Virus record (IMG/VR): IMGVR_UViG_3300021511_000005 | Location: 45,479-109,478 of that record | Direction: 5' to 3' (one strand) | Source of the DNA: a virus | Length of the DNA: 64,000 bases | Shown here: in pieces, positions 1 through 64,000 of the stretch | Position numbering within the stretch: the first letter of the stretch is position 1 | Layout: each line of letters starts with the position of its first letter | Notes under the pieces: generated by a model | What the model saw: only the letters and a program-made list of their open reading frames with translations | What the model was told of the DNA's origin: nothing | Database searches by the model: none | Program-made: the position numbers and the translations under genes

Positions 1-1
1 C

Positions 2-601
2 GGGGTCCACGGGGCCTTGATGAACAACGGACAGAAGGACCGCGGAGGGCTCGAGGCCGGCGATCAAGACAGCTACCTCTTGGTCCTGGGGCATTACCAC
101 AAGCACCACGCGCCGGCGCCGGGGGTGGTCTACGTCGGCAGTCCCTTCCAGCATACCTTTGGGGAGGTCGGTAACCGGACCGGCGTGGGCCGTGTTCTGT
201 GGGTCGATGGGGGCGTGGTCTTCGATCAAATCGAGCTGGACGTGGGACCGAAGCATTACGTGGTGTCCTGGGACGTCGCGAAGGAGGAGAGGCCGCCGGC
301 GCCGGAGTCTCTGGTCAACGGGCAGCCGCGGCCGCAGGACAAGGTCCGCGTGGACATCGTGGCCCCGCCGAGCCTGATCAACAAGGACCTGACCAAGCGG
401 CTGATGACGGCCGGCTACGAGGACGCCCAGGTCAACGTCCAGCCGGCGCCGGAGAAGCGGGAGCATCGTTTCCCCCTGGTTCCGGGCGAGTCGCTGGTGG
501 AGCTGGCGGAGCGGTTCGTGGCCCACCGGTTCGAGAAGCAGATCGATCCGGACGAGGATCCGCTGTGCCGCAAGCTTCATGAGTGGGCGGGTGAGCTATG
601 A
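2..601 (+). CDS. sbcD: SbcD/Mre11-like metallophosphoesterase nuclease, C-terminal part (truncated by window start)
   Basis: LVLGHYH and YVGSPFQHTFGE are typical SbcD/gp47 motifs; the frame is open to the window edge; it abuts an SbcC gene. Confidence 0.75.
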   Translation, partial: GVHGALMNNGQKDRGGLEAGDQDSYLLVLGHYHKHHAPAPGVVYVGSPFQHTFGEVGNRTGVGRVLWVDGGVVFDQIELDVGPKHYVVSWDVAKEERPPAPESLVNGQPRPQDKVRVDIVAPPSLINKDLTKRLMTAGYEDAQVNVQPAPEKREHRFPLVPGESLVELAERFVAHRFEKQIDPDEDPLCRKLHEWAGEL

Positions 602-2634
602 GACTGATCGAGCTGGAGCTGGAGAATTTCCAGACCTATACCGGCGTTCACACGCTGGTCCTGGACAACCGCGGCCTGGTACAGGTCTCCGGCAACAACC
701 TGGACGATCCGGGCAACAACGACAACGGCGCCGGCAAGACGACGATCCTGGAGGCGCTGACTTGGTGTCTGTTCGGGGAGGGGCTACCTCGCAGCCAGGG
801 CAACAAGGAGAAGGGCGTCCAGGCCGATGAGGTGATCCCCGACAACACGAAGGGCCAGACGCGGGTCACGGCCTATCTGATGGACGAGCAATTCGCGCCC
901 ACCCATATCGGCGTGGTCCGCTGGCGCAAGTACAAAGAGGGATCCAAGAAGCGGTCGAGCGGAGTCACTATCCGGGAGGATGGTCAGGACTTCACCTACC
1001 TGGACATGTCGGAGGGGAACAAGCATATCAAGAAGACCCTGGGCATCGACCGGGACATCTGGGTCCGGTCCGTCATCTTTGGTCAGGAATCCGCCTTCAA
1101 CTTCTGCGAGGCGACGGCCAAGCAGCGGGCGGACATCTTGACCACGGTGATGGGGCTTGAGGAGCTGGACCGCTGGCTGGGGCGCTGCAGGGACGAGCGG
1201 ACCAACCTCCGGCCGATCCTGGCCCGCGCCGAGGGGGCCCACGAGCAGCAGGCCCACCAGCTCGAGCAGGTCCGCGCCGAGAATCCAGCGGAGCGCGTCG
1301 AGGCGTGGGAGCAACAACGGCGGCAGCGGCTTGAGCAAGCCCGAGCCTACCGGGATGAGATCGAAGCCCATGGCAAAGACCAGAAGGCCAAGCTGGACGC
1401 GCTGCCGGCGCCGGAGCCTATCGAGGAACCGGCTCATGGCGTGGACCCCGCGCTGGAGGAGAGACATCACCAGCTCCGGACGCAGCACATCGCAGCGTGC
1501 GGTGAGGTGACACAGCGAGAACGGACGCTGGCTGAGCTGGTAGGGAGTTTGGACAGCTTGCGGGACTTCAACCAGAAGGCGACGTGCCCAGTCTGTCTCC
1601 AGGATATCCAAGAGGAGCACAAGCGATCCTGTGAGCAAGAAGCAGCGCAGCGGTGCCACAACGCGCAGATTGAATTGGAGGCGGCCAAGGCTGCCGTACC
1701 GGTGACGGAGCAGGCCTTCGCGGCCGCGGACGCGGAGCTGAAGGAGGTCCGCCAGCAGCTGGCCCGGGCGTGCGAGTACTACGACGTCCACAAGGCTCGC
1801 AATGCGCGGCTGAGCATGGATCGGCTCACCCTGGAGCAGGCCGTCAAGCTGGATCGCAGCAACTGGCAAACGGCCAACACACGGGTCCTGGAGATCGAGA
1901 CCGAAGTGAATCCCCATCTGGACCTGGAGCAACTGTGGCGGGCGAAGGTGAGCAGGCTCGAGCAAGAGCGGGCCGCTAGCCAGGCCGCGGTGGATGATCT
2001 TCAGGAGCAGATGGGCGTCTTGGATTGGTGGGCCGCCGAGTTTCCGCGGTTCAAGACCTGGTTGTTCGATAGTGTAGTGGACAGCCTGGCCGCGGAGGCC
2101 AATCGCTGGATCAAGGTGATGACCGGCGGCGTACTGTGGATCCAGGTCTCGACACAGCGGGAGCTGGCCAAGGGAGCGTTGAAGGACGAGCTAGACGTCC
2201 AGCTCTATCGCTGGAACCCGGACGGGTCTATCACGAGCCGGCCCTATCGTGTATGGTCCGGGGGCGAGAAGCGCCGGGTGGCGTTGGCGGTGGACCTGGG
2301 GTTGTCCAGACTGATGGCCCAGCGAGCCTCCAAGCCCTATCGCTTCTTGGCGCTTGATGAAGTAGACCGCCATCTGGACACCCAGGGGCGGGAAGGCCTG
2401 CGGCAAGTCCTGGAGGAGTTACGACGCGAGCGAGAGACCACCTTGGTCATCACGCACGATCCCGAGTTCCGCGCGTCATTCGATCGGGAGATCCGGGTCA
2501 CCAAGCACGGGGGCTCGAGCACAATGGAGACCATCAATCATGGGCAAGAAACGAGAGATCAAGCAGACGCGGACCCGGAAGGTCGCCAAGAGGACGAAGC
2601 CGCGCACCAAGAAGCAAGTTCTCCGCCGGCCTGA
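598..2634 (+). CDS. sbcC: SbcC/Rad50-like SMC ATPase (recombination nuclease subunit)
   Basis: LELENFQTY start, Walker A NGAGKTT, coiled coil with CPVC zinc hook, signature SGGE, Walker B LALDE, ITH. Confidence 0.92.
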   Translation: MRLIELELENFQTYTGVHTLVLDNRGLVQVSGNNLDDPGNNDNGAGKTTILEALTWCLFGEGLPRSQGNKEKGVQADEVIPDNTKGQTRVTAYLMDEQFAPTHIGVVRWRKYKEGSKKRSSGVTIREDGQDFTYLDMSEGNKHIKKTLGIDRDIWVRSVIFGQESAFNFCEATAKQRADILTTVMGLEELDRWLGRCRDERTNLRPILARAEGAHEQQAHQLEQVRAENPAERVEAWEQQRRQRLEQARAYRDEIEAHGKDQKAKLDALPAPEPIEEPAHGVDPALEERHHQLRTQHIAACGEVTQRERTLAELVGSLDSLRDFNQKATCPVCLQDIQEEHKRSCEQEAAQRCHNAQIELEAAKAAVPVTEQAFAAADAELKEVRQQLARACEYYDVHKARNARLSMDRLTLEQAVKLDRSNWQTANTRVLEIETEVNPHLDLEQLWRAKVSRLEQERAASQAAVDDLQEQMGVLDWWAAEFPRFKTWLFDSVVDSLAAEANRWIKVMTGGVLWIQVSTQRELAKGALKDELDVQLYRWNPDGSITSRPYRVWSGGEKRRVALAVDLGLSRLMAQRASKPYRFLALDEVDRHLDTQGREGLRQVLEELRRERETTLVITHDPEFRASFDREIRVTKHGGSSTMETINHGQETRDQADADPEGRQEDEAAHQEASSPPA

Positions 2635-3154
2635 GTGGTACCGGCTCGAGGCGCTGTTTCGGGATGCGCCGGCCAACACGGTCAGCCAGGTGGACGGCGG
2701 CGATGTCGTCATGTGCGGATTCTTGCCTCCGGAGAACGAGGTGGCTCTGTGCCTGGCTCCGCCGTCGATCACCCATGAGCAGGGGCTGGCGCTTCAGAAG
2801 CTCCTGGAGGCCAACTTCCGCGCACCCGTGATGATCCTGACCAACAACATTCAGCTGGTTCGCCTGAAGCCCATCACGGAGGCGCTCGCGAACAAGGTGA
2901 TCGCGGAGACCACTGGCGAGGTCGTTCAATTCGGACACGATGGAGAAGACGATGGGAGCGAAGTCGGGACCCAAAGGGAAAACGTTCGAGAGGAAAGTTG
3001 CCCAGCTGATGAGGGAGATCTACGATCCGCCGGAGCTGCTGGCGGAGCTGGCGGACTTGTCGAAACTGGCGGCGAGGGCCGCGAAGGGGAAGAAGGGTCC
3101 GCTCCTGCAGACTCATCGGGAGCTTCAGAAGTCAAGCGCGGTCCGACGTTCTGA
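2540..3154 (+). CDS. hypothetical protein
   Basis: ORF with upstream GGAG; overlaps both neighbours with low-complexity tails. Confidence 0.55.
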   Translation: MGKKREIKQTRTRKVAKRTKPRTKKQVLRRPEWYRLEALFRDAPANTVSQVDGGDVVMCGFLPPENEVALCLAPPSITHEQGLALQKLLEANFRAPVMILTNNIQLVRLKPITEALANKVIAETTGEVVQFGHDGEDDGSEVGTQRENVREESCPADEGDLRSAGAAGGAGGLVETGGEGREGEEGSAPADSSGASEVKRGPTF

Positions 3155-3596
3155 CCAGGGCAAGGGTGCCATAGAGCCCGATGTGGTGATCCGGGAGGGG
3201 CTCTGCCCTTGTTGGTTGGAATGTCAGGACGCTGCGGGGATCAATTACAGGCCCAAGGCCAAGTACACGCAGGCATGCAGGGATGTGGTGGAGAGTCGGT
3301 CTCCGTTGTGGCCGGTGGCCATCTGCCACAAGACCGGGGACCAGAAGATCGGCGTGTGGATCGGACTACCCCACCTGGTCCTGCTGGCCAACATGCAGCC
3401 GGGCGTTGGGCGGACCTGCGAGGCCGGACCGCTGAATCGCTGGTCCCAGGGCTTCGAGTTGCGGCAGCCCGTCCGCCTGGACCTGGAGGACTTCCTGTTG
3501 CTGCTGCGGGATGACAACTCACGCCGCAATGTGCAGAGCAACAATGGGGCCAAGATGCTGGAGCGGCAGAATAACGCGCTGAAGAGGAACCAATGA
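2952..3596 (+). CDS. Holliday junction resolvase-like PD-(D/E)xK nuclease
   Basis: MGAKSGPKGKTFERKVA N-terminus typical of phage Hjc-like resolvases; PD...WLECQ; GGAGA RBS before ATG 2952. Confidence 0.6.
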   Translation: MGAKSGPKGKTFERKVAQLMREIYDPPELLAELADLSKLAARAAKGKKGPLLQTHRELQKSSAVRRSDQGKGAIEPDVVIREGLCPCWLECQDAAGINYRPKAKYTQACRDVVESRSPLWPVAICHKTGDQKIGVWIGLPHLVLLANMQPGVGRTCEAGPLNRWSQGFELRQPVRLDLEDFLLLLRDDNSRRNVQSNNGAKMLERQNNALKRNQ

Positions 3597-3784
3597 ACGA
3601 ATTAGGCGATAAGCTTTTCGAATTAAGGAAGGCGCTCAAGGAGCAGGCCGAATTGATGAGGCGCTGGGCCGGGGAGTGCAGGATCTTTGGGTGGTCCACC
3701 CAGTTGGTGGAGCCGATGCGCCGCCAGGCGGATCTCCTTGATGAGCTGCTGATTCGCCACAGGCAAGGGGAGTCCGATGGCTGA
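3593..3784 (+). CDS. hypothetical protein
   Basis: ATGA-coupled to upstream gene. Confidence 0.5.
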   Translation: MNELGDKLFELRKALKEQAELMRRWAGECRIFGWSTQLVEPMRRQADLLDELLIRHRQGESDG

Positions 3785-4379
3785 GGACCTGGACAAGGTG
3801 AAGGCCCAGCTGAAGGCCGCCAAGATCAACGAGGTCCTGAATCGGCTGAAGGTCTCCGGGGCGGAGGACTTCTTCAAGGACCACCCCCAGCTCAAGCAGG
3901 GCTACGCGATCTACATGCAGCGGCGGGCGATGCGAGCCAAGGTCGGTGCCGATATGGCCCCGGGTGGTTGTTTCATCCTGGGGGATGCCGCGGTGATCGC
4001 CGGCTGCGTGGCGGAGGCCCATACCATGCTGGCGCGGTTGTTGCGGCTTCCCGCGGAGAACATCAAGCTGTCCATCGAGCGTCCGGGGCTCAACACGGGG
4101 ATCCGACTCAACGCGGACGTGCAGATCCCGGAGGGCTACATGACACCGGTCCACACACTGGACTCCCCGGAGGCCCAGCTCGACGAGATCGGCAAGTTGA
4201 CCAAGGACTACCTCGAGGTCTGCCTGTCCAAGATCAACCCTATCTTCAAGAAGGATCTGACCGAGCGGTTGGCCCACGTTCGTGTGACTCGGCCGGACTT
4301 GAACCAGCCGGTGGTCCCCTTCCGGAAGGAAGTCAGTGGCGAAGAAGAAGAAGAAGAAGGTCGTCCTGGTCCGGAGTGA
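3777..4379 (+). CDS. hypothetical protein
   Basis: GGGGAG RBS, GC3-biased codons. Confidence 0.65.
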   Translation: MAEDLDKVKAQLKAAKINEVLNRLKVSGAEDFFKDHPQLKQGYAIYMQRRAMRAKVGADMAPGGCFILGDAAVIAGCVAEAHTMLARLLRLPAENIKLSIERPGLNTGIRLNADVQIPEGYMTPVHTLDSPEAQLDEIGKLTKDYLEVCLSKINPIFKKDLTERLAHVRVTRPDLNQPVVPFRKEVSGEEEEEEGRPGPE

Positions 4380-4992
4380 GGCCCAGGAGGCGCGTTCCGC
4401 CAAGAAGTGGCAGCGGGAAGAGGCGCTCCGTAGCGCGGAGGTCGCCTATATCACGGACGAGCAGCAACGGTCCCTGGAATGGTGGTGGCATCAGCTCTGC
4501 GACAAGGTGATCGACCTGCGGACCTATACGGTCCGGGCGTCGAAGGGCAAGTGGGCCGATCGTCGGGAGAAGTACTGGCGCGGTGTCCAGCAGGCCATCC
4601 TTCGCCAGTCCAAGAACCACGCGATCCGGGATCGTGTCCGAGGGCTTCAGGAGATCCAGAAGGTGAGGGACAACACGCTGGAGTTGATTCAGCCCAAGAT
4701 CGTGGACGGTCAGAAGTTCTACAAGGTCCAGCCCAGCACCTACGAGGGGATGGCCCGGGCCTTCGTGAAGCTCGACGAGCACCTGTCCGCTGAGCGCGAC
4801 GGGATCCTGTCCATGATTGAGCCCGACCTGGCCCGCGACGAGCTGGGCGAGGAGCGGACACTATTCCCCCATGACGAGATGACAGCTCTGGCCGAGACCC
4901 TGCTGGAGATGCGACGACAGAAGCAACAGAAGCGGCTCGAAGCCAAGGTGGCCAAGGAGAGTGAAAATGGATCCGAAGACGATCACGATTGA
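4336..4992 (+). CDS. hypothetical protein with Lys-rich N-terminus
   Basis: Long ORF in operon; GTG start after AGGAAG. Confidence 0.65.
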   Translation: MAKKKKKKVVLVRSEAQEARSAKKWQREEALRSAEVAYITDEQQRSLEWWWHQLCDKVIDLRTYTVRASKGKWADRREKYWRGVQQAILRQSKNHAIRDRVRGLQEIQKVRDNTLELIQPKIVDGQKFYKVQPSTYEGMARAFVKLDEHLSAERDGILSMIEPDLARDELGEERTLFPHDEMTALAETLLEMRRQKQQKRLEAKVAKESENGSEDDHD

Positions 4993-6349
4993 GACTGCGG
5001 AGGTCCGCGAGGGCCGCCGAGTCCGCTCTGATCTGGGTGATGTGGATGGCCTCGCGGCCTCCATCCGTGACCTGGGGCAGCTCCACCCCATTGTGGTGAC
5101 CAACGGGGGGCACGGTCGCTACGACCTTGTGGTGGGCGCCAGGCGGCTCCGTGCGTGCAAGAAGCTGAAGGTTCCGGTCCGAGCCGAAGTGGTGACGGTG
5201 GAGGAGGCGCTCAAGCGGCTGGACATGGAGATGCACGAGAACCTACGCCGTAAGGATCTGGATTTGGCGGAGGAGTCGGAGGCCCACGCACGGCGGAAGG
5301 CTCTGTGGGAGAAGGCCCATCCCGAGACCAAGCGCGGTGCTCCGCTCAAGAAGGGCGACAAGAAGCCGGAGCCTCCCGTGTCGCAGAAACCGCGAGACGG
5401 GGAGCCGCCGGAGCCGGTCAAGCGCTACACGCTGATGGCCGCGGAGGCCCTGGGCTGCAGCGAGCGGCGGGTCCAGGAGCTGCTGGAGATCCAGAAGCTC
5501 CCCAAGGACGCGCTGGAGAAGGTTCTCAAGGGGTGCAAGACAACGACAGAGCGTAATCGGGCCTGTCAGGACTTGCTTCGCCAGGTCCGCCAGAAGCGGA
5601 AGGAAGACAAGCTCCAGAAGAAGGCGGAGGCCAAGAAACAGCAGACGATCGAGGATGTGACCAGGCCCAAGGTTATCTTGCACCACGGTAACTGTATGGA
5701 GCTGATGGGGCACGCGGAAGAGACCGTGGACCTGTGTATGACAGATCCGCTCTATGACCGGAAGCGAAGTCTGATCACCCACGCGGCCCGGGCGGCCATC
5801 GGGGAGGATGTGGACTGGGACCACGAGCTGGACCTGGGTTGGATCTTCAAGATGGCGCCCATGTTGAAGAAGGGCGGCCAGGTCTTGGCCTTCTGCCCGC
5901 TGGAGGCCGTGGGCTCCTATGAGGTGGTGATGAAGGCCGCGGAGCTGGAGTACCGGATGACCCTGATCTGGTGCAAGACCAACCCCGGTCCGGCCCACCG
6001 GCCCACCTATGTCCATGCTACCGAGGCCATCGTCTGGGGAGTCAAGCCAGGCAAGGCTCCCTACTTCGAGCCCTGGGGCGACCAGAGCGGCGGTGAGGCG
6101 CTCAATTGGATTGAGGGTCCTATCTGCCAGGGTAACGAGCGGCTCAATCATCCGACGCAGAAGCCTGAGTGGCTGATCACGAAGCTGATTAACCGCCATA
6201 GTCAGGAGGGGGACAACGTCCTGGATCCCTTCGCGGGCGTGGGGACCACCGGAGCGGTCTGTATGGATCTGAAGCGGGCCTGCACCATGATGGAGCTGGA
6301 GCCCAAGTACGTGAAGTTGGCCCGGATGCGGCTGGAGGCGAGGCGATGA
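4967..6349 (+). CDS. ParB N-terminal domain fused to N4/N6 DNA methyltransferase (beta class)
   Basis: ParB: LAASIRDLGQLHPIVV, VVGARRLRA, ENLRRKDL, HTH-like segment. MTase: TDPLY (DPPY-like), HPTQKP, VLDPFAGVGTT. Confidence 0.88.
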   Translation: MDPKTITIETAEVREGRRVRSDLGDVDGLAASIRDLGQLHPIVVTNGGHGRYDLVVGARRLRACKKLKVPVRAEVVTVEEALKRLDMEMHENLRRKDLDLAEESEAHARRKALWEKAHPETKRGAPLKKGDKKPEPPVSQKPRDGEPPEPVKRYTLMAAEALGCSERRVQELLEIQKLPKDALEKVLKGCKTTTERNRACQDLLRQVRQKRKEDKLQKKAEAKKQQTIEDVTRPKVILHHGNCMELMGHAEETVDLCMTDPLYDRKRSLITHAARAAIGEDVDWDHELDLGWIFKMAPMLKKGGQVLAFCPLEAVGSYEVVMKAAELEYRMTLIWCKTNPGPAHRPTYVHATEAIVWGVKPGKAPYFEPWGDQSGGEALNWIEGPICQGNERLNHPTQKPEWLITKLINRHSQEGDNVLDPFAGVGTTGAVCMDLKRACTMMELEPKYVKLARMRLEARR

Positions 6350-6537
6350 TCTGGCTCTGGTTTGCGGGGGCTGTGGTGATCTCCTTTAGCGTTGGTTACG
6401 CGGTGGGGCACGTCCACGAAGGTGATTATTGGGAGCGGAGGGCTCGCATTCAGACACCTGTCTGTCACCGAGGGGAGTTCTACTATGTGGTGCCCGAGGC
6501 CGCGTATGTGGAGATCAAACGGGAGGCCAGACGGTGA
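6346..6537 (+). CDS. small membrane protein
   Basis: Hydrophobic N-terminal helix; ATGA overlap. Confidence 0.55.
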   Translation: MIWLWFAGAVVISFSVGYAVGHVHEGDYWERRARIQTPVCHRGEFYYVVPEAAYVEIKREARR

Positions 6538-6725
6538 GCCGAGTTAAGATCACGGTGACCACGGTGGGGGCGGGCCACGACCAGCTCCCCACCGAGACGA
6601 TGCGGAAGGCCATCCAGCAGGACGTCCAGGCCCAGATCAACGCGGGTCGGACGCTGCGCGCCGGCGTGAGTCGCGGTGGCGCGGTCTACCTGGTCTACGC
6701 GGAGAAGGTGAAGGGGGAGCGGTGA
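6534..6725 (+). CDS. hypothetical protein
   Basis: GTGA-coupled, GGAGG RBS. Confidence 0.5.
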   Translation: MSRVKITVTTVGAGHDQLPTETMRKAIQQDVQAQINAGRTLRAGVSRGGAVYLVYAEKVKGER

Positions 6726-6916
6726 TCACTGTCGTCCTGGTCAAAGAGGAGGAGGTCTGGGCCTATGACATCGGCCGCAGGCCTGGGGGTGAGTACGTGG
6801 TGGAGACGATCCCCTGTGGGGCTCAGGCTCACTTGGTCAGTGCGGCGATCAAGAAGCTCGACGGGCATCTGATGACGACGCAGAAGCGGGGCTGTAAGCG
6901 GAGGCGGAGACGATGA
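6722..6916 (+). CDS. hypothetical protein
   Basis: GTGA-coupled, GGGGAG RBS. Confidence 0.5.
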   Translation: MITVVLVKEEEVWAYDIGRRPGGEYVVETIPCGAQAHLVSAAIKKLDGHLMTTQKRGCKRRRRR

Positions 6917-7077
6917 AGTGTGGGCAGTGCGGCGCGCCGACGTTCTCTTTGGTGGGGGACCGCTGTAAGTTCTGTCGGCGCGAGGGCCTGGTGGCCCGGC
7001 TATGGTGGTGGCTCCATCCCGACTTGATGCGGCGCGTCCGCTGGCGTCAGAATTTCCGCGCGGGGGGCTGGTGGTGA
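6913..7077 (+). CDS. small zinc-finger protein (MKCGQCGAP...RCKFC)
   Basis: Read manually (below ORF-track cutoff); two CxxC pairs; ATGA overlap. Confidence 0.45.
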   Translation: MKCGQCGAPTFSLVGDRCKFCRREGLVARLWWWLHPDLMRRVRWRQNFRAGGWW

Positions 7078-7078
7078 C

Positions 7079-7369
7079 GTGCCCAAGACAGGCTCCAGGC
7101 GATTCATTCGGGTCTGCCACGAGGACCACTGGTACGAGATCACGGTTCCGCAGTGGCGGGCCTTCGATTTGCTGTCTCCCCAGTGGATGTGGATCAAGTG
7201 GAAGGTTATTCACTTCAACACGCGGCTGGGGCTCGAACGTCAGGGCTGGGCGGAGTTCCGCAATGTCAGTGGAACGTTGCAAGTCCGGCTCACACCGCTG
7301 GGGCTTATCATCCGCGACAAGGTGGAGCTGCGGTTGGCCCAGCGCCGCGATCGGGAGCTGAGACGATGA
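7079..7369 (+). CDS. hypothetical protein
   Basis: ORF fills the gap in the operon. Confidence 0.5.
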   Translation: MPKTGSRRFIRVCHEDHWYEITVPQWRAFDLLSPQWMWIKWKVIHFNTRLGLERQGWAEFRNVSGTLQVRLTPLGLIIRDKVELRLAQRRDRELRR

Positions 7370-7875
7370 TTGTCCGATTGCCTGATGTGCCCCCGATGAC
7401 CGAAGACGGCGATCCTCCCGATCCATTGGCGGTGTTGCTGGGGTCAGCGGGACCTTGGCAGCCCCGGATCGCCAAGGACTTGGGGGCCAAGGCCGGTTCA
7501 GCGGGGGCGGTGGTGATGACGGATTGCCCTATTCGGGGAGTTCTGCAGACGGAGGGGTATCGTCCGGAGCCCATCTTGGACGCGATTCAGCTGTTGGTGG
7601 AAGCCGCGGATGTGGTGATGGTCTGGATCGATGGGGGTCCTGTGTGGTTGTGGCTTGAGCTGGGGGTCTGGATCGCGGATCGTCGTTTCGTTTGGGGTAT
7701 CGACGAGTCAGTCCGAAGCCATTTTCATCACGTTGGGCATCTCTATCACTTGTTGGTCCGCGAGGGCCGGGCGGTCCGCGCAACTCGTGAAGATACCCTA
7801 ATAGAGGCCGGGATCCGGCTACAGGAGAGACGAGCATGGAGACGCGACACATCCGGTTCTACATCAGCGAGTTGA
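7366..7875 (+). CDS. nucleoside 2-deoxyribosyltransferase-like protein
   Basis: EAADVVMVWID...WLELGVW...RFVWG pattern resembles the NDT-like family. Confidence 0.45.
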   Translation: MIVRLPDVPPMTEDGDPPDPLAVLLGSAGPWQPRIAKDLGAKAGSAGAVVMTDCPIRGVLQTEGYRPEPILDAIQLLVEAADVVMVWIDGGPVWLWLELGVWIADRRFVWGIDESVRSHFHHVGHLYHLLVREGRAVRATREDTLIEAGIRLQERRAWRRDTSGSTSAS

Positions 7876-8351
7876 TCGCGGCGCTCGAGGCCTATGGCAA
7901 GCTGCGGCGGCCGTCCATCTCGGAGGCGTTGACCTACTACTACAACTGGGCCTACGCCCGAGGGTGGCGGATCATCAGCGTCCTGGGGCATGGTGGCCGT
8001 CAGAGGATCTGGACGGGGGCAGGTGACCGGTCTACCCAGCTCGAGATCCAGGAGCTGGACTACGCCTATGAGGTGGTGATGGCCGGCGAGGACACAGACG
8101 GGACCTGCGACTTCATCGAGGCCTTTCCGGTGGTGGTGGCTGTCCGCGATATCGTCGAGGAGCTGGAGGCCCGGGGCTGGGTCATAGACGCCGATCGCGA
8201 TGGCTACCAGAAGGAAGACGGCTATCTCTACATCGCGGGCGGACAGATCGCCAAGCTACCCCTGGAGCGGGTCTTCGACTGGGACAGTCCGGAGGGGGTG
8301 GCGGAGGCCTGCGATCTGCTGGAGTCCAACGCCGTTCGGATGGGCATCTGA
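7836..8351 (+). CDS. hypothetical protein
   Basis: AGGAG RBS, operon context. Confidence 0.6.
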   Translation: METRHIRFYISELIAALEAYGKLRRPSISEALTYYYNWAYARGWRIISVLGHGGRQRIWTGAGDRSTQLEIQELDYAYEVVMAGEDTDGTCDFIEAFPVVVAVRDIVEELEARGWVIDADRDGYQKEDGYLYIAGGQIAKLPLERVFDWDSPEGVAEACDLLESNAVRMGI

Positions 8352-8557
8352 TGGGCTTCAAGCGCCACAGGGAAGCAGGGGAGCCGACCCACGTCCAGGT
8401 GATGGAGAGCCACGATTGGGTTCTCCAGGGGGGCTTCTGGGTCAAGGACATCAACGGGGATCTGCGGAAGCTGTCCGCCGGCCTGGTTCTGCGGCTGTGG
8501 GAGGAACAGGGGCCGCGGAATTTGGAGAGGACGGTCCGTGCCAAGGAGGCCGAGTAG
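8351..8557 (+). CDS. hypothetical protein
   Basis: TGATG coupling. Confidence 0.5.
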   Translation: MGFKRHREAGEPTHVQVMESHDWVLQGGFWVKDINGDLRKLSAGLVLRLWEEQGPRNLERTVRAKEAE

Positions 8558-8752
8558 ATGCCGCGTCCACAACCTCATGATTTCCGCCTGGAGCGGCTCT
8601 GCGCGTCTGGGTGGTTACTGTTGGACTTCGGGACCCAGCGGGAGATGAACGCCGGCTATCGGGCTCTGACGGGCTCGCTCGAGCTGATTCATGTCCGGTT
8701 CCGCGTGTTGCGGCCGGACGGCAAGACCGAGGTGGATACAGGAGATCGATAA
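8558..8752 (+). CDS. hypothetical protein
   Basis: AGGAGG RBS, abuts neighbours. Confidence 0.5.
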   Translation: MPRPQPHDFRLERLCASGWLLLDFGTQREMNAGYRALTGSLELIHVRFRVLRPDGKTEVDTGDR

Positions 8753-9036
8753 TGCCCTTCAAGCAGGACCTACAACAGCTGATGCAGCAGTTCGGCGGGC
8801 CGATGAACGCCATGGCGACGGTCCAGGGGATTGCCGGCGTGGCGATGGCGGTGGTCTACCAGGACCCCGAGGCGAGCGCGGAGGAGCGCAAGGACGAGGT
8901 GGCGCTGATCATCGTGCCCAAGCAGGCCCATATGGAGGACGACGTTATCCAGGTGGCCATCAACGCACTACAGGCGCATCTGCAGACCAAGCAGGCCCAG
9001 GACGCCGGCGGCGCTGCTGGCGGACCCAACAACTAG
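8752..9036 (+). CDS. hypothetical protein
   Basis: AGGAG RBS, TAATG coupling. Confidence 0.55.
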   Translation: MPFKQDLQQLMQQFGGPMNAMATVQGIAGVAMAVVYQDPEASAEERKDEVALIIVPKQAHMEDDVIQVAINALQAHLQTKQAQDAGGAAGGPNN

Positions 9037-9044
9037 GAGGAGAC

Positions 9045-9284
9045 ATGGACGTCAAGACCGCAGTCGAGGTGTTGGAGCGATTCAAAGCCCACTACAGCAT
9101 CTTGAAGTACTTCAGGTGGGATCATCTTCCCGAGCCTCTACAGGCGGTTTCCAGGTCTTTCGGGATGCTGGCAGCGCGGGCGTTGCTCGACGTAGGTGAT
9201 ACGAAGGCGCCGGCGGAGGTGGCCGCGGGCCTGCGGAAGCTCCTGGAGGCGAAGGACTGTTTCGTCCGCGCGGCGCTGAAATGA
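9045..9284 (+). CDS. conserved small helical phage protein (F.W/Y.HLP..LQAVS...GLRKLLEAKDCxVRA family)
   Basis: AGGAGG RBS; recognisable widespread phage motif of unknown function. Confidence 0.7.
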   Translation: MDVKTAVEVLERFKAHYSILKYFRWDHLPEPLQAVSRSFGMLAARALLDVGDTKAPAEVAAGLRKLLEAKDCFVRAALK

Positions 9285-9499
9285 GCGAGTATCTGTGGAG
9301 GGGATTGGCCATGGGGGTGGCCGAGACCGATTCGGCATTGAAGGCCTGGCCCAGGCAGATCTTCCAAGACTATGATGCTGGCGCGGCGGTGGCGAAGAAG
9401 GAGCGTGTGGCGCTGGCTCAGCTTCTTCGCGAGGCGTTGAAACATCTCGAGCCTGGCGATCTGCGGGAACGCGTCAAGCGGGCGCTATCGGGGGAGTGA
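9281..9499 (+). CDS. hypothetical protein
   Basis: ATGA-coupled. Confidence 0.5.
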   Translation: MSEYLWRGLAMGVAETDSALKAWPRQIFQDYDAGAAVAKKERVALAQLLREALKHLEPGDLRERVKRALSGE

Positions 9500-9717
9500 T
9501 GATCGGGGCTCTGAAGGACTTGGTTTGGGCGTTCCTCCACCGGGTCGAGATGACGGTCGATATCTTGGACAAGGCTCCGGCACTGAGCTTCCGCCAAGCG
9601 TGGGGGATGGCCTGCCAGACGATGCGGCAGGTAGAGCTGGAGGAGCTGGAGGATCTGCGGAAGCAGGTGGCCCGTATGCGGGACCTACGGGACGATTTGC
9701 GGAAACGGAGGACTTGA
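9496..9717 (+). CDS. hypothetical protein
   Basis: Coupled to neighbours. Confidence 0.45.
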   Translation: MMIGALKDLVWAFLHRVEMTVDILDKAPALSFRQAWGMACQTMRQVELEELEDLRKQVARMRDLRDDLRKRRT

Positions 9718-9884
9718 TGCACTGGACATGGAAATTCGCGATGGTGGTTGCCGTCATGATCTATGCGAGCCTGGCGATCTGGGGATCGGAGTATATCTGT
9801 CGCGGAGCTTTGGCCGGGACCGCGTTGACCTACGTGCTGGAATTGGTCCCCTGTTGGCGGCGCAGGAGGCACCGATGGACTTGA
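9717..9884 (+). CDS. small two-helix membrane protein
   Basis: GGAGG RBS; two hydrophobic segments. Confidence 0.45.
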   Translation: MHWTWKFAMVVAVMIYASLAIWGSEYICRGALAGTALTYVLELVPCWRRRRHRWT

Positions 9885-10240
9885 AGCTGGTTCCGGGTGA
9901 CAACGCCCTGATCAACACGGTGAGGGCGGCTCGCCAGCTCCTGTTGGCGCGGAAGGCCTGGCTGGAGAAGGAGCGGACCCTGTATGTGGAGCGACTCACC
10001 AGCAGACACAAAGGCCTCGAGCCGGACTTGGATCTGATGAACGAGTTGGAGGACGAGCGCTTCCAGGTCCAGGCGGAGGGGTTGTCCTACGAGGCCATGG
10101 CGGCAGAGTTGCAGGTCCTGGTGGACGGCTACGAGATCGTCCGCGAGCGGGGAGCCAACGGTTACCGTGTGGAGATCCGCGTGGAGCCCATTTCCGATTC
10201 CAACAACTTTGTGGATCCACCCGACAAATCGACACCTTAG
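9875..10240 (+). CDS. hypothetical protein
   Basis: AGGAGG RBS. Confidence 0.6.
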   Translation: MDLKLVPGDNALINTVRAARQLLLARKAWLEKERTLYVERLTSRHKGLEPDLDLMNELEDERFQVQAEGLSYEAMAAELQVLVDGYEIVRERGANGYRVEIRVEPISDSNNFVDPPDKSTP

Positions 10241-10303
10241 ACGACACCCCGAAGATCCGCGGAAGGGCGGAAGGATCGGGGGCGACAGCAAACAGGAGCC
10301 GAC

Positions 10304-11359
10304 ATGAGCGAAACTATAGACAGAATCGTCGCAGTGGCCAAGTTCGCGGACGCCAAGAGCGACATCAACAGCAGCTTCCAGACTGTCCAGTTCACCAAGG
10401 GACGCGTGGCCGCTTGCAGCTACGAGGGAGGGGCGTCCATGAGTATCGATGTGGACGTCAAGGCTGTGGTGGCCGCGTCCATCCTGCTGAAGGTCTGTAA
10501 GGCGATGCCCAACGCGGAGCTGTCCATGACGGAGCCGGAGAAGGGGTCCAAGGAGCGTCCGCGGCTGCAGCTCCGCCAGGGCGAGTCCGTGGCGGTCATC
10601 GACACCCAGCCGGACCAAACGGCCCCCAGAATCCCCAAGCCAGCCAAGAAGGCTACCTGGCATGAGGTCAGTGGGCTGGACGAGTTGGCGCGTGTGGCTT
10701 GGTGTTGCTGCGCGGATCCCACGCGGAGGCACATGGCGGGCGTCTACCTGGGCCAGTACGGGATGGCCGCCACGGATGGTCACGCCGCTGTGATGCTGCA
10801 GACACCGGGGGACCTGACCAAGGAGCTGGGGGAGAACGGACAGATCGTTCCGCCGGCGATGATGAAGGGTTTGGGAAGCCCGGTGATGATGACGTCCAGC
10901 GGGCGGCAGCTGTTCTTCGCGGAAGACCCCAGCTCCGGCGATTTCCGTGTGGCCAATTGCTACGACGGACGATTCCCCCCCTTGGACCAGGCGATGAAGG
11001 GCGTGTGGAAGCAGCCCAAGATGGAGGTCCCACGGGTCGAGTTCGAGGACATGGTCAAGTCCGCCAAGCTCGCGGACAAGAATCTGGTCCTGGCCGTGGA
11101 AGGTCAGCGGCTCCGCGTGGTGGTGGACCGCGGACGGATGGTCCAGACCCTGTTCGACTTCGAATCGGCCGTGAGCTTCGAGGGGAAGGTTCCCCCGGGC
11201 TATATCGGGTTCGGCGCTCATCTGGTTCTTCCGGCGCTCCAGGCCTGTGACAGCGATACGATCCAGGTCTTCCTCAATCCCCACGAGAAGGGGAGCATCG
11301 AGCCGATGGGCATCAGGGACGGTGGATACAAGGTCGTCATCATGCCCACGCGGATGTAG
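10304..11359 (+). CDS. dnaN: DNA polymerase III beta sliding clamp-like protein
   Basis: 351 aa; AGVYL...MAATDGHA, DGRFPP, IGFGAHLVLPAL..CDSDTIQVFL and C-terminal VVIMPTRM match beta-clamp motifs. Confidence 0.82.
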   Translation: MSETIDRIVAVAKFADAKSDINSSFQTVQFTKGRVAACSYEGGASMSIDVDVKAVVAASILLKVCKAMPNAELSMTEPEKGSKERPRLQLRQGESVAVIDTQPDQTAPRIPKPAKKATWHEVSGLDELARVAWCCCADPTRRHMAGVYLGQYGMAATDGHAAVMLQTPGDLTKELGENGQIVPPAMMKGLGSPVMMTSSGRQLFFAEDPSSGDFRVANCYDGRFPPLDQAMKGVWKQPKMEVPRVEFEDMVKSAKLADKNLVLAVEGQRLRVVVDRGRMVQTLFDFESAVSFEGKVPPGYIGFGAHLVLPALQACDSDTIQVFLNPHEKGSIEPMGIRDGGYKVVIMPTRM

Positions 11360-11362
11360 CCG

Positions 11363-11590
11363 GTGACCGTCCAGGAGCTGCGAGTGGTGCTGGCTGATCT
11401 GCCGGCGGAGATGCCAGTGTTGGTCCCCACGGGGACCAACTGGGCCTTCGTTGTCGAAGCGGGAGTGGAGGTCGTTTCCATCAAGGGAAGACATATCGCG
11501 TTGTCCGCAAGCGCGGGGTCAGGATTGGGAGTGGAGCTGCGGGGTTTGTTCTTGAAGCCTTATGAGGGCGATGGAGACAGGTATCCATGA
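11363..11590 (+). CDS. hypothetical protein (MTVxELxxxLxxLP phage family)
   Basis: Typical phage small-ORF N-terminus. Confidence 0.55.
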   Translation: MTVQELRVVLADLPAEMPVLVPTGTNWAFVVEAGVEVVSIKGRHIALSASAGSGLGVELRGLFLKPYEGDGDRYP

Positions 11591-11796
11591 TGCGTTCGAG
11601 CTGGATCTTGAAACTGGTGTCCGCGGAATGGCAGAAGCGGCCATTGACCAAGGCGGAGGCGGAGCGGTTGGTGATGTACCTGGACCATCTGGACAGCGCG
11701 GTGGCGGAAGCTTCTCTGGCGTTTGGACAGATGGAGGGCCACGCGCGGACGTTCTACAGATGTACTCAGGCCGCTGATGGGCGCGCGGACGAATGA
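11587..11796 (+). CDS. hypothetical protein
   Basis: ATGA-coupled. Confidence 0.45.
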   Translation: MMRSSWILKLVSAEWQKRPLTKAEAERLVMYLDHLDSAVAEASLAFGQMEGHARTFYRCTQAADGRADE

Positions 11797-11827
11797 CATC
11801 CGCAGCTCCCCGCGGAAGGGTAGAGGT

Positions 11828-12007
11828 ATGAAGGATCCGACGTTCATGGATTACAAGGACTGGAAGCGCCGCCACTTGAGGGAGTGCCGTTACACGTCCA
11901 TGGACGCTAGGCGGTCCACGCTGAGTCGGACGGTCATGTGTGCCAAGTACTTTGTGGGTCGGCGCTGCATGTGGAGGTGGTGTCCCCTGCGGAAGGAAGA
12001 TCCATGA
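11828..12007 (+). CDS. small Cys-rich protein
   Basis: GAGGT RBS; four Cys. Confidence 0.4.
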   Translation: MKDPTFMDYKDWKRRHLRECRYTSMDARRSTLSRTVMCAKYFVGRRCMWRWCPLRKEDP

Positions 12008-12204
12008 AGTTGACGATCGAGCTGCCCGAGGTGGACGTGGACGAGGCGATCCGCGCCTTGTATGGGGTTCGTCGGTGGTGTCGGCTGTATTCCGATGAGG
12101 GGCTGCGGGAGCCAGAGATGGGCGATGAGCGGTTGTTGGAGCAGGACGCGTGGAACGTGCTGGAGGTGTTGCGGAAGGCCTTGGAGAGGGGGCGCGGACG
12201 ATGA
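12004..12204 (+). CDS. hypothetical protein
   Basis: ATGA-coupled. Confidence 0.5.
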   Translation: MKLTIELPEVDVDEAIRALYGVRRWCRLYSDEGLREPEMGDERLLEQDAWNVLEVLRKALERGRGR

Positions 12205-12716
12205 AACTGGTCCGATTGATCGGCGGCAAGCCCGCGCCGGAGGCCAAGTTCGAGGTGACCGTCCACGGCTACTCCATGATGATCAAGTGTCCGTGTGGAA
12301 CGGTATGGACCACCACGGTCCCGGGTCCGGGGAGGCAGCGGGAGGAGATGTGCCCCAGCGGCTGTGGACACGGGATTGACGTGGACGCACGCCCGATAAT
12401 GGAGGTCCAGTGGGTGGATCTTCCACCGCCGGGGCCCCTGGAGGATGTGCTGCGGAATTTGACCTATCCGGTCCCGGAGGTCTTGCGGAACGCTTTCCGT
12501 ATTCCGGAGGAGCGTTTCCACAGGGAGTATCTGTGCGAGCCGGTACCGGCCGGCTTTGACTGGTTCTGCGGGGTCTGCCGGTTGGGTTACTACTCGCCGG
12601 ACGTGAAACGGTCGGACGCGGACAGCAATCCGCTGTGTCGCTGCGGACGGGTCCTGAACGGTTCACACGAACAACCCCCAGGACTGCGCTGGGTAGGAGA
12701 AGACGATGGGGACTGA
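12201..12716 (+). CDS. zinc-ribbon protein
   Basis: CPCG...CPSGCG and CGVC...CRCG. Confidence 0.55.
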   Translation: MKLVRLIGGKPAPEAKFEVTVHGYSMMIKCPCGTVWTTTVPGPGRQREEMCPSGCGHGIDVDARPIMEVQWVDLPPPGPLEDVLRNLTYPVPEVLRNAFRIPEERFHREYLCEPVPAGFDWFCGVCRLGYYSPDVKRSDADSNPLCRCGRVLNGSHEQPPGLRWVGEDDGD

Positions 12717-14382
12717 CTACTATCTGATCGACCCGAAGGCCCGGCAAGTCCTCTACATCGACCGCGCGGGCTCTGACTTCTGCTGCGTCCATCCCGGTCC
12801 CGAGCGCCAGAAGGTCCCGGACCACGGGACCGTCCGCGTGGTGACCGCGGGAGTCTTGGAGGCAGTGAGGGAGAGCCTGGAGGATGATGGGCCGCACGCG
12901 GACTTGCGCACGAAGGACGCCTACAATTGGTGCCTGGGGCGGACGCCGGTCCTGCTGGTGGACGACCACAGCTCCGGGGATGAAGTCGCGTTTGCATTCT
13001 GCGGTATGGTCTCTGCCGGCGAGGTGGAGGGCTGGTCCGCGGCGCCGGACGCGGGGACGGACCCCCGTCCGCGGAGCCAGCAGGAGCGGTGGGACAGCGC
13101 CATGTTCGAGCTGCGGGAGGCCGGCGTGGACGTTCCGCGGATGGCCATCGAGCAGGCGATGCGGAACTACGTCCGCCTGGGCCTGGGCAAGGATGAGCGG
13201 AAGGCCGCGGACGAGGCGATCCCCCACCGGATGTCCGCGGAGGGGATGAAGCTCCAGTACGAGCTGGACGTCCGCGACTTCGACGCGGGCGTGGCGGACA
13301 CGGCCCACACGGTCCTGGTCCTCCGCAGCAAGGACCCCGGCCACGGTTTCCACCAGCCGGTCTACGGCGCGGTCTTCCAGGAGGAGTGGAACGGCGAGGA
13401 CGACCCAGAGGCCCAGGGCGTCCGCATCGGCTACGGGCGGGACGTGCTGTCCGCCATCCAGGACCTGCTGGGCTCGGAGTCCGCGGAGGTGGACGAGGGC
13501 GACCTGCCCGGGCGGACCACCGGCGCGGAGCTTCCGCGGGAGGTGATCTTGGAGGCGGCGCTGGCGGACGCCTACGGACGGATCGAGCAGCTGCTGGAGG
13601 AGCGCCGGCCTCTCCTGGACCAGGCCAACGCGCTGGTCCTGTCCATGGAGCAGCGGGAGGCCATCGGGGAGGACTGGCACCCCTACTACGATCAGTGGCT
13701 GCGGACGTTCGCGGAGTGGTGCGCGCGGATGGGGCCCGAGTACTGGGGTCACCGGGATGCCGCCCACCTGGTCCGCTCCCTGTTCGCCAAGCTGTCGGGC
13801 TTCGAGCCCCAGGAGTCGCCGGAGCCCCGGCCGCTGTTCTACCCGACGATCCGCGGCGGCGAGCCTGAGCGGGACCAGGAGCGCCCGCAGACGTCGGAGC
13901 TGGAGAAGGACCCGGACCCCCAGAACGCCTACTGGGCGCAGCGGCGCGAGTCGGTGGAGGCCGGTCCGCCGGAGTGGCGTCAGCGCCGGCCGCCGCGGAC
14001 GACGCGCGACAGGAGCGTGACCCACGAGGTCGTGACCCGCTTCAACGTGGAGACGGGCTACGTCGAGTGGCGCGGCTACCGCATCCTGCTGGGCGCGCTG
14101 GAGCCGCTGGACCAGCCCCTTCTGCAGAGCAACGGCCACCTGTTGGAGGGCGTGATGTTGCTCCACGAGGTCTGGGAGGACATCGCGGAGAAGTTCATGC
14201 TGGGCGTCCCGCCGGAGAAGTCTCTGGCGGACATCCTGACGGGGGACATCACGGAGCGTGTCCGCGCCTACCTCGACCGGATCCCGCGGGTGACGGAGGA
14301 CGACCTGGCGGACAGCCACGGCGGGCCGGAGCTGGGCTCCCCGGCCCCCCACAAGCTATGGACAGGAGAGGACGATGGATAA
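12706..14382 (+). CDS. large hypothetical mosaic protein
   Basis: 558 aa, strong GC3 bias, AGGAG RBS. Confidence 0.75.
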   Translation: MGTDYYLIDPKARQVLYIDRAGSDFCCVHPGPERQKVPDHGTVRVVTAGVLEAVRESLEDDGPHADLRTKDAYNWCLGRTPVLLVDDHSSGDEVAFAFCGMVSAGEVEGWSAAPDAGTDPRPRSQQERWDSAMFELREAGVDVPRMAIEQAMRNYVRLGLGKDERKAADEAIPHRMSAEGMKLQYELDVRDFDAGVADTAHTVLVLRSKDPGHGFHQPVYGAVFQEEWNGEDDPEAQGVRIGYGRDVLSAIQDLLGSESAEVDEGDLPGRTTGAELPREVILEAALADAYGRIEQLLEERRPLLDQANALVLSMEQREAIGEDWHPYYDQWLRTFAEWCARMGPEYWGHRDAAHLVRSLFAKLSGFEPQESPEPRPLFYPTIRGGEPERDQERPQTSELEKDPDPQNAYWAQRRESVEAGPPEWRQRRPPRTTRDRSVTHEVVTRFNVETGYVEWRGYRILLGALEPLDQPLLQSNGHLLEGVMLLHEVWEDIAEKFMLGVPPEKSLADILTGDITERVRAYLDRIPRVTEDDLADSHGGPELGSPAPHKLWTGEDDG

Positions 14383-16342
14383 GCTACAGGCGCTGGAGGA
14401 GCGCATCCTTGAGCTGCAGAAACGGGAGAAGGTGGTGGCTGCTTTGGAGAAGCGGCTCGCCCAGGTGGAGGGTCTTCTCAGCATGCCCGAGGATCAGGAC
14501 GAATCCCTGTGGGGTCTGGAGAAGCGGGTCAGGGCCCTTGAGAGCATCGAGCTGCGGTTGGCCCAGCCCCTGGCGGACCGACAAACGGAGCTGGCTGGGC
14601 GGATGTCTGAGCTGGAGGAGCTGGCCGGGCGGATGTCTGAGCTGGAGGAGCTGGGACAGCGGCTGTTGGGCACGTTGGAAGCGCAGCCCCATCAGCTCTT
14701 GAATCTGGCGTCCACAACGAAGCTCGAGGATCTGGAGGATCGGGGCAAGGCCGGGCTCAAGCGTCTGCAGGCGCTGGAGATGCGATGCTCCAGGATGGAG
14801 ACGAACACAGATGAGTGGCTGGCCAAGGTGGGGGACCAGGCCTCGGGGGCTCTGCAGCGGGTGGCCCGTCTGGAGGAGGATCGGGGGGAGATGGAGGCTC
14901 TGGAGGCCTTGGCGGACAAGTTCGATTCGATGGGGGGGTGGTCCCGGCTCCTTGACGACGTCCAGCCCCGGCTGGAGGCCCTGGAGGCCAAGGCGGATCG
15001 GTTCCCCGATGGGATGGGGCAGCAGGCGATGAAGCGGCTTGAGGCGTCGGAGCAGGAGTGGGTGATCTGCCAGGCCCGTATCATGGCGCTGGAGGAGTTC
15101 GAGGTGGATGGGCAGCGGCTCACTCGAAAGCGTTTCGACGTGCAATTGTTGAGTCGGTTTCAAGAGCTAGAGGAGTTGATGGAGCGGGTCCAGGAGCGGG
15201 TGATGGACGGCTTTCGCCAGCGTCCGCGCTGTGTGGACTGTGGTGCGGCGATTAAGGCTCCAGCATGCCGCTGTCCTCAATGCAGTGGGGGGGAGCCTGT
15301 TGGCCTAGCGGCGCGAGTCGCAGTGTTGGAGGAGCAGGCGCCATGGGCGGACGCTTTCCGCAGTCTGCGGAAGCGAATAGAGGGGTTGGAGGAGGATCCA
15401 AGCCTCGCGGGGCTCCAGGGGGCCATTGACGGCGTGGAGGATGCTGCCGAGCTGGCGCGCGGACGGCTGGAGAAGCGGATCGATTTGTTGGAGACGACGC
15501 AGAGCGATGCCGCCCGGGCGCGGACGGAGATTCGGGAGCATCTGTCCCGGGCGATGAATGTGCCGGGCAAGGCGATCAACGGGTTTGAGCGCCGGCTTCA
15601 CGCGATAGAGGCAGCGCAAGCGGGCCAGGTCCTTCTGGACAAGGACCGGGCCGTGGAAGCCCAAGAGCTGAGCCATGGCCTGGCCAACCAGGTGGACGCT
15701 TTGAACGCACTGGACGGCCGTGTGGCTGTCCTGGAGACGATGCCAGACGAGGGTCCGGTGGTGGGCAAGCCCTTCCGCAATACCAAGGACCTGCAGAACG
15801 TTTTGAGTGGCACGGTGATGGGCGGATTCATCCCCAGTCCCCAGGCCCAGGCGGAGGTGAATCAGCATGTCCGGAACCTGCAGGACACGGCCGCCTTGCT
15901 GCAGGGGTTGGCGGAACAGCAGGAGCTGGCCGGGGCCTATCCGGCGAATAGCGAGCTGGCGGGACCTTGCGACTGTCCCCAGATGCCCTGTGAGCATGAT
16001 AACCTGCCACCGTTGTTCGCGAACGGGGAGCGCGCGAACCTGGTCAAGCTTCAAGCCCCGGTCCAGAGTCTGGTCCGTCCAGTCGGGTGGGTGATGACGG
16101 ACTACGTGGGGGCTGTGACGGTGGAACAGCGCGGGGAGGTCATCAAGCTCCGCGGCGATTGCCTGGTGACCTGGACCTCCGTGGGGGATGTGTGGGTGGC
16201 CGTATTGGGCGACAATGCTATGGTGTCCGGTAAGGTAAGGGCTTGGGAGGCTGCGGGGGCAAATCCAATGACCTTCGAGTCCAAGCCGGTCTTGGAGGTG
16301 GAGGTCATGGAGGTCAAGCGCTACGGCGACAAGGCCCATTGA
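14375..16342 (+). CDS. long coiled-coil protein with internal zinc finger
   Basis: Repeated RLxxLE heptads; CVDCG...CRCPQC. Confidence 0.75.
   Translation: MDKLQALEERILELQKREKVVAALEKRLAQVEGLLSMPEDQDESLWGLEKRVRALESIELRLAQPLADRQTELAGRMSELEELAGRMSELEELGQRLLGTLEAQPHQLLNLASTTKLEDLEDRGKAGLKRLQALEMRCSRMETNTDEWLAKVGDQASGALQRVARLEEDRGEMEALEALADKFDSMGGWSRLLDDVQPRLEALEAKADRFPDGMGQQAMKRLEASEQEWVICQARIMALEEFEVDGQRLTRKRFDVQLLSRFQELEELMERVQERVMDGFRQRPRCVDCGAAIKAPACRCPQCSGGEPVGLAARVAVLEEQAPWADAFRSLRKRIEGLEEDPSLAGLQGAIDGVEDAAELARGRLEKRIDLLETTQSDAARARTEIREHLSRAMNVPGKAINGFERRLHAIEAAQAGQVLLDKDRAVEAQELSHGLANQVDALNALDGRVAVLETMPDEGPVVGKPFRNTKDLQNVLSGTVMGGFIPSPQAQAEVNQHVRNLQDTAALLQGLAEQQELAGAYPANSELAGPCDCPQMPCEHDNLPPLFANGERANLVKLQAPVQSLVRPVGWVMTDYVGAVTVEQRGEVIKLRGDCLVTWTSVGDVWVAVLGDNAMVSGKVRAWEAAGANPMTFESKPVLEVEVMEVKRYGDKAH
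14588..14654 (+). repeat. 30-bp tandem duplication (ELAGRMSELE x2)
   Basis: gagctggcYgggcggatgtctgagctggag twice plus a partial third copy. Confidence 0.9.
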
Positions 16343-16818
16343 TGCCGATCCTGGATAGTGTGAGGGGGCAGCAGCCTACGATGGGATCGTGGGGGGCGCC
16401 GGCGACGGTGGACGGGACGCCGGCGATGGATACACCTCTATTTCGTCGATGTACGGGCCACTGCTGTCAGTGCTTCTGTCTGGGGGGTATGTCTCTCGAG
16501 GACTTCCGCGAGAACCTGCGGCGCTCGCGACTGCCGGGCGGCTACTTGTCGCAGGGCTGGCCCCAGCGATGTTCCAATGGGAAGTTTCTGCAGGGGCCGG
16601 TGGTCGATATCGAGCTGATCGTGGATATGCTGATTCCATGGAAGGAAAGCGATCCACGACCAGTGAGTCGATCATCAGGGACCCCGGATAGCCTTCCGCG
16701 GTTCACCTGCCGGTACCTGGACGGGGATCGCTGTAGTATCTACAGTCGGCGGCCGCACTTCTGTCGGAGCTATCCGAATGGGGCGTGTGAATACCGAGAT
16801 TGCACGAGGGAGCATTGA
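16342..16818 (+). CDS. YkgJ/FliB-family Cys-cluster (Fe-S/Zn) protein
   Basis: CTGHCC...CRYLDGDRCSIYSRRPHFCRSYP. Confidence 0.78.
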   Translation: MPILDSVRGQQPTMGSWGAPATVDGTPAMDTPLFRRCTGHCCQCFCLGGMSLEDFRENLRRSRLPGGYLSQGWPQRCSNGKFLQGPVVDIELIVDMLIPWKESDPRPVSRSSGTPDSLPRFTCRYLDGDRCSIYSRRPHFCRSYPNGACEYRDCTREH

Positions 16819-17035
16819 CCAAGGTCAATCTGATCCGCGATCACCCGCTGACCTGGCGGATGGTGAAGGGCGCGCGCAAGGGTGTTTGTCGGTACTACAC
16901 GGCGCAAGGACGGCCGCCGCGGCGCGATTCGATTCTGTGTCTGGGGCTCGAGGGCGCGTGGCGGCCATGCCTGGATCGAGAGATCTGCCTAGAAGTGGCA
17001 CCGGGCCAGCGGCGTGGTGTAGACTCGAAACGCTA

Positions 17036-17278
17036 ATGGGGCAGCTCACGGACAGTCAGCGGAGGATCTTGGGGATCCTGGTTGTGGAGCATGGATGGTG
17101 GGCCAAAGCGACGAGCTTGGCGTCCATGCTAGGCATCAATCCCCAGGGCTGCGGGATGGCGCTGAAGGGGCTCTACAAGCGGGGGCTGGTGGACCGTCGG
17201 CCGCCAGCTCCCAAGGACTCGGCGGAGTATCGGATCAACGCGGAGGGCATCAAGGAGGCCCAACGCCATGGAGAGTAG
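17036..17278 (+). CDS. winged-helix DNA-binding protein
   Basis: LTDSQRRIL...LASMLGI...ALKGLYKRGLVDR...YRINAEG, MarR-like pattern. Confidence 0.65.
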   Translation: MGQLTDSQRRILGILVVEHGWWAKATSLASMLGINPQGCGMALKGLYKRGLVDRRPPAPKDSAEYRINAEGIKEAQRHGE

Positions 17279-17567
17279 ATATCGCGTGGACCTGGCAGTC
17301 TTTGATCCCCCGGAGGGAGAGGACGAGGAGCCGGCCGTGGTTTGCCAGATGACGGCTCACGGGGCCAGTTTGGAGGGCGCCATCGCCAACGCGATCGTGG
17401 CGATGGCGCCGCATATCATCCACATGGGCTACGAGTTCATGGTGGTGGGCGCGGGGGTCTTCTGCGACGTCCACGGCTGCTACCACGAGATCCGGAATGT
17501 TCTGGGCCATGCCGCGGAACAGCCGGAAGTGGTCTTCGAGGGACCGCCGGAGCCGGCGGTCAATTGA
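17268..17567 (+). CDS. hypothetical protein
   Basis: AGGAGG RBS. Confidence 0.55.
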   Translation: MESRYRVDLAVFDPPEGEDEEPAVVCQMTAHGASLEGAIANAIVAMAPHIIHMGYEFMVVGAGVFCDVHGCYHEIRNVLGHAAEQPEVVFEGPPEPAVN

Positions 17568-17571
17568 GGCC

Positions 17572-17787
17572 ATGATGGTCCACGAGGTCTTGTTGTTGTG
17601 CGAATGGAAGCTGGAGGCCTTCGAGCAAGCGCTGGGAGTCGAGTGGCCCTACATCCGGTTGGCGCTGCGAGTGTGGCGTCAAGCCCTTGGGCTGTGGCCA
17701 CGGGGGGTCATCGGTCCGGAGCGCCAGCTTCCAGCTTACCAGTTCTTCTACGGGCAGCTGTGGCGATTGAAGGGGGTCACGAGGTGA
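17572..17787 (+). CDS. hypothetical protein
   Basis: GAGG RBS. Confidence 0.4.
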   Translation: MMVHEVLLLCEWKLEAFEQALGVEWPYIRLALRVWRQALGLWPRGVIGPERQLPAYQFFYGQLWRLKGVTR

Positions 17788-18041
17788 CGACGATCAAGGA
17801 GGCCTTCGCGAAGGTGGCTGTCGTTTTCACGGATGGCGCGATGGACAAGTTGGTCTACGGGCCGGGCAAGGACGGGGAGCCTGTCCGCATGATGTCCGAG
17901 CTGAAGAAGGGAGACCGTTTCCGCGAGTTCCGGTGGGATGGTCCGATCGAGGTTGCCGGTGGAGACGCTTATCAGATGGACAATCCACCGCCTGGGCCGA
18001 AGGGGAAGCTCTGGTGCGTGCCGATGGACCGGAGTCGCTGA
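17784..18041 (+). CDS. hypothetical protein
   Basis: GTGA-coupled. Confidence 0.5.
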   Translation: MTTIKEAFAKVAVVFTDGAMDKLVYGPGKDGEPVRMMSELKKGDRFREFRWDGPIEVAGGDAYQMDNPPPGPKGKLWCVPMDRSR

Positions 18042-18298
18042 TGGCGGGCAAGCGGGCGTTGAAGGCCTACCTCGCGGTCCTGGAGGCCTTGTCCACCGGG
18101 CCCAAGATGAAGACCGATTTGAAGCGGGCCTGCGGCTACGACGTCATCCGCGAGTACCCAGCTCTGGATCGTCTGCTTCAGGATATGCGAGTGGCCGGGG
18201 TCATTGAGTGCCGCGGCAAGACCTGGGTCTTGGCGGAGGGCAAAGAGCTGTGCCCCCAGTGCCATGGCCGGGGGATCTGGGATAAGGAGACGGGTTGA
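18041..18298 (+). CDS. winged-helix protein with C-terminal CxxCxGxG
   Basis: VLEALSTGPKMKTDL...LLQDMRVAGVIECRGKTWVL; CPQCHGRG. Confidence 0.55.
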   Translation: MAGKRALKAYLAVLEALSTGPKMKTDLKRACGYDVIREYPALDRLLQDMRVAGVIECRGKTWVLAEGKELCPQCHGRGIWDKETG

Positions 18299-18443
18299 TG
18301 AGCAAAGACAAAGACAAGGATACGGGTACAGACAGGGATCTGTTACGGGAGGGGGTGGGTCACCAAAACGATCAGATCGATGAGGCCATGAGGGAAGAGA
18401 CAAGGGATGATCGAGGGGGCGGGGATCGCGAGGAGAACGGCAA

Positions 18444-19073
18444 GTGATGTGGAGCTGGATGAAGGCGAGTCCCTGGACCTTCGCTGTCGGTGGTTTGATT
18501 GCTGTTTTGGCGGTGGGTGGTGTTATCTACGCATTGGCGACTCACAAGAGGCGGATGGCCGCGCGGGACAAAGGGCTGATGATTCGTGATGGTCACCGAC
18601 TTCGCTGGAAGCGGGAGGACTTGCCCCTGGGGGTCTGGTTCCATCCGGGCCTTGCTGACGAGCTGCTGGAGGCCTGGAAGGGTGCCACGGCGTTGTTCGA
18701 GCAGGCCGTGGGGCGGCCGCTGTTCATGATCCCGCTGATGGCCCCTAATGACCTGGACCTGGACAAGCCGCCGCGGGGGAACGTGGTCCTGAAGACGACA
18801 GACCCCCAGGGCGATATGTCGAGCGACCATGGACGGACGGAGCACCGCTACGACAAGCGGGACGGTTACTTGATCAGCGCCATTGTGTCGTTGCCCTGGG
18901 TTCCGCGGACCGGGCTCCACCGGCATGTGGCGGTCCACGAGATTGGTCATGTCTTGGGTCTGGACCATGACGATGTGACGTCGTCCATCATGTTCCCAAC
19001 GTTGAGCTTGCGGAGGACGCCGGGGACGCTGTCCGATCTGGACGCGCAGAGGCTCAAGGATATCTATGGTTAA
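18444..19073 (+). CDS. membrane-anchored matrixin (M10-like metzincin) metallopeptidase
   Basis: N-terminal TM helix; HEIGHVLGLDH zinc motif; SSIMFP Met-turn; LSDLD. Confidence 0.85.
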   Translation: MMWSWMKASPWTFAVGGLIAVLAVGGVIYALATHKRRMAARDKGLMIRDGHRLRWKREDLPLGVWFHPGLADELLEAWKGATALFEQAVGRPLFMIPLMAPNDLDLDKPPRGNVVLKTTDPQGDMSSDHGRTEHRYDKRDGYLISAIVSLPWVPRTGLHRHVAVHEIGHVLGLDHDDVTSSIMFPTLSLRRTPGTLSDLDAQRLKDIYG

Positions 19074-19143
19074 GGTAGGGCCGGCCATCGAGTCGGAGGG
19101 TTGGCGCCCGGTGGTGGGGAAGGCGCCGCTATAAGGGGAGGGG

Positions 19144-19172
19144 TTGACAGGTAGCCGGGCCTAGGGCACCTT
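19144..19172 (+). promoter_or_regulatory. sigma70-like promoter TTGACA-N17-CACCTT
   Basis: Perfect -35, 17-bp spacer, xAxxxT -10, in an intergenic gap. Confidence 0.55.
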
Positions 19173-19178
19173 GGAGCC

Positions 19179-19265
19179 TGGCGGACCGAAGGCGTTGGGT
19201 TATCCAGTGAGCAACTGGCCCGGTCCATGAGGTCGGGCTTATCCAGCTCCATACCATGTTCGCCA
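19179..19265 (+). ncRNA. candidate structured RNA (multi-stem, tRNA-sized)
   Basis: TGGCGGAC/GTTCGCCA closing stem at predicted +1; internal hairpins CCAGT-GAGCA-ACTGG and CCCGGTC-CATGA-GGTCGGG. Confidence 0.3.
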
Positions 19266-19299
19266 TCACGAGGTCACATGCAAGGGACACCCTGGATCA

Positions 19300-19533
19300 A
19301 TGGAATCTCGCGTGGACAGCTCCCCGGCTGCGCTCGAGGCGCGGCGACTGAGGTCCGCTCTCCGGAAGACCAAGGTTTCGGAGGGGCCGGTCCTGATGGT
19401 GGTGACACCGCAGGAGCAGGCCGAGATCTGGGCGGAGCTGACTCCCAGGGAGAGGGAGAGGGTCACGCTCCTGACGAGCTGGCCGTGGAGCGCTCCCGCG
19501 TTGGCCAGCTCCCGGTTGTGCCGAGCCGCCTAG
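19300..19533 (+). CDS. hypothetical protein
   Basis: ORF downstream of the promoter. Confidence 0.4.
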   Translation: MESRVDSSPAALEARRLRSALRKTKVSEGPVLMVVTPQEQAEIWAELTPRERERVTLLTSWPWSAPALASSRLCRAA

Positions 19534-19568
19534 ATCTGCGGCTCAAGGACGCCCTGATCGGGTGATCC

Positions 19569-19895
19569 ATGCGCTGGTCAGGGTTGATTGTCGCGGTGGT
19601 GGCGCTGGTCCTGGCCTTCGTGGTGGCCGTTCTGGGGTCCTGCACGGCCCCCAATCCATCGCTTCAGGACTGGGAGGCCTGGGACGTCTACTGCTATCCG
19701 GACAGCTGTGTGGCGGTCTGGCGGGCTCAGGACGGCGGTTTGGGCGTGGACCGGCTTCTGCTGTGCGATGAGACCGGGTGCTACTGCATGGGCGGGGGGA
19801 GCCTGCGGACGCGCTGCTGCGACCGGCAGCCCTTCACCATGGAGGCCATGGAGTCCGTCTACCTCGGTGGGTGCTGCGCTACATTAGGCCCTTGA
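19569..19895 (+). CDS. Cys-rich putative lipoprotein
   Basis: Signal-like hydrophobic stretch ending LGSC (lipobox-like); many Cys; stop lies within element E1. Confidence 0.55.
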   Translation: MRWSGLIVAVVALVLAFVVAVLGSCTAPNPSLQDWEAWDVYCYPDSCVAVWRAQDGGLGVDRLLLCDETGCYCMGGGSLRTRCCDRQPFTMEAMESVYLGGCCATLGP

Positions 19896-19953
19896 CTTAC
19901 TCCGCACTGCGGTCACCATCCTATTGTCTTCGGACAACAAGGAGGCTCACATG
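19889..19953 (+). promoter_or_regulatory. cassette-leader element E1 (promoter/operator/hairpin/RBS repeat)
   Basis: CCCTTGACT TACTCCGCACTGCGGT CACCAT CCTATT GTCTTCGGAC AACAA GGAGGCTCAC ATG. Confidence 0.85.
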
Positions 19954-20832
19954 GCGACCAAGCAGCTCTCTCTTCTTCCCAAGTTGGCCCTGGCGGCTGC
20001 GATGTCTAGCGAGTTGAACAAGGCCAAGCGGGACGAGACCATTCCCGACCTGCAGAGCTACGATATCATTCTGGTCAACACCAGCGCGGGCAAGGACAGC
20101 CAGGCGATGCTGGACCTGGTGGTGGAGCACGCCAAGGCGGCCGGCGTCCTGGACCGGGTAATCACGGTCCACGCGGACCTGGGTCGGATGGAGTGGGCGG
20201 GGACTGGCGAGCTGGCCCGCGAGCAGGCTGAGCACTACGGGCTCCGTCTCGAGGTCGTGAAGCGTCCCCAGGGCGATTTGCTGACCCAGGTGGAGGACCG
20301 GGGTATGTGGCCGGGCCATACCACGCGCTACTGCACCAGCGACCAGAAGCGGGGTCAGGTCTACCGCGCGATGACCGCCTTGGTCCGCGAGCTGGGTCTG
20401 AAGCGCCGGGCGCGGATCCTCAACTGCCTGGGCCTCCGCGCGGAAGAGAGTCCTAACCGTGCCAAGCTCGAGCCTCTGAAGGCGGACAAGAAGGCCAGCA
20501 ACAAGACTAAGCGTGAGGTGGACACCTGGCTGCCCATTCACGACTGGACGGTGGAGCAGGTCTGGGCACGTATCAAGCAGAGCGGCGTCCGCCACCACCG
20601 GGCCTACGATTTGGGGATGCCCCGGCTCAGCTGCGTGTTCTGTATCTTCGCGCCCAAGGCGGCCCTGGTGCTCGCCGGCAAGCACAATCAGGAGCTGTTG
20701 GACGAGTGTGCGGGGATCGAGAAGCGGATTGGCCACACCTTCCGCCAGGATCTGACGCTGGCGGAGGTCAAGGAAGCGGTGGAGGCCGGCGAGGGCGGGG
20801 CCGTCGAGGACATCGACAGCTGGTGCTGCTAG
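19951..20832 (+). CDS. PAPS-reductase-family (PP-loop) protein 1
   Basis: TSAGKDS, RYCTSDQKRG, GLRAEESPNRA, LPIHDWT, RLSCVFCI; start set at the repeat RBS. Confidence 0.88.
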   Translation: MATKQLSLLPKLALAAAMSSELNKAKRDETIPDLQSYDIILVNTSAGKDSQAMLDLVVEHAKAAGVLDRVITVHADLGRMEWAGTGELAREQAEHYGLRLEVVKRPQGDLLTQVEDRGMWPGHTTRYCTSDQKRGQVYRAMTALVRELGLKRRARILNCLGLRAEESPNRAKLEPLKADKKASNKTKREVDTWLPIHDWTVEQVWARIKQSGVRHHRAYDLGMPRLSCVFCIFAPKAALVLAGKHNQELLDECAGIEKRIGHTFRQDLTLAEVKEAVEAGEGGAVEDIDSWCC

Positions 20833-20844
20833 GAAGCGATTAGA

Positions 20845-20913
20845 CCCTTGACATGCTCCGCGCTGGGGTCAGCATATAGGGGTCCTCGGACACAACTCAC
20901 GGAGGCTCACATG
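20845..20913 (+). promoter_or_regulatory. cassette-leader element E2
   Basis: CCCTTGACA TGCTCCGCGCTGGGGT CAGCAT ATAGGG GTCCTCGGAC ACAACTCAC GGAGGCTCAC ATG. Confidence 0.85.
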
Positions 20914-21870
20914 ACGACTCAGACCTTGTTCGACTTTGCCCGCCCCAGCCGGCCCACCAGCACCTTCACCGATAGTGACCAGCTGACGGTCGTGGACCTG
21001 TGTTGCGGCGCCGGGATGGCCTCCTTGGGCTTCAAGGCGGCCGGCGGCTACGACATCCTGGGCGGCGTGGACATCTGGGACGACGCGGTGGAGGCCTTCT
21101 GTCTCAACCACGGCAATGACTACGACTTCTTCCAGGACGCGGGCTGGCTGGGCGTCGAGGGCGCAGCGGCTGGCCGTCAGGAGCATTCCGACGGTTGGAC
21201 GGTGGACGTGGTCTTGACCGGTCCGCCCTGCCAGGACGACAGCCTGGCCAACCACGCCGCGGACAAGGGTCGTGGCGCCATCAAGGCTCCGGCGCTGGCC
21301 GCGGCGCGGGCGATGGGGGCCACCTGGATCATCATGGAGATGGTCACGAGCAAGTACGCTGACTGGTGCCGCAGCCAGGGTGCCCGTCAGATCCTGAAAC
21401 TCCAGGACTGCAAGCTGGGCGGCTTCACCATGCGGACCCGCTGGTTCGCCGTCTGGGGTCCCTGGGACCTGGTCATCACGGAAGAGCAGGGACGCGGCTG
21501 GGGTGAGGCTCTGGGTGTGGACGACCCCGACGCCCGTCTGGCGACCGAGAGTAACAGCAAGGCCAAGCGTTGGCAGCGGGCCAAGGCTCCCCACGAGGCC
21601 GCGGATGCCTGCGTGGGCGGCGACCGGCGCCACGTCATCCGCTTGGGTAACGGCGAGGAGATCCGGTTGGGACCCCAGGACGAGGCCGCGTTGGCCGGTT
21701 TCCCCAACTTGGAGCTGCAGCGGTCCGAGCACATGTGCAACGGGGAGCGTGAGTGGACGTGGACTCAGGGCGCCCAGAACGAGCGGGACGCCAACACCAT
21801 GGTCGGCAACGGCTGGCCCATGAGCTTCGGGCGCGCCATCGGGCGGGCCATCACAAGGAGGAGCCGATGA
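20911..21870 (+). CDS. DNA (cytosine-5) methyltransferase
   Basis: Motif I DLCCGAGMASLGF, catalytic GPPCQ, motif VI variant EMV, motif VIII RTRWF, motif X MVGNG. Confidence 0.85.
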   Translation: MTTQTLFDFARPSRPTSTFTDSDQLTVVDLCCGAGMASLGFKAAGGYDILGGVDIWDDAVEAFCLNHGNDYDFFQDAGWLGVEGAAAGRQEHSDGWTVDVVLTGPPCQDDSLANHAADKGRGAIKAPALAAARAMGATWIIMEMVTSKYADWCRSQGARQILKLQDCKLGGFTMRTRWFAVWGPWDLVITEEQGRGWGEALGVDDPDARLATESNSKAKRWQRAKAPHEAADACVGGDRRHVIRLGNGEEIRLGPQDEAALAGFPNLELQRSEHMCNGEREWTWTQGAQNERDANTMVGNGWPMSFGRAIGRAITRRSR

Positions 21871-22040
21871 CCGAGAGGGAGAAGAAGCTTCAATCGATTA
21901 GGGCCGTGGCGCAGAATCTTCGAGGTGTGGCGTCGTCGGAAGAGACAACCGACGAGTACGCCATTTGGCTTCGACGTCAGGCCGCGGTCTTGGAGTCCTC
22001 GGTTCGATTTCTGGCCTCACAGCGCGAAACGAGGGAGTAG
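21867..22040 (+). CDS. hypothetical protein
   Basis: AGGAGGAG RBS, ATGA overlap. Confidence 0.5.
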   Translation: MTEREKKLQSIRAVAQNLRGVASSEETTDEYAIWLRRQAAVLESSVRFLASQRETRE

Positions 22041-22376
22041 ATGGCCGGCAAGGATAGCCACGGGGCAAGCGCGGCCCGGCGCGCCAAGGCGGACGCCAAG
22101 GACAAAGCCCGGCGCTTGAAGGCGCGCGGGACCTGGACGCCGCGGAAGCCGGAACAGTTGGAGCTGCCGCTGGACCGGATCGCGCTGGAGGAGGGCGTGA
22201 TCTACCATCCGTGCGAGACCGGGATGGAGCCCTGCGAGGCTTGTACCGAGTGGGCCAAGACCGCGGAGCGCGACGAGTGGGGGTACTTCATAGGTCCCAG
22301 TCCCTGCGACCTGGTTCGGCGCCGGCGGCTGGAGGCTTTTACTGCGGAACACAAGACCCGAGGAATCACACTATGA
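22041..22376 (+). CDS. hypothetical protein with QLELPL motif
   Basis: GGGAG RBS; Cys cluster. Confidence 0.55.
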   Translation: MAGKDSHGASAARRAKADAKDKARRLKARGTWTPRKPEQLELPLDRIALEEGVIYHPCETGMEPCEACTEWAKTAERDEWGYFIGPSPCDLVRRRRLEAFTAEHKTRGITL

Positions 22377-22693
22377 CTGACGAACAGATAGAAGCCCGAG
22401 CTTGGGCGTTGATCAACGAGGGGCCGCTGTTTCTGGCGAAGCAGATCGTCCGGATGGATGAGGCCCTGGTGGGTCTGATTGAGCGTGTGGACCGGCTCGA
22501 AGAGAATCAGGTTGTCCTGGATGTGGATGACATCGAGGGCCGCCTGGGAGCGGTTGAGGCGTCCTCCGAGCGATTCGAGGATCTGCAGCTCCTGGCCTTC
22601 ACCGAGACCACCGCGGACCAGTTGGAGAGCCTGGAGGGTCGCCTGGATCGCTTGGAGGAGCGGGTTCCAGACCCGGAGCTGCGGACACCATGA
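22373..22693 (+). CDS. coiled-coil hypothetical protein
   Basis: ATGA-coupled; RLxxLE repeats. Confidence 0.55.
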   Translation: MTDEQIEARAWALINEGPLFLAKQIVRMDEALVGLIERVDRLEENQVVLDVDDIEGRLGAVEASSERFEDLQLLAFTETTADQLESLEGRLDRLEERVPDPELRTP

Positions 22694-23436
22694 CCGCGTT
22701 CGCGAGGGGCTCCGATCTGATTGCCAAGTCTCTGGACGTGCCCGGGGTTCGGGATGCCCGGGTCTATGAGTCTGAGCCTGGGAAGGTGGATTTGGTGGTC
22801 TGGACGTATCCCGAGTATGTCTACCCTGGCCGTGATTCGGAAGTGATCCTGGACGAAGTCCGCAGGCAAGTATCGGGGATGATACCGATGGGAGTCTTGA
22901 TCAAGGTGATCAAGGGGGAGGACATCCCGATCCAGCTCAAGAGGGCGATGATTGGCCTCCAGGGCAACGCGGCGGTGGCTATGCCTATCCTCGATTGGGT
23001 TACTGCAGATGACTTCGCTGCGGGCCTCCTGGAGTGTGAGGACCAGGTCTTCGGGAGGAGCGGGAACTGCAATTGTCAGCTGTCATGGTTCTGGTGCGCG
23101 GCCCGCTGCGCCCAAGGATCTCCACGGGCCCGGCGCTGGCTGGGGGTGGATCTGGAGCGGTCACCGGAGAGCTACTGGCAGGATCGCCACGTCTGTCAGG
23201 CGCTGAAGAGTCCCGCGATAGAGGATATCTTTGTTCATGATATCTTTCTGGAGGCCGCTGGTTACGCACCCATCCTGAAGGTTCTCCGGATGGCCTACGC
23301 CGGCGAGGGGCTGATCCTGGATCGGGGAGTGAGCGGGGAATGGTGGGAGCTGGTCGGACTCCGCCACCAGGCCCAGCGTCGTGTTATCCTGGAGGCCGTG
23401 TGGGGCGGTGAGGAAGACGAGTCGGACTCCCCGTGA
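22690..23436 (+). CDS. hypothetical protein, N-terminal half resembling a baseplate-J C-terminal domain
   Basis: VPGVRDARVYESEPGKVDLVV...ILDEVRRQVSGMIPMGVLIKV. Confidence 0.5.
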   Translation: MTAFARGSDLIAKSLDVPGVRDARVYESEPGKVDLVVWTYPEYVYPGRDSEVILDEVRRQVSGMIPMGVLIKVIKGEDIPIQLKRAMIGLQGNAAVAMPILDWVTADDFAAGLLECEDQVFGRSGNCNCQLSWFWCAARCAQGSPRARRWLGVDLERSPESYWQDRHVCQALKSPAIEDIFVHDIFLEAAGYAPILKVLRMAYAGEGLILDRGVSGEWWELVGLRHQAQRRVILEAVWGGEEDESDSP

Positions 23437-23438
23437 CC

Positions 23439-23505
23439 CCCTTGACATACTCCGCATAGCGGTCAACATACAGGGGTCCTCGAGACAACTCCGGAGGCTC
23501 CGATG
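23439..23505 (+). promoter_or_regulatory. cassette-leader element E3
   Basis: CCCTTGACA TACTCCGCATAGCGGT CAACAT ACAGGG GTCCTCGAGAC AACTCC GGAGGCTCCG ATG. Confidence 0.85.
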
Positions 23506-24597
23506 ACCCAGACAGCTCTGAACGTAGACCGGATTGTGACCCTCAACTGCGGCCTGGGGCGTGATTCCATCGCGATGACGGGGCTGCTGGAAGAGGGCGA
23601 GCTGGTGGTGGCGGAGCGGGTTTGGTGTTGCCGGGATTGTGGAGCTGAGATCCCCATGGTGGAGGAGCTAGCCCCGATCTGTGATTGTACCGACCCCGAC
23701 GGTTGGTGTGTTCCCGCCATGATCCAGTTGACCACCAAGATCGGCCGCCAGGACGTGGACTACGTGGTCTTTTCGGATGTTGGTCACGAGTGGGAGCATA
23801 CCTACAAGCTGATCCCGACCATCCGCGAGAAGTGCGCGGCGATGGGCGTCCGCTTCTTCGTACTGGCCAAGGGCAACGGTCGGAGCTACCCCGCGAAGCC
23901 CTCCACCTGGGCCGAGGTTGAGGCCAAGGCCGCCGCGGGCGGTTATCACGTTAGCAACAAGGGTCAGGCCCTCCCGGCCCTCATGGATGAGATGTTGTCC
24001 CGGTCCACGGTGGTCAACTTCCGCGGACAATGCACGGACAAGCACAAGATCTCCCCGATGCGCCGGCTCATCGAGGATGTGGCCCGGATCCGCTTCGGCG
24101 TTCGTGACAACCGCCGCTGGGGTCACGAGGTCCGCAAGGGTCAGCGCCGTCCCCATCTGGCAATGGTGGGTATCGCCGCGGATGAGACTCCCCGCATCAA
24201 CAAGGCCGCCCAGGCTGCGGGTGTGAGCTACGTGGACGAGACCTATCCGCTGGTCACCATGGGGATCGCCAAGACGGACGAGCAGCCTATCCTGGAGCGT
24301 CACGGTCTGGGGCACGTCCGGAAGTCTGGCTGCTACCTTTGCCCCTTCCAGCCGGCGAGCTGGTACTGGGCTTTGAGCGTGACCGATGAGGTCGCCTACC
24401 AGATGGTGGTGAGCTACGAAGCTCAGGCCCTCCAGAACAATCCCAACATGCACGCCACGGCTGCCAAGAAGACCATCCCCGAGATGGTGAAGACTTGGCG
24501 AGCTGCCAACCCGAAGGCCACCGTGGGCGCTGTTCTGGCCAAGACTTACGAGATGTGCCCCGCCGCGGCTCGAACGGCCCAGCGGGTGGCGGCTTGA
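23503..24597 (+). CDS. PAPS-reductase-like (PP-loop) protein 2, divergent subfamily
   Basis: CGLGRDS, VVFSDVGHEWEHTY, CTDKHKISP, VGIAADE, YPLV..GI, KSGCYLCPF. Confidence 0.75.
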   Translation: MTQTALNVDRIVTLNCGLGRDSIAMTGLLEEGELVVAERVWCCRDCGAEIPMVEELAPICDCTDPDGWCVPAMIQLTTKIGRQDVDYVVFSDVGHEWEHTYKLIPTIREKCAAMGVRFFVLAKGNGRSYPAKPSTWAEVEAKAAAGGYHVSNKGQALPALMDEMLSRSTVVNFRGQCTDKHKISPMRRLIEDVARIRFGVRDNRRWGHEVRKGQRRPHLAMVGIAADETPRINKAAQAAGVSYVDETYPLVTMGIAKTDEQPILERHGLGHVRKSGCYLCPFQPASWYWALSVTDEVAYQMVVSYEAQALQNNPNMHATAAKKTIPEMVKTWRAANPKATVGAVLAKTYEMCPAAARTAQRVAA

Positions 24598-24659
24598 CAT
24601 ATTCCGCAGTGCGGTCAATATCTAGAGGTCCTCGCGACACTGACCAGGAGGCTCTGATG
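24593..24659 (+). promoter_or_regulatory. cassette-leader element E4
   Basis: CTTGACA TATTCCGCAGTGCGGT CAATAT CTAGAG GTCCTCGCGAC ACTGACCA GGAGGCTCTG ATG. Confidence 0.85.
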
Positions 24660-24998
24660 GCTCGATTGACCCAACCCCCCAAGAACCAGGCCTACGCGCA
24701 AATCACTGAGGCCATCGGTACACGCGGCCGGTGGAACCTGTTGGGCTACGCTCGCGTGTCTCTGCTCAGTCCAACTGATCGGGAGGAGATTACGGTTCGT
24801 GTTCAGGCGAGCGCTTGCGAGGTCCCGGTGGGCCACAAGCGGCAACTCAGGCGATGCGACCTGTTCATTACGCCGGAGGAGATCGAGTGGCTCGAGCGGC
24901 AGATCGCCTATACCCAGAGCCATGATGGGAAGGCCCCGCATCCGGGCGAGCGACCGGATTGGCCCAAGGCCGGGGACCAGCTCGGGCTGGGCGTGTGA
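24657..24998 (+). CDS. hypothetical protein (first gene of cassette E4)
   Basis: Start set by the repeat RBS; ends DQLGLGV. Confidence 0.65.
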   Translation: MARLTQPPKNQAYAQITEAIGTRGRWNLLGYARVSLLSPTDREEITVRVQASACEVPVGHKRQLRRCDLFITPEEIEWLERQIAYTQSHDGKAPHPGERPDWPKAGDQLGLGV

Positions 24999-25058
24999 CA
25001 ATCGGCAGGGGCGCGGAATAGGATCAACAGGGGCTTTGGCCCCAGGGAGGCACCGATG
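24995..25058 (+). promoter_or_regulatory. degenerate cassette-leader element E5
   Basis: GTGACA...GCGG...TAGGAT, hairpin GGGGC-TTTG-GCCCC, GGAGGCACCG ATG; its TGA again ends the upstream gene. Confidence 0.4.
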
Positions 25059-25322
25059 GCGGGATCACCCAACCTGAAGGTCTACGCAGGCCGCGAGTAT
25101 GTGGCGAGCTGCAAGCATATCGAGGACGCGGTGGTGATTGCGGCCGTCCGCGGCGAGGGCACCACCATCCGCTACGGGCACGGCAAGGCTGCGATCCTGT
25201 GGACGGAGGGGGCGGAGGGCCAGTCCGCTAGCGAGAGTTACGACCACGCGACGGCCGTGGTGGTCTCGCGGATGGAGGCCCACTTCGCGCTGCTGGCGCG
25301 CAGGCGGAAGGCCCGCGGCTGA
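25056..25322 (+). CDS. hypothetical protein
   Basis: GGAGG RBS. Confidence 0.6.
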   Translation: MAGSPNLKVYAGREYVASCKHIEDAVVIAAVRGEGTTIRYGHGKAAILWTEGAEGQSASESYDHATAVVVSRMEAHFALLARRRKARG

Positions 25323-25484
25323 TGTCCAACCCGGACCGTAACCGGATTGAGCTGCCTGGGGTAATTCTTCAACTGGGCAAGCCACGGTTGACAGCCCGGG
25401 GACGGGTCATGGTGATCCCGGCGCTGCTCTACCCGGAGCGGCCGGTTAACTTCATCAACACGACGATCACACTCGGAGGCGGAG

Positions 25485-25907
25485 ATGCCCCTGTTGGACG
25501 ACAAGGACCGGGCGACGTTGGCCTGGCTGAAGGAGGCGAAGATGACGAGGGACGGAAGGTACAACACGACGCCGGCGGTGGACCGCAAGGCGGCCAAGCT
25601 CCGGGCGGAGGGGTTGAGCTTCCGCAAGATCGCGGAGGCTCTGGGGGTCAGTGACAAGACGGCCAAGCAGGCCGCGGAGCGTGGCGCTAACGGTCGTCAG
25701 CTGGACGCCGAGAAGGCCAGGGGCCAGGAACTGCGGAAGCTCCTGAAGGACCGCTGGCGGAGGCTGACGGACCCGGAGATGGAGGCAATGGAGCGGCGGA
25801 TGGCCGGCGATACCCAGGACGCGATCGGCGCCAAGCTGGGCATCAGCAAGCAGCGGGTGGCCCAGCTCCAGGCCCAGGCGGAGAAGAAGCTTCGGGAGGA
25901 ACGATGA
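25485..25907 (+). CDS. double helix-turn-helix (sigma70 region-4-like) DNA-binding protein
   Basis: GLSFRKIAEALGVSDKTA and GDTQDAIGAKLGISKQRVAQLQAQAEKKLR. Confidence 0.75.
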   Translation: MPLLDDKDRATLAWLKEAKMTRDGRYNTTPAVDRKAAKLRAEGLSFRKIAEALGVSDKTAKQAAERGANGRQLDAEKARGQELRKLLKDRWRRLTDPEMEAMERRMAGDTQDAIGAKLGISKQRVAQLQAQAEKKLREER

Positions 25908-26275
25908 CGACGGCCGAGCGACTCAGGAAGATCTTGACGAGGCACCGTTACAGGTCCTTTGACTACTCCAACGACTTCAAGATCAAGGCGACAGACGCCC
26001 TGCTGGACAAGCTGGTGGCGGAGCTGCTGGAGGTCGTGGAGGATCAGGAGAAGAAGGTTCACGCGGCATACGCGCCTGACGTGGCCGCTTCCTTCGACAA
26101 GGTCAATCAGAGTGATTTCGTTATCGGGCTGGTCCGCAAGGTCCGCAAATGTAATGCCTGCGGTTGTTCTAAGTGGGAACCCTACGTTCCGCTGGGGCGG
26201 TTCGGGGCGGACGGGCTCGTCTGCGCGGGCTGTGGTAACGCTATCGAGAATAGCACCATGATGGAGGAGCCCTGA
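25904..26275 (+). CDS. hypothetical protein with C-terminal zinc ribbon
   Basis: CNACG...CAGCG. Confidence 0.55.
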   Translation: MTTAERLRKILTRHRYRSFDYSNDFKIKATDALLDKLVAELLEVVEDQEKKVHAAYAPDVAASFDKVNQSDFVIGLVRKVRKCNACGCSKWEPYVPLGRFGADGLVCAGCGNAIENSTMMEEP

Positions 26276-27432
26276 TGGGCCAAGATAGACTTACCGAGGG
26301 CGGCCGGAGCATTGTGTGGAAGGCCGTGATGGACAGTTTGAACGCTCACCGGCGCCAGGGGATGGTCTTCAAGACCAAGCTGTTCTTGAAGTTCGAGCGC
26401 TGGGGCGTGGGGGTGGAGGATCTGTGGGAGCCCGGGATGCCCGACAAGCCTGGGATTCCGGAGGAGACGATCCAGGCCTTCGTTGCGGACATCGCCGCGG
26501 ACGTCTGCAAGCGTGTGGAGGAGGCGCTGGACCGCATCGACCCTAGGCCAGGGCCCAACCAGGAGATCATCTGCCAGAGCTGCGGTCAGGAGTTCGTGAC
26601 CACGGTGGGTGGAGCTTGCCCGAGCTGCGGACACAAGTGGGACGGGACAACGCCGGCGACAAAGGACCTGTCCGCGGCAGACCGGGCGAAGCGGGCCTGG
26701 GGCGAAGTCCAGATTGGCGGACCTGGTGACGTGGTGGAGCCGCCGGCGATAACCGACGCCATAGAGCGCTGGAAGGCGGATCCGGAGCCCAGCATGGACG
26801 AGACGTGGACGGAGGCCGAGAGGATCTCGTGGACGGAGGCCGAGAGGATCTCCTGGGAAGCAGTGGAGCGGTTGGAGGGGAGCGGCCACACCCCCCATTG
26901 CGCGCGGAGGATGATCTGGGGAGATGGGGAGTGCGAATGCCAGCTGCCGAAGGCGAAGGCCTCCGCGATCACCTGCACCTGCCACCTGATGGACCCGGGG
27001 AAGCTCTGTGCCGTCTGCTTGGAGGACATGAATCGCCAGCTCCAGGAGACCTACCAGCCGGCCTTCCCGGACACGCAAAGTCGGATCGACGAGCTGCGGG
27101 GAGCGCTCGAGGCCGGCGCACGGTTGGCGGAGGAAGAGCCCCTTCCGGTGATGGACGACCCGATGGGTCCCGTATCGCAGGCCCCGCGACACGGGACACG
27201 ACCAGGCCGGCCCCCGCGGAGCTACAAGGAGATGGCCCGAGATGAGCGAGAGGCTGCAGAGAGAGACGCTAGGGTTCTGCATGAATTGTGGGGATCCGCT
27301 GGTCCCAAGGGACCTAGAGCTGGCGGTGGTGCAGCTCCGGAAGACGATCCTCAATCAGCTGAGGAGCGTGGGCTGGACGCCGGGCTGGAGGACCGCGGAC
27401 AACCTGGCCCGGACGATCCTGTCGGGGATTGA
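26275..27432 (+). CDS. multi-zinc-finger hypothetical protein
   Basis: CQSCG...CPSCG, HTPHCA...CEC, CTC...CAVC; contains a 24-bp tandem repeat. Confidence 0.6.
   Translation: MGQDRLTEGGRSIVWKAVMDSLNAHRRQGMVFKTKLFLKFERWGVGVEDLWEPGMPDKPGIPEETIQAFVADIAADVCKRVEEALDRIDPRPGPNQEIICQSCGQEFVTTVGGACPSCGHKWDGTTPATKDLSAADRAKRAWGEVQIGGPGDVVEPPAITDAIERWKADPEPSMDETWTEAERISWTEAERISWEAVERLEGSGHTPHCARRMIWGDGECECQLPKAKASAITCTCHLMDPGKLCAVCLEDMNRQLQETYQPAFPDTQSRIDELRGALEAGARLAEEEPLPVMDDPMGPVSQAPRHGTRPGRPPRSYKEMARDEREAAERDARVLHELWGSAGPKGPRAGGGAAPEDDPQSAEERGLDAGLEDRGQPGPDDPVGD
26806..26853 (+). repeat. 24-bp tandem duplication (WTEAERIS x2)
   Basis: tggacggaggccgagaggatctcS twice. Confidence 0.9.
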
Positions 27433-27475
27433 GGATTACGGGCGAGAGGAGCCTCCACCGAATTCTGACCCTTGA
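27242..27475 (+). CDS. hypothetical protein (overlaps tail of upstream ORF)
   Basis: FCMNCG; stop lies within element E6. Confidence 0.45.
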   Translation: MSERLQRETLGFCMNCGDPLVPRDLELAVVQLRKTILNQLRSVGWTPGWRTADNLARTILSGIEDYGREEPPPNSDP

Positions 27476-27537
27476 CATGCTCCGCGGCGCGGTCATCATC
27501 TCGGTTGTCTTCGGACGCTACCTTGGAGGCTCGAATG
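27469..27537 (+). promoter_or_regulatory. cassette-leader element E6
   Basis: CCCTTGACA TGCTCCGCGGCGCGGT CATCAT CTCGGTT GTCTTCGGAC GCTACCTT GGAGGCTCGA ATG. Confidence 0.85.
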
Positions 27538-27831
27538 TTCAGCAGCTACGACAACTGGAAGACCACGGACCCCCGCGACTCTGAGCGGGAGGTTGGGATG
27601 GTGGATTGCCCCGACTGTCAAGGCGAGGGCCATGGTTGCGACGAGGACGGCCCCTGGTACTGCCCGACCTGCAGCGGCGAGGGTTGGCTGTGGGAGGAAG
27701 TCCTGGAGGTCATGGAAGCGGAGGAGGAGCTGGACGCGGGTTGTCCGCGCTGTGGTGGCCTTCTCTGCAACTGCGTCAACATCGAGGCCAGTATAGAAGC
27801 CATGATGGCCGGAAAGGAAGAAGCTGCCTGA
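27535..27831 (+). CDS. DnaJ-type CxxCxGxG zinc-finger small protein
   Basis: YDNWKTTDP; CPDCQGEG, CPTCSGEG, CPRCGG. Confidence 0.7.
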   Translation: MFSSYDNWKTTDPRDSEREVGMVDCPDCQGEGHGCDEDGPWYCPTCSGEGWLWEEVLEVMEAEEELDAGCPRCGGLLCNCVNIEASIEAMMAGKEEAA

Positions 27832-28202
27832 TGGACCGCACCGATCCCCGACACGTCGCCCACGAGCTGACCCCCCTGGAGCGTGTTCTCCAGACCATGT
27901 CCTACCACACCGGCCTGGTGATGACCGAGCCGGCCCCCAGCACCTTGAAGATGGGGCTGTCCCACGAAGACGTCTTGGTCTTGGTGGAGATCACCATCCA
28001 GCCCAGCTCCTGCGGCCCGCAGGAGGACAGCCCCCTGGGTCCCAACGTCATGGACCAGTGTTGCATCAAGGTCGAGGGGGAGGCGAAGGGCTCCTGGGTT
28101 GGGAACCGCTGTGGTGCCCGTCAGGCCCTGGCAGCGCTATACGCTCCGGTCATCGCGGCCGCAGCCGCGATGGAGTCCGAGACCGAGAGGAATGCGGCTT
28201 GA
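27831..28202 (+). CDS. hypothetical protein
   Basis: TGATG coupling. Confidence 0.55.
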   Translation: MDRTDPRHVAHELTPLERVLQTMSYHTGLVMTEPAPSTLKMGLSHEDVLVLVEITIQPSSCGPQEDSPLGPNVMDQCCIKVEGEAKGSWVGNRCGARQALAALYAPVIAAAAAMESETERNAA

Positions 28203-28381
28203 TGGATCGGGATCAGTGGAAGAGGCGCGTGGTGTCCAAGCGGGAGGCCAGGATCGCCAAGTTGGTCCGTGCTCATGGTTTCACGCGCGTATCGGATCGG
28301 AAGGTCCGCTGTCCTCATTGCGGCGCGGAGCTGACCTATAATCTGGTGCGACGTGTCCATTTGACCGGGAGGTGTGTCTGA
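28202..28381 (+). CDS. small zinc-finger protein
   Basis: CPHCG...H...C; TGATG coupling. Confidence 0.5.
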   Translation: MDRDQWKRRVVSKREARIAKLVRAHGFTRVSDRKVRCPHCGAELTYNLVRRVHLTGRCV

Positions 28382-29130
28382 TGGCCAAGCCGAAACAATA
28401 CCGCTGGGTCTGTCCTCAGTGTGGGGCCGGCAAGCTGGCGCCGAGCAGGCCGCGGAAGGACGACGTCCGCCGCTACTGCCTACCCTGCAGCGAGCGGACG
28501 GGGCGGTTGGTGGAGAGACTGTCTCCGGCGCTGGAGCGCCAGCGTCGGGAGAAGGAGGAGCGCCGGCGGAGCAGGGACAAGCGCAAGCGGGCGGCCAAGA
28601 CCCGGGCGAGGGCTCGCAATCGCGAAGCCCGGGCGGAGTGGATCGTGGAGCGGGAGATCGCTTTGGGCTTTGCCCAGGACGGCGGGAAAGACTCCATCCA
28701 CGGTTGGTTCCGCAGGCTCCGGAAGCTGAAGGCCTGGGGCTGCAAGATGAGCCACTGCAGCCTCCGGGTCCGTTACAGCGACACGGACCGTCACGCGCAT
28801 CCCTGGACCAGCGGACACGCCTGGCTGGAGGAGGGCGAGATCGTGATCACGGCCGCCAAGCCCAGGGCGGGTTACCCGACGTTGCGGCAGAAGGCGGAGG
28901 TGATCCAGACTCTGCTCCACGAGCTGGCCCATCCCGCAGCCTTTGGGCGTTTCGGACACGAGGGGACTAACCACGGCCCGGAGTTCAAGCGGACACTGCT
29001 CGAGGCCGCGGAGGAGCTGACCGGTCGGGTAGCGGATGTGACCGTAGAGCACGCGACTTATGACGTGGACCAAGAGGTTGTGGATATGCTTCACCTGTGG
29101 CTGATGGAAGAGGACGCCGATGGCTGCTGA
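28381..29130 (+). CDS. SprT-like metalloprotease with N-terminal zinc finger
   Basis: CPQCG...CLPC; TLLHELAH...HGPEFK. Confidence 0.75.
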   Translation: MAKPKQYRWVCPQCGAGKLAPSRPRKDDVRRYCLPCSERTGRLVERLSPALERQRREKEERRRSRDKRKRAAKTRARARNREARAEWIVEREIALGFAQDGGKDSIHGWFRRLRKLKAWGCKMSHCSLRVRYSDTDRHAHPWTSGHAWLEEGEIVITAAKPRAGYPTLRQKAEVIQTLLHELAHPAAFGRFGHEGTNHGPEFKRTLLEAAEELTGRVADVTVEHATYDVDQEVVDMLHLWLMEEDADGC

Positions 29131-29767
29131 CCTAACACGGGGACAGGTGATGGACGCCCTGGAGCAGCTCATATGGGGTGGGACCGCTTCGTGGCTGGGG
29201 GAGGACCTGGCCCACGCGATGGCCATCTTTGAGGGCACCGGGCGGATCAGCGAGCGCTTGATGGAGGTGGTCCAAGATCACGTCCAGGTCCGAGAGGTTG
29301 AGCGCTTGGAGCAACAGGTGGCTCAGACTGCCCTTCGGGAGACCGCATTGGAGGCTATGAAGAAGAAGGGGCGGAAGGTTCACTGGCGGATCGCGGGTCA
29401 GCGCAAGACGGCTTGCGGGTTGGTCCTCAATCCTCAGCGCGAGCCCTACAACGCGCCGGCGGCCGATTACGATCCGGAGAAGGTCACCTGCAAGAGTTGC
29501 CTGGGATCCAGTGGGCTCCGGGAGCTGCGGTCCAAGTGGCCGCCGGTTCGTGTGTTGTCTGCGAGCTTCAGTTTGGAGGGGCCACCGGAGGGCAGGACTC
29601 GGGTCTTCAGTTATCGGCGCCGGATGACCCCGGAGGAAGTGGCGGTGGTGACGACACTTCTGGAGGAGCGAGTCCCCAGTCTACTGGAGGAGCCGGATCC
29701 CAAGATTGTCACAGCCTATCGCGCGGCCAAGGCGGCCGCGGAGAGGAGGGACGCCGATGGCAGCTAA
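29120..29767 (+). CDS. hypothetical protein with zinc finger
   Basis: VH...TACG...VTCKSC. Confidence 0.6.
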   Translation: MAADLTRGQVMDALEQLIWGGTASWLGEDLAHAMAIFEGTGRISERLMEVVQDHVQVREVERLEQQVAQTALRETALEAMKKKGRKVHWRIAGQRKTACGLVLNPQREPYNAPAADYDPEKVTCKSCLGSSGLRELRSKWPPVRVLSASFSLEGPPEGRTRVFSYRRRMTPEEVAVVTTLLEERVPSLLEEPDPKIVTAYRAAKAAAERRDADGS

Positions 29768-29948
29768 GGTCTACATGTTGGAGCTGGAGAACGGGACCTA
29801 TGTCTACCTGTGTCCCCAGCACCTGAAGGATTGGCGGGTGGCTGGCGGCAAGGAGAAGGCCAAGGTGGCCACCGGCCGCGACTGCGATCACTGCGCGGCT
29901 GGCGGTGGGCCGGGCAGCTCCTGGAGCGTGCGCGATGATGACGCCTAA
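29757..29948 (+). CDS. small zinc-binding protein
   Basis: LCPQH...CDHC; GGAGG RBS. Confidence 0.45.
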   Translation: MAAKVYMLELENGTYVYLCPQHLKDWRVAGGKEKAKVATGRDCDHCAAGGGPGSSWSVRDDDA

Positions 29949-30588
29949 GCGGTTGCTCCGGAACCTGCGGGACGCCAAGGCGGCCCGCAACAAGTTGGTC
30001 AAGGTCTGGCGCCACAAGGTCCAGCTCCCCGAGGGGGCGAAGGTCCAGTGTCGGGGTAAGGGTTGCGTGGGCTGCTGTTACCAATTCGTCCTGGCGGGCA
30101 TCTGGGAGGGCGCGTTGATCGCTCACTATCTGCTGCACACGGAGGGCTCCCACGAGCTGATTCAGGAGTGCGCGCGGGCCGGGGACGAGCAGCTCGAGCG
30201 TGTTGGGCCCGAGTACACCCCGGACGCGATCAACGCGGTCACGGGGCCCTGGTTGGACGAGAGACACCCCTGCGTCTTCCTGAAGGATGGGGTCTGCGAG
30301 ATTTATGCTCTGCGGCCTATCGCGTGCTCGAGCTACGTTGTCATCAGCGATCCGGAGGTCTGCGCCGCGGGGAGCGGGGCGGAGGTTTGCGCCGGCGACA
30401 ACGCGAGCTGTTTGGCCTGGAGGCTTGAGGTGGACCGGCGGCTCGTTTCGGAGCTGCTGAGCATCAAGCGGGACGACGTGGTGGTGATGCCCTTGCCGCT
30501 GCCCCGGGCGGTGACTCTGGGCTCTCAGCTCCTGCTGGAGGGGCCAGAGGCGCTTCGTGGGATTGTCCTGGGCGAATCGAACCCTTGA
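29935..30588 (+). CDS. YkgJ/FliB-family Cys-cluster protein 2
   Basis: CRGKGCVGCC...CVFLKDGVCEIYALRPIACSSY; stop lies within element E7. Confidence 0.8.
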   Translation: MMTPKRLLRNLRDAKAARNKLVKVWRHKVQLPEGAKVQCRGKGCVGCCYQFVLAGIWEGALIAHYLLHTEGSHELIQECARAGDEQLERVGPEYTPDAINAVTGPWLDERHPCVFLKDGVCEIYALRPIACSSYVVISDPEVCAAGSGAEVCAGDNASCLAWRLEVDRRLVSELLSIKRDDVVVMPLPLPRAVTLGSQLLLEGPEALRGIVLGESNP

Positions 30589-30650
30589 CATAGTCCGCAT
30601 CGTGGTCACCATATGCTCGTCTTCGGACGCAACCTCAGGAGGCTCCAATG
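30582..30650 (+). promoter_or_regulatory. cassette-leader element E7
   Basis: CCCTTGACA TAGTCCGCATCGTGGT CACCAT ATGCTC GTCTTCGGAC GCAACCTCA GGAGGCTCCA ATG. Confidence 0.85.
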
Positions 30651-30956
30651 ACTAAAGTGGTGTTTGAGCGGATGGAGACGGATCCCCAGGACGGGACCAC
30701 GACTTGGGAGATCCGGTTGGAGACCGGGGGCGTGACCGAGGTGGTGGGCTCCATCCACAAGGATACGGTGTGGTGCGGCGATGGCTACCGGGCGGATACC
30801 TATCATGTCGAGGTGGACCGGGATCAGTGGGACGATTCGCGGGAGAAGACGTTCCAGGTCTGCAATATTTGGAGCCGCGGTCGTGGAACGTCGGCGCGGA
30901 CTGCGATGGCCGAGGCGAAGGCCTGGGCACGCGAACAGCTCAAGGAGGGCCTCTAG
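30648..30956 (+). CDS. hypothetical protein (first gene of cassette E7)
   Basis: Repeat RBS; ends MAEAKAWA. Confidence 0.7.
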   Translation: MTKVVFERMETDPQDGTTTWEIRLETGGVTEVVGSIHKDTVWCGDGYRADTYHVEVDRDQWDDSREKTFQVCNIWSRGRGTSARTAMAEAKAWAREQLKEGL

Positions 30957-31198
30957 TGGCTCGCAACTCAGACGGCACGTTTGCCAGCAAGCAGCACCTG
31001 GATCGCTTCGACCATCAGCGGCAGCTCCAGATGAAGCTCCGCGAGGTCTTGACCACCGCCGCGGACAAGTTGGATCCCCAGGACGCGCTGTGGGGTGTCA
31101 AGGTGATGCGGGAGCGGCCGGACTGGGCCGTCCCAGTGATCGAGCGTATCGAGGCCGAGCTGGCCGTTGACCGTCTAACTGGAGGCTGCAATGGTTGA
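30956..31198 (+). CDS. hypothetical protein
   Basis: AGGAGG RBS; GTG start; RNSDGTFA. Confidence 0.55.
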   Translation: MARNSDGTFASKQHLDRFDHQRQLQMKLREVLTTAADKLDPQDALWGVKVMRERPDWAVPVIERIEAELAVDRLTGGCNG

Positions 31199-31544
31199 TC
31201 TGTTCCTGGCCCTTCTCTCCATCCCCTTCGTTCTCCGCCCGCGGGAGGACGACTGTTGCCGGTGGGACGTCTACGCAGGCCCCATGCTCGTGGCGATCGT
31301 GGAGTACGTCCACAGCGCCAAGGGGGAGTGGATGTGGAGTCCTCCGTGTTCCGGGTTCCGTTATCCCTGTCCCTGGGACTCTTCCCGGGGGACCTGGGCG
31401 GACTCCTATCCGGACCGCCACGAGGAGGCGCTGATGGCGGAGATCCGGCGCTTCATCGAGATCCACAACGTCGAGCATCACCAGGCCTACCTGCTTGCCA
31501 TGATGACCGGGGAGCGGCGCTTGCTCGAGCTGGAGGGAGAGTAG
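31191..31544 (+). CDS. hypothetical protein
   Basis: GGAGG RBS. Confidence 0.55.
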   Translation: MVDLFLALLSIPFVLRPREDDCCRWDVYAGPMLVAIVEYVHSAKGEWMWSPPCSGFRYPCPWDSSRGTWADSYPDRHEEALMAEIRRFIEIHNVEHHQAYLLAMMTGERRLLELEGE

Positions 31545-31546
31545 CC

Positions 31547-31798
31547 ATGGACAAACGATCGGCCCCTACTCTGTACTTCAGCTCCAAGACCGGCAAGTGG
31601 GGCACCACGCCGATCGAGGGTGCTCCCACCTGGCAGCACAGCTCCATGATGGTCTATGAGGCCTGGTTGCGGAGCCAGGACCGTCGGCGGCGCTACGCGG
31701 CCCAGAGAGCCGCGGACCGTCGGCGGACCAAGGCCCAGTCCAAGTACATCGTCGAGCGGTGCCTGATGGCACTCCTGGCTCACTGGGAGCGGTCATGA
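31547..31798 (+). CDS. hypothetical protein
   Basis: GGAGGGAG RBS. Confidence 0.5.
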   Translation: MDKRSAPTLYFSSKTGKWGTTPIEGAPTWQHSSMMVYEAWLRSQDRRRRYAAQRAADRRRTKAQSKYIVERCLMALLAHWERS

Positions 31799-32085
31799 GG
31801 CGGCGCGCGGGTGAGGACCAAGAGGATACACGTCGGCGGTTGACCTGGCGCATTGAACAGCTGGCGGAGGTGGGCTGGATCCCGGTGGGCTGGGATGATG
31901 TCCGCGGGAAGTTGGCGCCTAAGTCTCCGGCGGAGAGCCATAGGGTCCGCTGTCCCCATTGTGAAGTGACCTTTGACCACAGCAGCGGGACGGCCCGGGA
32001 GAAGCACTTGATCAAGAAACATGGTTACAGTCGCCTGGACGGTTTCTACCGGGCTCATGGGATGGACTGCTTCGAAGAGCCTTGA
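31795..32085 (+). CDS. C2H2-type zinc-finger protein
   Basis: CPHCEVTF...HLIKKH; stop lies within element E8. Confidence 0.55.
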   Translation: MRRRAGEDQEDTRRRLTWRIEQLAEVGWIPVGWDDVRGKLAPKSPAESHRVRCPHCEVTFDHSSGTAREKHLIKKHGYSRLDGFYRAHGMDCFEEP

Positions 32086-32153
32086 CATACTCCGCAGCGG
32101 GGTCATCATATCGGTTGTCAGGGCTTCGGCCCACAACCCAGGAGGCTCCGATG
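32080..32153 (+). promoter_or_regulatory. cassette-leader element E8
   Basis: CCTTGACA TACTCCGCAGCGGGGT CATCAT ATC GGTTGT CA GGGC TTCG GCCC ACAACC CA GGAGGCTCCG ATG (extended UUCG hairpin). Confidence 0.85.
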
Positions 32154-32381
32154 ACCAAGACCGTTACGAAGGAACGCAAGGATGGCCGGGACCTGGCCAA
32201 GCTTCTCCGCTCCAATTTCGGCTCCTACGAGCTGGTTCAGAATGTCCTGACCGCACAGTGCGCCGGCTGTCGCGAGATGGCTCAGGGGATGTTGGACGAG
32301 CTGACTGTGGACGAGCTGGACGAATTGGACGCCCAGATCGAGCTGATTCAGACTCAGATGGCTCAGCAGGCGCAGGAGTAG
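32151..32381 (+). CDS. small acidic helical protein (first gene of cassette E8)
   Basis: Start set by the repeat RBS. Confidence 0.65.
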   Translation: MTKTVTKERKDGRDLAKLLRSNFGSYELVQNVLTAQCAGCREMAQGMLDELTVDELDELDAQIELIQTQMAQQAQE

Positions 32382-32384
32382 GCG

Positions 32385-33194
32385 ATGCACCAGCTCCGCC
32401 TTGCCATCGAGCCCCTGGACGACACCCGGCCCATTCCGACCTGCCAGGATGGAACCGGGCCCATCTGCCCCTGGTGCGGGGAGGAGCGTTTCCTGGATGT
32501 CCTGGAGTACTGGCCGGAGGAGCGGGCGTGGATGTTCGATACCTGCTGTGAGGGCTCCCATCAGGATGCCTGTGAGCACGCCGCCCAGGACCCCCGGGGC
32601 TTCGGTCGTTGGTTTGAGGGCGTGACTGGTTGCTACGTCCGTCAGGGTTACCAGAGTACGGTGGAGCCCGACTTTCTCCGCCTGGACTTCGGTTTGACCG
32701 TGGGGCCGGTGAAGCAGGCGGACGCCAAGGCCTTCATCAGCGAGCATCACCGCCACAACAACGCACCGGCCGGCTGGAAGTGGGGTTTGGGCTGCTACAA
32801 CGGCCACGAGCTAATCGCAGTCCTGTGGGTCGGTCGTCCGGTGGCGCGGAAGCTGGACCACACCAAGATCGTCGAGGTCAACCGCTTGTGTGTGAATCCC
32901 GACCTGGACCCGGAGCTGGTGTGGAACGCTTGCTCGAAGCTCTACGCTGAGGCGGCCCGGGAGGCCAAGACTCGGCGCTACGACAGGGCCATCACCTACA
33001 CCCTGGCGAGCGAGTCCGGCGGGACCCTGGTGGCTGCGGGCTGGACCCCGACGCACCGCACCGAGGGAGGAAGCTGGGATCGCCCGAGCCGAGCCCGCAC
33101 CGACAAGGCCCCGACTTGCCAGAAGATCCGTTGGGAGAAGGGTTGCAACAAGCGCGCCCGTAAGGACATCGCCAAGCGGGCCATCACCCTGTAA
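32385..33194 (+). CDS. Mom-like / XF1762-family GNAT adenine-modification protein with N-terminal Cys domain
   Basis: AKAFISEHHRH, GRPVARKLD, VEVNRLC, NACSKLY, ITYTLASESGGTLVAAGW, GGSWDRPSRAR. Confidence 0.8.
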   Translation: MHQLRLAIEPLDDTRPIPTCQDGTGPICPWCGEERFLDVLEYWPEERAWMFDTCCEGSHQDACEHAAQDPRGFGRWFEGVTGCYVRQGYQSTVEPDFLRLDFGLTVGPVKQADAKAFISEHHRHNNAPAGWKWGLGCYNGHELIAVLWVGRPVARKLDHTKIVEVNRLCVNPDLDPELVWNACSKLYAEAAREAKTRRYDRAITYTLASESGGTLVAAGWTPTHRTEGGSWDRPSRARTDKAPTCQKIRWEKGCNKRARKDIAKRAITL

Positions 33195-33196
33195 GC

Positions 33197-33225
33197 TTGC
33201 CCACCGAGGTCTCGCGCGTTACGCT
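33197..33225 (+). promoter_or_regulatory. sigma70-like promoter TTGCCC-N17-TACGCT (leaderless endolysin mRNA?)
   Basis: The -10 ends 6 nt before ATG 33232; no Shine-Dalgarno. Confidence 0.45.
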
Positions 33226-33231
33226 GGGGCC

Positions 33232-33942
33232 ATGCCCGCCAAGCCCAAGATGGTCAGGTTCAACGAGCTGGCCGGGATCCCCTGCTACTACGCGAGGGTC
33301 AACGCGGCCTATGGGGACCTGGCGAGGACCACGAGCAGAACCGACAAGGGACGTATGCGGAGTTTGGCGCCGAGCTTCAAGGCCCGGATGGATGCCTGCA
33401 TCGCGGAGATCTACTGGCTGACCTACGGGCTGCTGGGGCCCTTGCAGGCCATCACCAGCGGTGGCGCCTATGTGAACAAGCCGGGCTGGCATCGTAAGGG
33501 CAAGGCCTACGATCTGGGCGGGCTTCACTGGCCGGAGCGGAAGCTGGTCCTGATTCAGACCGCCTCCGCGCGGAAGCTGGGTGAAGACTGGAATTGGCAT
33601 CTGTATTTGGCCGTGGAAGCCGCGATCCGGCGGCACTTTGGGACCGTCTTGGGAATCCTCCACAACCGCCAACATTGGAATCATTACCATATTGATCCGG
33701 GGACCAAGGTGGGCTTCTGGACCGAGGGCTTCGGAGCTACCACCAGGATCACCTTCCTCCAGGCCGTGTTGAAGGACATCTGGGGTCACTACGTCGGCAA
33801 GCTGGACGGGGACTACGGTCCCAAGTCCAAGGCGGCCGTGGCGGCCGTCCGAAAGGAGCTGGCCCTGGGCCCCCTCGAGAACCCCACGGCCTGGAGTCAG
33901 TTTCTGCTTCTGACCGCGATGTCGGGGATTCAGCATGGGTAA
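33232..33942 (+). CDS. endolysin: extensin-like/M15-type Zn peptidase plus peptidoglycan-binding domain
   Basis: H-x6-D (WHRKGKAYDLGGL) and HWNHYHID; LDGDYGPKSKAAV PG-binding motif. Confidence 0.75.
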   Translation: MPAKPKMVRFNELAGIPCYYARVNAAYGDLARTTSRTDKGRMRSLAPSFKARMDACIAEIYWLTYGLLGPLQAITSGGAYVNKPGWHRKGKAYDLGGLHWPERKLVLIQTASARKLGEDWNWHLYLAVEAAIRRHFGTVLGILHNRQHWNHYHIDPGTKVGFWTEGFGATTRITFLQAVLKDIWGHYVGKLDGDYGPKSKAAVAAVRKELALGPLENPTAWSQFLLLTAMSGIQHG

Positions 33943-34504
33943 GAGCTGGACTGATGACCTGAGCCGTTACCAGGACCTGGCGCGGCAAATCGAGCCCGCG
34001 ATTCGATTGACCACGAAGGACGGGTGGTTCTGGCGGGCGTTGGCGGTTGTGGTTCACGGTGTCACATTCGGGGGGACCACGCGGACAGAGTTCCTCGAGG
34101 ACTACGGGACGACGATCGGGCCGGTGATGGCCAATCCTCGACGTTGGCCGCGGCTTGGTGAGGGCTACATTGTCCACGAGGGGACCCACGCCGCGGACAT
34201 GCGGAAGGCTGGTTTGGGTATCCATCCGTGGGTCGGGTTGTTGTTCTACGGCCTGGTCTACCTGTTGGTGTTCTTCCCCTTTCTTTTGGCCTATGGGCGG
34301 TACAAGCTCGAGCTGCGAGCGGACGTGGCCCGTTGGCGTCACGAGCTGAAGCAGGGATTGAGGTCTCCGGATCAGCTCCGCGCGCACGCTGAGCGCCGGG
34401 GGAAGTCGCTCAAGGGGGGAGCCTACGCCTTCGCTTGGCTGTGGGCCCGCAAGGGGTACGCGAGCCGCGTGGAGGCGGTGATCGAGGAGATCGGTCATGT
34501 CTGA
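33935..34504 (+). CDS. membrane protein with HExxH motif
   Basis: IVHEGTH, TM helix, LELRAD. Confidence 0.6.
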   Translation: MGKSWTDDLSRYQDLARQIEPAIRLTTKDGWFWRALAVVVHGVTFGGTTRTEFLEDYGTTIGPVMANPRRWPRLGEGYIVHEGTHAADMRKAGLGIHPWVGLLFYGLVYLLVFFPFLLAYGRYKLELRADVARWRHELKQGLRSPDQLRAHAERRGKSLKGGAYAFAWLWARKGYASRVEAVIEEIGHV

Positions 34505-35042
34505 CGACAGCACGCCGTCTCATCCAATGCTGCAGGTCTTCAAGGACATCGGCTCCATCAAGACCGGGATTGCGAACCTGGAAGGCGGGCAGGCGGAGCT
34601 GGACGGCAAGGTTTCCGGGCTCCACCACACCATCGCGGGCCTGGTCACATCGGATGAGTGTGAAGCCCACAGGGACGCGCTGGAGGCGTCCATGGAGATG
34701 GCGGAGGGTCCGACAGCTCAGCTCCCCCCAGGCGGACCGGGGCTGCTGGAGCGCGCCGGCAAGCATGCCAAGGCCATCACGGCGATCCTGGTCCTGTTGG
34801 GGATGGTCGGAGGGATCCTGTTGGTCATGTCCCGGTTGGTGGGCTCTGTGGAGCGGACGCTGGCTGCGGACCGTCAGGCTCAGAAGGCCGTCCAGGCCCA
34901 GGTCCTCCAGGAGTTGAAGAAGCCTCAGGAGCCCGTGGTGGTTCGGGAGAAGGTTTATGTCTACCCGGACGCGGGGGCTCGCAGGCGGCGCCGGCGGCCT
35001 GTCAGGCGGCGTCGGGTTCCGCGGACCAAGCGGACCCCCTAG
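34497..35042 (+). CDS. membrane-anchored coiled-coil protein (holin/spanin-like position)
   Basis: Single TM; basic C-terminus; lies between lysins. Confidence 0.5.
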   Translation: MSDDSTPSHPMLQVFKDIGSIKTGIANLEGGQAELDGKVSGLHHTIAGLVTSDECEAHRDALEASMEMAEGPTAQLPPGGPGLLERAGKHAKAITAILVLLGMVGGILLVMSRLVGSVERTLAADRQAQKAVQAQVLQELKKPQEPVVVREKVYVYPDAGARRRRRRPVRRRRVPRTKRTP

Positions 35043-35067
35043 ACAGACCTACACCGCGGAAGATACT
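35040..35067 (+). promoter_or_regulatory. possible promoter TAGACA-N16-GATACT
   Basis: Intergenic, upstream of the FmdB-SLT-TerL cluster. Confidence 0.3.
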
Positions 35068-35087
35068 CTACTGCCCAGGAGGGTCAC

Positions 35088-35396
35088 ATGCCTGTTTACG
35101 CTTACACCTGCCAAGCCTGCGGGGAGACAACGGATCATTGTGTCCCCTACGATAGCCGGTTGAGGTCGCTGGATTGTCCGCTTTGCGAAGCTCCCGAGGC
35201 GGCCAAGTACTCCTGTGTGGACGGTCGGCCGCCGATGTCCACCATGAACGCAGTTCGGCCGCGGAAGGACGATGGCCGGATGATCTTCGATGAGCGGGAA
35301 GTCCACGCCGATTCAGAGCGGGGCAAGGATTGGCGGGATGAGGGGACCAACGGTAACCCGGGCGGCGCCGGCGAGAAGCTTTATTTCCACGATTAG
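35088..35396 (+). CDS. FmdB-family zinc-ribbon protein
   Basis: MPVYAYTCQACG...CPLC. Confidence 0.8.
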   Translation: MPVYAYTCQACGETTDHCVPYDSRLRSLDCPLCEAPEAAKYSCVDGRPPMSTMNAVRPRKDDGRMIFDEREVHADSERGKDWRDEGTNGNPGGAGEKLYFHD

Positions 35397-35399
35397 CCG

Positions 35400-35855
35400 A
35401 TGACCACCCTGATCATCACGGCGATCCTGTGGTTGGCGCCTCAGGTGGAGCCGGCGGACGCGAAGCTCTACGCGACTCATATTCAGCGAGAGGCCACCCG
35501 CTGGGACCTGGACCCCCTGCTGGTGCTGGCGGTGATCAAGCGGGAGTCCGGCTTCAACCCCAGGGCCAGGTCCAAGACGTCCGACTATGGCCTGATGCAG
35601 GTCCATGTCTCCAAGACGACCTACTCCGGCTACCTCCATCATCCGGAACGACTCTACAACCCCAAGCTCAACATCCGTTTGGGGATCCGCCTGATGGCCA
35701 TCTGGAGGGACTACCACGCCGGCCGATGTGAGGGTCAGCATCCGTTCTGGGCCCACTTCAAGTACGGCAAACGGATCCCGCGCAAGCGCAAGGGCAAGAA
35801 GGTGGACGCTATCTACCGGGAGCTGGTGGCCAAGTTCCGCAGTTCGGGGGTTTGA
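35400..35855 (+). CDS. lytic transglycosylase (SLT domain)
   Basis: LDPLLVLAVIKRESGFNPRARS...GLMQV...LYNPKLNIRLG; N-terminal signal. Confidence 0.88.
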   Translation: MTTLIITAILWLAPQVEPADAKLYATHIQREATRWDLDPLLVLAVIKRESGFNPRARSKTSDYGLMQVHVSKTTYSGYLHHPERLYNPKLNIRLGIRLMAIWRDYHAGRCEGQHPFWAHFKYGKRIPRKRKGKKVDAIYRELVAKFRSSGV

Positions 35856-37939
35856 TGCAGCGATACCCGGTGATGGGGCGGGTCCCCAAGGTCCTGCTGC
35901 GGAACACCAAGCCCACCCCCACGCCGGTTATCAACGGGACGACGGTTCCGCCCATCCGGGAGCTGGTTAACGCGGAGCTGACGCCGGAGCGAATCGCCGC
36001 AGCGGTGGAGCTGGCGGGCACCGCGGCCCAGCACGATCCGGGCTGGAGCTGCGCCTACGATCAGCTGCTGCGGACCAGCTGCTGCTTCTTCGCGACGGAG
36101 AAGATCCGGGGCCCCCAGGAGGAGCCCTATAACGGCAAGTTCCTGGTGGGACGCCATCACCTGGAGTGGGACAAGATGATCCCGCGCTACGACCGGATGA
36201 ATATCCTGGCGGCGCGGGACCACGGCAAGTCCTTCTTCTGGACGCTGGCCTACCCTATCTGGAAGGCCGGCTACAACAAGCCTGGGAGCTTGGGTTACAT
36301 CTTCAGTTCGACGCAGCCGGAGGCGGAGAAGTTCCTCCGGATGATCAAGGACGAGATCCTCGAGAATCCGGAGTTCGCCCACCTGATCCCTTACACGCGG
36401 GACCGCTACTGGTCGGCCAAGGAGATCAAGCTCCGCAACGGGTCGGTCATCAGGGCGCGCGGCTTCGGGGTCAAGGTCAGGGGCGGGCACCCCGACTGGG
36501 TCATTGCGGATGACGTCCTGGACGATGAAGACATCTATTCGGAGACTATCCGCCGGCGCAACGTGGACTACTTCTTGTCCGCCATCGCCAACATGGTTCC
36601 GATGCAGGAGCATGTGGTTGAGCACAAGCGGGCTCAACTAGTGGTCGTCGGGACTCCGATGCACCAGGCGGATCTCTATGCGGCGCTGGACTCCACAGGT
36701 GAGTACGAGTGTCGGAAGTATCCCTGCAGGAACAAGGCGGGGGAGCTGTTGTTCCCCGAGCGCTACAGTGAAGCCACGTTACTCCGTAAGCGGCGGGAGC
36801 TGAAGTCAGAGGCCCGGTTCGCCAGGGAGTTCATGTGTGAACCGCTGAGCGATGAGGCCAGCCTCTTCCCCTCAAAACTGTTCGTGGGAAAGACGGTCAG
36901 CGGGGACGCGATTCGTGTGCCCTACAAGTTGGGGATGCCTGCGAGTTACTGGGAGGCCAAGGGCTGCTTGCGCTATACCGGCGTGGACATCGCGATGTCC
37001 GCGGAGACCGGGGGCGACTACTTCGTGATCTTCACGGTCGCGGTGGACCAGGCGGGCAACCGCTGGATCGCCAACATCACCCGTAAGAAGGGGATCAGCT
37101 TCCAGGCTCAGCTCGACTTGATCAAGGACGAGTACTATCTCTTGAAGCCCGAGACCATCCTGATTGAGGCGAACCAGATGCAGCGGGTCTGGGCCGACGA
37201 GATTGTCCGGGAGACAGACCTACCAGTGAAGAAGTTCTTCACGACGGGCGTGGGTGGAACGCAACCGGATCAACCCTGGAAGAAGGGAGCCACGTCCATC
37301 AGCGTCAACAAGAATCACCTGGACCGTGGCGTTCCGGCGCTGCGGATCTCCCTTGAGAACGGCAAGTGGCGGATTCCGCGCGGGGACGCGGAGGCCATCG
37401 AGACCACTGACTACTGGATTGGGGAGATGGGTGCCATTGGCTGGATCGATGGGAAGGTCCAGTCAGTGGGCGAGCATGACGACACTGTGATGGCCTGCTG
37501 GATGTGCAACACGGCGGTCACCATGGGCGCGGCCGCGAAGCTCGACATGATCGAGACCGGTCCGGAGGAGCGTCGGGCTATCTTGGCGGCGCCGAAGCCG
37601 GAGGAGCTGATGGGAGAAGACGAGGTCAACACTTTGGAGCAGGACACCAGGAAGGCTTTGGCCGCCGTCCACAGCGGTAAGAAGACCAGCCTGGACCGGG
37701 ACACCTACATCATGGGGGGCCGGGATGCTTTGCAACACTACGCCGGTCAGTGCGTGGACTGGGGTGATGAGACCCGGGCGGTGGTGGTGCTGGAGGAGAT
37801 CAAGCGGCTGGACCGGTTACACGGGGTCCGTGCTGGAGACGTCCACCTTGCATCTGCGGAACGCGGAAGGTATGTTCAAGGCGCCGATTGGGCACCCCAG
37901 GAGCACGCCCCAACCGCCGAAGATCTTGGTGTTACCTAG
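35855..37939 (+). CDS. terL: terminase large subunit
   Basis: Walker A AARDHGKS, VRGGHPD, Walker B IADDVLDD, VVGTP, GVDIA, HDDTVMACW; C-terminal extension. Confidence 0.92.
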   Translation: MQRYPVMGRVPKVLLRNTKPTPTPVINGTTVPPIRELVNAELTPERIAAAVELAGTAAQHDPGWSCAYDQLLRTSCCFFATEKIRGPQEEPYNGKFLVGRHHLEWDKMIPRYDRMNILAARDHGKSFFWTLAYPIWKAGYNKPGSLGYIFSSTQPEAEKFLRMIKDEILENPEFAHLIPYTRDRYWSAKEIKLRNGSVIRARGFGVKVRGGHPDWVIADDVLDDEDIYSETIRRRNVDYFLSAIANMVPMQEHVVEHKRAQLVVVGTPMHQADLYAALDSTGEYECRKYPCRNKAGELLFPERYSEATLLRKRRELKSEARFAREFMCEPLSDEASLFPSKLFVGKTVSGDAIRVPYKLGMPASYWEAKGCLRYTGVDIAMSAETGGDYFVIFTVAVDQAGNRWIANITRKKGISFQAQLDLIKDEYYLLKPETILIEANQMQRVWADEIVRETDLPVKKFFTTGVGGTQPDQPWKKGATSISVNKNHLDRGVPALRISLENGKWRIPRGDAEAIETTDYWIGEMGAIGWIDGKVQSVGEHDDTVMACWMCNTAVTMGAAAKLDMIETGPEERRAILAAPKPEELMGEDEVNTLEQDTRKALAAVHSGKKTSLDRDTYIMGGRDALQHYAGQCVDWGDETRAVVVLEEIKRLDRLHGVRAGDVHLASAERGRYVQGADWAPQEHAPTAEDLGVT

Positions 37940-37952
37940 CTAGGAGAGGCCC

Positions 37953-40900
37953 TTGTCCCATTACCTACGGAATCCCCTGATACCGGGGCAAGGCCCCAAG
38001 CTGGTGATAGGTATGCGGAACCTGCGGAACGATGTCCGCGTGGACACGTCTGCGCTGGCGGAGTTGACCCGGCCGCCGAAGCCCCTGGGCCGGCCGGTCA
38101 TACCCGGCGGGGAGCATGAGTACCGCTCCGCGGATGAGGTCGCCAAGGGTCTGGGACTCAACCACGACCAGGAGCGGGACTTTCTCCAGGCGATGAAGGC
38201 CTGGTTGAGCGAGCCCAACGTGGTGTCCTTCCGCAAGTCGCTGGTCCGCGGTCTGCGGAAGATGGCACCCGGCAACGGTCCGTTGCGTGGGGAGCTGGCG
38301 CGCCGGGCGGTTCAGGTCTGGAAGGCCACAAGGGGGAACCACCCCTCTCGGACCTACGGACGGGAGGGGCAGCCCCAGGACATCATCCGCAAGGCCAAGA
38401 AGGACAAGCCTATCAGCGGTCAGTTGGGGTTGTTTGGGGGGACGCTGCCCAAGGGCGTCACAGTGGGCAAGCCCAAGAAGCCCAAGAAGCAGGTGAAGGC
38501 CGCGGCGGCGAGTGCGGGCTGGCAGGCGATCCCCGCGGGGAAGCACGGCGGCCAGCGCCGGCGGAAGGGCAATAAGTGGGAGTACCGCTACCCCGATGGT
38601 AAGGGAGGCTGGTCAGGCCAGCCCCAGAAGGCTGAGCCCAAACCGGTGAAGGTCCCAGAGCTGAAGCCCGAGGCCCGGAAGATGGCGTACAAGGGCCTGC
38701 GGACCTGGGTCACCGCGAGCGGTCACGGGACGACCAAGGAGGAGCTGGAGCAGCGACTGGCCGCGGCGCTCGAGGCCCAGAAGCAGTCCGAGGTATTTAG
38801 CTTCAAGGTGACGCACGTCAAGCGGGAGAAGGCCCAGAAGCATGACGACGGCCGATCGGTCCCCGCCTATGACGAGTGGGACGTGGAGGTCGAGCACCAG
38901 GCTGCCATTCCCGGTCACCAGTTGACCGGCAAGATCGAAACGGCCACTGGCGTGGTGACGCTGTTCCACGACAAAGCTACCGTTTCCAAGGACGATTACG
39001 CGCGGGCGCAGAGGGGCGTCTGTGACGTCTGCAAGACCAAGCGTCGGCGGAATTCGGTCTTCGTGGTGCAGCGGGAATCCGACGATAAGCACTTGTTGGT
39101 GGGTGGAGAGTGTTCCAAGAAGTTCAAGGGGGCCAATCTGTGGCGGTTGGCCAACGCCATGGAGGAGGTGGACCTGGGCGGCGCCATCGCGGATGCCTTT
39201 GACGAGGGAGAGGGCTTCGGCGGTGGTGGTGGTGGCGGACCCCGGTCCGCGGAGCCCCACGATCTGCTGGGGACAGCGTTGTGGCTCGTCCGTAAAGAGG
39301 GCTATATCGGCGGCGCGGATGCAGATGCCGAGATGACCATGTCCACACCCGATCGGGTCAAGGAGATCCTGGCCGGGGGGAAGGCCGCCCCAACCAAGGA
39401 GGAGCAAGCCGAGATTGATCGGGAAGCCGAGCTGATCAAGAAGGACCTTCCCGAGATTCGGAAATGGATCCAGGAACGCATCCCCACGGACCCGGACGCG
39501 GTCATCACCAAGGACATCGCGTTTGCGGTGACGGTGGACAAGCTCCTGGGCTCCGATTTCATCGAGCCCAAGCACTTCAGCCGCGTGGTGTGGGTTCCAC
39601 ATCGCTACTACAAGATGGTTCAGCGGCGTGAACAGAAGGCGAAGGCCAAGCCCTACGAGGCTCCCCACGCCAAGATGCACAACCTCCCCGGTGAGTGGAC
39701 GATCTTGTCCAACACCGTCAAGGACTCGGACTACGGTTCCTACAACTCGGTGACCGCGATGGACGCGGAGGGACACAAGATCTGGTTCCGCCAGACAGAC
39801 GCCTACGATCTGAAGGAGGGGGACAAGGTCACGCTCCGCGGCAAGCTCAAGGATCAGAAGGACACCATCACGTTCATGTCCCACATGAAGGTGAAGAATC
39901 TGTCCGAGGAGAAGCGGCAGTCTGTGATCGAGGCCGAAGCCGAGGAGTTCCGCAAGGAGCGGGCGCGGCGGATGGCGAGTACGGATCCGAAGGAAATCGT
40001 CCAGGTCAAGATGCACGAGGCCTATGATCCAACACCAGGCGGCACTGAGCGCCAGTCGGCCTTCCGCAAGAAGCTGGTCAAGGCTGTGGTGGCTTTGATG
40101 AAGGAAGGCGCCGAGATCCCCCACGACGCCCTGTATACGACGTGGGATTACTTCGACGGCTACGGCGACGACAAACGACCCGAGAAGGAGAAGCGCGGGG
40201 ACCCGGTAGCCGCCGCGGCTACACGCCAGTATGCCAAGGTCCAGGCCGGCGAGAATCCGGTCAACGCCAAGGAGCTGTTGGAGCTGTTACCCGAGGTGGG
40301 GGCTCGCATGATCCGCAAGAAGTTGGGGGAAGAGGCAGCCAAGTGGATCTTCAAGCGGGCCGGCCTGGCCAAGTCCATGGATGATGATTTGGCGAGGCTG
40401 CGGCCGCGGATGATCCTTCAGCCCACGAGTCACCCTATGGAGCTGGTATGGATGGCCGAAGAGGTCCCGGACAATCTCCACGAGACCTGGAAGCGGATGC
40501 CTCCGGGTTGGCCGGCCGCCGATGAGATCCTCAAGGCGAAGTACTTCAAGCGGACGGGCTCGCCGGGAAACTACGTTTACTACTACAAGCGAGACGATGG
40601 ATCGGTCCAGGCCGTCCGCCAGAAGATGCACCCGGAGGGTGATCCTCGGAGGCGGGGTCCCTACAAGAAGACCAAGAACGCCAAGGGAGAGACCGTTTAC
40701 ACCGGCGGGGAGAAGCCGCCGGGCGCGGGCTGGGAGAAGATCCCGGAGAGTCCACACGGCGGGATGCGGCGGCCGGTGAGCGGCGGCAAGGTCCGTCAGT
40801 GGGAGTTCTGGTATCCGGGTGGGGGGGAGAAGCAGACGGCGATGTTCGGTGGTGGGGGTGCAGCCCCGCCGGCACCGGCGGCACCCGAAGCGGCCAAGGG

Positions 40901-43403
40901 TGGCCCGGTCAAGTGGTCCAAGACGGATGGCGGCTACGAAGCCCGCGGCGGCTCCATCAAGATCCGGAAGCAGGGCAAGAAGTGGGAGATGGTCTACTAC
41001 GGCGAGACCATCCCCATCACCACCAGGAAGCCGAGCTTCGACCACGCGGAGGGTTTGATTCGCGAGCGTGAGGCGCCAAAGCAGACCGACCTGTTCCGTG
41101 CCCTGATGGCCACGGGTCTCTTCGAGCTGCGGAAGGCGGCGGGGCACAAGTACTTGAAGCGGATCCCCACGGGCAAGCCCAAGCCCAAGTATCGCTACAT
41201 CTACCGCCAGCCCAAGGGTGGGCTCACCAGCTCCAGGGACATCCAGGCCGGCGCCAAATTCAAGGTGGAGCACGCCGGCAAGTTGGGTCACTTCGAGGTC
41301 AAGGGCCACGACGCCCACAACGGAATCGTGACGCTGCAGCATGACGAGTCGGGCAGGATCGCCCATATCCGGGAGAAGGACCTACACCGGATGATCACCA
41401 GCCACCACGAGAAGCAGACCAAGAAGGTTACCGAGAAGCCGGACGAGTTCGCGGCAGAGCGGGCGGAGCTGCGCCAACGGCTGGCCACGAGTGAGGCCAA
41501 GCGCCGGCGCGCGGAGAAGAAGGCCCCCAAGAAGCCGGAGGCCAAGGGGCCCGTTCCGGAGCTTCCGCGGGCGAGCCTGGAAGACCTGGGCAAGGGTGGC
41601 TACGACAAGATCGAGGGCTTCAGTGCCGACCCGAAGGATCTGGAGACGCAGGCGTCCCTGATGGGGGGCGATCGGGAGTATGCGATCATTCCCCAGGCCG
41701 GTGGTCACGTTCTGGCGAGCCGGGCCAAGGCCAGCGGGACGGTCAAGGAGGCCAAGGGAGACAAGGCGGAGCTGGTGATGCGGGGCTCCAAGGGCAAGAG
41801 CCTGGACAAGGTGGAGGTGGAGTACGTGGTGATGGAGGCCAAGGACCTGGTGGCCAGTCATGATCCCACAAGCTTCGAGCCCCGGGCGGCCTATCCCGAG
41901 GGCGTCCAGGAGCGGCGTTACGAGGTCCAGGGCTCCGGTGATCAGGGCAAGATCGATCGCATTGCGCGGGAAATGGAGCCGGCGCTGATGGTCAACACCA
42001 ATCCGTCCGCCATCGACGGGTCCCCGATGGTCACCGAGGAGGGGATCGTCCTGGGCGGCAACGGGCGAACCATGGGCCTGCAGCGGGCCTATCAGCTCTA
42101 TCCAGAGAAGGCTCAGGAGATGAAGGACTACCTGGCCAAGCATGCCCGCGGCTTCGGCGTTAGCTCCGCAGAGCTGTCCAAGATGAAGCAGCCGGTCCTG
42201 GTGCGGCGGATGAAGGCGGAGACCAAGGATCTGACCGCGCTGGGTCGGCGGATGAATGAGGCGCTGACCCAAGGCATGGACCCGCGGACCATCGAGGTCG
42301 CGCTGGGTCAGAACTACGTCACGCCCGAGCTGATGGACAGCCTCACCCACAACATGGACCCGGGCCAGTCGATGTCCGAGTTCCTGCGGACCGCCAAGTC
42401 CCGCCCCTTCGTGGAGGCGCTCGAGCGCGCCGGCGTTATCGACCAGTACAACAAGGACGAGTTCGTGGAGAAGGGAAAGGGTGTCCTGAACGAGGACGGC
42501 CGGATGCGGGTGGAGCGAGTTCTGACCGCTCGCATGATCCCGGATGCCAGCGCCTTGTCCCGGATGGGGACCAAGCTCCGGCAGACCATCGCCAAGAGCG
42601 TCCCTTCCCTGATCCAGATGGAGCGCAACGGGTGGAGCGTCCAGGAGGCGCTGGAGCTGGCCGTCAAGGTGGACAACGACATGCGGCTGGAAGGCTTCAG
42701 CGGCGGGACCCGGACGTCCAAGAAGGCAGGCGGCAAGATCAAGATCCCGATGTCCGAGCACCGCGAGTCCTACAGGCAGCAGCAGACCCTGGGGGACAGC
42801 CTTCAGCGCCAGATCGAAGGGAACCCGCTGGCCCAGCTCCTGCTCGAGACGATCCAGGACAAGGCGGACAAGAACATGCCGTCCAAGTGGCGTCAGGTGG
42901 CGCTCGAGGCGGATCGCCAACGGGCGCGCAAGGCCTCCGCCGGTGAAGCTAAGGGTCAGGCCATGCTGGGCGGCGAGGACATCGTGGAGGAGCGGTCCTT
43001 GGAGGACAGCATCCGCGGCGCGTTCGGGCTGAAGAAGCAGGCCCAGCAGGGTGGCCTGTTCGCCATGAGCCTCCCGGAGCCGGATCTGGTGAAGGCCGGC
43101 GCGGAGCTGACCAGCTACCTGATGCACGCGGTCTTGTGGGAGGTCGAGAACCTGATCCGCGGGGCGGTGGTGGACGGGAAGCCCCCGAGCGGCGGGCAGC
43201 TTTTGCCGCGGCTCCAGGCCTTCATCAAGGACCAGGCCGCGGCGGACCAGAAGTTCGCCCAAGCTTTGGGCGCTCATCCCCTGAGTTCGGAGGCCCTGAA
43301 GGGGCTCCTGAAGGCCTCCGCGATGTCACGATCGACAGACCTGGCCAAGAGCATGGCTCGCTCGAGCCTGCATGCCAGCTGGAGGGATTTGTATGCCGGC
43401 TAA
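37953..43403 (+). CDS. 1816-aa polyvalent head-associated protein (Zn-finger/OB module; DdrB-like ParB module)
   Basis: CDVC...RRRN.VFV...VGGEC and C-terminal OB-like strand set; YVVMEAKDLVASHD...QER.Y...DGSPMV...VLGGNGRTMGL...PVLVRR (DdrB-ParB). TTG start with AGGAGAGG RBS. Confidence 0.8.
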   Translation: MSHYLRNPLIPGQGPKLVIGMRNLRNDVRVDTSALAELTRPPKPLGRPVIPGGEHEYRSADEVAKGLGLNHDQERDFLQAMKAWLSEPNVVSFRKSLVRGLRKMAPGNGPLRGELARRAVQVWKATRGNHPSRTYGREGQPQDIIRKAKKDKPISGQLGLFGGTLPKGVTVGKPKKPKKQVKAAAASAGWQAIPAGKHGGQRRRKGNKWEYRYPDGKGGWSGQPQKAEPKPVKVPELKPEARKMAYKGLRTWVTASGHGTTKEELEQRLAAALEAQKQSEVFSFKVTHVKREKAQKHDDGRSVPAYDEWDVEVEHQAAIPGHQLTGKIETATGVVTLFHDKATVSKDDYARAQRGVCDVCKTKRRRNSVFVVQRESDDKHLLVGGECSKKFKGANLWRLANAMEEVDLGGAIADAFDEGEGFGGGGGGGPRSAEPHDLLGTALWLVRKEGYIGGADADAEMTMSTPDRVKEILAGGKAAPTKEEQAEIDREAELIKKDLPEIRKWIQERIPTDPDAVITKDIAFAVTVDKLLGSDFIEPKHFSRVVWVPHRYYKMVQRREQKAKAKPYEAPHAKMHNLPGEWTILSNTVKDSDYGSYNSVTAMDAEGHKIWFRQTDAYDLKEGDKVTLRGKLKDQKDTITFMSHMKVKNLSEEKRQSVIEAEAEEFRKERARRMASTDPKEIVQVKMHEAYDPTPGGTERQSAFRKKLVKAVVALMKEGAEIPHDALYTTWDYFDGYGDDKRPEKEKRGDPVAAAATRQYAKVQAGENPVNAKELLELLPEVGARMIRKKLGEEAAKWIFKRAGLAKSMDDDLARLRPRMILQPTSHPMELVWMAEEVPDNLHETWKRMPPGWPAADEILKAKYFKRTGSPGNYVYYYKRDDGSVQAVRQKMHPEGDPRRRGPYKKTKNAKGETVYTGGEKPPGAGWEKIPESPHGGMRRPVSGGKVRQWEFWYPGGGEKQTAMFGGGGAAPPAPAAPEAAKGGPVKWSKTDGGYEARGGSIKIRKQGKKWEMVYYGETIPITTRKPSFDHAEGLIREREAPKQTDLFRALMATGLFELRKAAGHKYLKRIPTGKPKPKYRYIYRQPKGGLTSSRDIQAGAKFKVEHAGKLGHFEVKGHDAHNGIVTLQHDESGRIAHIREKDLHRMITSHHEKQTKKVTEKPDEFAAERAELRQRLATSEAKRRRAEKKAPKKPEAKGPVPELPRASLEDLGKGGYDKIEGFSADPKDLETQASLMGGDREYAIIPQAGGHVLASRAKASGTVKEAKGDKAELVMRGSKGKSLDKVEVEYVVMEAKDLVASHDPTSFEPRAAYPEGVQERRYEVQGSGDQGKIDRIAREMEPALMVNTNPSAIDGSPMVTEEGIVLGGNGRTMGLQRAYQLYPEKAQEMKDYLAKHARGFGVSSAELSKMKQPVLVRRMKAETKDLTALGRRMNEALTQGMDPRTIEVALGQNYVTPELMDSLTHNMDPGQSMSEFLRTAKSRPFVEALERAGVIDQYNKDEFVEKGKGVLNEDGRMRVERVLTARMIPDASALSRMGTKLRQTIAKSVPSLIQMERNGWSVQEALELAVKVDNDMRLEGFSGGTRTSKKAGGKIKIPMSEHRESYRQQQTLGDSLQRQIEGNPLAQLLLETIQDKADKNMPSKWRQVALEADRQRARKASAGEAKGQAMLGGEDIVEERSLEDSIRGAFGLKKQAQQGGLFAMSLPEPDLVKAGAELTSYLMHAVLWEVENLIRGAVVDGKPPSGGQLLPRLQAFIKDQAAADQKFAQALGAHPLSSEALKGLLKASAMSRSTDLAKSMARSSLHASWRDLYAG

Positions 43404-46400
43404 CGTTGTGACGACTGGGACGGACGAGGCCCGGTGGGCCCGTGCGAAGGCAGCGGCGGCCAAGCAGGGAAAGGCCAAGAACTACGCGCTGGTGATGCAC
43501 ATCTACAAGCAGATGACCAAGGCGAAGGACCCGGATGAAGACGAGGGCGAGGCCCACAAGATGCCCATCCCGGGGATCCCCGCGAGCTGGAACAAGGGGG
43601 AGATTCTGACCGGTGGCGAGGGGGACAAGCGGCCGGACTCCGACTTTGACGCCACGGCGCTGAAGCAGGGGATCAAGGTGGAGTTCGAGCACACCACCAG
43701 CCGAGCGGTGGCGAAGGAGATCGCCAAGGACCACCTGACCGAAGACCCCCAATATTACAAGAAGCTGGCGACCATCGAGAAGGCGTTTCCAGGTCCGGCA
43801 GCTCCACCGGCGGGACATGCGGCCGGCGGCGCTCAGATTGGGGAGGTCCACGACTGGGGCCGGGGCAAGATGCGGAAGGTGGCTCCGGGTAAGTGGGAGC
43901 CGGTGACGGGGCCGCAGTCGGGGGCAAAACAGCAGCCCACAGGGCCAGAGCCAGCCACAGAGGGCACGGCGGACCATCACCGTCAGCAGGCCCTGGTCCA
44001 CACCCAGGCGGCCATGGCGCACGCCGTAGCTCACCAGAGCGCCAAGGAGCAAGAAGAGGCCGCCAAGCATGACGACAACGTCAGGGAGGCCAAGGAAGCC
44101 AGCCAGGAGGCTTACGAGGGCAAGGACGGCCGCCCGGTCGAGCCCCAGAGCCTGGAGGACAAGATCAAGGCTCTGATGGAAGAGCACGGCCAAGATGCGG
44201 TAGCCGCGGCTACCAGCAAGGCGGCCAAGGCCACAGCGGCCGGGCTGGACAAGGCTTTCCAGGCGGAGGCCAAGAAGGTGGCGGGCTCTGAGGGTGTCCA
44301 AGCGGCCGCCGGCGATGCCATCGCCGCGGCGGGCATCAAGAAGGGCGGAGAGGCTCCTAGCAAGTCTCAGGTGGACCAGGCGGTCAAGCACGCAGCCCAG
44401 GACCCCAACGTCAAGAAGGCGGCCCGGGATGGGCTGAAGGCGCTTGAGGGCCCCGGCGCGGACGCCTTGGTGTCGGGACTCGAGGCCGCGGTTCCGCCGG
44501 AGGAAAAGAAGAAGGCGAGCTGGAAGACCAAGGCGGCCGCGGTGGCCAAGATGATGATCCGGCCGTTTGTCTTCGGGTTCGTGGATAACTTCGTGATGTA
44601 TGTCGCGGGTTCCGCGGTGGACGGCGCTGTCCAGGGCGCTGGCTTCAGCTCTGCGGCCACGGCGGGGATCGGCAACGCCATCTCTGACGCGGTGGGCGAG
44701 ACCGCTGGCGGCTTGCTCGAACGGGCTCTACCGGACGAGGAGAAGCTGAAGGCGGAGCTGGGCAAGGACACCTACGAGAAGATGGAGAAGTTCCTGCAGC
44801 CGCTGGGGGTCTTTACCGGCGCGCTGCTGGGGATGATTCCGTTGGCCTTCGGGGTATCCTTCGGTAAATCTATGCGGCGGGAGATGGACATCCAGAAGGC
44901 CAGAGCCAAGGTCGCCGCGGGGCAGATGGGCTTCCAGTTTGGGGCGGCGAAGCCGGCCGGCGGCGGCGAGGGTTCGAGGGGTGGCGAAGTTGTGGGTCAC
45001 ACGGCCAGCGGCAAGGCCATTTACAAGAAGAAGGTCGCGGACCACGAGGCCAAGGCCAAGGAGCATGCCACCGCGGCAGCCAAGGCGACGGACCACGGTG
45101 TTCGGACCAAGCATTTGCACGCGGCCAAGGCTCACCAGGTTGCCGCGTCAGCCCACCGTATTGGGCACAAGGACGCGGACAAGGTGAGCACGGGGGCGGA
45201 AGGTTACAGCCGGCGAGCCCATCGGGCGCGGCCGACAGCGCCCCAGCGTCCTAAGCTTCAGCGGCCCACGTCTGCGGACCGTCCGCCGGGGATGCGAGCG
45301 AGGGCACCGGCAGCCAAGAAGGTGTCACAACCACACGCACAACCGGGCTCCGGCTCGCACCTGCAATTCTCAATGGAGGACAACATGGACATGAACAAGG
45401 CCGAGCTGCGGAAGTCTCTGATCAGTTTCCGCGGTCTGCGGAAGGGGCTGTACAACCGCGTGACCGAGTGGGCCGGTCAATTCATGGGGACGCCGCTGTA
45501 CGTGGAGGCGTTGCGCTGCCTGAAAGAGAAAGCCCAGTGCGACAAGGAGGCGGAGGCCACGCGGGCCAAGCATAAGTCTTGGCGTGAGCTGGAGGAGCTT
45601 CCGCGGAGTCGGCGCCAGGAGATGCGGAAGAAGCAGGACAAGGCCATGGACGTCCACCACCAGCGCAGCAGCAAGATCCTAGCGAAGATGGACGGTTTGG
45701 AGGAGAGGCTTCTGGACCACCAGATCGCGGAGGCGGAGCGGATGGGCAAGGGCGACGTGGACAAGGCCACGCCGATCAACCTTCCGGTGATCAAGTCCAC
45801 GGACGCTGTTGTCGAGGGGTTGGAGGAGCTGTTCAAAGCCGGCCAAGCGGCTGGACCTTTCCGCGGTCCCAAGGGTGGGCTGTGGGCTGATCCCGAGCAC
45901 AAGGTCCCCTATAAGCCGTTGGCGGGCAAGACGTCCAAAGCCGGACACAAGGGGGCCCACAAGGCTCATGTGATTCACCACGAGCGGGAGGCGGTCCGCG
46001 CGCGCAACAAGGGCAACGAGAAGGTGGCTGGCGCGCACCTGGACGCGGCGGACGCCCACAAGGTCGCGATGAAGGCCAAGCCCACTACGCTTGCGCGAGA
46101 GGCTGCCTATTCGGCTACCAAGAAGGCGAGTCACGACAAGGATCGGGCAATCCGGAAGCAGGCCTCGCACGTCAATAGCCACAAGGACCACGGGCATTAT
46201 GCCGCCCGGCTCCGCAGCTCGGCGGAGGAGGCCAAGCAGATGGGGATCGGCTCCCATGTAGACAAGTTGGCCCGGCAGCACGAACAGGCCAGCTCCGCCC
46301 ACAAGCACGCTGCGGAGATGCACGGTAAGGGGCACGAGTCCGCGGATGACCACAGCAAGGTGGCAGCCAAGGCCACGTCCACGGCCTTCGGGGATCCCAC

Positions 46401-47622
46401 GAAGCTCCCCCCATCACCACCGCCGGCGAACAAGGAGTCCGTCTTGGGCGGAGGCCACGCCCATCCAGCAGGGACTAAGGGAGCCGCTGAGCATCACGGC
46501 AAGTCCAAGGACTACCATGGGCGCCAGGCCGCCCACGCGCTGGCTCACGGCTACAAGAAGGACGCCATGATGCACGCGATGGCGTCCAAGCTCCACGGGG
46601 ATGCTCAGGATTTCCACGACAGCAAGCATGACGACGCGGGCTACTGGAGTGAGATGGCAAACAGCTCTACCAGAGCCGCAGAGCATCCCGAGGGCTTCAG
46701 CGACAAGCCGGGGGCCAAGACGACCCGAGAGGAGAAGGCAGCGATGGGCAAGAGCTTGGACCAGACGATGGACGATCTGATGAAGGCGGCCAACGGGGAG
46801 CCTGTGGCCGCATCCATGCGCCCCAAGGACGGCAAGGACGCCCAGACCAGTCTGGTGAAGAAGAAGTCTGGAGAGGAAGAGGAGGAGAACGGTCCCGGGG
46901 ACAGCGAGCACCACAAGGACCAGGCGATGTCCCATCTGGCGGCCGCCCAGGCCCATGCCACGGCCCACCGTTCCGCGAAGCAGCTCGAATCCGCGGACGG
47001 GCATCAGAAGAACGTCGAGGCGGCGCAGCAGGCCAGCGAGGCCGCAGCTCCGCCGGAGGAGGAGAAGAAGCCGGTGAAGAAGCCAAACGCGATCAAGAAG
47101 GGGTCCATGGTGATTCACCTGGACGCCGAAGAGGAGATCCTCAAGGGACTGGGCGACTCCGGGTTATCGGTCCAGGGAGCGGCCCAGGATCCCTACGGCA
47201 AGTACCGGATGGCTGCCATGGGGCGCGGAGATCCCGATGAGAACGTTCGCGCGGCGTCCTTCGAGAAGAGCGGGGTGGCCGGCGGGACGATCTTCGAGGG
47301 CGAGCACAACACTCAGGGTTTCCGCGAGGGTGACTCCCGGGAGGCCCATATGCGCGCCCAGGAGCTGGCCCAGGTAGTGGAGGATGACCCGGCGGGCTTC
47401 GAGGGTCAGGGCGGCCTTCCGAGCTGGTGGAGGGACGCGGGCCACCTGGTCAACGTCCCGGTGGGGGTCCGACCGATGGTCAAGGCGGTGGAGCCCCCGG
47501 TTCAGATCCTGGACGATTCCGACCCTCACACGCGGGCGATGGTCAACACCGATCCGCGCGAGGGGCAGATGGGCGCTCTGATGGCATACAAGGGCGCTGG
47601 CAAAGGCCGCGGCACCCGATAG
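43393..47622 (+). CDS. 1409-aa multi-module head-associated protein (DUF5661-like, His-rich helical repeats, TMEM65-like membrane domain)
   Basis: GGEGDK...GIKVEFEHT...EIAKDHLTEDPQYYKKL (DUF5661-like); PFVFGFVDNFVM...AGIGNAISD...GALLGMIPL; ATG 43393 with GGAGG RBS. Confidence 0.75.
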   Translation: MPANVVTTGTDEARWARAKAAAAKQGKAKNYALVMHIYKQMTKAKDPDEDEGEAHKMPIPGIPASWNKGEILTGGEGDKRPDSDFDATALKQGIKVEFEHTTSRAVAKEIAKDHLTEDPQYYKKLATIEKAFPGPAAPPAGHAAGGAQIGEVHDWGRGKMRKVAPGKWEPVTGPQSGAKQQPTGPEPATEGTADHHRQQALVHTQAAMAHAVAHQSAKEQEEAAKHDDNVREAKEASQEAYEGKDGRPVEPQSLEDKIKALMEEHGQDAVAAATSKAAKATAAGLDKAFQAEAKKVAGSEGVQAAAGDAIAAAGIKKGGEAPSKSQVDQAVKHAAQDPNVKKAARDGLKALEGPGADALVSGLEAAVPPEEKKKASWKTKAAAVAKMMIRPFVFGFVDNFVMYVAGSAVDGAVQGAGFSSAATAGIGNAISDAVGETAGGLLERALPDEEKLKAELGKDTYEKMEKFLQPLGVFTGALLGMIPLAFGVSFGKSMRREMDIQKARAKVAAGQMGFQFGAAKPAGGGEGSRGGEVVGHTASGKAIYKKKVADHEAKAKEHATAAAKATDHGVRTKHLHAAKAHQVAASAHRIGHKDADKVSTGAEGYSRRAHRARPTAPQRPKLQRPTSADRPPGMRARAPAAKKVSQPHAQPGSGSHLQFSMEDNMDMNKAELRKSLISFRGLRKGLYNRVTEWAGQFMGTPLYVEALRCLKEKAQCDKEAEATRAKHKSWRELEELPRSRRQEMRKKQDKAMDVHHQRSSKILAKMDGLEERLLDHQIAEAERMGKGDVDKATPINLPVIKSTDAVVEGLEELFKAGQAAGPFRGPKGGLWADPEHKVPYKPLAGKTSKAGHKGAHKAHVIHHEREAVRARNKGNEKVAGAHLDAADAHKVAMKAKPTTLAREAAYSATKKASHDKDRAIRKQASHVNSHKDHGHYAARLRSSAEEAKQMGIGSHVDKLARQHEQASSAHKHAAEMHGKGHESADDHSKVAAKATSTAFGDPTKLPPSPPPANKESVLGGGHAHPAGTKGAAEHHGKSKDYHGRQAAHALAHGYKKDAMMHAMASKLHGDAQDFHDSKHDDAGYWSEMANSSTRAAEHPEGFSDKPGAKTTREEKAAMGKSLDQTMDDLMKAANGEPVAASMRPKDGKDAQTSLVKKKSGEEEEENGPGDSEHHKDQAMSHLAAAQAHATAHRSAKQLESADGHQKNVEAAQQASEAAAPPEEEKKPVKKPNAIKKGSMVIHLDAEEEILKGLGDSGLSVQGAAQDPYGKYRMAAMGRGDPDENVRAASFEKSGVAGGTIFEGEHNTQGFREGDSREAHMRAQELAQVVEDDPAGFEGQGGLPSWWRDAGHLVNVPVGVRPMVKAVEPPVQILDDSDPHTRAMVNTDPREGQMGALMAYKGAGKGRGTR

Positions 47623-47631
47623 GAGGCCCTG

Positions 47632-49341
47632 ATGGGCGACTTCATGGAGGGCCTGTCCAAGGCGCTGGAAGGCGTCATGGTGGACGCGATGACCAACGCG
47701 ATGGCGAAGGCCAACGCGCGGGACATCGATGGTCGTCAACCGATGACGCTGGAGGGGGCGAAGCCCCAGCCTCTGCCACCTGAGCCGGCCATGGACGAGC
47801 CGACCGGGCTCCTGTTCGATCCCTTCGCCCTGATTGACCAGTTGGGCTACCGGGACCGGCCCAGCGGCCTGACTTATCAGACGCTGCGGGAGATGGCCAA
47901 GCGGGTCCCGACCTATGCGGCCATCGAGCAGATCCGGGTCAACCAAATCTGCGGCTTCGCCCAGCCCCAGGAAGACGAGCGGGATCCGGGCTTCAAGATT
48001 GAGCTGCGAGACTTCAAGCAGACCCCGAGCCGCAAAGACGTCAAGCGCATGAACGAGATAACGGACTGGGTCCAGCAGACTGGGACCGCCTGGGGTCCGA
48101 CGCGCGATGATTTCCGGACCTTCCTTCACAAGCTGTCCCGGGACAGCCTCGAGCTGGATCAGGGGACCTTCGAGGTCGGGCTCAACCGCAGGGGGGTTCC
48201 AGCGGAGTTCGTTTGTCTTGATGGCGCCACCATGCGGCTGGCGGATGTTCCGCCGGGCGCGGAGCATCGACCTGATCCGACGGACATCAAGTACGTACAG
48301 GTCTACGATGAGATCATCATCGGGGAGTTCCCGATCAATCGGCTGTGCTGGGGGATCCGCAACCCGCGGTCTGACATCCGGGCCAACGGCTACGGCTACT
48401 CCGAGCTGGAGATGTTGATCAACGTCATCACGGCGAGCCTGTGGGCCTTCGAGTACAACAAGCGCTTCTTCTCCCAGGGGACGAGCGCCAAGGGCGTGGT
48501 GAACCTGAAGGGCGGCGTCCCCGATGCCAAGATGGATGCCTTCCGCCGCATGTGGCAGATGATGATTGCCGGCGTGGGCAACGCCCACCGGACCCCGATG
48601 GTGTCCGTGGACGAGGTTCAGTGGATCGATCTGCACAAGTCCAACACGGATATGGAGTACTCCGCGTGGATGGATTGGCTGATCAAGATCACATGTGCGG
48701 TCATGTTGATGGATCCGGCGGAGCTGAACTTCAATTACGGCAACACCGGTCAGGCCAGCCAGATGTATCAGGCGCCGGCCGAGCAGAAGATGAAGGCCTC
48801 CAAGGACCGCGGGCTCCGGCCGCTGTTGACCTACTTCGCCAAGTGGATCAACACCCACCTGATCTGGCGGCTGGACCCCAACTACCGCCTGGTCTTCAAG
48901 GGGCTTGACGCCAAGGGCGAGGATGAGAAGGTGGACCTGTCCAAGAAGAAGTCCTCCTACCTGATGACGGTGGACGAGCTGCGCGCGGAAGAGGATTTGG
49001 AGCCACTGCCGGACGAGCTGGGGAACGTCATCCTGGATCCCACCTGGCTCCAGAACAAACAGGCCGCCGAGATGGCCGCCCAGGGCGATATGGGGATGGA
49101 GGGGGAAGAAGACGAGGAAGGGCCGGCGCCACCGCCGGGGGTCCCTGGGGTGGATGACCAGGAGGAAGAGGACGACGGTTCAGACGACTTCGATCAGATC
49201 TTCGGTCAGGCTGACCAGGAAGAGAAGTCCCTGTCCGCAGCGGAGCGGATCCGCGCATCACGTCAGCGGCTTGAGGCGGGCCAGCCGGATGACGATCCAC
49301 TGCAGAAGGCCCGAGTCACCGTCTACGAGATCGACCTGTAG
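47632..49341 (+). CDS. portal protein
   Basis: RDSLELDQ, LDGATMR, RNPRSD...GYGYSELE, YNKRFFSQGT, DMEYSAWMDWLIKITCAV..MDPAELNF, SKDRGLRPLL, MTVDELR; resembles SPO1/Twort-like portals. Confidence 0.92.
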   Translation: MGDFMEGLSKALEGVMVDAMTNAMAKANARDIDGRQPMTLEGAKPQPLPPEPAMDEPTGLLFDPFALIDQLGYRDRPSGLTYQTLREMAKRVPTYAAIEQIRVNQICGFAQPQEDERDPGFKIELRDFKQTPSRKDVKRMNEITDWVQQTGTAWGPTRDDFRTFLHKLSRDSLELDQGTFEVGLNRRGVPAEFVCLDGATMRLADVPPGAEHRPDPTDIKYVQVYDEIIIGEFPINRLCWGIRNPRSDIRANGYGYSELEMLINVITASLWAFEYNKRFFSQGTSAKGVVNLKGGVPDAKMDAFRRMWQMMIAGVGNAHRTPMVSVDEVQWIDLHKSNTDMEYSAWMDWLIKITCAVMLMDPAELNFNYGNTGQASQMYQAPAEQKMKASKDRGLRPLLTYFAKWINTHLIWRLDPNYRLVFKGLDAKGEDEKVDLSKKKSSYLMTVDELRAEEDLEPLPDELGNVILDPTWLQNKQAAEMAAQGDMGMEGEEDEEGPAPPPGVPGVDDQEEEDDGSDDFDQIFGQADQEEKSLSAAERIRASRQRLEAGQPDDDPLQKARVTVYEIDL

Positions 49342-49349
49342 GAGAGATC

Positions 49350-49748
49350 ATGAGCACCGTATATATCCGCCACCGCGTTGTGGTGGTGGCCGCGATGGAC
49401 AGCGATGAGAAGAACCTCCAGCTGAAGCGGGAGGACGAGACCTTGACCACCGTCAACGATGAGCTGGCGGCGGAGGAGTCGGGTCACGCGGTCCTGGGGT
49501 CGGGTGAGACGGGTTTCAGTCTCCCCATGGGCAAGGTGGCCACCGGGGCGCTTCTCTTCATCGAGAGCGATAAGGAGCTGGTCCTCAACTTCGATGGCGG
49601 CGCGGAGGACATTCCGATCAAGCCGACGCAATCGGGGGTCAAGGCGAAGCTGCTGTTGACTAGCAGCTTCACCACGGCACCGAGCCTGGACAACGCCACT
49701 TCGGAGGTTGCTAACGTGACCTTCCTGATTGCCGGCGCCACGGCTTAG
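49350..49748 (+). CDS. hypothetical virion-region protein (beta-rich)
   Basis: AGGAG RBS after portal. Confidence 0.65.
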   Translation: MSTVYIRHRVVVVAAMDSDEKNLQLKREDETLTTVNDELAAEESGHAVLGSGETGFSLPMGKVATGALLFIESDKELVLNFDGGAEDIPIKPTQSGVKAKLLLTSSFTTAPSLDNATSEVANVTFLIAGATA

Positions 49749-49749
49749 G

Positions 49750-49995
49750 ATGAAGATCCGCGTGGAGGCGGAGCCCGGCGAGCTGCAGGAGCGGCTGGGC
49801 GATGCGATCAAGGTCCTGCAGACGCTGTCCTTGGAGAAGGCGCTGCCCGGGATCCCGGATACGCATACCGACCAGGAGCCGCGGCCGCTGGATTACGAGG
49901 TTCTGCAGGCCGCGGTGGTCCGAGCGAACCAGCGCCAGGTCGTCCGCATCAAGCGAGCGCTGGACAAGCGGGTCGCGCAGATCCTGAAGGGGTAG
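49750..49995 (+). CDS. hypothetical protein
   Basis: Contains LEKA and C-terminal ILKG. Confidence 0.55.
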   Translation: MKIRVEAEPGELQERLGDAIKVLQTLSLEKALPGIPDTHTDQEPRPLDYEVLQAAVVRANQRQVVRIKRALDKRVAQILKG

Positions 49996-49998
49996 CTC

Positions 49999-52900
49999 TT
50001 GGCCCTGTTGACACCAGAACAGCTGGAGCAGCTGCGGCGCGCCATTCAAGACGCATCGACCGCCGTGGCAATCTCCACCGTGGGCCACACGGTCACGGAT
50101 GACGAGCTGCAGCGGCTGGTGGACGAGGGCTGGGTGGATCCCGATAAGGTAGACGACGTCGTCATGACGGGTTTCCAGTACGGTAATCTGTTGAGCCACC
50201 TTCCCCGGGCCGCGGACATGGGCCTGGGGGCCTTCATCAAGGAGATCCAGCGGAACCCGATCAAGCTGTCCGCCGCGGAACGCCAGGCCGTCCAGATCGC
50301 GAGGGACCGTGCTGGCCAATACTGCGCGGGCCTGGGCTCGAGGTACAACGAAGAGATGGGCCGGATGGTGGTGGAGGCGGACGCCCAGCTGGCCAAGGTT
50401 ACTCGAGAGTTGATTGCTGACGAGACCGCCAAGAACATCGCCACACGCGGGACGCGGAAGCAGCTGGGTCAAACCCTGGGCAAGTTGACCCGCGACTGGG
50501 CCCGCGACTGGCGCCGAATCGCTAATACTGAGATTCATATGGCCCAGCAGGAGGGCTACCTGGAGGACGTCCGCGAGCGTTACGGGGACGATGAGCTGCT
50601 GGCCAAGATCCCCGAGCCCAACGCTTGCAAGCATTGCAAGCGGCTCTACCTGGATGGCGATGGTCAGCCCATCGTCCGTCCGGCGTCTTGGTGGGCAGCT
50701 CAGGGGGCGAGCAACGCCGGCCGCAAGGCTGCGGACTGGCTCCCCGTCCTGGGAGCGATGCACCCCTGGTGCCAGTGCCGGATGATCCGGGTCCCGGCGG
50801 GCTGGAAGCTGGACGGCGAGTTTCCCGACTGGGACTTGGTTCCCGAGGGCCTGGAGACGGAGAAGTCCCGAGTCGCGGATACTGCGACACGGGACCAGCT
50901 CGAGAAGGCCAAGAAGCCCACTCAGATGGGTTTCGCCTGGGAGCCTGCTCCGAAGTCCCGGAAGGGTGCGGAGCGGCGCAGGCTGCCCGGTGGGGGCTAT
51001 GAGTACCGCTATCAGACTCCGGTCCGCGCGGAGACCCGGAGGAAGGTCCACGGGGCTGAAGACCTGGCCGCGGTCACGTCGATCTTCGTCAACGTGTCCG
51101 GCGGTTCCGAGCGCAAGCGGTTTGTTCCGCAGGAGGAAGGCGAGGGCGTGGACATCGCGTCCAAGAACGTCCACGCCCAGATCACCGCCCACGAAGTCCC
51201 CAAGACCGACAAGGGCCGGTCCCGCTTCGCCAAGCTGGCGAAGGAGCGCGGGATGCGACTGATGATCGACTCCGGCGAGTTCGGCCGTTTCGGTAAGGAG
51301 CTGCGGGAGTACAAGAAGGCGGAGAAGGAGGAGCGGGAGCCGGTGGTTCCGGAGCTGGACTTCAACAAGGTCTTCGACAACTACGAGGCCATGGCCAAGC
51401 TGTTCCCCGCGGGGAAGCTGACCGTGGTGGCGCCGGACCGCATCGCGAACCCGGACAAGACCGCGGAGCTGCGGAAGCAGTACGCCGGGCGAGTCAAGGC
51501 ACTGCAGGCCGGCGGTGCGGAGGTCATCGTTCCAATCCAGGCCCGGTCCGCAGAAGAGATCGGGAAGGACTACATCGCGGCGACCAAGGTCTTCGGGGAG
51601 GACGTGACGCTGGGCTTCCCCACAGCGGCCGCGGTTCTGCCGATGGAGGAGATCCTCCCGGCGATGGCCCAGCTCTACGCTCACGGCAAGTTCCCGCGGA
51701 TCCACTTCCTGGGCGGCGGACGTCCCCGGGAGATGGCGGAGCGGACGGCGCAGCTCGTGGCAGCGGCCTACTTCGCCGGCCAGGGCGTGGCGCCGGAGCG
51801 TGTCCTGGAGCTGACCAAGACCGCGGACCTGGCAGCCCGCGCGCTACGGAACGTCAAGACCGCGGACATGGTCCTGGGGCGCGAGGCGGACGAGGCGCTG
51901 TCCGCGCGGTTCGAGGCATGGGCGGAGGAGCAGGGCCTGGACACCAGCGATCCGGACTTCGACGAGACGGAGGCCTGGCCCGACTTCTACGAGGCTCACC
52001 CGGAGGAGTTCAACCTGGAGCTGGACAGTGAGGATAAGCCGAAGTTGTTCCGCAAGATGGCCGCGGACCTGGTGCAGATGGACAGCCGCGTGGTGGGTTC
52101 CGCGCAGCAGTACGGTCTCCAGCACGACCCGATCACCGGGACGCAGATCAAGGCGGGGAAGAAAATCACGGCGCTGCCCAAGGCGGAGCGCCATCCGGCC
52201 ACGCTGCAGGCCTATTTAGAGGCTCGCGAGCATCAGACCGAGCGCTTCACCCCGCCGGCGATGTCCGCCTGGGAGGCTCTGTGGGGCGATTTTGAGAAGG
52301 TGGAGAAGGTGGAGAAGTCGCGGAAGCTCCACGGTCGGCGGAAGTTCCAGGGCTTCGATATCTCGATCGAGAACCGGGTGGGTTCAGTCCGTCACTGGTA
52401 CGACAAGGCCACGGACACGAAGGGCGAGACCAAGATGGTCAACCCCTACGGCTACATCCGTCTGACTGAGGGAACCGACGGCGACCATGTGGACGTCTTC
52501 CTGGGAGAGGACGAGCAAGCGCCGCGGGTTTACGTTATCCATCAGATGAAGGCCCCGAGCTTCACCGAATACGATGAGGACAAGTGTATGTTGGGGTTTC
52601 CGTCGGCGCGGGCGGCCAAGGCGGCCTACCTTCGCCACTTCGACAGTCCCAAGTTCTTCGGCTCGATGACAGCGCTTCCCGTGGAGGAGTTTCGCAAGAA
52701 GGTCTACAAGATGAAGGGCGAGCTGATCAAGGCGGGAGGGACCTACTCCGGATACGCCTCTGGTTCCCAGCCGCGGTCCACGTCGATCGTAGGAACCATG
52801 GGGCAGCATGATCGGAAGGCTCCACGGACGGCCGGGGCCAATGTTCGCGAGAACCGGGCGGATCACACCGAGGACTGGCCGCCCTATCAGGAGCGGCGGA

Positions 52901-53208
52901 TCCGCAAGGTCCGCAAGGTGGTCTCCGCGGAGGGAGCCGCCGATCCGGTCCTGGCAGGGGTGAGCCTGACCCAGCTCGTGGCCGCCGCAGAGCGGTTCAA
53001 CGTCCGCGGGCTTCAGCAGAGCCACGACTGGGCCAACAAGCCAAAGCTGGACCGTTGTCCGGACCTGAACGAAGCTGTGGCCCGGACGGACGCGGGCAAG
53101 AAGAATCTGGAGACCGTCGAGGAGATAGGACGCCAGCGGCGGAAGACCGCGGCGGGGGCGCGTTTGACGCTGAACCCCAAACTGATCCGAAGGGAGCAGA
53201 AGCGATGA
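49999..53208 (+). CDS. MuF-like head morphogenesis protein fused to TGT/DpdA-like barrel and polyvalent-type inorganic pyrophosphatase (InPase)
   Basis: RDWRRIANTE...ACKHCKRLY...MHPWCQC (MuF-like); IDSGEF...VAPDRIAN...VIVPIQ...IHFLG...DS; ISIEN.VGSVR...PYGYI..TEGTDGDHVDVFLG...YDEDKCMLGF (InPase). Confidence 0.8.
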   Translation: MALLTPEQLEQLRRAIQDASTAVAISTVGHTVTDDELQRLVDEGWVDPDKVDDVVMTGFQYGNLLSHLPRAADMGLGAFIKEIQRNPIKLSAAERQAVQIARDRAGQYCAGLGSRYNEEMGRMVVEADAQLAKVTRELIADETAKNIATRGTRKQLGQTLGKLTRDWARDWRRIANTEIHMAQQEGYLEDVRERYGDDELLAKIPEPNACKHCKRLYLDGDGQPIVRPASWWAAQGASNAGRKAADWLPVLGAMHPWCQCRMIRVPAGWKLDGEFPDWDLVPEGLETEKSRVADTATRDQLEKAKKPTQMGFAWEPAPKSRKGAERRRLPGGGYEYRYQTPVRAETRRKVHGAEDLAAVTSIFVNVSGGSERKRFVPQEEGEGVDIASKNVHAQITAHEVPKTDKGRSRFAKLAKERGMRLMIDSGEFGRFGKELREYKKAEKEEREPVVPELDFNKVFDNYEAMAKLFPAGKLTVVAPDRIANPDKTAELRKQYAGRVKALQAGGAEVIVPIQARSAEEIGKDYIAATKVFGEDVTLGFPTAAAVLPMEEILPAMAQLYAHGKFPRIHFLGGGRPREMAERTAQLVAAAYFAGQGVAPERVLELTKTADLAARALRNVKTADMVLGREADEALSARFEAWAEEQGLDTSDPDFDETEAWPDFYEAHPEEFNLELDSEDKPKLFRKMAADLVQMDSRVVGSAQQYGLQHDPITGTQIKAGKKITALPKAERHPATLQAYLEAREHQTERFTPPAMSAWEALWGDFEKVEKVEKSRKLHGRRKFQGFDISIENRVGSVRHWYDKATDTKGETKMVNPYGYIRLTEGTDGDHVDVFLGEDEQAPRVYVIHQMKAPSFTEYDEDKCMLGFPSARAAKAAYLRHFDSPKFFGSMTALPVEEFRKKVYKMKGELIKAGGTYSGYASGSQPRSTSIVGTMGQHDRKAPRTAGANVRENRADHTEDWPPYQERRIRKVRKVVSAEGAADPVLAGVSLTQLVAAAERFNVRGLQQSHDWANKPKLDRCPDLNEAVARTDAGKKNLETVEEIGRQRRKTAAGARLTLNPKLIRREQKR

Positions 53209-55259
53209 ATTGGGACACCTGGCTGGACAATTTGGTGGGACCGAAGTTGGTCTTGGACCTGGCGAAGGCGAAGCGGAAGGCCGCAGAGGGTCAGATGGGC
53301 CTGTTCGATCAACCGGCGAAGCCCGCCGCGAAGCCAAAGCCCAAGGCTCCAGCGGCCAGCGGCTGGCAGGCGATCCCCGGCGGCAAGAAGGGCGGCCAGC
53401 GGCGGAAGCAAGGCGGCAAGTGGGTCTATCGTTACCCGGACGGCAAGGGTGGCTACAGCTCGAGCCCGCCCAAGCCCAAGGCGAAGCCCAAGGCGAAGCC
53501 CGAGTCCGCGCACCGGGTCCCCACGTCGGGCGAGTTCGACGGGCGGACCAAGCCCTATCCGAGGCACTCAACGCTTGAGATCGGCCGGGGCTTCGATGCC
53601 CAGCACATCAGCGGACCCAAGGCGATGCCTGGGGATCACTGGACACACTCCCTGGCAGCCGATCCCAACGCGACGATGAAGATCTTGTCCCAGCGGTTTG
53701 ATCGGTACGGTCAGTGGAGTTACGTCGTGGAGTACGCCAGTGGCAATACCGGCGTGGTTCCCGAGCACAGCTTGAAGTCCATGAAGGCGAAGCCCCGAGG
53801 CGATAAGTCCGCGTCAGCTCCGAAGCCGAAGCCGTCCAAGGTCAAGCTCGAGCCGGCCAAGCCCGCCGGTCCGGAACGCCGGATCGCAGAGCGGTGGATG
53901 GCGATGAACCAGCGGGAGAAGATGGCCAATCTCCAGGAGCTGGGGCAGCAGAAGGGGATGAGCCTCATCTACGACGGGAAGAACTACATCGTTTCCCAGG
54001 GCAAGGACCACAAGGTCGCGGTGGGCTCCATCGCGGAGGCCAAGGACCTGATCCAGGCCGGCTCCGTCAAGGGGGCCAAGCCGGTCCCTGGGACCACAAG
54101 CTGGACCAAAGCGCCCGGCGGCGAGACCCTGGCCGTCACGGACAAGGCGGGCTTCGCGATTGCGAAGGACAACACCGTGACCAAGGTGGAGGGGAAGAAG
54201 AAGACCACCGTGGGCAAGTTCGAGTCTGAGCCGGAGGCGGTCCACGCGGTCAAGCAGGCCGCTGCGCCAAAGCCCAAGCCCAAGCCGAAATACAAGTTGG
54301 CGCCGGTCGAGCACTACGACGGCTATGGACCCAACGCATGGCGCGGCGCCAAGTCGGGAAAGCTGGGAGCCAAGGAGACCACGGCCGCGGTTCGCAAGGA
54401 GATCAAGCAGGCCCAGGCCGCGGGATGGCTCCCGGAGGGTGTGAAGGTCAGCGTGTCCCACGAGGGCTACGCCGGCGGCTGGTCCATGAATCTGAAGATC
54501 AAGGAGCTACCTCCGGGGATGATGCTCTACGAGGCCGCGGATTATGACGAGTTCGAGCATCGGTATGAGACGCCGTCCGAAGGGGGCAAGGTCCCGGTCA
54601 TGCGTCCGGAGATCGCGGACATGATCAAGAAGATGGAGCAGATTGCGGATCAGTATAACTACGATGACTCCGATTCCATGACCGACTACTTCAATCGCGG
54701 ATTCTACGTCCACAGCGGCGTGGGTCATGAGTTGGACAGTCTCCATCGGACGATGGCGTTGGATCCGGCCAAGGGTGTTGTCTTGGGCTCCGCGGCCCAG
54801 GCTCTCAAGACTCGCGACTTGGGGGACATTCAGGACGCTTTGGTGGGCTATCACGGCTCCGGCATGGACAAGGACGAGCGCGGACCTTGGGGGCTGGGTC
54901 AAGACCTGCGGAAGGTTCTGGCGGACAACTTGGGCGAGCTGGCTGGGCAGCACGGAGGGAAGCTCCAATCCGAGAAGACCCAGGCGCAGTATCGCTCCAA
55001 GGGCTTTCCGCCGAGCAGGATCCGCCAGATCTACGGCTTTGAGACGGAGGCCGGCGCCGAGAAGTTCTACGAGCTGGTGGCGGGCTTAACGGGCGCGGAC
55101 TGGGAGAACCCGGCCCCAAGAGATATGCGGGTGGTGCGGATGGGGCACCAGGTGGACCTGGTCAACATCCCGCTGGATGTCCCCAGCAAGCGGAAGGGCC
55201 ACAAGGCCAAGAAGAAGGTGAAGAAGTCCATGGAGCCGAGGCTTGTCCTCCACGTCTAA
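53205..55259 (+). CDS. 684-aa polyvalent protein with LPD29-like domain
   Basis: ATGA-coupled start (MNWDTW); ETTAAVRKEIK...VKVSVS...YAGGWSM...YNYDDSDSMTDYFNRGFY. Confidence 0.75.
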   Translation: MNWDTWLDNLVGPKLVLDLAKAKRKAAEGQMGLFDQPAKPAAKPKPKAPAASGWQAIPGGKKGGQRRKQGGKWVYRYPDGKGGYSSSPPKPKAKPKAKPESAHRVPTSGEFDGRTKPYPRHSTLEIGRGFDAQHISGPKAMPGDHWTHSLAADPNATMKILSQRFDRYGQWSYVVEYASGNTGVVPEHSLKSMKAKPRGDKSASAPKPKPSKVKLEPAKPAGPERRIAERWMAMNQREKMANLQELGQQKGMSLIYDGKNYIVSQGKDHKVAVGSIAEAKDLIQAGSVKGAKPVPGTTSWTKAPGGETLAVTDKAGFAIAKDNTVTKVEGKKKTTVGKFESEPEAVHAVKQAAAPKPKPKPKYKLAPVEHYDGYGPNAWRGAKSGKLGAKETTAAVRKEIKQAQAAGWLPEGVKVSVSHEGYAGGWSMNLKIKELPPGMMLYEAADYDEFEHRYETPSEGGKVPVMRPEIADMIKKMEQIADQYNYDDSDSMTDYFNRGFYVHSGVGHELDSLHRTMALDPAKGVVLGSAAQALKTRDLGDIQDALVGYHGSGMDKDERGPWGLGQDLRKVLADNLGELAGQHGGKLQSEKTQAQYRSKGFPPSRIRQIYGFETEAGAEKFYELVAGLTGADWENPAPRDMRVVRMGHQVDLVNIPLDVPSKRKGHKAKKKVKKSMEPRLVLHV

Positions 55260-55506
55260 GCTCCCCCGTTGTAGCTGCAACCAGCGGCTGTTCTACAAGT
55301 CCGCGGACGGCGCCGTCCGCTTGCGGTCCGCGGTCCTGGTCTTCAAGTCGGGGCGGGCCCTGGCTATCTGCCCACGATGTAAGGGGGAAGTCCCCGTGGA
55401 CCTGGCCTTGGGGGAGGGCCTGCGGAAGGCCCTGGACCAACCTCCGCGGAAGTTGGTCCTCCGCGACTTGCGGAAATGTCTTGACGATCCGGAATCCGCC
55501 CAGTAG
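55243..55506 (+). CDS. zinc-ribbon protein (Mu Com-like)
   Basis: RCSCNQRLF...ICPRCK. Confidence 0.55.
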   Translation: MSSTSKLPRCSCNQRLFYKSADGAVRLRSAVLVFKSGRALAICPRCKGEVPVDLALGEGLRKALDQPPRKLVLRDLRKCLDDPESAQ

Positions 55507-55509
55507 TTT
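55481..55509 (+). promoter_or_regulatory. sigma70-like promoter TTGACG-N17-TAGTTT for the protease-scaffold-capsid operon
   Basis: Good -35/-10 spacing just before an intergenic gap. Confidence 0.55.
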
Positions 55510-55531
55510 CTGACTCACGTCCCGCGTGGCC

Positions 55532-55546
55532 TGCGGAAGTTCCGCA
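55532..55546. promoter_or_regulatory. perfect 15-bp dyad TGCGGAA-G-TTCCGCA (operator candidate)
   Basis: Lies between promoter and protease start. Confidence 0.45.
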
Positions 55547-55569
55547 CTTGGGCATGGGAAGAGAACCCC

Positions 55570-56376
55570 ATGGCCAACCATCCTTCAGAGATACCGTTTC
55601 ACTTCGAGCTGCCCATAGAGGTATGGGAGAAGGCTGGCGATCCCGGCAAGGAGCGGCGGATCGGCGGCGTTATCTCTTCTCAGGACAAGGACCGCCAGGG
55701 CGAGGTTGTCCTTCAGCGCGGTCTGGACTTCTCCGAATTCATCGATCACGGGTGGTTCAACGATAACCACAGCAAGGATACGACGGGGATCGTCGGTTAC
55801 CCGGAGAAGGTGGAGAAGCGGACCATCAACGGGCGCCCCGAGCACTACGTGGAAGGCTATCTGCTGCGGGGTTTCGATAAGGCGGACGAGATCTGGAAGT
55901 TGGCTCAGTCGCTTCAGAAGACCAACCGCCGGCTGGGCTTCAGCATCGAGGGCTCCGTGATGAGGCGGGAAGGGCTCGACGGAAAGACGATTGCCCAGGC
56001 CAAGGTCCGCAACGTGGCGATCACGAATTGTCCGGTCAACACGTCCACGGGTCTCGAGATTCTGGCCAAGAGTATGATGGCCATGGAGTCCGAGGGTGAT
56101 CAGTCCGCGGCGGCCCACAGATGCTGGGGGGAGGGCGACTGTTGTGGAAGCTGCGAGACCGCGGACGCCGAGAAAGCGATGTCCGCTGGTCAGGCGGTGA
56201 GCGACCCGGGCGCATCTCCGGGCGAAGGCTTCGCGTTGCGGACCGAATCCATGGAAAAGAAGCCTAAGCGACTGACCAAGGCGGAGGCGATCAAGTTCCT
56301 TCAATCCCGTTATCGCGATCTGTCCAAGGCGGACGCGGAACGAATCTATCGCCACGCGGTCAAGATGGCCGCGTAA
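55570..56376 (+). CDS. prohead (capsid maturation) protease, HK97/U35-like
   Basis: DRQGEVVLQRGLD, NDNH, IVGYP, YVEGYL, LGFSIEG, VAITNCPVN. Confidence 0.9.
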   Translation: MANHPSEIPFHFELPIEVWEKAGDPGKERRIGGVISSQDKDRQGEVVLQRGLDFSEFIDHGWFNDNHSKDTTGIVGYPEKVEKRTINGRPEHYVEGYLLRGFDKADEIWKLAQSLQKTNRRLGFSIEGSVMRREGLDGKTIAQAKVRNVAITNCPVNTSTGLEILAKSMMAMESEGDQSAAAHRCWGEGDCCGSCETADAEKAMSAGQAVSDPGASPGEGFALRTESMEKKPKRLTKAEAIKFLQSRYRDLSKADAERIYRHAVKMAA

Positions 56377-56386
56377 GGAGGATCCA

Positions 56387-57796
56387 ATGGCGGACGAGAG
56401 CAGGCAGTTGACCCTTGACGACCAGGCGGCAGAGCTGGCGGCGACGATGAACTTCGACGGCGCGGGTGCCCCGCTGGAGAAAGGGGGAGCCGCCGGCGAT
56501 CTGCCCGAGGGGCAGACCAGCGCGGAAGGCGGTTTCACCCAGGACGCCGGGGGCCAGGTTATCACGGCGGGCGTGGAAGGCGCGGTCAACAAGGGGGGCC
56601 AGACGGGCTCCCAGATGACGAGCGAGCCGGGCGCGCAGAACCAGAACCCCAAGACCGGCCGCGCCATGAGTGGCGAGCCCGGCGCGGACGCGGGCGGCGG
56701 AGCCGGCACCGGTGGCAACCTGTCTCAGGATGGGGATGCCAGCACCCGGGCGCGGAAGCCCGGCCAGGTGGGCGTCAGCGGCGGTTCCACTGGCGGCGGA
56801 AACTTGTCGGAGTCGGAGGACGACAAGATCCGTGGACGCAAGGCTGGGAAAGTCGGCATCTCCAAGGCGGAGGCCATCGAGATGGGTCTGTCCAAGGCCC
56901 AGTACGACGCCATGATGGCCAAGGGCCTGATCAAGGCGGAGGTCGAGGAGGATGACGAGGTCGAGGACGAGGAGAAGGGCTGCAAGAAGTCCGTCTCCGC
57001 CGGCGACTTGATGAAGTCGCTGGACACGCTCGAGGCCGTGGCCTCCGGTGCGGGGATCCCCACTACGGAGGATCGTCGGGTGGAGCTGGCCAAGGGCTTG
57101 GAGGCCGGTCAGCTGACTCAGGACGAGATGGTGGAGCTGGCGGACCTGATGAAGGCTGCGACCAGCTCCGACGAGGACGAGGACGCCCTGGTCAAGGGCG
57201 GCGATGTGGACGAGCTGGACGGCGTGGTCGATGAGGTCCAGGACCTGGACGATATGGACAAGAGTTTCCAGGAGCAGTTCGCAGACGCAGAAGCGGACCA
57301 CGACACCTACGACATCAGCCCCTACCTGGAGAGACTTCACCAGTCCACGGCGGCGGCGCTGGACCAGATCCAGGGCAACCTTCAGAAGGCGATGGACGTC
57401 CAGGGCAGCAACCAGCGCAACTTCAACGTCAACCTGGCCAAGAGCTTGAAGGGTATGGCTCAGTTGGCCCAGGACCAGGGGGAGCTGATCAAGAGCCTGA
57501 CGGACCGGCTGGAGCATGTCGAGAACCAGCCTCTCCCCCGCATTGGGGCGACCAGCGTCCAGCAGCTCCAGAAGTCCATTCCCAACGAGGCGACCGGAGC
57601 CGGTGGCAACGGTCTGAACCGGACCCAGATCTTGGACGCCATGACGGACATGGCGTGTCGCCAGGAGATGGCCCCCTGCGGGGAGAAGTTGGACCGCGCG
57701 GTGGCGATGTTCGAGTCCAGCGGCCAGCTCAGCAAGTCGCTGTACCGGGACGTCCAGAACTTCATCAAGAGCAACGGAATGGTCCAAGTCCACTAG
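56387..57796 (+). CDS. capsid scaffolding protein
   Basis: Between protease and MCP; acidic and Gly-rich; more than 15 hydrophobic-x-K-[A/S/G] sites. Confidence 0.75.
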   Translation: MADESRQLTLDDQAAELAATMNFDGAGAPLEKGGAAGDLPEGQTSAEGGFTQDAGGQVITAGVEGAVNKGGQTGSQMTSEPGAQNQNPKTGRAMSGEPGADAGGGAGTGGNLSQDGDASTRARKPGQVGVSGGSTGGGNLSESEDDKIRGRKAGKVGISKAEAIEMGLSKAQYDAMMAKGLIKAEVEEDDEVEDEEKGCKKSVSAGDLMKSLDTLEAVASGAGIPTTEDRRVELAKGLEAGQLTQDEMVELADLMKAATSSDEDEDALVKGGDVDELDGVVDEVQDLDDMDKSFQEQFADAEADHDTYDISPYLERLHQSTAAALDQIQGNLQKAMDVQGSNQRNFNVNLAKSLKGMAQLAQDQGELIKSLTDRLEHVENQPLPRIGATSVQQLQKSIPNEATGAGGNGLNRTQILDAMTDMACRQEMAPCGEKLDRAVAMFESSGQLSKSLYRDVQNFIKSNGMVQVH

Positions 57797-57837
57797 GGCT
57801 GGCCTCCACATAACGAACCTGAACGAAGGAGAGGATC

Positions 57838-59271
57838 ATGGGAGACAACGCATTTGTGAGCTGGCGAGACTACGAAGGTCTCGACGGCTTCGGCGCGGCC
57901 AGCCAAGCGGACGTCCAGGACCTGCGGAAGGCGCTTGCCGCGGGCCAGGATGTCAACAACCCGGGCACGGCCGCCGGTGAGGGCTTCCCGCTCCGCATCG
58001 AGTCGCTCGAGCGGACGCTGAAGGTCGTCACGTATCGCATGGACGATGTCCGCCTGTGGCGGAACATCACCAAGCTTCCGGCCTACAACACGGTCGAGGA
58101 GTACAACCGGCTGAGGAGCTACGGCTCCGGGGACGGAAACGCTTTCATCGCGGAGGGCAACCTCCCCGAGACGGACGATTCGACCTACAGCCGTGAGTTC
58201 ACCATCATCAAGTACCTGGGCACCACCCGGAGCGTGACGCACGTCATGTCCCTGGTGCGACCGGCCCATGGTCCGGTGGTGGCCCAGGAAACCATCAACG
58301 GGACTGCCTGGCTGCTCAAGCAGATCGAGCGGGCCCTGTTCTTCGGGGACTCGTCCCTGGTGCCGGTCCAGTGGGACGGGCTCGACGTGTTGATCACGGC
58401 GGGCGCGCCGGCGGCCAACATCATCGACCTGCGGGGTCAGCCGTTGTCGGAGGATGTCCTCAACGATGGCGGTTTGACGGTCAAGACCGCCCCCAACTAC
58501 GGGCGGGCGACCGACCTGTACCTGGCCGATGGCGCCTACAGCGACCTGGCCAAGTCCTTCTACCCGGCGGAGCGCTACAACATCCCGCCCGGCGGCTGGA
58601 CTGATGGAATGGTGGGGATGCAGATCAAGGGCTTCCACAGCATGGTCGGCCCCATCATGTTCAACCCGGACGTCTTCGTCGAGTTCGGCGCGGCCCCGGC
58701 CGCGGCAGCGGTTGGCGCGGCGGCCACCAGGCCGGGTACCCCGACCGAGGACGTGGCCCCTGCGGCCGCCGGCACGGGTTCCCAGTTCACCGCGGCGGAC
58801 GCCGGCGACTACAACTACAAGGTGGTCGCCATCAACCGGTACGGCAAGAGTGCAGCGCTGGCTCTGACCGGTCCGGTGACGGTCGCCACGGGTGAGCAGG
58901 TCACCTTCTCGATCGGTGACGGTTCCCCAATCGCCACGGCCTACGAGGTCTACCGCAGCCCGAAGGACGGCGCGGTGGGCACCGAGAAGCTGGCCTTCAC
59001 CACGGCATGGACGGCGGATCCGACGGTCATCACCGACACCAACGCCTACTTGCCGGGGACGAGCACGGCATTCCTCGTTCAGCAGAACGTGGAGTTCTTC
59101 TCGTTCAAGCAGCTGGCCCCGTTCGTGAAGATCCCGCTCGCCACGATCGACACCAGCATCCGTTGGATGCAGTTGATTTACGGCGCGCCGACGGTCTACG
59201 CGCCGGGCAAGTCCGTGATTTACCGGAACGTTGGCCGTGCGGTCGGTTCCGTGGGTGGCGGCGGCGCCTAG
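57838..59271 (+). CDS. major capsid protein (Herelleviridae-like)
   Basis: DLRK|ALAAG, LRIESLE, PAYNTVEEY, AFIAEG, IKYLGTTRSV, IERALFFGDSSL, QWDGL, IIDLRG, YNYKVVAINRYGKSA, QLAPFVKIPLA. Confidence 0.9.
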   Translation: MGDNAFVSWRDYEGLDGFGAASQADVQDLRKALAAGQDVNNPGTAAGEGFPLRIESLERTLKVVTYRMDDVRLWRNITKLPAYNTVEEYNRLRSYGSGDGNAFIAEGNLPETDDSTYSREFTIIKYLGTTRSVTHVMSLVRPAHGPVVAQETINGTAWLLKQIERALFFGDSSLVPVQWDGLDVLITAGAPAANIIDLRGQPLSEDVLNDGGLTVKTAPNYGRATDLYLADGAYSDLAKSFYPAERYNIPPGGWTDGMVGMQIKGFHSMVGPIMFNPDVFVEFGAAPAAAAVGAAATRPGTPTEDVAPAAAGTGSQFTAADAGDYNYKVVAINRYGKSAALALTGPVTVATGEQVTFSIGDGSPIATAYEVYRSPKDGAVGTEKLAFTTAWTADPTVITDTNAYLPGTSTAFLVQQNVEFFSFKQLAPFVKIPLATIDTSIRWMQLIYGAPTVYAPGKSVIYRNVGRAVGSVGGGGA

Positions 59272-59289
59272 TAGCTAGGTAGGACCTGA

Positions 59290-59321
59290 CCCTGGGGGCT
59301 GGACGGCTCCGGCCCCCAGGG
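59290..59321 (+). terminator. 14-bp GC stem-loop after MCP (attenuator or mRNA 3' stabiliser; no U tract)
   Basis: CCCTGGGGGCTGGA-CGGC-TCCGGCCCCCAGGG. Confidence 0.6.
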
Positions 59322-59352
59322 GATATCCTCCAGCTACACAAGGAGGCGTCAC

Positions 59353-59898
59353 ATGAAGGTACAACTGCAACACAAGCGCCGCCGCGAAGGCGGTGTCTCG
59401 GTAGGTACGACTCGCTACACTCTGGATGAGCGGGGTGTGGTGGAGGTGAGCGAGGAGCACGCGGGGAAGATGCTCCAGGGGTCAGCCTGGCGGCCACTGG
59501 GGCCGGATGGGCAGCTCCCCTGGGATGAGCCTCCCCCAGCTCCGCCCATGATCCAGGGAGCCGCAGGCCGGCGTCCCAGGACGCGGGAGGAGCTGCTGGA
59601 CGTGGCGGACATCGCGGGGGTTCCGCCACCCGGCGACGAGCCCAAGGTTTTCGATCGGTCCGGGCGGACCATCAAGCCGCCCGAGCCGAAGGGCGAGGAC
59701 GAGGACGAGACCACCCCCGATCTGCCCCCAGCTCCGGCGGAGGCGTCCGAGCCCGAGGGGGCGGAAGAGGAGACCATCGAGGTCTCCATGGACATGACCA
59801 AGGCTCAGCTTCTGGAGGTCTGCGAACAGGTGGGGATCGAAGTCCCCAAGGGAGCGACCAAGGCGAAGCTGCTGGAGCTGATCACGCAAGGAGACTGA
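59353..59898 (+). CDS. virion-region protein with C-terminal HeH/Rho-N-like domain
   Basis: MTKAQLLEVCEQVGIEVPKGATKAKLLELI. Confidence 0.7.
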   Translation: MKVQLQHKRRREGGVSVGTTRYTLDERGVVEVSEEHAGKMLQGSAWRPLGPDGQLPWDEPPPAPPMIQGAAGRRPRTREELLDVADIAGVPPPGDEPKVFDRSGRTIKPPEPKGEDEDETTPDLPPAPAEASEPEGAEEETIEVSMDMTKAQLLEVCEQVGIEVPKGATKAKLLELITQGD

Positions 59899-59899
59899 C

Positions 59900-60208
59900 A
59901 TGGCACCGAGAAACACGACCAAAGAGGACGAAGTCCTCCACGGCGTCAAGGCCCAGGCGAACGAGCGGTTCATGTCGTTCAAGCACGTCCACGCGGGCGC
60001 GGCGGACGCTGTGTTGTTCGCGTCCTACGGACTCCCCGACATGAAGGATACGGACTATCGGATCTTCCTACAGGGCGAGTCCACAGAGAGCCAGGGAGAC
60101 GCCATTTCCATCGACGAGTCTTCGATCGCCACCACGGGCTTCAGCTTCGTGGGAGGGACGGCCGCGGAGATCAGCCACATCCTGATCCACGGCAACGTGC
60201 AGGAGTAG
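59900..60208 (+). CDS. hypothetical structural protein
   Basis: AAGGAG RBS. Confidence 0.6.
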   Translation: MAPRNTTKEDEVLHGVKAQANERFMSFKHVHAGAADAVLFASYGLPDMKDTDYRIFLQGESTESQGDAISIDESSIATTGFSFVGGTAAEISHILIHGNVQE

Positions 60209-60211
60209 CCG

Positions 60212-60511
60212 ATGCCCCCAGTGGTCCAGCTGAAGGGCGGGGTCCCGAAGCACATCAACGGGACCACGGTTAATCCGGCGGCTCCGGAGGAATGGCCCTG
60301 GTCAGGCGGTCGGTCCAATTACCTGTGGTTTGAGAACACGGGGTCCGGGGCCATCGTGCTGTCCTTCAACGAGGCAGACGCCACGGCGGACATCGGTGTG
60401 TCGGTCGCAGCCGGTGCCCAGGTTCTGCTTCCGGTGGAGGCGGTATCCTTCTGGACCAAGTCGGCAGCGGCTCAAACGTTCCAAGCGGTAGCGTTTCTGC
60501 ATCGCGGCTGA
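60212..60511 (+). CDS. hypothetical structural protein (beta-sandwich-like)
   Basis: AGGAG RBS. Confidence 0.6.
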   Translation: MPPVVQLKGGVPKHINGTTVNPAAPEEWPWSGGRSNYLWFENTGSGAIVLSFNEADATADIGVSVAAGAQVLLPVEAVSFWTKSAAAQTFQAVAFLHRG

Positions 60512-60532
60512 TGGAGGCTCGACGGAGGAAGC

Positions 60533-61042
60533 GTGGCAGGCAGCGAGGGCACGGACGGTCTGATCCACCCGCCTGACGGTGGGGCCCATGACCATCATGC
60601 TGCGCCGGACCACGTCACGATCAGCGACATAGCTACGGTTATCTCCGCGGGTTCAACAGCCAATGTAGACACAACGCTCCCTCGTTCGGATTATCAGATT
60701 GCGCGGGTCCTGGTCCACGGGCCCAAGGCGGCCGTGGGGACCCTTCCGGGTAATGCGGGCTATGAGGGGGCCTTCGTCCTGGCAGCGCTGGTGTCCTCCG
60801 ACGCCATGGGGCATTCGGCGCGGGACGCGGGGGCCTTCCGCCAGTACAGCGGCGTCTGGAGCAAACAGGCTTCGGCGGCGATCCTGTCGGAGTACGTGTT
60901 CGACTCGTCGACATCTCTCTACAACCGTTACATCGCGATCCAGGACGCCTACATCACCGGCTCGACGCTACGGCTGGTGATGGTCAATGGACACAGCTCG
61001 TCTGCGACAGTCTGGATCAAGGGAGGAGCGATTCTGCTGTGA
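60533..61042 (+). CDS. paralog 1 of His-motif beta-rich protein triplet
   Basis: N-terminal HDHH; C-terminal DAYITGSTLRLVMVNG...TVWIKG. Confidence 0.65.
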   Translation: MAGSEGTDGLIHPPDGGAHDHHAAPDHVTISDIATVISAGSTANVDTTLPRSDYQIARVLVHGPKAAVGTLPGNAGYEGAFVLAALVSSDAMGHSARDAGAFRQYSGVWSKQASAAILSEYVFDSSTSLYNRYIAIQDAYITGSTLRLVMVNGHSSSATVWIKGGAILL

Positions 61043-61509
61043 GGCTTCGCGCGCCAGAAGGAATCACCGATCACGACCTGCTGGTGGTTACGCCGGAGGA
61101 CCACCATCCGGGCGCGGAGATTGAGCGTGTGATCCAGAATGGCCTATCGATAGCTCCGGGAGCCTACGAGCATCGAGTTCAGTGGACTCACGATGGTCAC
61201 GAGGTTACGGAGGCGATGTTGGCCGGGGTGTCGACGATTATCTCCGGCGGCCGTATTGGGGCCTGGGGGATGGGATCCCAAACGTCGGGTGAGGGGGACT
61301 CCCGCTTCATCAGCGGGGCGGGCGTCTACACGTACATCGCCAGCTTCAGCCGACTCCACGGGGATACCTACCTGTCCACCGCGATCTTCGGGACGTCGAT
61401 CTACTGGAGAGATATCTATCTCGATGGGGACGAGACTGTGTTGGAGTTCTTCAACACCGGCGCTAGCAACCAGATCTTGCGGTTCTGGGGGACGGTGGCG
61501 GCGAAGTGA
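61039..61509 (+). CDS. paralog 2 of triplet
   Basis: DHDLLVVTPEDHH; DIYLDGDETVLEFFNTG...LRFWG. Confidence 0.65.
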   Translation: MRLRAPEGITDHDLLVVTPEDHHPGAEIERVIQNGLSIAPGAYEHRVQWTHDGHEVTEAMLAGVSTIISGGRIGAWGMGSQTSGEGDSRFISGAGVYTYIASFSRLHGDTYLSTAIFGTSIYWRDIYLDGDETVLEFFNTGASNQILRFWGTVAAK

Positions 61510-62027
61510 AGACCCGGGATCCCCTTGACCATCCGCTCGCCCACGCTGCGCTGACGAACGTCACGATCGACCAGCACCACATCCGGCCCAGTAACATCTC
61601 AGTGGTGAACACCACGCAGTCGATTGCGCCGCTTCCGGGTGGCCCTGACGATTGGGACATTGCGATCCCGTTCGATACTCAGGTGGTCCGGTTGTCGTTG
61701 CGGTCAGCGTGGCAGACGGATGATGTGGGTGGGATGGGCGGTGTCCACGTCATTGCCGGGAGGACGGCATACCTGCAGGCGTCTAGCTTCTCTCAGGGTG
61801 GCCCGAGCAACTGGAGAAGCGGGGGCTACTTCGGTGTCTTCGCCAAGCCCGCATCTTCGCTGGACTTGAGCCACAGGATCTTCGACAGTTCTGGTAAGAT
61901 TGCGTTGACGGACGTCTATATCGCGCAGACGGGGCCAAGTACGCGAGTGCTCCGGACGAGCTGGACGAACTACGGCGCAAGTTACTTGACTCTCTCCGCT
62001 TATGGAGAGGTCCACATCATGGGATAG
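61506..62027 (+). CDS. paralog 3 of triplet
   Basis: HAALTNVTIDQHH; DVYIAQTG...LRTSWTNYG...LSAYG. Confidence 0.65.
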   Translation: MKTRDPLDHPLAHAALTNVTIDQHHIRPSNISVVNTTQSIAPLPGGPDDWDIAIPFDTQVVRLSLRSAWQTDDVGGMGGVHVIAGRTAYLQASSFSQGGPSNWRSGGYFGVFAKPASSLDLSHRIFDSSGKIALTDVYIAQTGPSTRVLRTSWTNYGASYLTLSAYGEVHIMG

Positions 62028-62029
62028 GG

Positions 62030-63355
62030 ATGGACATGTCCGGACGGTTGCGAGTGCTTGCGATCTGCACAGAGGACCCTGAGGTCCTGCTGGGCGGGAT
62101 GGGCCGTCATTGCCGCGAGCTGTACCGGGCGATGGCCCGCCGGTCGGACGTGGAGATTGACTTCCTCACCGCGGGGCCCGGGGAGCTGTCGAAGGAGTAC
62201 CTGGGCTTCACGAAGCACCGGTGGGCGGAGGTGGTCTCGCAGAAACCCATCGAGCTGGGGCTTCGCCCGGTCCTCCAGGCCGATTTGCAGATGGCCGGGC
62301 GGCTGATGGAGCTGATCGCCAGGGGGAAGCGTTGGGACGTGATCCACGCGCACGAATGGTCTTCTATCCAGCTTGCACATCTGGCCCGGACGGCGCTGGG
62401 GATCCCAATTGTCTCGACGATGCACCTGTGTATGGCGGCGCTCCGCATCTACGATCAACCGCTGTGGGGCGATGAGGGGGCTAAAGAAGACGCGGGGCCG
62501 GAGTGGAGCGAGATCGATCTGTGGGTCGCCAACCAGGAGGGGAAGCTCTTGATTGAGAATGACGCGCTGATTCTCTGCAGCCAGGCCTACGTGGATATCG
62601 CGCGGGAGTTCTATCCGCTGCGAGATCCAGCGGATCATTCAAAGGAACAGGCCTTCATGCTCCCCAAGCCCATCTCCATGATCCACAACGGCATCAATAT
62701 CGAGGAATGGCGTCCTGGGGCTGGTGATGGGGAGCGAGCCCGGGCCGAGCATCAGCTCAGCTCCGGGCGTCCAATTGCGCTATTCGTGGGGCGCATCGCG
62801 ACGATGAAGGGGATCGAATACCTTCTGGAGGCACTCGAGGACGAGGACACCGGCTATCAGGTTGTCATTGCGGGCGAGGTCAACGCGGATGTGGGGAAAG
62901 AGGAGTGGTACGTGACGCGGATGCTCCGCTCCATCGAAGGAAGGCATCCCAAGCGACTGCGATGGATCGGCCACCAGGGGGACCGGCAGCTGAAGGATCT
63001 CTACACGCTGGCGGACTGCTGCATCATGCCGAGTACACATGAACCGTTCGGAATCGTCGGACTTGAGGCCATGGCCATGGGCTGCCCTTTGATCGCAACT
63101 CCGATCGGCGGGCTGAAGGAGATCGTCGTCGACAACGACGGTCAGGAGTATGCGTTGATTATCCCCTCGCACAGTTCGGACGCGATCAACGTAGCTCTGA
63201 AGCAGCTTCGGGAGTATCCCGAGGATCGCGCCGAGCTGACGAAGTTGGGGCTCCGCCGAGTCCTGGCGTTTGATTGGGGGCGCATCGCAAACCAGACCGT
63301 GGAGGTCTATCGTTCGGCAATCGAGCCGAGCCAGGAGGTCGCCGTATGCCTGTGA
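62030..63355 (+). CDS. GT4-family glycosyltransferase
   Basis: LGGMGRH, DVIHAHEW, IHNGIN, LFVGRIATMKG, PSTHEPFGIVGLEAMAMGCPLI, GGLKEIV, FDW. Confidence 0.92.
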   Translation: MDMSGRLRVLAICTEDPEVLLGGMGRHCRELYRAMARRSDVEIDFLTAGPGELSKEYLGFTKHRWAEVVSQKPIELGLRPVLQADLQMAGRLMELIARGKRWDVIHAHEWSSIQLAHLARTALGIPIVSTMHLCMAALRIYDQPLWGDEGAKEDAGPEWSEIDLWVANQEGKLLIENDALILCSQAYVDIAREFYPLRDPADHSKEQAFMLPKPISMIHNGINIEEWRPGAGDGERARAEHQLSSGRPIALFVGRIATMKGIEYLLEALEDEDTGYQVVIAGEVNADVGKEEWYVTRMLRSIEGRHPKRLRWIGHQGDRQLKDLYTLADCCIMPSTHEPFGIVGLEAMAMGCPLIATPIGGLKEIVVDNDGQEYALIIPSHSSDAINVALKQLREYPEDRAELTKLGLRRVLAFDWGRIANQTVEVYRSAIEPSQEVAVCL

Positions 63356-63852
63356 ATCTGACAGAACCCGCTCCGAGCATTGTCATTGACAAGGCCCGGA
63401 TCGCGAACATCGTGATCGAGCACAACCCCTTTCTCGGTCAGTATTGGCTTCTGGTTTACGTTGTCCTGGGGCGGTTGGTAGACGGCGTGTGGGAGCAGAG
63501 GACGGACCCGGAGGACGGCGCTACGGCGTTGTTCTTCCGCATTCAGCCCGGGATCAACCCCCACGCACAGAAGGCCTATCCGGGGCAGCCTGCGCCCGGA
63601 GCTGGGGCCGCGTTAGGCAAGTGCGATACCTGCGGGGCCTGGCACCACCAAGCCGCGGGGGACTGTACCGAGGATGGATGTGCGGGGACGATCCAGCCAT
63701 ATGATGGCTTCGAGCGGCTCTGTCTCGCGGCTCCAGCGGGATCAACCTGCTACGAGGTAATCAAGACGGCGGTCTACAGTTTTCTGACAACGGAGGAGGC
63801 CCCCGATCCGGCGGGCGTGGTTCGCCCGCTTCTCGCGGCTTCGATGGGGTAA
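63346..63852 (+). CDS. hypothetical protein with zinc ribbon
   Basis: AGGAGG RBS; CDTCG...CTEDGC. Confidence 0.6.
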   Translation: MPVNLTEPAPSIVIDKARIANIVIEHNPFLGQYWLLVYVVLGRLVDGVWEQRTDPEDGATALFFRIQPGINPHAQKAYPGQPAPGAGAALGKCDTCGAWHHQAAGDCTEDGCAGTIQPYDGFERLCLAAPAGSTCYEVIKTAVYSFLTTEEAPDPAGVVRPLLAASMG

Positions 63853-63855
63853 CCG

Positions 63856-64000
63856 ATGACGCTTCACGCCAAATCAGGAGTGCAGCGGCGGTTCTGGACG
63901 GAGCCGCTGCACAGCGGCAATCCCGCCACGCCGGTCACGGGGTCCGCCACAATTTTGATTCGGATCTGGCGTAACAGCGACGGTCTGTGGTTCGACTTCA
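63856..64000 (+). CDS. hypothetical protein, truncated by window end
   Basis: ATG after the previous stop; frame open to the edge. Confidence 0.45.
   Translation, partial: MTLHAKSGVQRRFWTEPLHSGNPATPVTGSATILIRIWRNSDGLWFDF

Follow-up and report, generated by a model that had tools for sequence, protein, structure and literature searches.

Seven times within 12 kb, a phage places the same short sequence in front of genes that mostly bear no resemblance to one another. What does this repeat do, and what reads it? The DNA analysed here, referred to as the window, is a 64,000-nt stretch of a viral contig of 109,478 bp, and all coordinates are positions in that window.

The repeat element and its units

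A fixed-length search pattern, TTGAC-N4-TCCGC-N5-GGTCA-N2-AT, finds seven sites with no mismatches in the window, compared with 0.18 expected by chance, and no eighth site appears there even when up to three mismatches are allowed. Across the whole contig, position weight matrix (PWM) scores of 46-54 bits set these copies apart from the next plus-strand site (4.5 bits) and the best minus-strand site (6.3 bits), and a profile search returns them at E = 1e-16 to 1e-18 with nothing else at E≤1. Pattern, PWM and profile all recover exactly the seven TTGAC positions listed in the preliminary description, and across the two strands of the 109,478-bp contig there are the same seven copies and no others.

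Every copy is on the plus strand, the sense strand, directly 5' of an ATG (7/7), and gaps of 55-78 bp are filled by one element each (Table 1). The parts follow in a constant order: a -35, a 16-bp spacer with TCCGC, a weak -10 of the form CANNAT, a hairpin and GGAGGCTC-N2-ATG. The -35 is TTGACA in six copies and TTGACT in one, and the spacer has the constant length ascribed to it earlier (16 bp in 7/7). In the -10, A-11 and T-7 are present in all seven copies, with a match to TATAAT at just 3-4 of the six positions. The element thus has the -35, the spacer within 16-18 bp and the A2/T6 of the -10 that define a bacterial primary-sigma promoter; a generic promoter scanner accepts two of the seven sites. 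Conservation is patchy, with near-randomised positions between invariant blocks. The stop codon of the upstream ORF is a TGA inside the -35 in five of the seven window copies (binomial p ~0.045); the proportion is 6/11 once the copies of relatives are added, and we therefore read the overlap as compaction and not as a signal.

The hairpin lies 3' of the -10, approximately at the expected +1, and has a stem of 3-5 bp with a YUCG loop. The cUUCGg loop reported for four copies is indeed found in those at 19892, 27472, 30585 and 32082, the last of which has the extended stem attributed to it and keeps the loop; the copies at 23442 and 24594 have 5-nt loops. In the alignment 88.6% of cells are paired and compensatory changes occur at 4/4 pairs. 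The stem covariation score is 0.76 as against 0.27 in shuffles, is reached by none of 500 shuffles and collapses once the pairing partners are slid. The loop starts 9-11 nt 3' of the -10 in 10 of 11 copies, a count for which the anchors of two loops, in the copies at 27472 and 30585, were re-read by eye. The UUCG loop, which is asymmetric, falls on the sense strand. Hairpin energies are weak (-1.3 to -7.8 kcal/mol) and whole leaders are not more stable than shuffled sequence (z -1.6 to +1.3). Given these energies, the 3-5 bp stem and the lack of a U tract, the hairpin cannot be a terminator. Terminator-like sites are at chance level between 17000 and 36500 (7, with 7.6 expected), and Rfam covariance models find no match at E≤1 between 19000 and 33000.

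A second symmetry, the CCGC-N3-GCGG dyad proposed for the spacer, holds in part: its left half, TCCGC, is invariant, but the dyad is perfect in just four of the seven copies, and covariation is not significant for a palindrome or hairpin there. The invariant box may point to an operator role of the element. At the 3' end, GGAGGCTC-N2-ATG marks 7/7 element starts and is absent from every other start of the genome, although a plain GGAGG stands before 56 of the 117 called genes. Pairing with 16S rRNA does not account for the full conservation of the loop sequence and of the bases 3' of GGAGG.

The seven elements have the appearance of a single co-regulated set of promoters and leaders, each at the head of a unit of one to about seven genes, in agreement with the original proposal. 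The array is a 12-kb hypervariable block of DNA-modification genes and accessory genes matching no family, and most genes 3' of the elements fall into the latter class. The genes had been called unrelated, which is largely correct, with one exception: units 1 and 3 each open with a gene that matches PAPS-reductase PHROG 424. A tRNA search was negative.

Table 1. Features of the array in window coordinates
Feature	Position	Strand	-35	ATG	Details
Unit 1 element	19890..19953	+	19892	19951	TCCGC in 16-bp spacer; -10 CACCAT; loop 19929-19932; GGAGGCTC
Unit 1 gene	19951-20832				PAPS-reductase-like; Pfam PF01507, E=2.8e-16
Unit 2 element	20846..20913	+	20848	20911
Unit 2 genes	to 23436				C5 DNA-methylase-like, 20911-21870 (PF00145, E=6e-10); 3-4 small genes
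Unit 3 element	23440..23505	+	23442	23503	loop CUCGA
Unit 3 gene					364-aa protein; PAPS-reductase PHROG 424 match (E=2.4e-13)
Unit 4 element	24592..24659	+	24594	24657	loop CUCGC
Unit 4 gene					113 aa; no assigned function
Unit 5 element	27470..27537	+	27472	27535	loop 27510-27513
Unit 5 genes	to 30588				98-aa Zn-finger protein; SprT-like protein, 28381-29130; 215-aa protein; others
Unit 6 element	30583..30650	+	30585	30648	loop 30622-30625
Unit 6 genes	to 32085				4-5 small genes; no assigned function
Unit 7 element	32080..32153	+	32082	32151	extended stem on GGGC/GCCC core; UUCG loop
Unit 7 genes					76-aa protein; Mom-like protein, 32385-33194 (PF25680 at 26.6 bits, slightly below the 27.1 cut-off); further genes toward terminase
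Promoter-like site, not an element copy	24996..25058	+		25056	5-bp hairpin; UUUG loop; SD
140-aa protein	25485..25907	+			two HTH motifs; C-terminal half is a sigma-70 region-4 domain

Relatives and comparable phage cassettes

At least four further copies lie on two short metagenome contigs, L120 and L131, which alone carry the full element among the 116 metagenome contigs listed; as both come from the matches listed, more relatives with the element may exist. Their proteins are just 42-47% identical to those of the window, yet the same element blocks are kept, which argues for selection on the conserved bases and not for recent copying. None of the 11 copies (seven in the window and four on L120 and L131) departs from C at -12, T at -13 or TCCGC. 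On L131, three units of one or two genes each have their own copy, and these genes have no homologue in the window phage. Pattern scans of IMG/VR gave, among the matches listed, single chance matches in coding DNA and no true element; the GTDB representative genomes gave 18 chance-type matches and, again, no true element. Since megablast gave no match to the region among 50,697 deposited phages and terminase tblastn reached just 24-31% identity over 52-76% of the query in cultured phages, the host cannot be read from relatives. The related phage G001 shares the flanking replication and structural modules, and the array region has no homologue there. It has a repeated promoter of its own, TTGACA-N17-18-TAnnAT, in eight copies; in five of these the distance from the -10 to the ATG is 6-7 nt, as would be expected of a leaderless mRNA. 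The presence of this promoter suggests that the lineage uses reiterated, phage-private promoters of host type.

Several known systems resemble the element in part. T7-type late units combine a promoter, a 5' stem-loop at +1 and a strong SD, so that, as predicted here, the transcript begins with a hairpin followed by an optimised ribosome site; T7, however, transcribes from a 23-bp promoter with a single-subunit RNA polymerase of its own, whereas the element promoter is of the bacterial -35/-10 type. The actinophage phiC31 has a family of highly similar early promoters and inverted-repeat repressor sites in its intergenic gaps. It is temperate, with a defined repressor, whereas a tyrosine-integrase search of the window phage was negative, neither an integrase nor a repressor was identified and the dyad is weak. 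The SAS and ESAS motifs of Cluster K mycobacteriophages and Cluster EF Microbacterium phages (PMC3203893, PMC7302621) likewise occupy the ribosome-binding position, a few bases before mostly ATG starts, are conserved far above an ordinary SD and beyond the part that pairs with 16S rRNA, and serve non-structural genes of a single orientation; often an inverted repeat lies immediately 5' of the motif. GGAGGCTC is such an over-conserved motif 3-7 bp from the ATG, a likeness of design and not of sequence: the Cluster K consensus is the 13-bp GGGATAGGAGCCC, the element motif is another sequence without cluster membership, SAS is not tied to a -35/-10 promoter, and ESAS inverted repeats are 17 bp. 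Lytic actinobacteriophages have intergenic motifs of 18 bp (Cluster EC) and 30 bp (Cluster EI, which also encodes a sigma factor), for which a regulatory role is suspected (PMC7302621). Similar to the element, these are present in 5-12 phage-private copies in short gaps, 20-30 bp before the starts of mostly non-structural genes, but their sequence is another one and has not been dissected into -35, -10, hairpin and SD.

The PeSL (promoter-early stem-loop) cassettes of T4-type phages consist of reiterated strong sigma-70-like promoters with a stem-loop (Arbiol et al. 2010, PMC2839356; Comeau et al. 2014, PMC4122927). In common with the element, they occupy short gaps 5' of mostly orphan genes clustered in a hyperplastic region, and in one subclass the stem-loop is also downstream of the -10. 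Here too a reiterated, putatively early promoter lies in a hyperplastic region, with seven copies within 12 kb and none of that region in G001. However, PeSLs form stable stem-loops from G/C tracts, and these have been shown to act as transcription terminators (PMC2839356, PMC4122927); the element hairpins do not resemble them. PeSLs have an AT-rich upstream region, in place of which the element has a preceding gene ending in or next to the -35. Indels and mini-circles mediated by PeSLs have been demonstrated (PMC2839356, PMC4122927), whereas recombination is not favoured for the element, and this phage belongs to an unrelated high-GC lineage.

Function of the element and competing explanations

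We consider it probable, going by sequence, that the elements are host-sigma promoters joined to a standard leader and serving a hypervariable accessory region. Each repeat would be a complete expression signal, in which a promoter for host RNA polymerase with the primary sigma precedes a standard short leader. The predicted start of transcription lies about 7 nt 3' of the -10; since this is the first base of the hairpin, the mRNA would carry a 5'-terminal stem-loop. This design is known to slow 5'-end-dependent decay, and the hairpin may have such a stabilising role. A C/A-rich linker comes next, and the fixed GGAGGCTC-N2-ATG after it would give efficient translation. As each element follows directly on the preceding gene and the units are not separated by terminators, the elements may act as additive internal promoters, each boosting one to seven genes. 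The sigma-70-type consensus and the DNA-modification gene content are suggestive of immediate-early timing, as the products (two PAPS-reductase-like proteins, a C5 methylase, a Mom-like and a SprT-like protein) are plausibly needed early. A phage-specific factor would switch the whole promoter set together, and the TCCGC box and the non-consensus T-13/C-12, which sigma contacts leave unexplained, most likely mark the promoters for it. Counting against the host-sigma reading are the invariant C-12, the 3-4/6 match of the -10 and the two of seven sites accepted by the generic scanner, along with the weak hairpins, leaders that behave like shuffles, two sigma-region-4 proteins and the imperfect dyad.

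Which protein could that factor be? A 'degenerate' eighth copy had been placed at 24995, but the site is not a member of the set: it is outside the 25 best plus-strand PWM sites, which run down to -4.5 bits, and has no profile match at E≤1. Its upstream part instead matches TGACAATC-N8-10-CGCGGAA, the motif of a second family whose probable reader is a phage sigma-like factor. As the phage encodes two sigma-region-4 proteins, a phage factor beyond host sigma alone could be required. The gene of the 140-aa region-4 protein is inside the array, behind a putative second-class promoter that probably depends on a phage sigma. A homologue is encoded on L120 about 270 bp upstream of the element there; G001 does not have the protein, and its promoter box differs from that of the window. 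Four homologues (P0002-P0005) are 59-76% identical and lie on contigs of up to 20.8 kb, and a related-locus search with the region-4 protein alignment gave one weak match. We tentatively infer that the 140-aa protein is a candidate reader of the private box. A bolder version, which we hold to be rather improbable, is that TCCGC and T-13/C-12 form a private address for this region-4/HTH protein, that the box is lineage-specific and that the seven promoters would be jointly switched off (or up) once the phage sigma is made. If true, this would be a 'sigma-4 decoy' timing circuit with its own box per lineage, as in G001.

These proteins also lend themselves to an account in which the promoters are not immediate-early at all and depend on a sigma-like or sigma-appropriating protein, for example the 140-aa region-4 or a 284-aa ECF-like protein, with the weak -10 and the spacer box as recognition signal. 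The 11 of 11 invariance of C-12, T-13 and TCCGC, which primary-sigma contacts do not explain, the weak -10, the two region-4 proteins, and the joint occurrence of protein and element on L120, with another box and no such protein in G001, fit this account. It is nevertheless unlikely, if worth keeping in sight: the -35 hexamer is perfect for primary sigma and correctly spaced, the second motif family is the better candidate for a phage sigma, and the co-occurrence is a matter of two lineages against one. It seems very unlikely that the hairpin or the fixed SD context serves as an RNA target site for a protein, in translational repression or in nut/boxB-like antitermination, instead of as a passive stabiliser. 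The conservation of the loop and post-GGAGG bases beyond 16S rRNA pairing is in keeping with such a site, and a hairpin directly 3' of every promoter recalls lambda boxB, which sits just after a promoter. Against this, the stem bases change freely, offset by changes in their partners, and loops of the cUUCGg type tend to be structural. The analysis also turned up no RNA-binding protein as a candidate, and with terminator-like sites not above chance there is little to antiterminate.

Could the repeats instead exist for the movement of genes? As PeSL-like mobile cassettes they would mainly be recombination sites for excision (through mini-circles), insertion and swapping of genes, the promoter ensuring expression in the new context. 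The absence of the array from G001 despite common flanking modules, the three small units of L131 with their own copies and unmatched genes, and one gene replacement between L120 and the window that starts directly after an element all speak for mobility. However, in L120, the sole partly syntenic relative, just one of the four breakpoints with the window adjoins a repeat, and the indel of the 123-aa and 385-aa genes has no repeat at either end. Exact identity between copies is 8-20 bp at its longest and no integrase was found. The earlier suggestion that the repeats are recombination points is without support here, and we regard this explanation as quite unlikely. Least credible, to the point of being nearly negligible, is that the copies are neutral relics of recent local duplication without selected function beyond an ordinary promoter. 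Their clustering within 12 kb would suit such an origin, but the block-wise pattern of conservation already speaks against it: between the invariant blocks the sequence is near-randomised, the flanking genes are mostly unrelated and the blocks persist across phages whose proteins are 42-47% identical.

Meaning for the phage and its lineage

What does the element mean for the biology of this phage? It is a real but familiar kind of phage expression cassette and opens no new category. For an uncultured 109-kb high-GC phage without cultured relatives, it maps concisely which transcription units are likely to belong to the first wave, and it extends to this lineage the promoter-plus-leader cassette design of T4-like, Felix O1-like and T1-like phages. 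As an expression part, the 70-bp unit is a candidate for use in high-GC hosts. Finally, the combination of a private spacer box and a stand-alone sigma region-4 protein yields a testable idea for how the timing of early genes may be set.

The repeat and its leader

Seven near-alike promoter-hairpin-RBS units had been placed in a 12-kb array by the preliminary description, and our searches bear this out. A fixed-length pattern, for which 0.18 chance matches are expected, matches exactly seven sites with zero mismatches and none further at up to three mismatches; the whole 109,478-bp contig contains the identical seven elements and no others. In a position-weight scan the seven score 46-54 bits, while the next plus-strand site reaches 4.5 and the best minus-strand site 6.3. 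A sequence profile built from 11 element copies, namely these seven and four from the short metagenome contigs L120 and L131, recovers the seven at E 1e-16 to 1e-18, with no other match at E<=1 in the window phage genome and two relatives. Each element consists of C-TTGACA, a 16-bp spacer with an invariant TCCGC and then G and GG, TCA-NN-AT, a variable stretch of 5-7 bases, a hairpin with a 3-5 bp stem and a YUCG(N) loop, a linker rich in C/A, and GGAGGCTC-N2-ATG. Only the repeats have this last block: in full and with fixed spacing it is found at the seven repeat starts and nowhere else, whereas GGAGG lies upstream of 56 of the 117 called genes. The units fill gaps of 55-78 bp. In five of the seven the preceding ORF ends in a TGA that is part of the -35 hexamer, and the gap there is the element and nothing else; the units are therefore packed, leaving no space for a terminator.

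The hairpin is a conserved part of this design. With a 4-pair stem aligned over the 11 copies, 88.6% of cells are paired, and each of the four pairs has changed on both sides. Covariation scores 0.76 compared with 0.27 in shuffles, 0/500 of which reach the observed value, and pairing collapses once the partners are slid. In 10 of the 11 copies the loop begins 9-11 nt 3' of the -10 (for two copies, anchors were re-read by eye), so the stem starts near the expected, predicted +1, as had been proposed. The cUUCGg loops, present on the sense strand in seven of the 11 copies, point to a putative RNA-level role. Stem energies are weak (-1.3 to -7.8 kcal/mol), whole leaders have no unusual stability and Rfam gave no match at E<=1 across window 19000-33000. 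The hairpins are not terminators, and terminator-like sites across the array region occur at chance level.

Candidate readers and a second motif

TCCGC is invariant in 11/11 copies, and so are T-13 and C-12, the C at -12 being non-consensus. The dyad that had been read into the spacer survives by one half: TCCGC is fixed, but the partner half is degenerate, two of the five pairs are kept in just 7/11 copies and covariation over the 11 copies is not significant. Because TCCGC, T-13 and C-12 are unaccounted for by known sigma contacts, we infer that a specific factor would read the seven promoters. A candidate is a 140-aa protein with two HTH motifs, an N-terminal HTH and a sigma-70 region-4 domain, and without sigma region 2. 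In comparison with solved structures, its C-terminal half aligns with region 4 of RpoD, SigA and RpoS (best E=2e-6), and four close homologues at 59-76% identity occur in public assemblies. In L120 its gene adjoins the element; the related phage IMGVR_UViG_3300036945_000814 (G001) lacks it. The protein may bind the -35 on its own, or bind the flap tip; we speculate that it reads the private spacer box.

The site at 24995, once taken for a degenerate eighth copy, does not belong to the family. It lies outside the best 25 plus-strand matrix matches (down to -4.5 bits) and gives no profile match at E<=1; its upstream half fits a second motif, TGACAATC-N8-10-CGCGGAA(G/T), so the site has a promoter-hairpin-SD layout but a different promoter class. 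The motif has six plus-strand occurrences, looser matches included, located upstream of replication genes, within the array and upstream of the terminase block. A hairpin lies downstream of several. This may be the promoter class of the phage's ECF-like sigma, encoded by a 284-aa ORF in which an ECF-type region 4 was recognised (PF08281, E=1.3e-6).

Coordinates of the repeats, second motif, relative's promoters and ORFs (window positions unless marked)
Feature	Position	Strand
Repeat, seven copies	19892, 20848, 23442, 24594, 27472, 30585, 32082	+
TGA stop inside -35	19893, 24595, 27473, 30586, 32083	
Second motif	10243, 11795, 24997, 35042	+
Second motif, outside window	genome 30370, 36319	+
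G001 promoter	G001 18983, 23615, 24593, 46630, 100302, 106600	+
G001 promoter	G001 6899, counted on reverse-complement strand	-
G001 promoter, eighth copy, weaker		
208-aa protein	18447-19073	
322-base gap	19074-19395	
140-aa region-4 protein	25485-25907	+
385-aa ORF	26275-27432	
77-aa ORF	27242-27475	
DNA-modification-type genes, stretches	19951-24597, 32385-33194	
Mom-like protein	32385-33194	
Terminase	36176	
1573- and 1409-aa ORFs	38682-47622	
284-aa ORF	genome 35492-36346	

Genomic setting, relatives and gene content

The contig, an IMG/VR viral record, is an estimated 97% complete; the window spans its bases 45479-109478. Window G+C is 62-69%, GC skew is positive throughout and the plus strand carries all convincing genes. 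Deposited phages gave no nucleotide match, and no terminase of a cultured phage exceeds 31% identity to that of the window phage; judged by sequence, the phage is of an uncultured lineage. The array sits just upstream of the terminase. G001, the closest complete relative (terminase identity 50%), has the replication and structural modules in common with the window phage, with their order kept; across window 2600-36000 it shares nothing but a 44-residue match in a SprT-like gene, which places the array in a hypervariable accessory region directly 5' of the terminase. G001 carries its own reiterated promoter, TTGACA-N17-18-TAnnAT, in eight copies, with a conserved spacer and a block upstream of the -35 that both differ from those of the window phage. 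This supports the view that the lineage would use host-type promoters, in a private version per phage. In five of the eight copies an ATG follows the -10 by 6-7 nt, the spacing expected of leaderless mRNA; the promoter pattern hints at an actinobacterial-type host.

Two of the unit genes encode divergent PAPS-reductase-like proteins; others encode a C5 methylase, a SprT-like protein and a Mom-like protein that is borderline at 26.6 bits (cut-off 27.1). The remainder mostly have no family match. The PAPS-reductase-like pair, methylase and Mom-like protein suggest an unusual DNA modification pathway; genes of DNA-modification type are concentrated in the two stretches tabulated. Directly 5' of the array, a gap in crude gene calling holds TTGACA and several G-rich runs; a 208-aa protein before it contains a zinc metallopeptidase motif of matrixin type (PF00413, E=2.8e-11). 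About 190 bases at the 3' end of the 385-aa ORF also belong, in a different frame, to the conserved 77-aa ORF, which reflects either a miscalled start or a frameshift. Two giant ORFs between terminase and portal contain ddrB-ParB, DUF5661 and TMEM65-like domains and may encode virion cargo proteins.

A metagenome scan matched at least 116 contigs; among the matches listed, the complete element is on two short contigs of one assembly, once on L120 and three times on L131. L120 proteins are 42-47% identical to the region-4, 77-aa and 215-aa proteins of the window. The relatives keep the -35, TCCGC, GTCA, UUCG loop and AGGAGGC, and positions between invariant blocks vary near-freely among the window copies. 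Such block-wise conservation speaks for selection on the invariant bases and against recent duplication. Are the repeats also points of gene exchange? The 123-aa and 385-aa genes that lie between the region-4 and 77-aa genes in the window are missing from L120, and neither junction has a repeat; after the L120 element stands a single unrelated gene in place of the window's three or four. In this one comparison, L120 with the window, one of four gene-content breakpoints touches a repeat. Exact identity between copies is just 8-20 bp, and a search of the phage found no tyrosine integrase. The three L131 units carry genes without a homologue in the window phage, which would fit modularity and proves nothing.

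A known design

The parallel drawn earlier with the promoter-early stem-loop cassettes (PeSLs) of T4-type phages is partial: the elements match published PeSLs in design logic and genomic setting, but their hairpins, unlike those of PeSLs, are not terminators. Resemblances also extend to actinobacteriophages, with their start-associated sequences (SAS/ESAS) and other reiterated motifs. The repeat is thus a real feature of an already known design; it is neatly organised and helps annotation, but is not surprising.

Follow-up and report, generated by a model that had tools for sequence, protein, structure and literature searches.

In an uncultured phage of high GC content, the head-assembly module encodes four giant proteins whose conserved module borders carry the same hydrophobic-x-Lys-[Ala/Ser/Gly] motif that fills the scaffold and the prohead protease. 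In the best reading, which is held with moderate confidence, the prohead protease would cut these cargo proteins at conserved hxK↓[ASG] junctions (h, hydrophobic; the arrow marks the predicted scissile bond). Since the motif of the scaffold also marks their conserved module borders, the giant proteins are probably split into separate injected modules. The window analysed here is the final 64 kb of a 109-kb virus record (109,478 bp, estimated to be 97% complete), the GC content of which is about 64% (62-68%). The phage shares the lineage of its capsid, protease, scaffold and portal with the heads of Herelleviridae. Members of this ICTV family have genomes of 125-170 kb and Firmicutes hosts (PMC7414437); the record, with 109,478 bp and 62-68% GC, is smaller than this range and therefore represents a relative by head lineage and no member of the family. 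Conserved synteny was found in the window and in related loci, where the giant genes sit between terminase and protease; the order of modules is shuffled between relatives, and the relatives carrying giant genes are metagenomic contigs only. Considering this synteny and the conserved junctions, the cargo genes of the head module carry the predicted protease consensus at a leader or at a junction.

The major capsid protein (MCP; 477 aa, 57838..59271, + strand; phrog_752 at 6.8e-92) is homologous along its full length to the MCPs of Herelleviridae, with 39% identity over 95% of its length to the SPO1-like and CP-51 proteins and a match to PDB entry 9vel (gp6.1) at 1.6e-83. Its predicted maturation cut lies after K31 (codon 57928-57930) in DLRK↓A, at the end of a 31-aa leader. 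The K31/A32 column corresponds to K24/S25 of phi812, for which the 439-aa deposit 9row begins at S25, and aligns as well with LNK↓A of SPO1 gp6.1 and LNK↓A of CP-51. The leader site named in the initial annotation is thus supported as the position homologous to the mature N-terminus of phi812, where cleavage is predicted. The prohead protease (268 aa, 55570..56376, +; phrog_1028 'head maturation protease' at 2.5e-44) gave no Pfam match and no PDB sequence match; among 16 homologs, its residues H67 and S125 each reach a conservation of at least 90%. Candidate self-cut sites are K21 (55630) and K167 (56068), with the motif present in 15/16 and 10/16 homologs, respectively. The C-terminal tail of the protease (56146-56286) resembles the N-arm of the MCP (MCP residues 22-69, 43% identity, E 4e-8). 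The scaffolding protein (469 aa, 56387..57796, +; phrog_15087) contains 17 hxK[ASG] sites, eight of which are shared by position with the scaffold of a related locus, L005. In the portal (569 aa, 47632..49341, +; Pfam Phage_portal, phrog_12) a candidate N-terminal trim was located after K26 (47707), where 14 of 21 homologs have the motif; the remaining portal sites are unconserved among these homologs. A small head ORF (87 aa, 55243..55506, +), with homologs in the same position in L005 and L047, has three sites (0.5 expected).

For the statistical analysis, the loose motif was defined as [LIVMF]xK[ASG], decoys had R, E, D, Q or T at P1, a strict motif [DE]hxK[ASG] was built on the MCP site, and expectations included shuffles of the local 20-aa composition. 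The signal is strongest in the scaffold, with 17 loose-motif sites against 1.8 expected (p=0.0005, local shuffles); 17 of its 27 lysines fall within the motif and decoys with R, E, D or Q at P1 remained at expectation, so that the signal is restricted to Lys. The 1409-aa protein is likewise enriched in a Lys-specific manner (20 sites against 7.7, p=0.0005 with local shuffles), and mild enrichment was obtained for the portal (5 against 1.5), the protease (4 against 1.1) and three small head ORFs taken together (5 against 1.3). The 58 non-head proteins showed no enrichment of the loose motif (29 against 30.2 expected); the strict motif is somewhat raised in them too (10 against 4.2). The density difference between head and non-head proteins that the initial annotation led one to expect was accordingly recovered for these head proteins, while the MuF fusion (4 against 3.9, chance level) and the 684-aa protein (2 against 4.2, below expectation) did not show it and the 1816-aa protein was marginal (15 against 9.3, with R, E and T decoys similarly up and hence not Lys-specific). 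The same signal was present in all scaffolds and proteases of about 60 related metagenomic loci, including 14 sites against 1.5 in the L005 scaffold and 73 against 15 in the pooled proteases, and also in the cultured Bacillus phage CP-51 of the Herelleviridae (scaffold 13 against 1.4, protease 9 against 1.4). The pooled homologs of the 1409-aa protein gave 83 against 33. A protease preferring h-x-K↓[A/S/G] accounts for the signal in scaffold and protease, and the motif data from the window, the loci and CP-51 support this predicted specificity.

It may be asked whether the matches outside MCP and scaffold are functionless products of chance in Lys/Ala-rich sequence. The marginal and chance-level counts in the 1816-aa, MuF and 684-aa proteins make most of their single matches inseparable from chance by density, and proteins like the 1816-aa one, when pooled, have the Lys motif 1.32-fold over expectation, close to Q (1.33) and T (1.24). 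Most of the about 40 giant-protein sites listed earlier behave in this way, and some lie inside folded domains, even though every listed site, from MCP K31 at 57928 and the 17 scaffold sites to those of the giant proteins, is present in the sequence at its coordinate. Against chance as the general explanation stand the local-composition shuffles, over which both the 1409-aa protein and, for the strict motif, the 1816-aa protein remained enriched (6 against 1.3, p=0.001 in the latter); the six strict sites include every conserved site of the 1816-aa protein. Furthermore, individual sites are conserved amid flanks of low identity, and Lys occupies P1 before 175 of 186 copies of a downstream module described below, a position that was absent from the search profile. 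Chance is contradicted for the conserved junction sites and holds for most of the non-conserved matches; as an account of the whole it is improbable.

The 1816-aa polyvalent protein (37953..43403, +) has a DdrB-ParB domain (41805-42215; Pfam ddrB-ParB at 2.5e-21). By tblastn, ddrB of P1 and its relatives was matched at 24.8% identity (query residues 227-735, E 3e-11 to 6e-11), and the DdrB homology spans residues 1285-1795 of the 1816-aa protein, beyond the ParB-like core. Its conserved junction sites are K147 (38391), K807 (40371), K1061 (41133), K1714 (43092) and K1799 (43347). The motif was retained at K1061 in 10/10 relatives, at K1714 in 7/7 despite a flanking identity of 0.25 and at K1799 in 5/6, and none of the decoys was conserved in any low-identity region. 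AF2 modelling placed K1061 and K1714 in segments with pLDDT <50. K1507, K1548 and K1787 are inside predicted helices, and K1507 and K1548 are unconserved.

The 1409-aa Lys/Ala/His-rich head protein (43393..47622, +; 20 sites) contains the Pfam domains DUF5661 (43654-43782) and a TMEM65-like membrane domain (44563-44850) as well as tag regions at 44899-44952 and 45838-45912. The MuF-InPase fusion (1069 aa, 49999..53208, +; Pfam InPase at residues 778-901, 2.2e-35) has a site after MuF at K303 (50905), followed by a tag (50908-51021), and two sites, K773 (52315) and K911 (52729), that flank the InPase domain (52330-52701). At K773 the motif occurs in 4/4 relatives, with identity rising from 0.29 upstream to 0.72 downstream, and at K911 in 5/5; the model of this protein (pLDDT 41) is too low in confidence for placing sites in its middle region. 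The 684-aa cargo protein (53205..55259, +) matches phrog_1926, annotated 'released from the phage upon host infection', at 2e-7. Its leader of 21 aa ends in LVLDLAK↓A (K21, codon 53265) and is followed by a tag of QMGLF and a GW..YRYP hairpin (53268-53450); a C-terminal site VKK↓S lies at 55224. The proposal that sites punctuate module boundaries stands for K1061, K1714, K1799, K773, K911 and K21 of the 684-aa protein, all conserved and situated at homology breaks or in low-pLDDT linkers, and fails for K1507 and K1548. As to the giant genes themselves, sequence comparison supports their description as polyvalent head-module genes: at least two effector-type domains, a MuF-like region and InPase, share one polypeptide, DdrB-ParB lies in the 1816-aa protein, a TMEM65-like domain is present, and virion genes adjoin. 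What is retained of the cargo polyproteins proposed earlier is these domains and a few conserved junctions; most of the listed cuts are indistinguishable from chance, and none of the labels OB/Zn, TGT-like and LPD29 came up in the Pfam search.

A new module, AGHKY (41136-41432), begins directly after K1061. A profile starting at P1', from which the Lys position was left out, was searched against 1.84 billion proteins and returned 186 copies in 150 clusters; P1 is Lys in 175 and P3 is hydrophobic in 176 of the 186, and P2 and P4 are freely variable. Leaders of 7-79 aa starting with Met precede 77 copies. Residues H, K, Y, H and D right behind the junction are invariant, and a stretch EIPxWM..LL upstream of it is also conserved. 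About 690 protein clusters bear the module, and no relatives of it were found among 50,697 deposited phage genomes. A second element, Q[LM]x[LM]F, was counted 31 times in cargo ORFs (0.8 expected) and is absent from TerL, portal, MCP and protease; a cut-site motif lies at most 25 aa upstream in 21 of the 31 cases. This leader/QLxLF junction is repeated across the clade, and DLRK↓A is identical in the MCP maturation site and a giant-protein junction. Pentapeptides of the QL[SD]LF type in flexible regions represent the beta-clamp-binding (Dalrymple) consensus, which QLGLF, QMGLF, QLDLF and QLSLF behind the junction sites fit. Co-folding of the phage processivity factor (phrog_947) with residues 22-62 of the 684-aa protein lent weak support to clamp binding (score 0.52, best control 0.00). 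It is tentatively suggested that a cut-and-tag cargo system is common to a large clade of uncultured phages, in which modules would be strung in giant head proteins, a Lys-specific prohead protease would cut their leaders, and every freed module would start with a tag, the QLxLF peptide as sliding-clamp binder plus a hairpin/Tudor-like adaptor, which would hold it in the head and, after ejection, steer it to the clamp-loaded DNA of the host or the phage.

The conservation on both sides of the Lys, with EIPxWM..LL before it and the invariant AGHKY residues behind it, could also mean that the giant proteins are packaged whole; in this view the hxK[AG] junction, leader and tag serve capsid targeting or binding and are recognised without being cut, and the substrates of the protease are limited to MCP, portal, scaffold, the protease itself and perhaps the 1409-aa protein. 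Precedents are P1 DarB, whose N-terminal 30 residues target the head and which occurs in virions as a 250-kDa protein (PMC9024508), and the N4 vRNAP, which enters the head unprocessed (PMC5512222); three of the four giant proteins also are without bulk enrichment. However, the P4/P3/P1/P1' signature of the junctions is that of the MCP maturation site, down to the verbatim DLRK↓A, and P2 and P4 are unconstrained; the InPase domain is also bracketed by sites without an adjoining AGHKY, and K1714 is kept in an otherwise unconserved, low-pLDDT linker. Packaging of uncut proteins is a serious minority view and judged unlikely. Cleavage by another agent, be it a peptidase domain as in the MPTase-driven processing of polyvalent proteins proposed by Iyer et al. 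(PMC5512222), autoproteolysis by AGHKY with its invariant H, K, Y, H and D directly behind the junction, or a host protease after ejection, is very improbable: Pfam detected no peptidase or MPTase in the four giant proteins (E <=0.01; unassigned stretches E <=1), and the weak Foldseek matches of AGHKY are to barrels of the Tudor type, a binding fold and no peptidase fold. Moreover, the junction motif is the one that saturates scaffold and protease, which points to one enzyme.

Under the preferred reading of cleavage by the prohead protease, this serine protease (H67/S125) would cut after Lys in (D/E)-hydrophobic-x-K↓A/S/G, strip the 31-aa leader of the MCP and about 26 aa of the portal, trim itself, and shred the scaffold and much of the scaffold-like 1409-aa protein. 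The 1816-aa, MuF-InPase and 684-aa proteins would most probably be cut at a few conserved junctions, other motif matches being spared. Each junction would consist of a short leader of the RLV[LI]DLxK type, the cut and a tag, the latter composed of the QLxLF peptide and, behind it, a basic Pro/Lys linker and either a beta-hairpin or the hairpin and Tudor-like barrel of AGHKY. Once freed, DdrB-ParB, InPase, the membrane domain and the other modules would remain in the head and exit with the DNA. What the analysis shows are the motif statistics, Lys specificity, site conservation, homologies and linker positions; the specificity of the protease, cargo packaging, cleavage and ejection are inferred.

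If the junctions are cut, a single head protease would be both the capsid maturation enzyme and the releaser of an injected effector set, and this double role would join T4/phiKZ head processing with Aravind's polyvalent proteins, so far separate subjects. The sequence rule (D/E)-h-x-K↓[A/S/G] plus leader and tag could then find cargo units in metagenomic phages, and the leader-plus-tag cassette could be tried for loading foreign proteins into capsids, a use to which the targeting sequences of T4 and P1 have already been put. Neither the AGHKY module nor the QLxLF junction peptide has been described before; both are widespread and open to direct testing. Independently of the cargo reading, the scaffold result suggests hxK↓[ASG] specificity for proteases of the Herelleviridae type.

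That a prohead protease processes proteins which are packaged or ejected is already known from T4, phiKZ and SPN3US (PMC10052503), and with the head-packaged P1 Dar proteins (PMC9024508) and polyvalent proteins (PMC5512222) as further predecessors the earlier term 'undescribed delivery system' was too strong; read as cut by the prohead protease, the system would be a variant of T4/phiKZ/P1-style head cargo processing, in which the internal punctuation and the conserved tag behind each cut site look novel. In T4, capsid-targeting leaders of IPI-III and Alt are cut by gp21 at (L/I)xE↓ and the cargo is injected with the DNA (PMC9026906, PMC5512222, bioRxiv 10.64898/2026.03.04.709575). T4 and, by prediction, the present phage share a short N-terminal cargo leader ending in a hydrophobic-x-charged cut site and one protease that digests the scaffold core, trims the MCP and processes cargo. 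They differ in P1 (Glu in T4, Lys here) and in the giant multi-domain cargo, the internal as well as N-terminal junctions and the conserved tag after the cut. In phiKZ, SPN3US and 201phi2-1, gp175/gp245 process head and ejection proteins; a consensus of three residues marks the cuts in many head proteins as well as in the portal and the protease, propeptides hold multiple motif copies, and the protein that is packaged and then ejected amounts to a large mass (PMC10052503). In SPN3US, by contrast, the mapped cuts take off N-terminal propeptides in 13 of 14 cases, the last motif residue is Glu and effector polyproteins are not described, whereas candidate sites here separate recognisable effector modules.

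DdrB and DarB of P1 are head proteins; a targeting sequence lies at the N-terminus of DarB, and DarA is believed to undergo processing (PMC9024508). According to earlier work cited in the Iyer review (PMC5512222), cleavage reduces DdrB to about 76 kDa, and the review predicts that the C-terminal MPTase domain of DdrB carries out this processing. The 1816-aa protein shares homology with DdrB over its residues 1285-1795, but P1 has another head lineage, an MCP cut after E120 and Dar proteins encoded as separate genes. The polyvalent proteins described in 2017 by Iyer, Burroughs, Anand, de Souza and Aravind (PMC5512222) likewise combine several effector domains per polypeptide near virion genes, and MuF, DdrB-ParB and InPase are typical of them. 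Processing there is assigned to MPTase domains, which are common but non-obligatory (PMC5512222), whereas none was found here and the junctions carry the motif of the head protease, followed by a tag that is absent from the description by Iyer et al. In head proteins there is a close likeness to the Herelleviridae (phi812/K, SPO1, CP-51), with homologous MCP, protease and scaffold, the leader Lys in the same alignment column and, in CP-51, a scaffold and protease saturated by the same motif; the difference is that here, in a 109-kb genome, four giant cargo genes lie within the head module.

The virus record is linear, 109,478 bp long and estimated to be 97% complete, and the window forms its final 64 kb, with a GC content of 62-68% and all credible genes on the plus strand. 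The head stretch (35.8-59.3 kb) opens with the terminase large subunit gene, followed by the genes for a 1816-aa protein (37953-43403; Pfam ddrB-ParB at residues 1285-1421), a 1409-aa protein (43393-47622) with DUF5661 and a TMEM65-like membrane domain, the portal, two small ORFs, a 1069-aa MuF-like protein (49999-53208) with a Pfam InPase match at residues 778-901, a 684-aa protein (53205-55259), an 87-aa ORF, the prohead protease (55570-56376; phrog_1028), the scaffold (phrog_15087) and, as last gene, the major capsid protein (MCP; phrog_752). The MCP shows 39% identity to the SPO1-like and CP-51 MCPs, and the solved SPO1 gp6.1 was matched at 1.6e-83. For the 684-aa protein a longer frame of 734 aa exists, overlapping the MuF gene by 154 nt (53055-53204); the ATG at 53205, which overlaps the MuF stop as ATGA and yields a protein with a conserved leader, is the likelier start. 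The head genes are followed, close to the contig end, by a glycosyltransferase-like ORF (62030-63355; phrog_2170, 9e-14).

The initial annotation had proposed that the four giant proteins are polyproteins cut by the prohead protease at hxK[ASG] sites (h being L, I, V, M or F; the lysine is P1) into injected effectors, and all sites and coordinates that it listed are present in the sequence. The motif was counted in the 69 called proteins and compared with the composition expectation, with whole-protein shuffles and with local 20-aa shuffles. The scaffold, for which more than 15 sites had been claimed, contains 17 against 1.8 expected, so that 17 of its 27 lysines fall within the motif, and decoys whose P1 residue was R, E, D, Q, N, T or H occurred at expectation. 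An excess was also found in the 1409-aa protein (20 vs 7.7; K-specific, p=0.0005), the portal (5 vs 1.5), the protease (4 vs 1.1) and three small head ORFs taken together (5 vs 1.3). The MuF fusion (4 vs 3.9), the 684-aa protein (2 vs 4.2) and the 58 non-head proteins (29 vs 30.2) showed no excess, and the count in the 1816-aa protein (15 vs 9.3) was marginal, with R, E and T decoys raised to a similar degree. The expected enrichment was thus borne out for the scaffold and the 1409-aa protein, was marginal in the 1816-aa protein and was at chance in the MuF and 684-aa proteins; by density, the accompanying caveat that KA dipeptides are common in Lys/Ala-rich linkers proves justified in three of these four proteins. 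Since their counts are at chance or not K-specific, density is uninformative for the 1816-aa, MuF and 684-aa proteins, and bulk motif density was dropped as evidence for them. The strict form [DE]hxK[ASG] was found six times in the 1816-aa protein (1.3 expected, p=0.001; residues 65, 861, 1061, 1214, 1714 and 1799) and seven times in the 1409-aa protein (1.0 expected), with a mild rise in non-head proteins (10 vs 4.2).

The position of the MCP site agrees with the mature N-terminus of the phi812 MCP. MCP K31|A32 aligns with K24|S25 of the phi812 MCP, and 9row, a later deposit of the phi812 MCP with 439 aa, has S25 of the 463-aa precursor as its very first residue, in keeping with the maturation of Herelleviridae-like MCPs, such as those of phage K and A511, by cleavage between Lys and Ser; the window site was also aligned to LNK|A of SPO1 gp6.1. 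In the four close relatives (portal identity 56-64%) the pattern recurs, as in the scaffold of L005 (14 vs 1.5 expected), which shares the position of eight sites with the window scaffold and has further ones shifted nearby. The comparison was extended to about 60 loci at greater distance whose portal, MuF, protease and MCP are homologous; each scaffold there has 5-11 sites where about one is expected, and the pooled proteases contain 73 sites against 15 expected, compared with 27 against 23 in the pooled terminases. The cultured Herelleviridae member Bacillus phage CP-51 (NC_025423.1, 4543-23895) has 13 sites in its scaffold (1.4 expected; 13 of 22 lysines), nine in its protease (1.4 expected) and LNK|A at K26 of its MCP. 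Cleavage at hxK|[A/S/G], often with D or E at P4, is therefore very probably the specificity of this protease lineage, as judged from these sequence comparisons, and the motif saturation in CP-51 makes it checkable in existing isolates. None of the papers covered by a literature search stated a Herelleviridae protease cleavage motif, and a PDB sequence search with the window protease gave no match.

H67 and S125 of the protease are kept in at least 90% of 16 homologs. The motif is conserved at protease K21 (15 of 16 homologs), at protease K167 after the catalytic core (10 of 16) and at portal K26 (14 of 21). The C-terminal tail of the protease (56146-56286) resembles MCP residues 22-69 (57901-58044; 43% identity, E 4e-8), the matched stretch being the N-arm right behind the maturation site. 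This MCP-arm-like tail may be a means of placing the protease in the prohead and then releasing it. In L005 the site aligned in this comparison reads LRR|A.

For individual sites in the 1816-aa protein, its C-terminal 777 residues were aligned with nine relatives (40-49% identity), and K-motif columns were compared with decoy-motif columns. The motif was kept at K1061 in 10/10 sequences, at K1714 in 7/7 with a flanking column identity of only 0.25, and at K1799 in 5/6 (flank identity 0.24), whereas decoy motifs were kept only within conserved flanks (0.59-0.80) and none was conserved in a low-identity region of the alignment. The motif was not conserved at K1507 (1/10) and K1548 (2/10). In an AF2 model of this part (pLDDT 75.7), K1061 and K1714 fall between folded units, in segments of pLDDT below 50. 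K1507 lies within a block folded with confidence (block pLDDT 84), K1548 belongs to a confidently predicted helix, and K1787 and K1799 are in helices at the C-terminus. In the MuF fusion, K773 lies five residues ahead of the InPase match, carries the motif in 4/4 relatives and marks a jump in identity from 0.29 to 0.72, while K911, ten residues past the InPase match, carries it in 5/5 relatives at the alignment end. The AF2 model of the whole fusion (five-sequence alignment, mean pLDDT 41) was usable only for the MuF core and InPase, and residues 340-700 could not be mapped in it. The proposed placement of sites at module boundaries thus holds for a subset that includes K1061, K1714, K773 and K911 and fails for K1507 and K1548, which are unconserved and lie in folded parts.

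The modules themselves are mobile: they swap between giant proteins among relatives, the DUF5661 piece being part of the MuF fusion in L003 and L004, the block of ParB and the module behind K1061 lying anywhere from residue 123 to 1882, and homology in L015 stopping at the DLRK|A equivalent to K1714. Foldseek with the 777-aa model found nothing in the PDB at E<=0.001, with weak Tudor and ParB rows only. Pfam gave nothing useful for the tag segments (E up to 10) or the unassigned stretches (E up to 1), and the OB/Zn, TGT-like and LPD29 labels assigned earlier were not recovered on the latter.

The module right after K1061 (41136-41432, plus strand; about 100 aa; loci L007-L067), here named AGHKY, starts with [AG]AGHKY..R.P and continues with [YW]RYxY, a GHFEV-like strand and HDE[ST]G, the residues A, G, H, K, Y, Y, Y, G, H and D being invariant; Pfam has no family for it. 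A profile whose first position is the residue behind the lysine was run against 1.84 billion cluster representatives; at E<=0.001 it matched 691 of them, which have up to four copies each. Among the best 150 of these, K precedes the profile start in 175 of 186 copies and P3 is L, V, I, M, F or W in 176, P2 and P4 being variable; 77 of the copies are no more than 80 residues away from the N-terminus. The most N-terminal copies have Met-led leaders of down to 11 aa, an 'EIPxWM..LL' stretch being common to the longer ones. Foldseek gave weak matches here, to barrels of the Tudor type (probability 0.87-0.99, TM about 0.5-0.6, E about 1), and the module is read as a beta-hairpin with a Tudor-like barrel; an ESM Atlas search gave uninformative scores of at most 0.81. 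As these weak matches are binding folds, autoproteolysis by the module was ranked low. All carriers are metagenomic, and eight looked up by cluster name were 'hypothetical' or without name. No copy of the module turned up in 50,697 deposited phage genomes, where the ParB part alone matched, and a pattern scan of 185,579 prokaryote genomes gave 52 pattern matches and no relative, and therefore no prophage or host clue.

A second form of junction consists of a leader RLV[LI]DLxK, the putative cut site, A(E) and the peptide Q[LM]x[LM]F, as in RRLVIDLRK|AEQLSLF of relatives. The peptide occurs 31 times in the cargo ORFs of the clade (0.8 expected) and not once in its terminase, portal, MCP or protease, and 21 of the 31 have a site at most 25 residues upstream, mostly exactly three. 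Window examples, including QLGLF and QMGLF, lie on the plus strand after K147 of the 1816-aa protein (38418-38435), K502 of the 1409-aa protein (44920-44934), K303 of the MuF fusion (50923-50937) and K21 of the 684-aa protein (53289-53303). Beyond a Pro/Lys linker follows either GW..IP.G..GG.RR..W.YRYP or GPF[IV]GPRGGKWADP.H..PW, which are interchangeable at the same position in relatives; the latter peptide, as GPF[IV]GPRGGKWADPxHxxP[WY], is found behind putative cut sites at 45838-45912 (plus strand) and in L004, L005 and L006. A strand-like 'GP[KR]L[VL][LI]' / 'RLVLDL' motif occurs at the termini of cargo proteins (plus strand; 37992-38012 at the N-terminus of the 1816-aa protein, 53235-53267 and 55230-55256 at the N- and C-terminus of the 684-aa protein) and also directly before putative junction cuts in relatives, and may be the part of the leader that targets the capsid or docks the protease.

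The junction peptide fits the QL[SD]LF bacterial clamp-binding consensus, and the phage encodes a processivity factor at 10304-11359 (phrog_947, 2.3e-24). A predicted complex of this factor and the 684-aa protein's residues 22-62 scored 0.52, rated as weak support (best of three controls 0.00; agreement between runs in at least 25% of contacts, partner pLDDT at least 41); as clamp-peptide complexes have already been solved, the pass may stem from structures known to the prediction model. Among solved complexes, 51 of 78 passed the mark applied, as did 2 of 108 mismatched pairs; passes with scores of at most 0.60 made up only 5 of the 78 solved complexes and all four passing mismatches. Binding of the peptide to the processivity factor is thus treated as a lead only. 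In the main alternative to cleavage, the junction with its leader and tag would serve in targeting or binding and stay uncut; on the side of cleavage stand the motif shared with the MCP maturation site and its retention at K1714 and K1799 in poorly conserved flanks. Cleavage of the giant proteins at their junctions is inferred, as the more probable reading.

The whole is best read as a T4-like scheme in which Lys replaces Glu. The prohead protease would mature the MCP and the portal (K26), trim itself (K21, K167), dissolve the scaffold and cut the cargo at junctions, while its MCP-arm-like tail would occupy the place of the MCP N-arm in the prohead. The 1409-aa protein, whose membrane domain is flanked by sites, would be heavily cut and act as a second scaffold or inner-body protein. 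Three lines support packaging of the giant proteins in the head: their genes lie in the head module, one of them is fused to MuF, and residues 1285-1795 of the 1816-aa protein are homologous to P1 DdrB, which LC-MS/MS has shown to be a head protein (PMC9024508). The 684-aa protein matches a PHROG family annotated as 'released from the phage upon host infection', which fits packaging.

Prohead-protease processing of head cargo is known from T4. It is also documented for phiKZ and SPN3US, and nearly all cuts mapped in SPN3US take off N-terminal propeptides (PMC10052503). A 2017 study described polyvalent proteins that contain MuF, DdrB-ParB and InPase and attributed their processing to MPTase domains (PMC5512222), whereas no MPTase domain was found by Pfam in the giant proteins studied here. 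If the cleavage is true, polyvalent proteins punctuated internally by the head protease's own motif, a conserved cassette of leader, cut and tag, and the AGHKY family would be new.

Follow-up and report, generated by a model that had tools for sequence, protein, structure and literature searches.

Tags beside putative prohead-protease sites in the giant capsid-region proteins of an uncultured phage

The window, by which we mean the whole stretch of 64,000 nucleotides that was analysed, comes from an uncultured phage of 109 kb, and we have studied the tags in its giant capsid-region proteins and in about 200 related protein clusters. Its cargo genes are placed between those for the terminase, portal, protease, scaffold and SPO1-like capsid protein, and contain ddrB-ParB and InPase domains, which are signatures of polyvalent proteins. 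In its full form a tag in the window has three parts: a Q peptide predicted to be disordered, a basic linker rich in Lys, Pro, Ala and Gly, and a hairpin (Table 1). The original prediction had described five tag copies, and all five translate into the peptides it quoted, at the positions it gave. Tags a (protein A, aa 145-221) and b (protein D, aa 19-85) are homologous (61% identity, E 5e-17 within the genome) and are alike at the DNA level too, as had been noticed, with a mean column identity of about 84% over the hairpin. In tag c the last residues of the Q motif are also the first of the hairpin. Tag d had been read as a tag without the hairpin; the hairpin is indeed absent, but the tag is not bare, as it has another conserved mini-module, GEGSRGG-x-VVGHT-x-SGK-x-IY.

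Table 1. Features of the window discussed in the text (arrows mark the putative cleavage position)
Feature	Position	Strand	Score or remark
Putative prohead-protease site IRK↓A, protein A aa 145-148	38385..38396	+	motif class ~10-fold enriched in scaffold
Q motif QLGLF, tag a	38421..38435	+	predicted disorder; pLDDT ~55
Lys/Pro/Ala/Gly-rich basic linker, tag a	38436..38513	+	whole tag a pI 10.9
Hairpin copy a, GW..IP.G..GG.RRR...W.YRYPDGKGGW	38514..38615	+	64.7 bits; pLDDT 84-92
Cut motif ILK↓A, then type-2 mini-module KYFKRTGSPGNYVYYY	40527..40586	+	24/24 type-2 modules after cut motif
Hairpin copy e	40725..40820	+	49.1 bits (copy in profile seed); E 0.003 vs tag a
QTAMF, Q-like motif after hairpin copy e	40833..40847		
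QTDLF, cut motif LRK↓A, type-2 mini-module HKYLKRIPTGKPKPKYRYIY	41082..41204	+	
Possible degenerate hairpin HDWGRGKMRKVAPGKWEPV after cut motif IEK↓A ending DUF5661	43774..43905	+	
Tag d: cut motif IQK↓A, Q motif QMGFQF, type-4 mini-module GEGSRGGEVVGHTASGKAIY	44890..45024	+	
Cut motif LFK↓A, then type-3 mini-module GPFRGPKGGLWADPEHKVPY	45829..45912	+	19/23 type-3 modules after cut motif
Tag c: cut motif LEK↓A, QMGFAW overlapping compact hairpin AWEPAP...GGGYEYRY	50899..51012	+	hairpin copy c 17.9 bits, E 1e-6 (outside profile seed)
Protein D 21-residue N-terminal leader ending in cut motif LAK↓A; candidate removable targeting leader	53205..53270	+	
Tag b: Q motif QMGLF, Lys/Pro/Ala linker, hairpin copy b	53292..53459	+	54.7 bits
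Prohead (head maturation) protease, presumed reader of the cut motif	55570..56376	+	phrog_1028, E 2.5e-44
Scaffolding protein, acidic pI 4.4, without Q motif	56387..57796	+	17 cut motifs vs 1.7 expected
Cut motif LRK↓A near N-terminus of SPO1-like major capsid protein	57922..57933	+	DLRK↓A at aa 29-32

The cut motif that we searched for, [LIVMF]-x-K-[AGS], has the consensus (D/E)-L-x-K↓A/G/S and, judging from its distribution in the sequences, is very probably the site of the prohead protease. It is enriched about 10-fold in the scaffold of the window phage, of two related uncultured phages and of the cultured Bacillus phage SP-10, and the site near the N-terminus of the capsid protein is kept in the latter three as ELRK↓A, ELNK↓A and NLNK↓A. 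In the window phage the protease itself has 4 cut motifs where 1.1 are expected, and protein B has 20 where 7.7 are expected. Two of three large downstream structural ORFs in the two related phages have no cut motif.

The hairpin is a real, previously undescribed mini-domain. In the AlphaFold2 prediction it forms three short strands (pLDDT 84-92; in copy a at tag residues 49-51, 60-64 and 67-73), and thus a strongly basic, aromatic, three-stranded beta unit of about 30 residues. A profile built from 12 seed sequences, with copy e among them and copy c not, has nine columns that are invariant across the seeds and, run against 1.84 billion representatives, matches 201 clusters at E<=1e-3 (best E 2.6e-28); there are 1-5 copies per protein, and those clusters that were examined are giant polyvalent phage proteins. 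Searches of Pfam, PDB sequences, Foldseek and VIA-align gave no relative of the hairpin among known DNA-binding domains, and no Pfam family covers the tags. These were not found in the GenBank phages and PLSDB plasmids searched, and no cultured relative has them; we note that the BLAST low-complexity filter may account for some of these negative tag searches, the region being rich in K, P, A and G. The mean net charge of the hairpin is +4.3 over 30 aa and whole tags have a pI of 9.5-10.9, but whole cargo proteins are also basic (pI 8.4-9.7), so that basicity is weak evidence for a role specific to the tags. The possible degenerate hairpin after the DUF5661 domain gives no score against the hairpin profile, and a related phage has a full hairpin behind the matching ATIEK↓A motif that ends its own DUF5661. 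The order seen at copy e, a type-2 mini-module and then a hairpin, is also found in P0006, P0056 and P0123.

Hairpins are tightly coupled to cleavage-like sites, as the original prediction had proposed and as the profile search bears out: 119 of 218 follow a cut motif at a distance of no more than 12 residues, where controls give 14.2 +/- 3.5, and 196 have a cut motif or the start of the protein within 60 residues. The spacing from cut to hairpin peaks at 5-7 aa, a range so narrow that the cut motif could partly be a structural element of the module. Flexible linkers separate another 61 hairpins from the cut by 13-60 residues, and 11 begin right at the protein's own N-terminus; across the family, P, A, G and K make up 56% of the spacers between cut and hairpin. 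Three further types of mini-module, KY.KR...Y.Y.Y (type 2), GP+GGKWAD..H.IPW (type 3) and GEGSRGG..GHT.SGK.IY (type 4), also follow cut motifs, in 24/24, 19/23 and 6/10 cases respectively. The other basic and aromatic motifs that had been listed (KYFKR...YVYYY, HKYLKR...YRYIY and GPKGGLWAD...VPY) turn out to be members of the conserved types that follow [LIVMF]-x-K-[AGS] in 24/24 and 19/23 cases, in unrelated proteins, and the GEGSRGG module of tag d follows cut motifs in other proteins as well.

The Q motif has the family consensus Q-[LM]-x-[LM]-F(-G), with a variable third position (QLGLF, QLSLF, QMGLF, QLALF, QLDLF, QLELF, QFDLF and others), and lies within predicted disorder. Among plus-strand ORFs of at least 80 aa in the 109-kb genome the strict pattern Q[LIVM]x[LM]F has just two matches, one each in tags a and b; position 4 departs from the consensus in the other two of the four window copies, QMGFAW of tag c and QMGFQF of tag d. 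We did not find the motif in the scaffold, capsid protein, protease, portal or terminase. Of 56 Q motifs, 39 follow a cut motif at a distance of up to 20 aa, and 15 of 218 hairpins have one no more than 30 aa upstream, where 1.7 are expected; family-wide, most hairpins come directly after the cut, with a Q motif upstream in only about one in ten. In some proteins the Q motif stands just upstream of the cut (P0004, P0006 and P0056; QTDLF in the window), and an N-terminal position is therefore no strict rule for it. The order TMEM65, cut, Q motif of tag d is common to P0014 and P0145.

The tags had been called portable, and we find that one kit of cut motif and tag stands before ART-PolyVal, N6-methylase plus SNF2 helicase, ddrB-ParB, LPD1 and unknown modules; a DarB-like methylase-helicase is headed by a tag in P0003, P0043, P0058 and P0014. 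The five IMG/VR records with tags that were traced all have polyvalent proteins, and four of them have the homologous protease. These cargo domains, ddrB-ParB and InPase included, are shared with the polyvalent proteins of phages and conjugative elements treated in the relevant passages of Iyer, Burroughs, Anand, de Souza and Aravind 2017 (PMC5512222), giant multi-effector proteins encoded in phage head modules as here. Those passages propose packaging, proteolytic release and delivery, the release mainly by autoproteolysis through zincin-like peptidase domains and not through a prohead-protease code, and they mention neither a boundary cassette nor the Q motif nor the hairpin.

We suggest, with a probability of about 0.5, that the tags are boundary cassettes of capsid-packaged polyvalent (multi-effector) proteins, retained after cleavage as labels that bind nucleic acid. 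Each cassette would open with a cleavage site of the prohead protease that the phage itself encodes, and the tag, lying right after the cut, would remain as the N-terminal end of the cargo fragment that is set free. The basic linker and the mini-domain, whose place any of three others can take, would most likely bind nucleic acid, which would hold the fragments dispersed over the packaged DNA and allow them to exit together with it; the Q motif might be a docking peptide for a partner, the best-matching candidate being the host beta sliding clamp. As far as the sequences allow us to say, the cassette looks like a reusable label. That the tags recruit domains into the virion, as the original prediction had it, is weakened by these data: they lie downstream of the cut and so stay on the product, and they occur several times in a polyprotein where one recruitment signal would suffice. 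If each fragment has its own tag and the tag outlasts cleavage, then it acts after processing and is not a signal for recruitment to the procapsid.

It is possible, and we put it forward tentatively, that the Q motif is a true beta-clamp-binding motif and that ejected fragments dock on host DnaN through a terminal QLxLF, which could place effectors at sites of replication or repair or outcompete host clients of the clamp, with the hairpin and linker adding affinity for DNA. Known clamp-binding motifs also occur at termini. The disordered Q motif would be at or near a terminus after cleavage, whichever side of the cut it is on, and one motif per fragment is consistent with such a late role. We found no sliding clamp encoded in the phage genome, so that any clamp partner would be the host's. 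The family consensus equals the highest-affinity QLxLF consensus and the rule Q-phi-x-[LM]-[FL], and agrees with the bacterial clamp-binding consensus QL[SD]LF over its five residues and in its tolerance at position 3; QLGLF of tag a is identical to a listed peptide of E. coli Pol II (PMC11139829). Clamp-binding motifs in disordered or terminal segments include those of MuC of phage Mu, where terminal motifs are in functional use (PMC12867686). Nevertheless, a match of five residues could arise by convergence, position 4 does not obey the rule in copies c and d, a Q motif accompanies only about 10% of hairpins, no other protein of the phage has one, and incoming double-stranded phage DNA carries no loaded clamp, so that docking offers no evident benefit. 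In the literature searched there is no report of clamp-binding motifs in virion-packaged polyproteins or beside protease sites.

We consider it unlikely that the tags are signals for capsid targeting or retention that bind the scaffold, portal or inner capsid surface and load the procapsid, after the model of the T4 capsid targeting sequence, the N-terminal 30 residues of P1 DarB or the cargo-loading peptides of encapsulins. Short N-terminal signals are sufficient for packaging of the head-packed, host-delivered T4 IPIII and P1 DarB (PMC9024508), those of T4 are tied to a prohead-protease site as the tags probably are, DarB is of the same methylase-helicase type as the cargo of four tagged proteins, and the tags are confined to cargo proteins, with none in the scaffold or capsid protein. 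However, the T4 sequence precedes the cut and is lost on processing whereas the tags come after it and remain on the product, the code for cutting is L-x-K↓A/G/S here and I/L-x-E in T4, the tags repeat inside one polypeptide, unlike the T4 and DarB signals, and they have no sequence similarity to the DarB N-terminus. In protein D, which has a single cargo, the order is leader, cut, tag; this order could suit targeting by the tag, but the short hydrophobic leader before the cut, here the first 21 residues, is the better candidate for a T4-type signal. Similar leaders, ...LhhDLhK↓A, are found at the N-termini of P0043, P0095, P0113 and P0117.

That the mini-modules serve substrate presentation, a rigid beta unit exposing the site in register with no role after the cut, is very improbable. 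The distance from cut to module is fixed and short for each type (about 6, 3-4 and 1 residues), and four unrelated types occupy the same position, yet the scaffold, with its 17 cut motifs, has no hairpin, other mini-module or Q motif, 61 hairpins stand away from the cut on flexible linkers, and the 11 at a protein's own N-terminus need no cut. A chance likeness of low-complexity basic linkers with no conserved unit, which the K/P/A/G-rich composition and the filtered searches might suggest, can be dismissed given the nine invariant seed columns, the 201 clusters with E-values down to 2.6e-28, the confident fold and positions relative to cut motifs that are far from random.

Tags as retained labels also resemble encapsulin cargo-loading peptides, which are short, lie on flexible Pro/Ala/Gly linkers and send diverse cargo inside an HK97-fold shell; unlike the tags, these are usually C-terminal, have another consensus and are uncoupled from protease sites. 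The N-terminal DNA-binding domain of Tn916-type integrases (PF02920) binds the major groove with a three-stranded sheet and, like the predicted hairpin, is small, basic and aromatic. Its Pfam model gives no score on the tags, even at E<=10, and a local match of 16 residues, GRYEYRYPDGKGGL, to its second and third strands is circular because the pattern searched with was made from the hairpin itself. We regard the likeness as a lead to how the hairpin may work, not as a sign of family membership.

We have found that the window encodes a real and undescribed mini-domain, a basic, aromatic hairpin of about 30 residues that occurs in large proteins of the head module together with a predicted protease cut motif, [LIVMF]-x-K-[AGS]. 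The original prediction had grouped several of these proteins by a shared tag consisting of cut site, basic linker, Q motif (Q[LM]G[LF](x)F) and hairpin, and every tag peptide that it quoted is encoded where it placed it. Homology between tag a of protein A and tag b of protein D spans the cut site, the Q motif, the linker and the hairpin (E 5e-17, 61% identity), and their likeness extends to the DNA, with about 84% mean column identity over the hairpin. An additional hairpin copy, e, scores 49 bits against a hairpin profile that has e in its seed and is independently matched by tag a (E 0.003), and the copy in protein C (tag c), which lies outside the seed, scores 17.9 bits. When the hairpin copies of the window are aligned with those of five IMG/VR contigs, nine columns are invariant. 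When the 34-position profile was searched against 1.84 billion representatives, 201 clusters were returned at E<=1e-3 and 25 at E<=1e-10; most of the proteins concerned are 500-3000 residues long and have up to five copies. A homologue search with the 88-aa tag gave 5 matches only. We note that in the profile matches many YWYPD-type hairpins have short A..HH helices after them.

AlphaFold2 predicts that the hairpin forms a small three-stranded sheet, with a mean pLDDT of 78 for the 34-residue unit; in a model of the 88-residue tag the hairpin reaches 84-92, and the cut site, Q motif and linker lie near 55, which suggests that they are disordered. Nothing relevant was found in Pfam at E<=10 for any tag segment, a PDB sequence profile search with the tags gave chance matches only, Foldseek returned no match for the hairpin in the PDB, VIA-align wide reached a best Z of 3.1 with generic beta-sheets only, and the ESM Atlas yielded no usable relative of the hairpin. 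Tag a and two tag-bearing proteins had no tblastn match among 50,697 GenBank phages and 72,556 plasmids, a result to which the low-complexity filter may contribute, and string searches of the literature for the tag motifs found none. What is new here is the conserved post-cut tags, four types of mini-module and a clamp-motif-like peptide, none of which we found in Pfam, the searched literature, or GenBank phages or plasmids.

The 64-kb window takes up the right-hand end of a 109,478-bp IMG/VR virus record that is estimated to be 97% complete, and the tag-bearing genes sit in its head module, as listed in the table. By domain content the cargo proteins are polyvalent proteins, a class thought to be a major phage route for delivering ready-made counter-defence enzymes. 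At least two unrelated effector-type domains, as expected of such proteins, share one large polypeptide in the window; protein A combines ddrB-ParB with a phrog_2319 module. The signatures of polyvalent proteins given by Iyer et al. 2017 (PMC5512222) include ddrB-ParB (PF18763), InPase (PF18823), ART-PolyVal and the LPD families, of which the first two score 76.5 and 121.9 bits in the window. The hairpin-bearing proteins that we examined are likewise polyvalent, with cargo including ART-PolyVal, an N6-methylase with an SNF2 helicase (DarB-like), a Strawberry-notch-type helicase, ddrB-ParB, TMEM65, LPD1 or FtsK-gamma; LPD1, ART-PolyVal and ddrB-ParB are present in tag-bearing relatives. The cassette is, as originally predicted, portable across cargo types. 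Five IMG/VR records had their context confirmed, and polyvalent proteins are present in all five and a homologous protease in four. The position of the window genes between terminase, portal and protease lends support to the predicted packaging of the cargo in the virion and its delivery to the host.

Head-module genes and smaller features in the window
Feature	Coordinates	Content or remark
Large terminase	35852-37939	
Protein A, 1816 aa	37953-43403	ddrB-ParB
QQGGLF and following cut, near protein A C-terminus	43047-43106	
Protein B, 1416 aa	43372-47622	DUF5661 + TMEM65
TMEM65-like membrane domain	44563-44850	protein B aa 398-493
Type-4 module, GEGSRGG-x-[IV][IV]GHT-x-SGK-x-[IV]Y	44965-45024	after Q motif of tag d
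Portal	47632-49341	
Protein C, 1069 aa	49999-53208	InPase
Cys-His motif in protein C N-terminal region	50600-50830	NACxxC...HPWCQC
Protein D, 684 aa	starts at ATG 53205	
Prohead protease	55570-56376	
Protease C-terminal ~80 residues	56101-56340	aa 178-257
Scaffold	56387-57796	
SPO1-like major capsid protein	57838-59271	39% identity to Bacillus Herelleviridae capsid proteins

The cut motif is very probably a prohead-protease site, and we predict cleavage there. One would expect a substrate motif of an SPO1-like or HK97-type protease to be over-represented in the scaffold and to occur at the N-terminus of the capsid protein, and this is the pattern observed: the scaffold has 17 cut motifs where shuffling gives 1.7, and the major capsid protein has a single one, near its N-terminus (DLRK↓ALAAG, the arrow marking the scissile position). 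By the same measure protein B has 20 motifs against 7.7 expected and the protease 4 against 1.1. In two related uncultured phages the scaffolds have 9 and 11 motifs (1.2 expected), the proteases 8 and 4 (about 1 expected) and the capsid proteins ELRK↓A and ELNK↓A; of three large structural ORFs that lie downstream in these phages, two are without the motif. The cultured Herelleviridae Bacillus phage SP-10 (locus L026, AB605730.1 61533-69882) has 8 L-x-K-[AGS] in its protease against 1.0 expected, 8 cut motifs in a scaffold-like ORF against 1.4 expected, and NLNK↓A at its capsid N-terminus. A cleavage code L-x-K-[AGS] may be general for SPO1-like capsids, and these counts supply sequence evidence for L-x-K↓A/G/S as the code of SPO1-like capsid proteases. 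Where a site is associated with a tag, Leu occupies P3 in 88 of 128 cases and Ala outnumbers Gly and Ser at P1'; acidic residues are frequent at P4/P5. We also note that the protease's C-terminal tail resembles scaffold stretches of the related phages (36-43% identity; G001:78116-78346 and G002:10433-10639), a likeness that suggests a shared capsid-binding tail.

The tags are tied to this code, as had been proposed. A cut motif is found in the 12 residues before the hairpin in 119 of 218 instances, against 14.2 +/- 3.5 at control positions in the same proteins, and the spacing between the two peaks at 5-7 residues. Another 61 hairpins lie 13-60 residues past a cut motif, behind spacers of which Pro, Ala, Gly and Lys make up 56%, and 16 begin no more than 60 residues from the N-terminus of the protein itself; the 22 that are near neither include several of the e type, in which the cut is followed by a type-2 module and then by the hairpin. 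The different short motifs that had been noticed after other cuts belong to mini-module types to which this rule also applies. Type 2, (A/G)GH-KY.KR.PTG...Y.Y.Y, follows a cut motif in 24 of 24 cases, type 3, GP[FY]IGP[RK]GGKWAD..H.IPW, in 19 of 23, and type 4, GEGSRGG..GHT.SGKP.Y, in 6 of 10, the last directly after the cut in the profile matches P0002, P0053 and P0055. Since four unrelated modules follow one upstream signal at differing short spacings, the signal is common punctuation and not part of one fold. The result is a concrete grammar of cut code, putative docking peptide, linker and one of four mini-modules, used in about 200 protein clusters, which would let mature cargo fragments be predicted from sequence and would offer small portable parts with which to load or address foreign proteins in phage capsids.

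The tags had been taken to recruit unrelated domains into the virion, a role that is disfavoured by their position. A T4-type capsid targeting sequence, which suffices for a foreign protein to be taken into the capsid (PMC9024508), is an N-terminal peptide that terminates at the protease site and is cleaved away, whereas the tags are found on the downstream side of the cut motif and are repeated from fragment to fragment; in the window the 21-residue leader of protein D alone occupies the place of a T4-type sequence. We propose that the polyproteins are taken into the procapsid and cleaved at L-x-K sites as the scaffold is, and that the tags, being downstream of the cut and repeated, would act on each fragment after processing and not as a loading signal. 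Short hydrophobic leaders before the first cut, such as residues 1-21 of protein D and similar stretches in the tag-bearing proteins P0043, P0095, P0113 and P0117, would more plausibly serve as a removable targeting sequence like that of T4. The N-terminal signal of P1 DarB, considered as a relative of the tags, has no similarity to them and was dropped.

The tags are very basic (pI 9.5-10.9, with a mean net charge of +4.3 for the hairpin; the scaffold has a pI of 4.4), from which we take linker and mini-domain to be probable nucleic-acid binders, whether inside the packed head or in the host. A scan of 185,579 species genomes for the narrow YRYPDG pattern gave only a Tn916-type integrase in a Clostridia MAG (locus L010 9956-10150) that has GRYEYRYPDGKGGL in common with the last two strands of the hairpin. 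The likeness to the DNA-binding sheet of this integrase is local, covering 16 residues, and was found with a pattern built from the hairpin itself; the family profile of the integrase domain, PF02920, has no match on any tag in Pfam at E<=10. It is possible that the two are structurally analogous, the hairpin resembling an arm-type DNA-binding sheet, and this likeness fits with nucleic-acid binding by linker and mini-domain.

The Q motif in its strict form (Q[LIVM]x[LM]F) occurs in tags a and b only among all plus-strand ORFs of the whole genome. The best 150 matches contain 56 instances of Q[LIVMF]x[LMF]F, 39 of which lie within 20 residues past a cut motif, typically as ...LLK↓AEQLGLFG or ...L.K↓ARKP.PGQ[LM]GLFG, and a Q motif is found within 30 residues upstream of the hairpin in 15 of 218 instances (1.7 expected). 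Some cassettes have it just before the cut (EQLALFK↓AAGHKY; in the window QTDLF...LRK↓AAGHKY), where cleavage would leave it at a C-terminus. Near the C-terminus of protein A we observe QQGGLF followed by LVK↓AGAE...YLMHA, and the C-terminal domain of P0123 has the same arrangement, QLGLF and then ...GGAELGRYLMHA.

The Q motif may be a docking peptide, for which the host sliding clamp is the best candidate partner. The bacterial clamp-binding consensus is QLxLF, more generally Q-phi-x-[LM]-[FL] or Q-phi-x-[LM]-x-[FL], and QLGLF is the clamp-binding peptide of E. coli Pol II (PMC11139829); terminal motifs of this kind are used by MuC of phage Mu (PMC12867686). The Q motif is alike in consensus, with its third position free. 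QLGLF of tag a fits the rule, as does QMGLF of tag b if Met is accepted as phi, but tags c (QMGFAW) and d (QMGFQF) have Phe at position 4, against the rule. Clamp motifs bind in DnaN's hydrophobic cleft and are disordered or terminal in location, and the Q motif has a pLDDT of about 55 as against 84-92 in the hairpin. The likeness between the two does not go beyond a precise match in sequence. We put at roughly one in four the probability that protease-made termini of virion-delivered effector fragments bear genuine beta-clamp-binding motifs, through which the fragments would load onto or saturate the host clamp, with the mini-domain adding DNA affinity. If so, injected methylase-helicases, ParB-like nucleases, ADP-ribosyltransferases and others would go directly onto the host sliding clamp, or alternatively would saturate its client cleft, and the adjacent basic three-stranded mini-domain would supply affinity for DNA; this would be a new route for injected proteins to engage the host replisome. 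The phage's own clamp was dropped as a partner of the Q motif, none having been found in the genome. A role as a general docking site for the protease is ruled out, since the Q motif is missing from scaffold, capsid protein, protease, portal and terminase.

Lastly, we note some features of the cargo proteins themselves. The N-terminal region of protein C has a CxxC...HPxCxC motif that resembles those of MuF/SPP1 gp7 head-morphogenesis proteins, of which we take it to be typical; it has no Pfam or PHROGs score, so that a MuF identity is not supported. Protein B has His-rich helical repeats, A..H...A..AH, throughout its length, and contains a TMEM65-like membrane domain inside a head polyprotein. 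After this domain come FGK↓S, a second cut motif and a Q motif, an order shared by the tag-bearing proteins P0014 and P0145.
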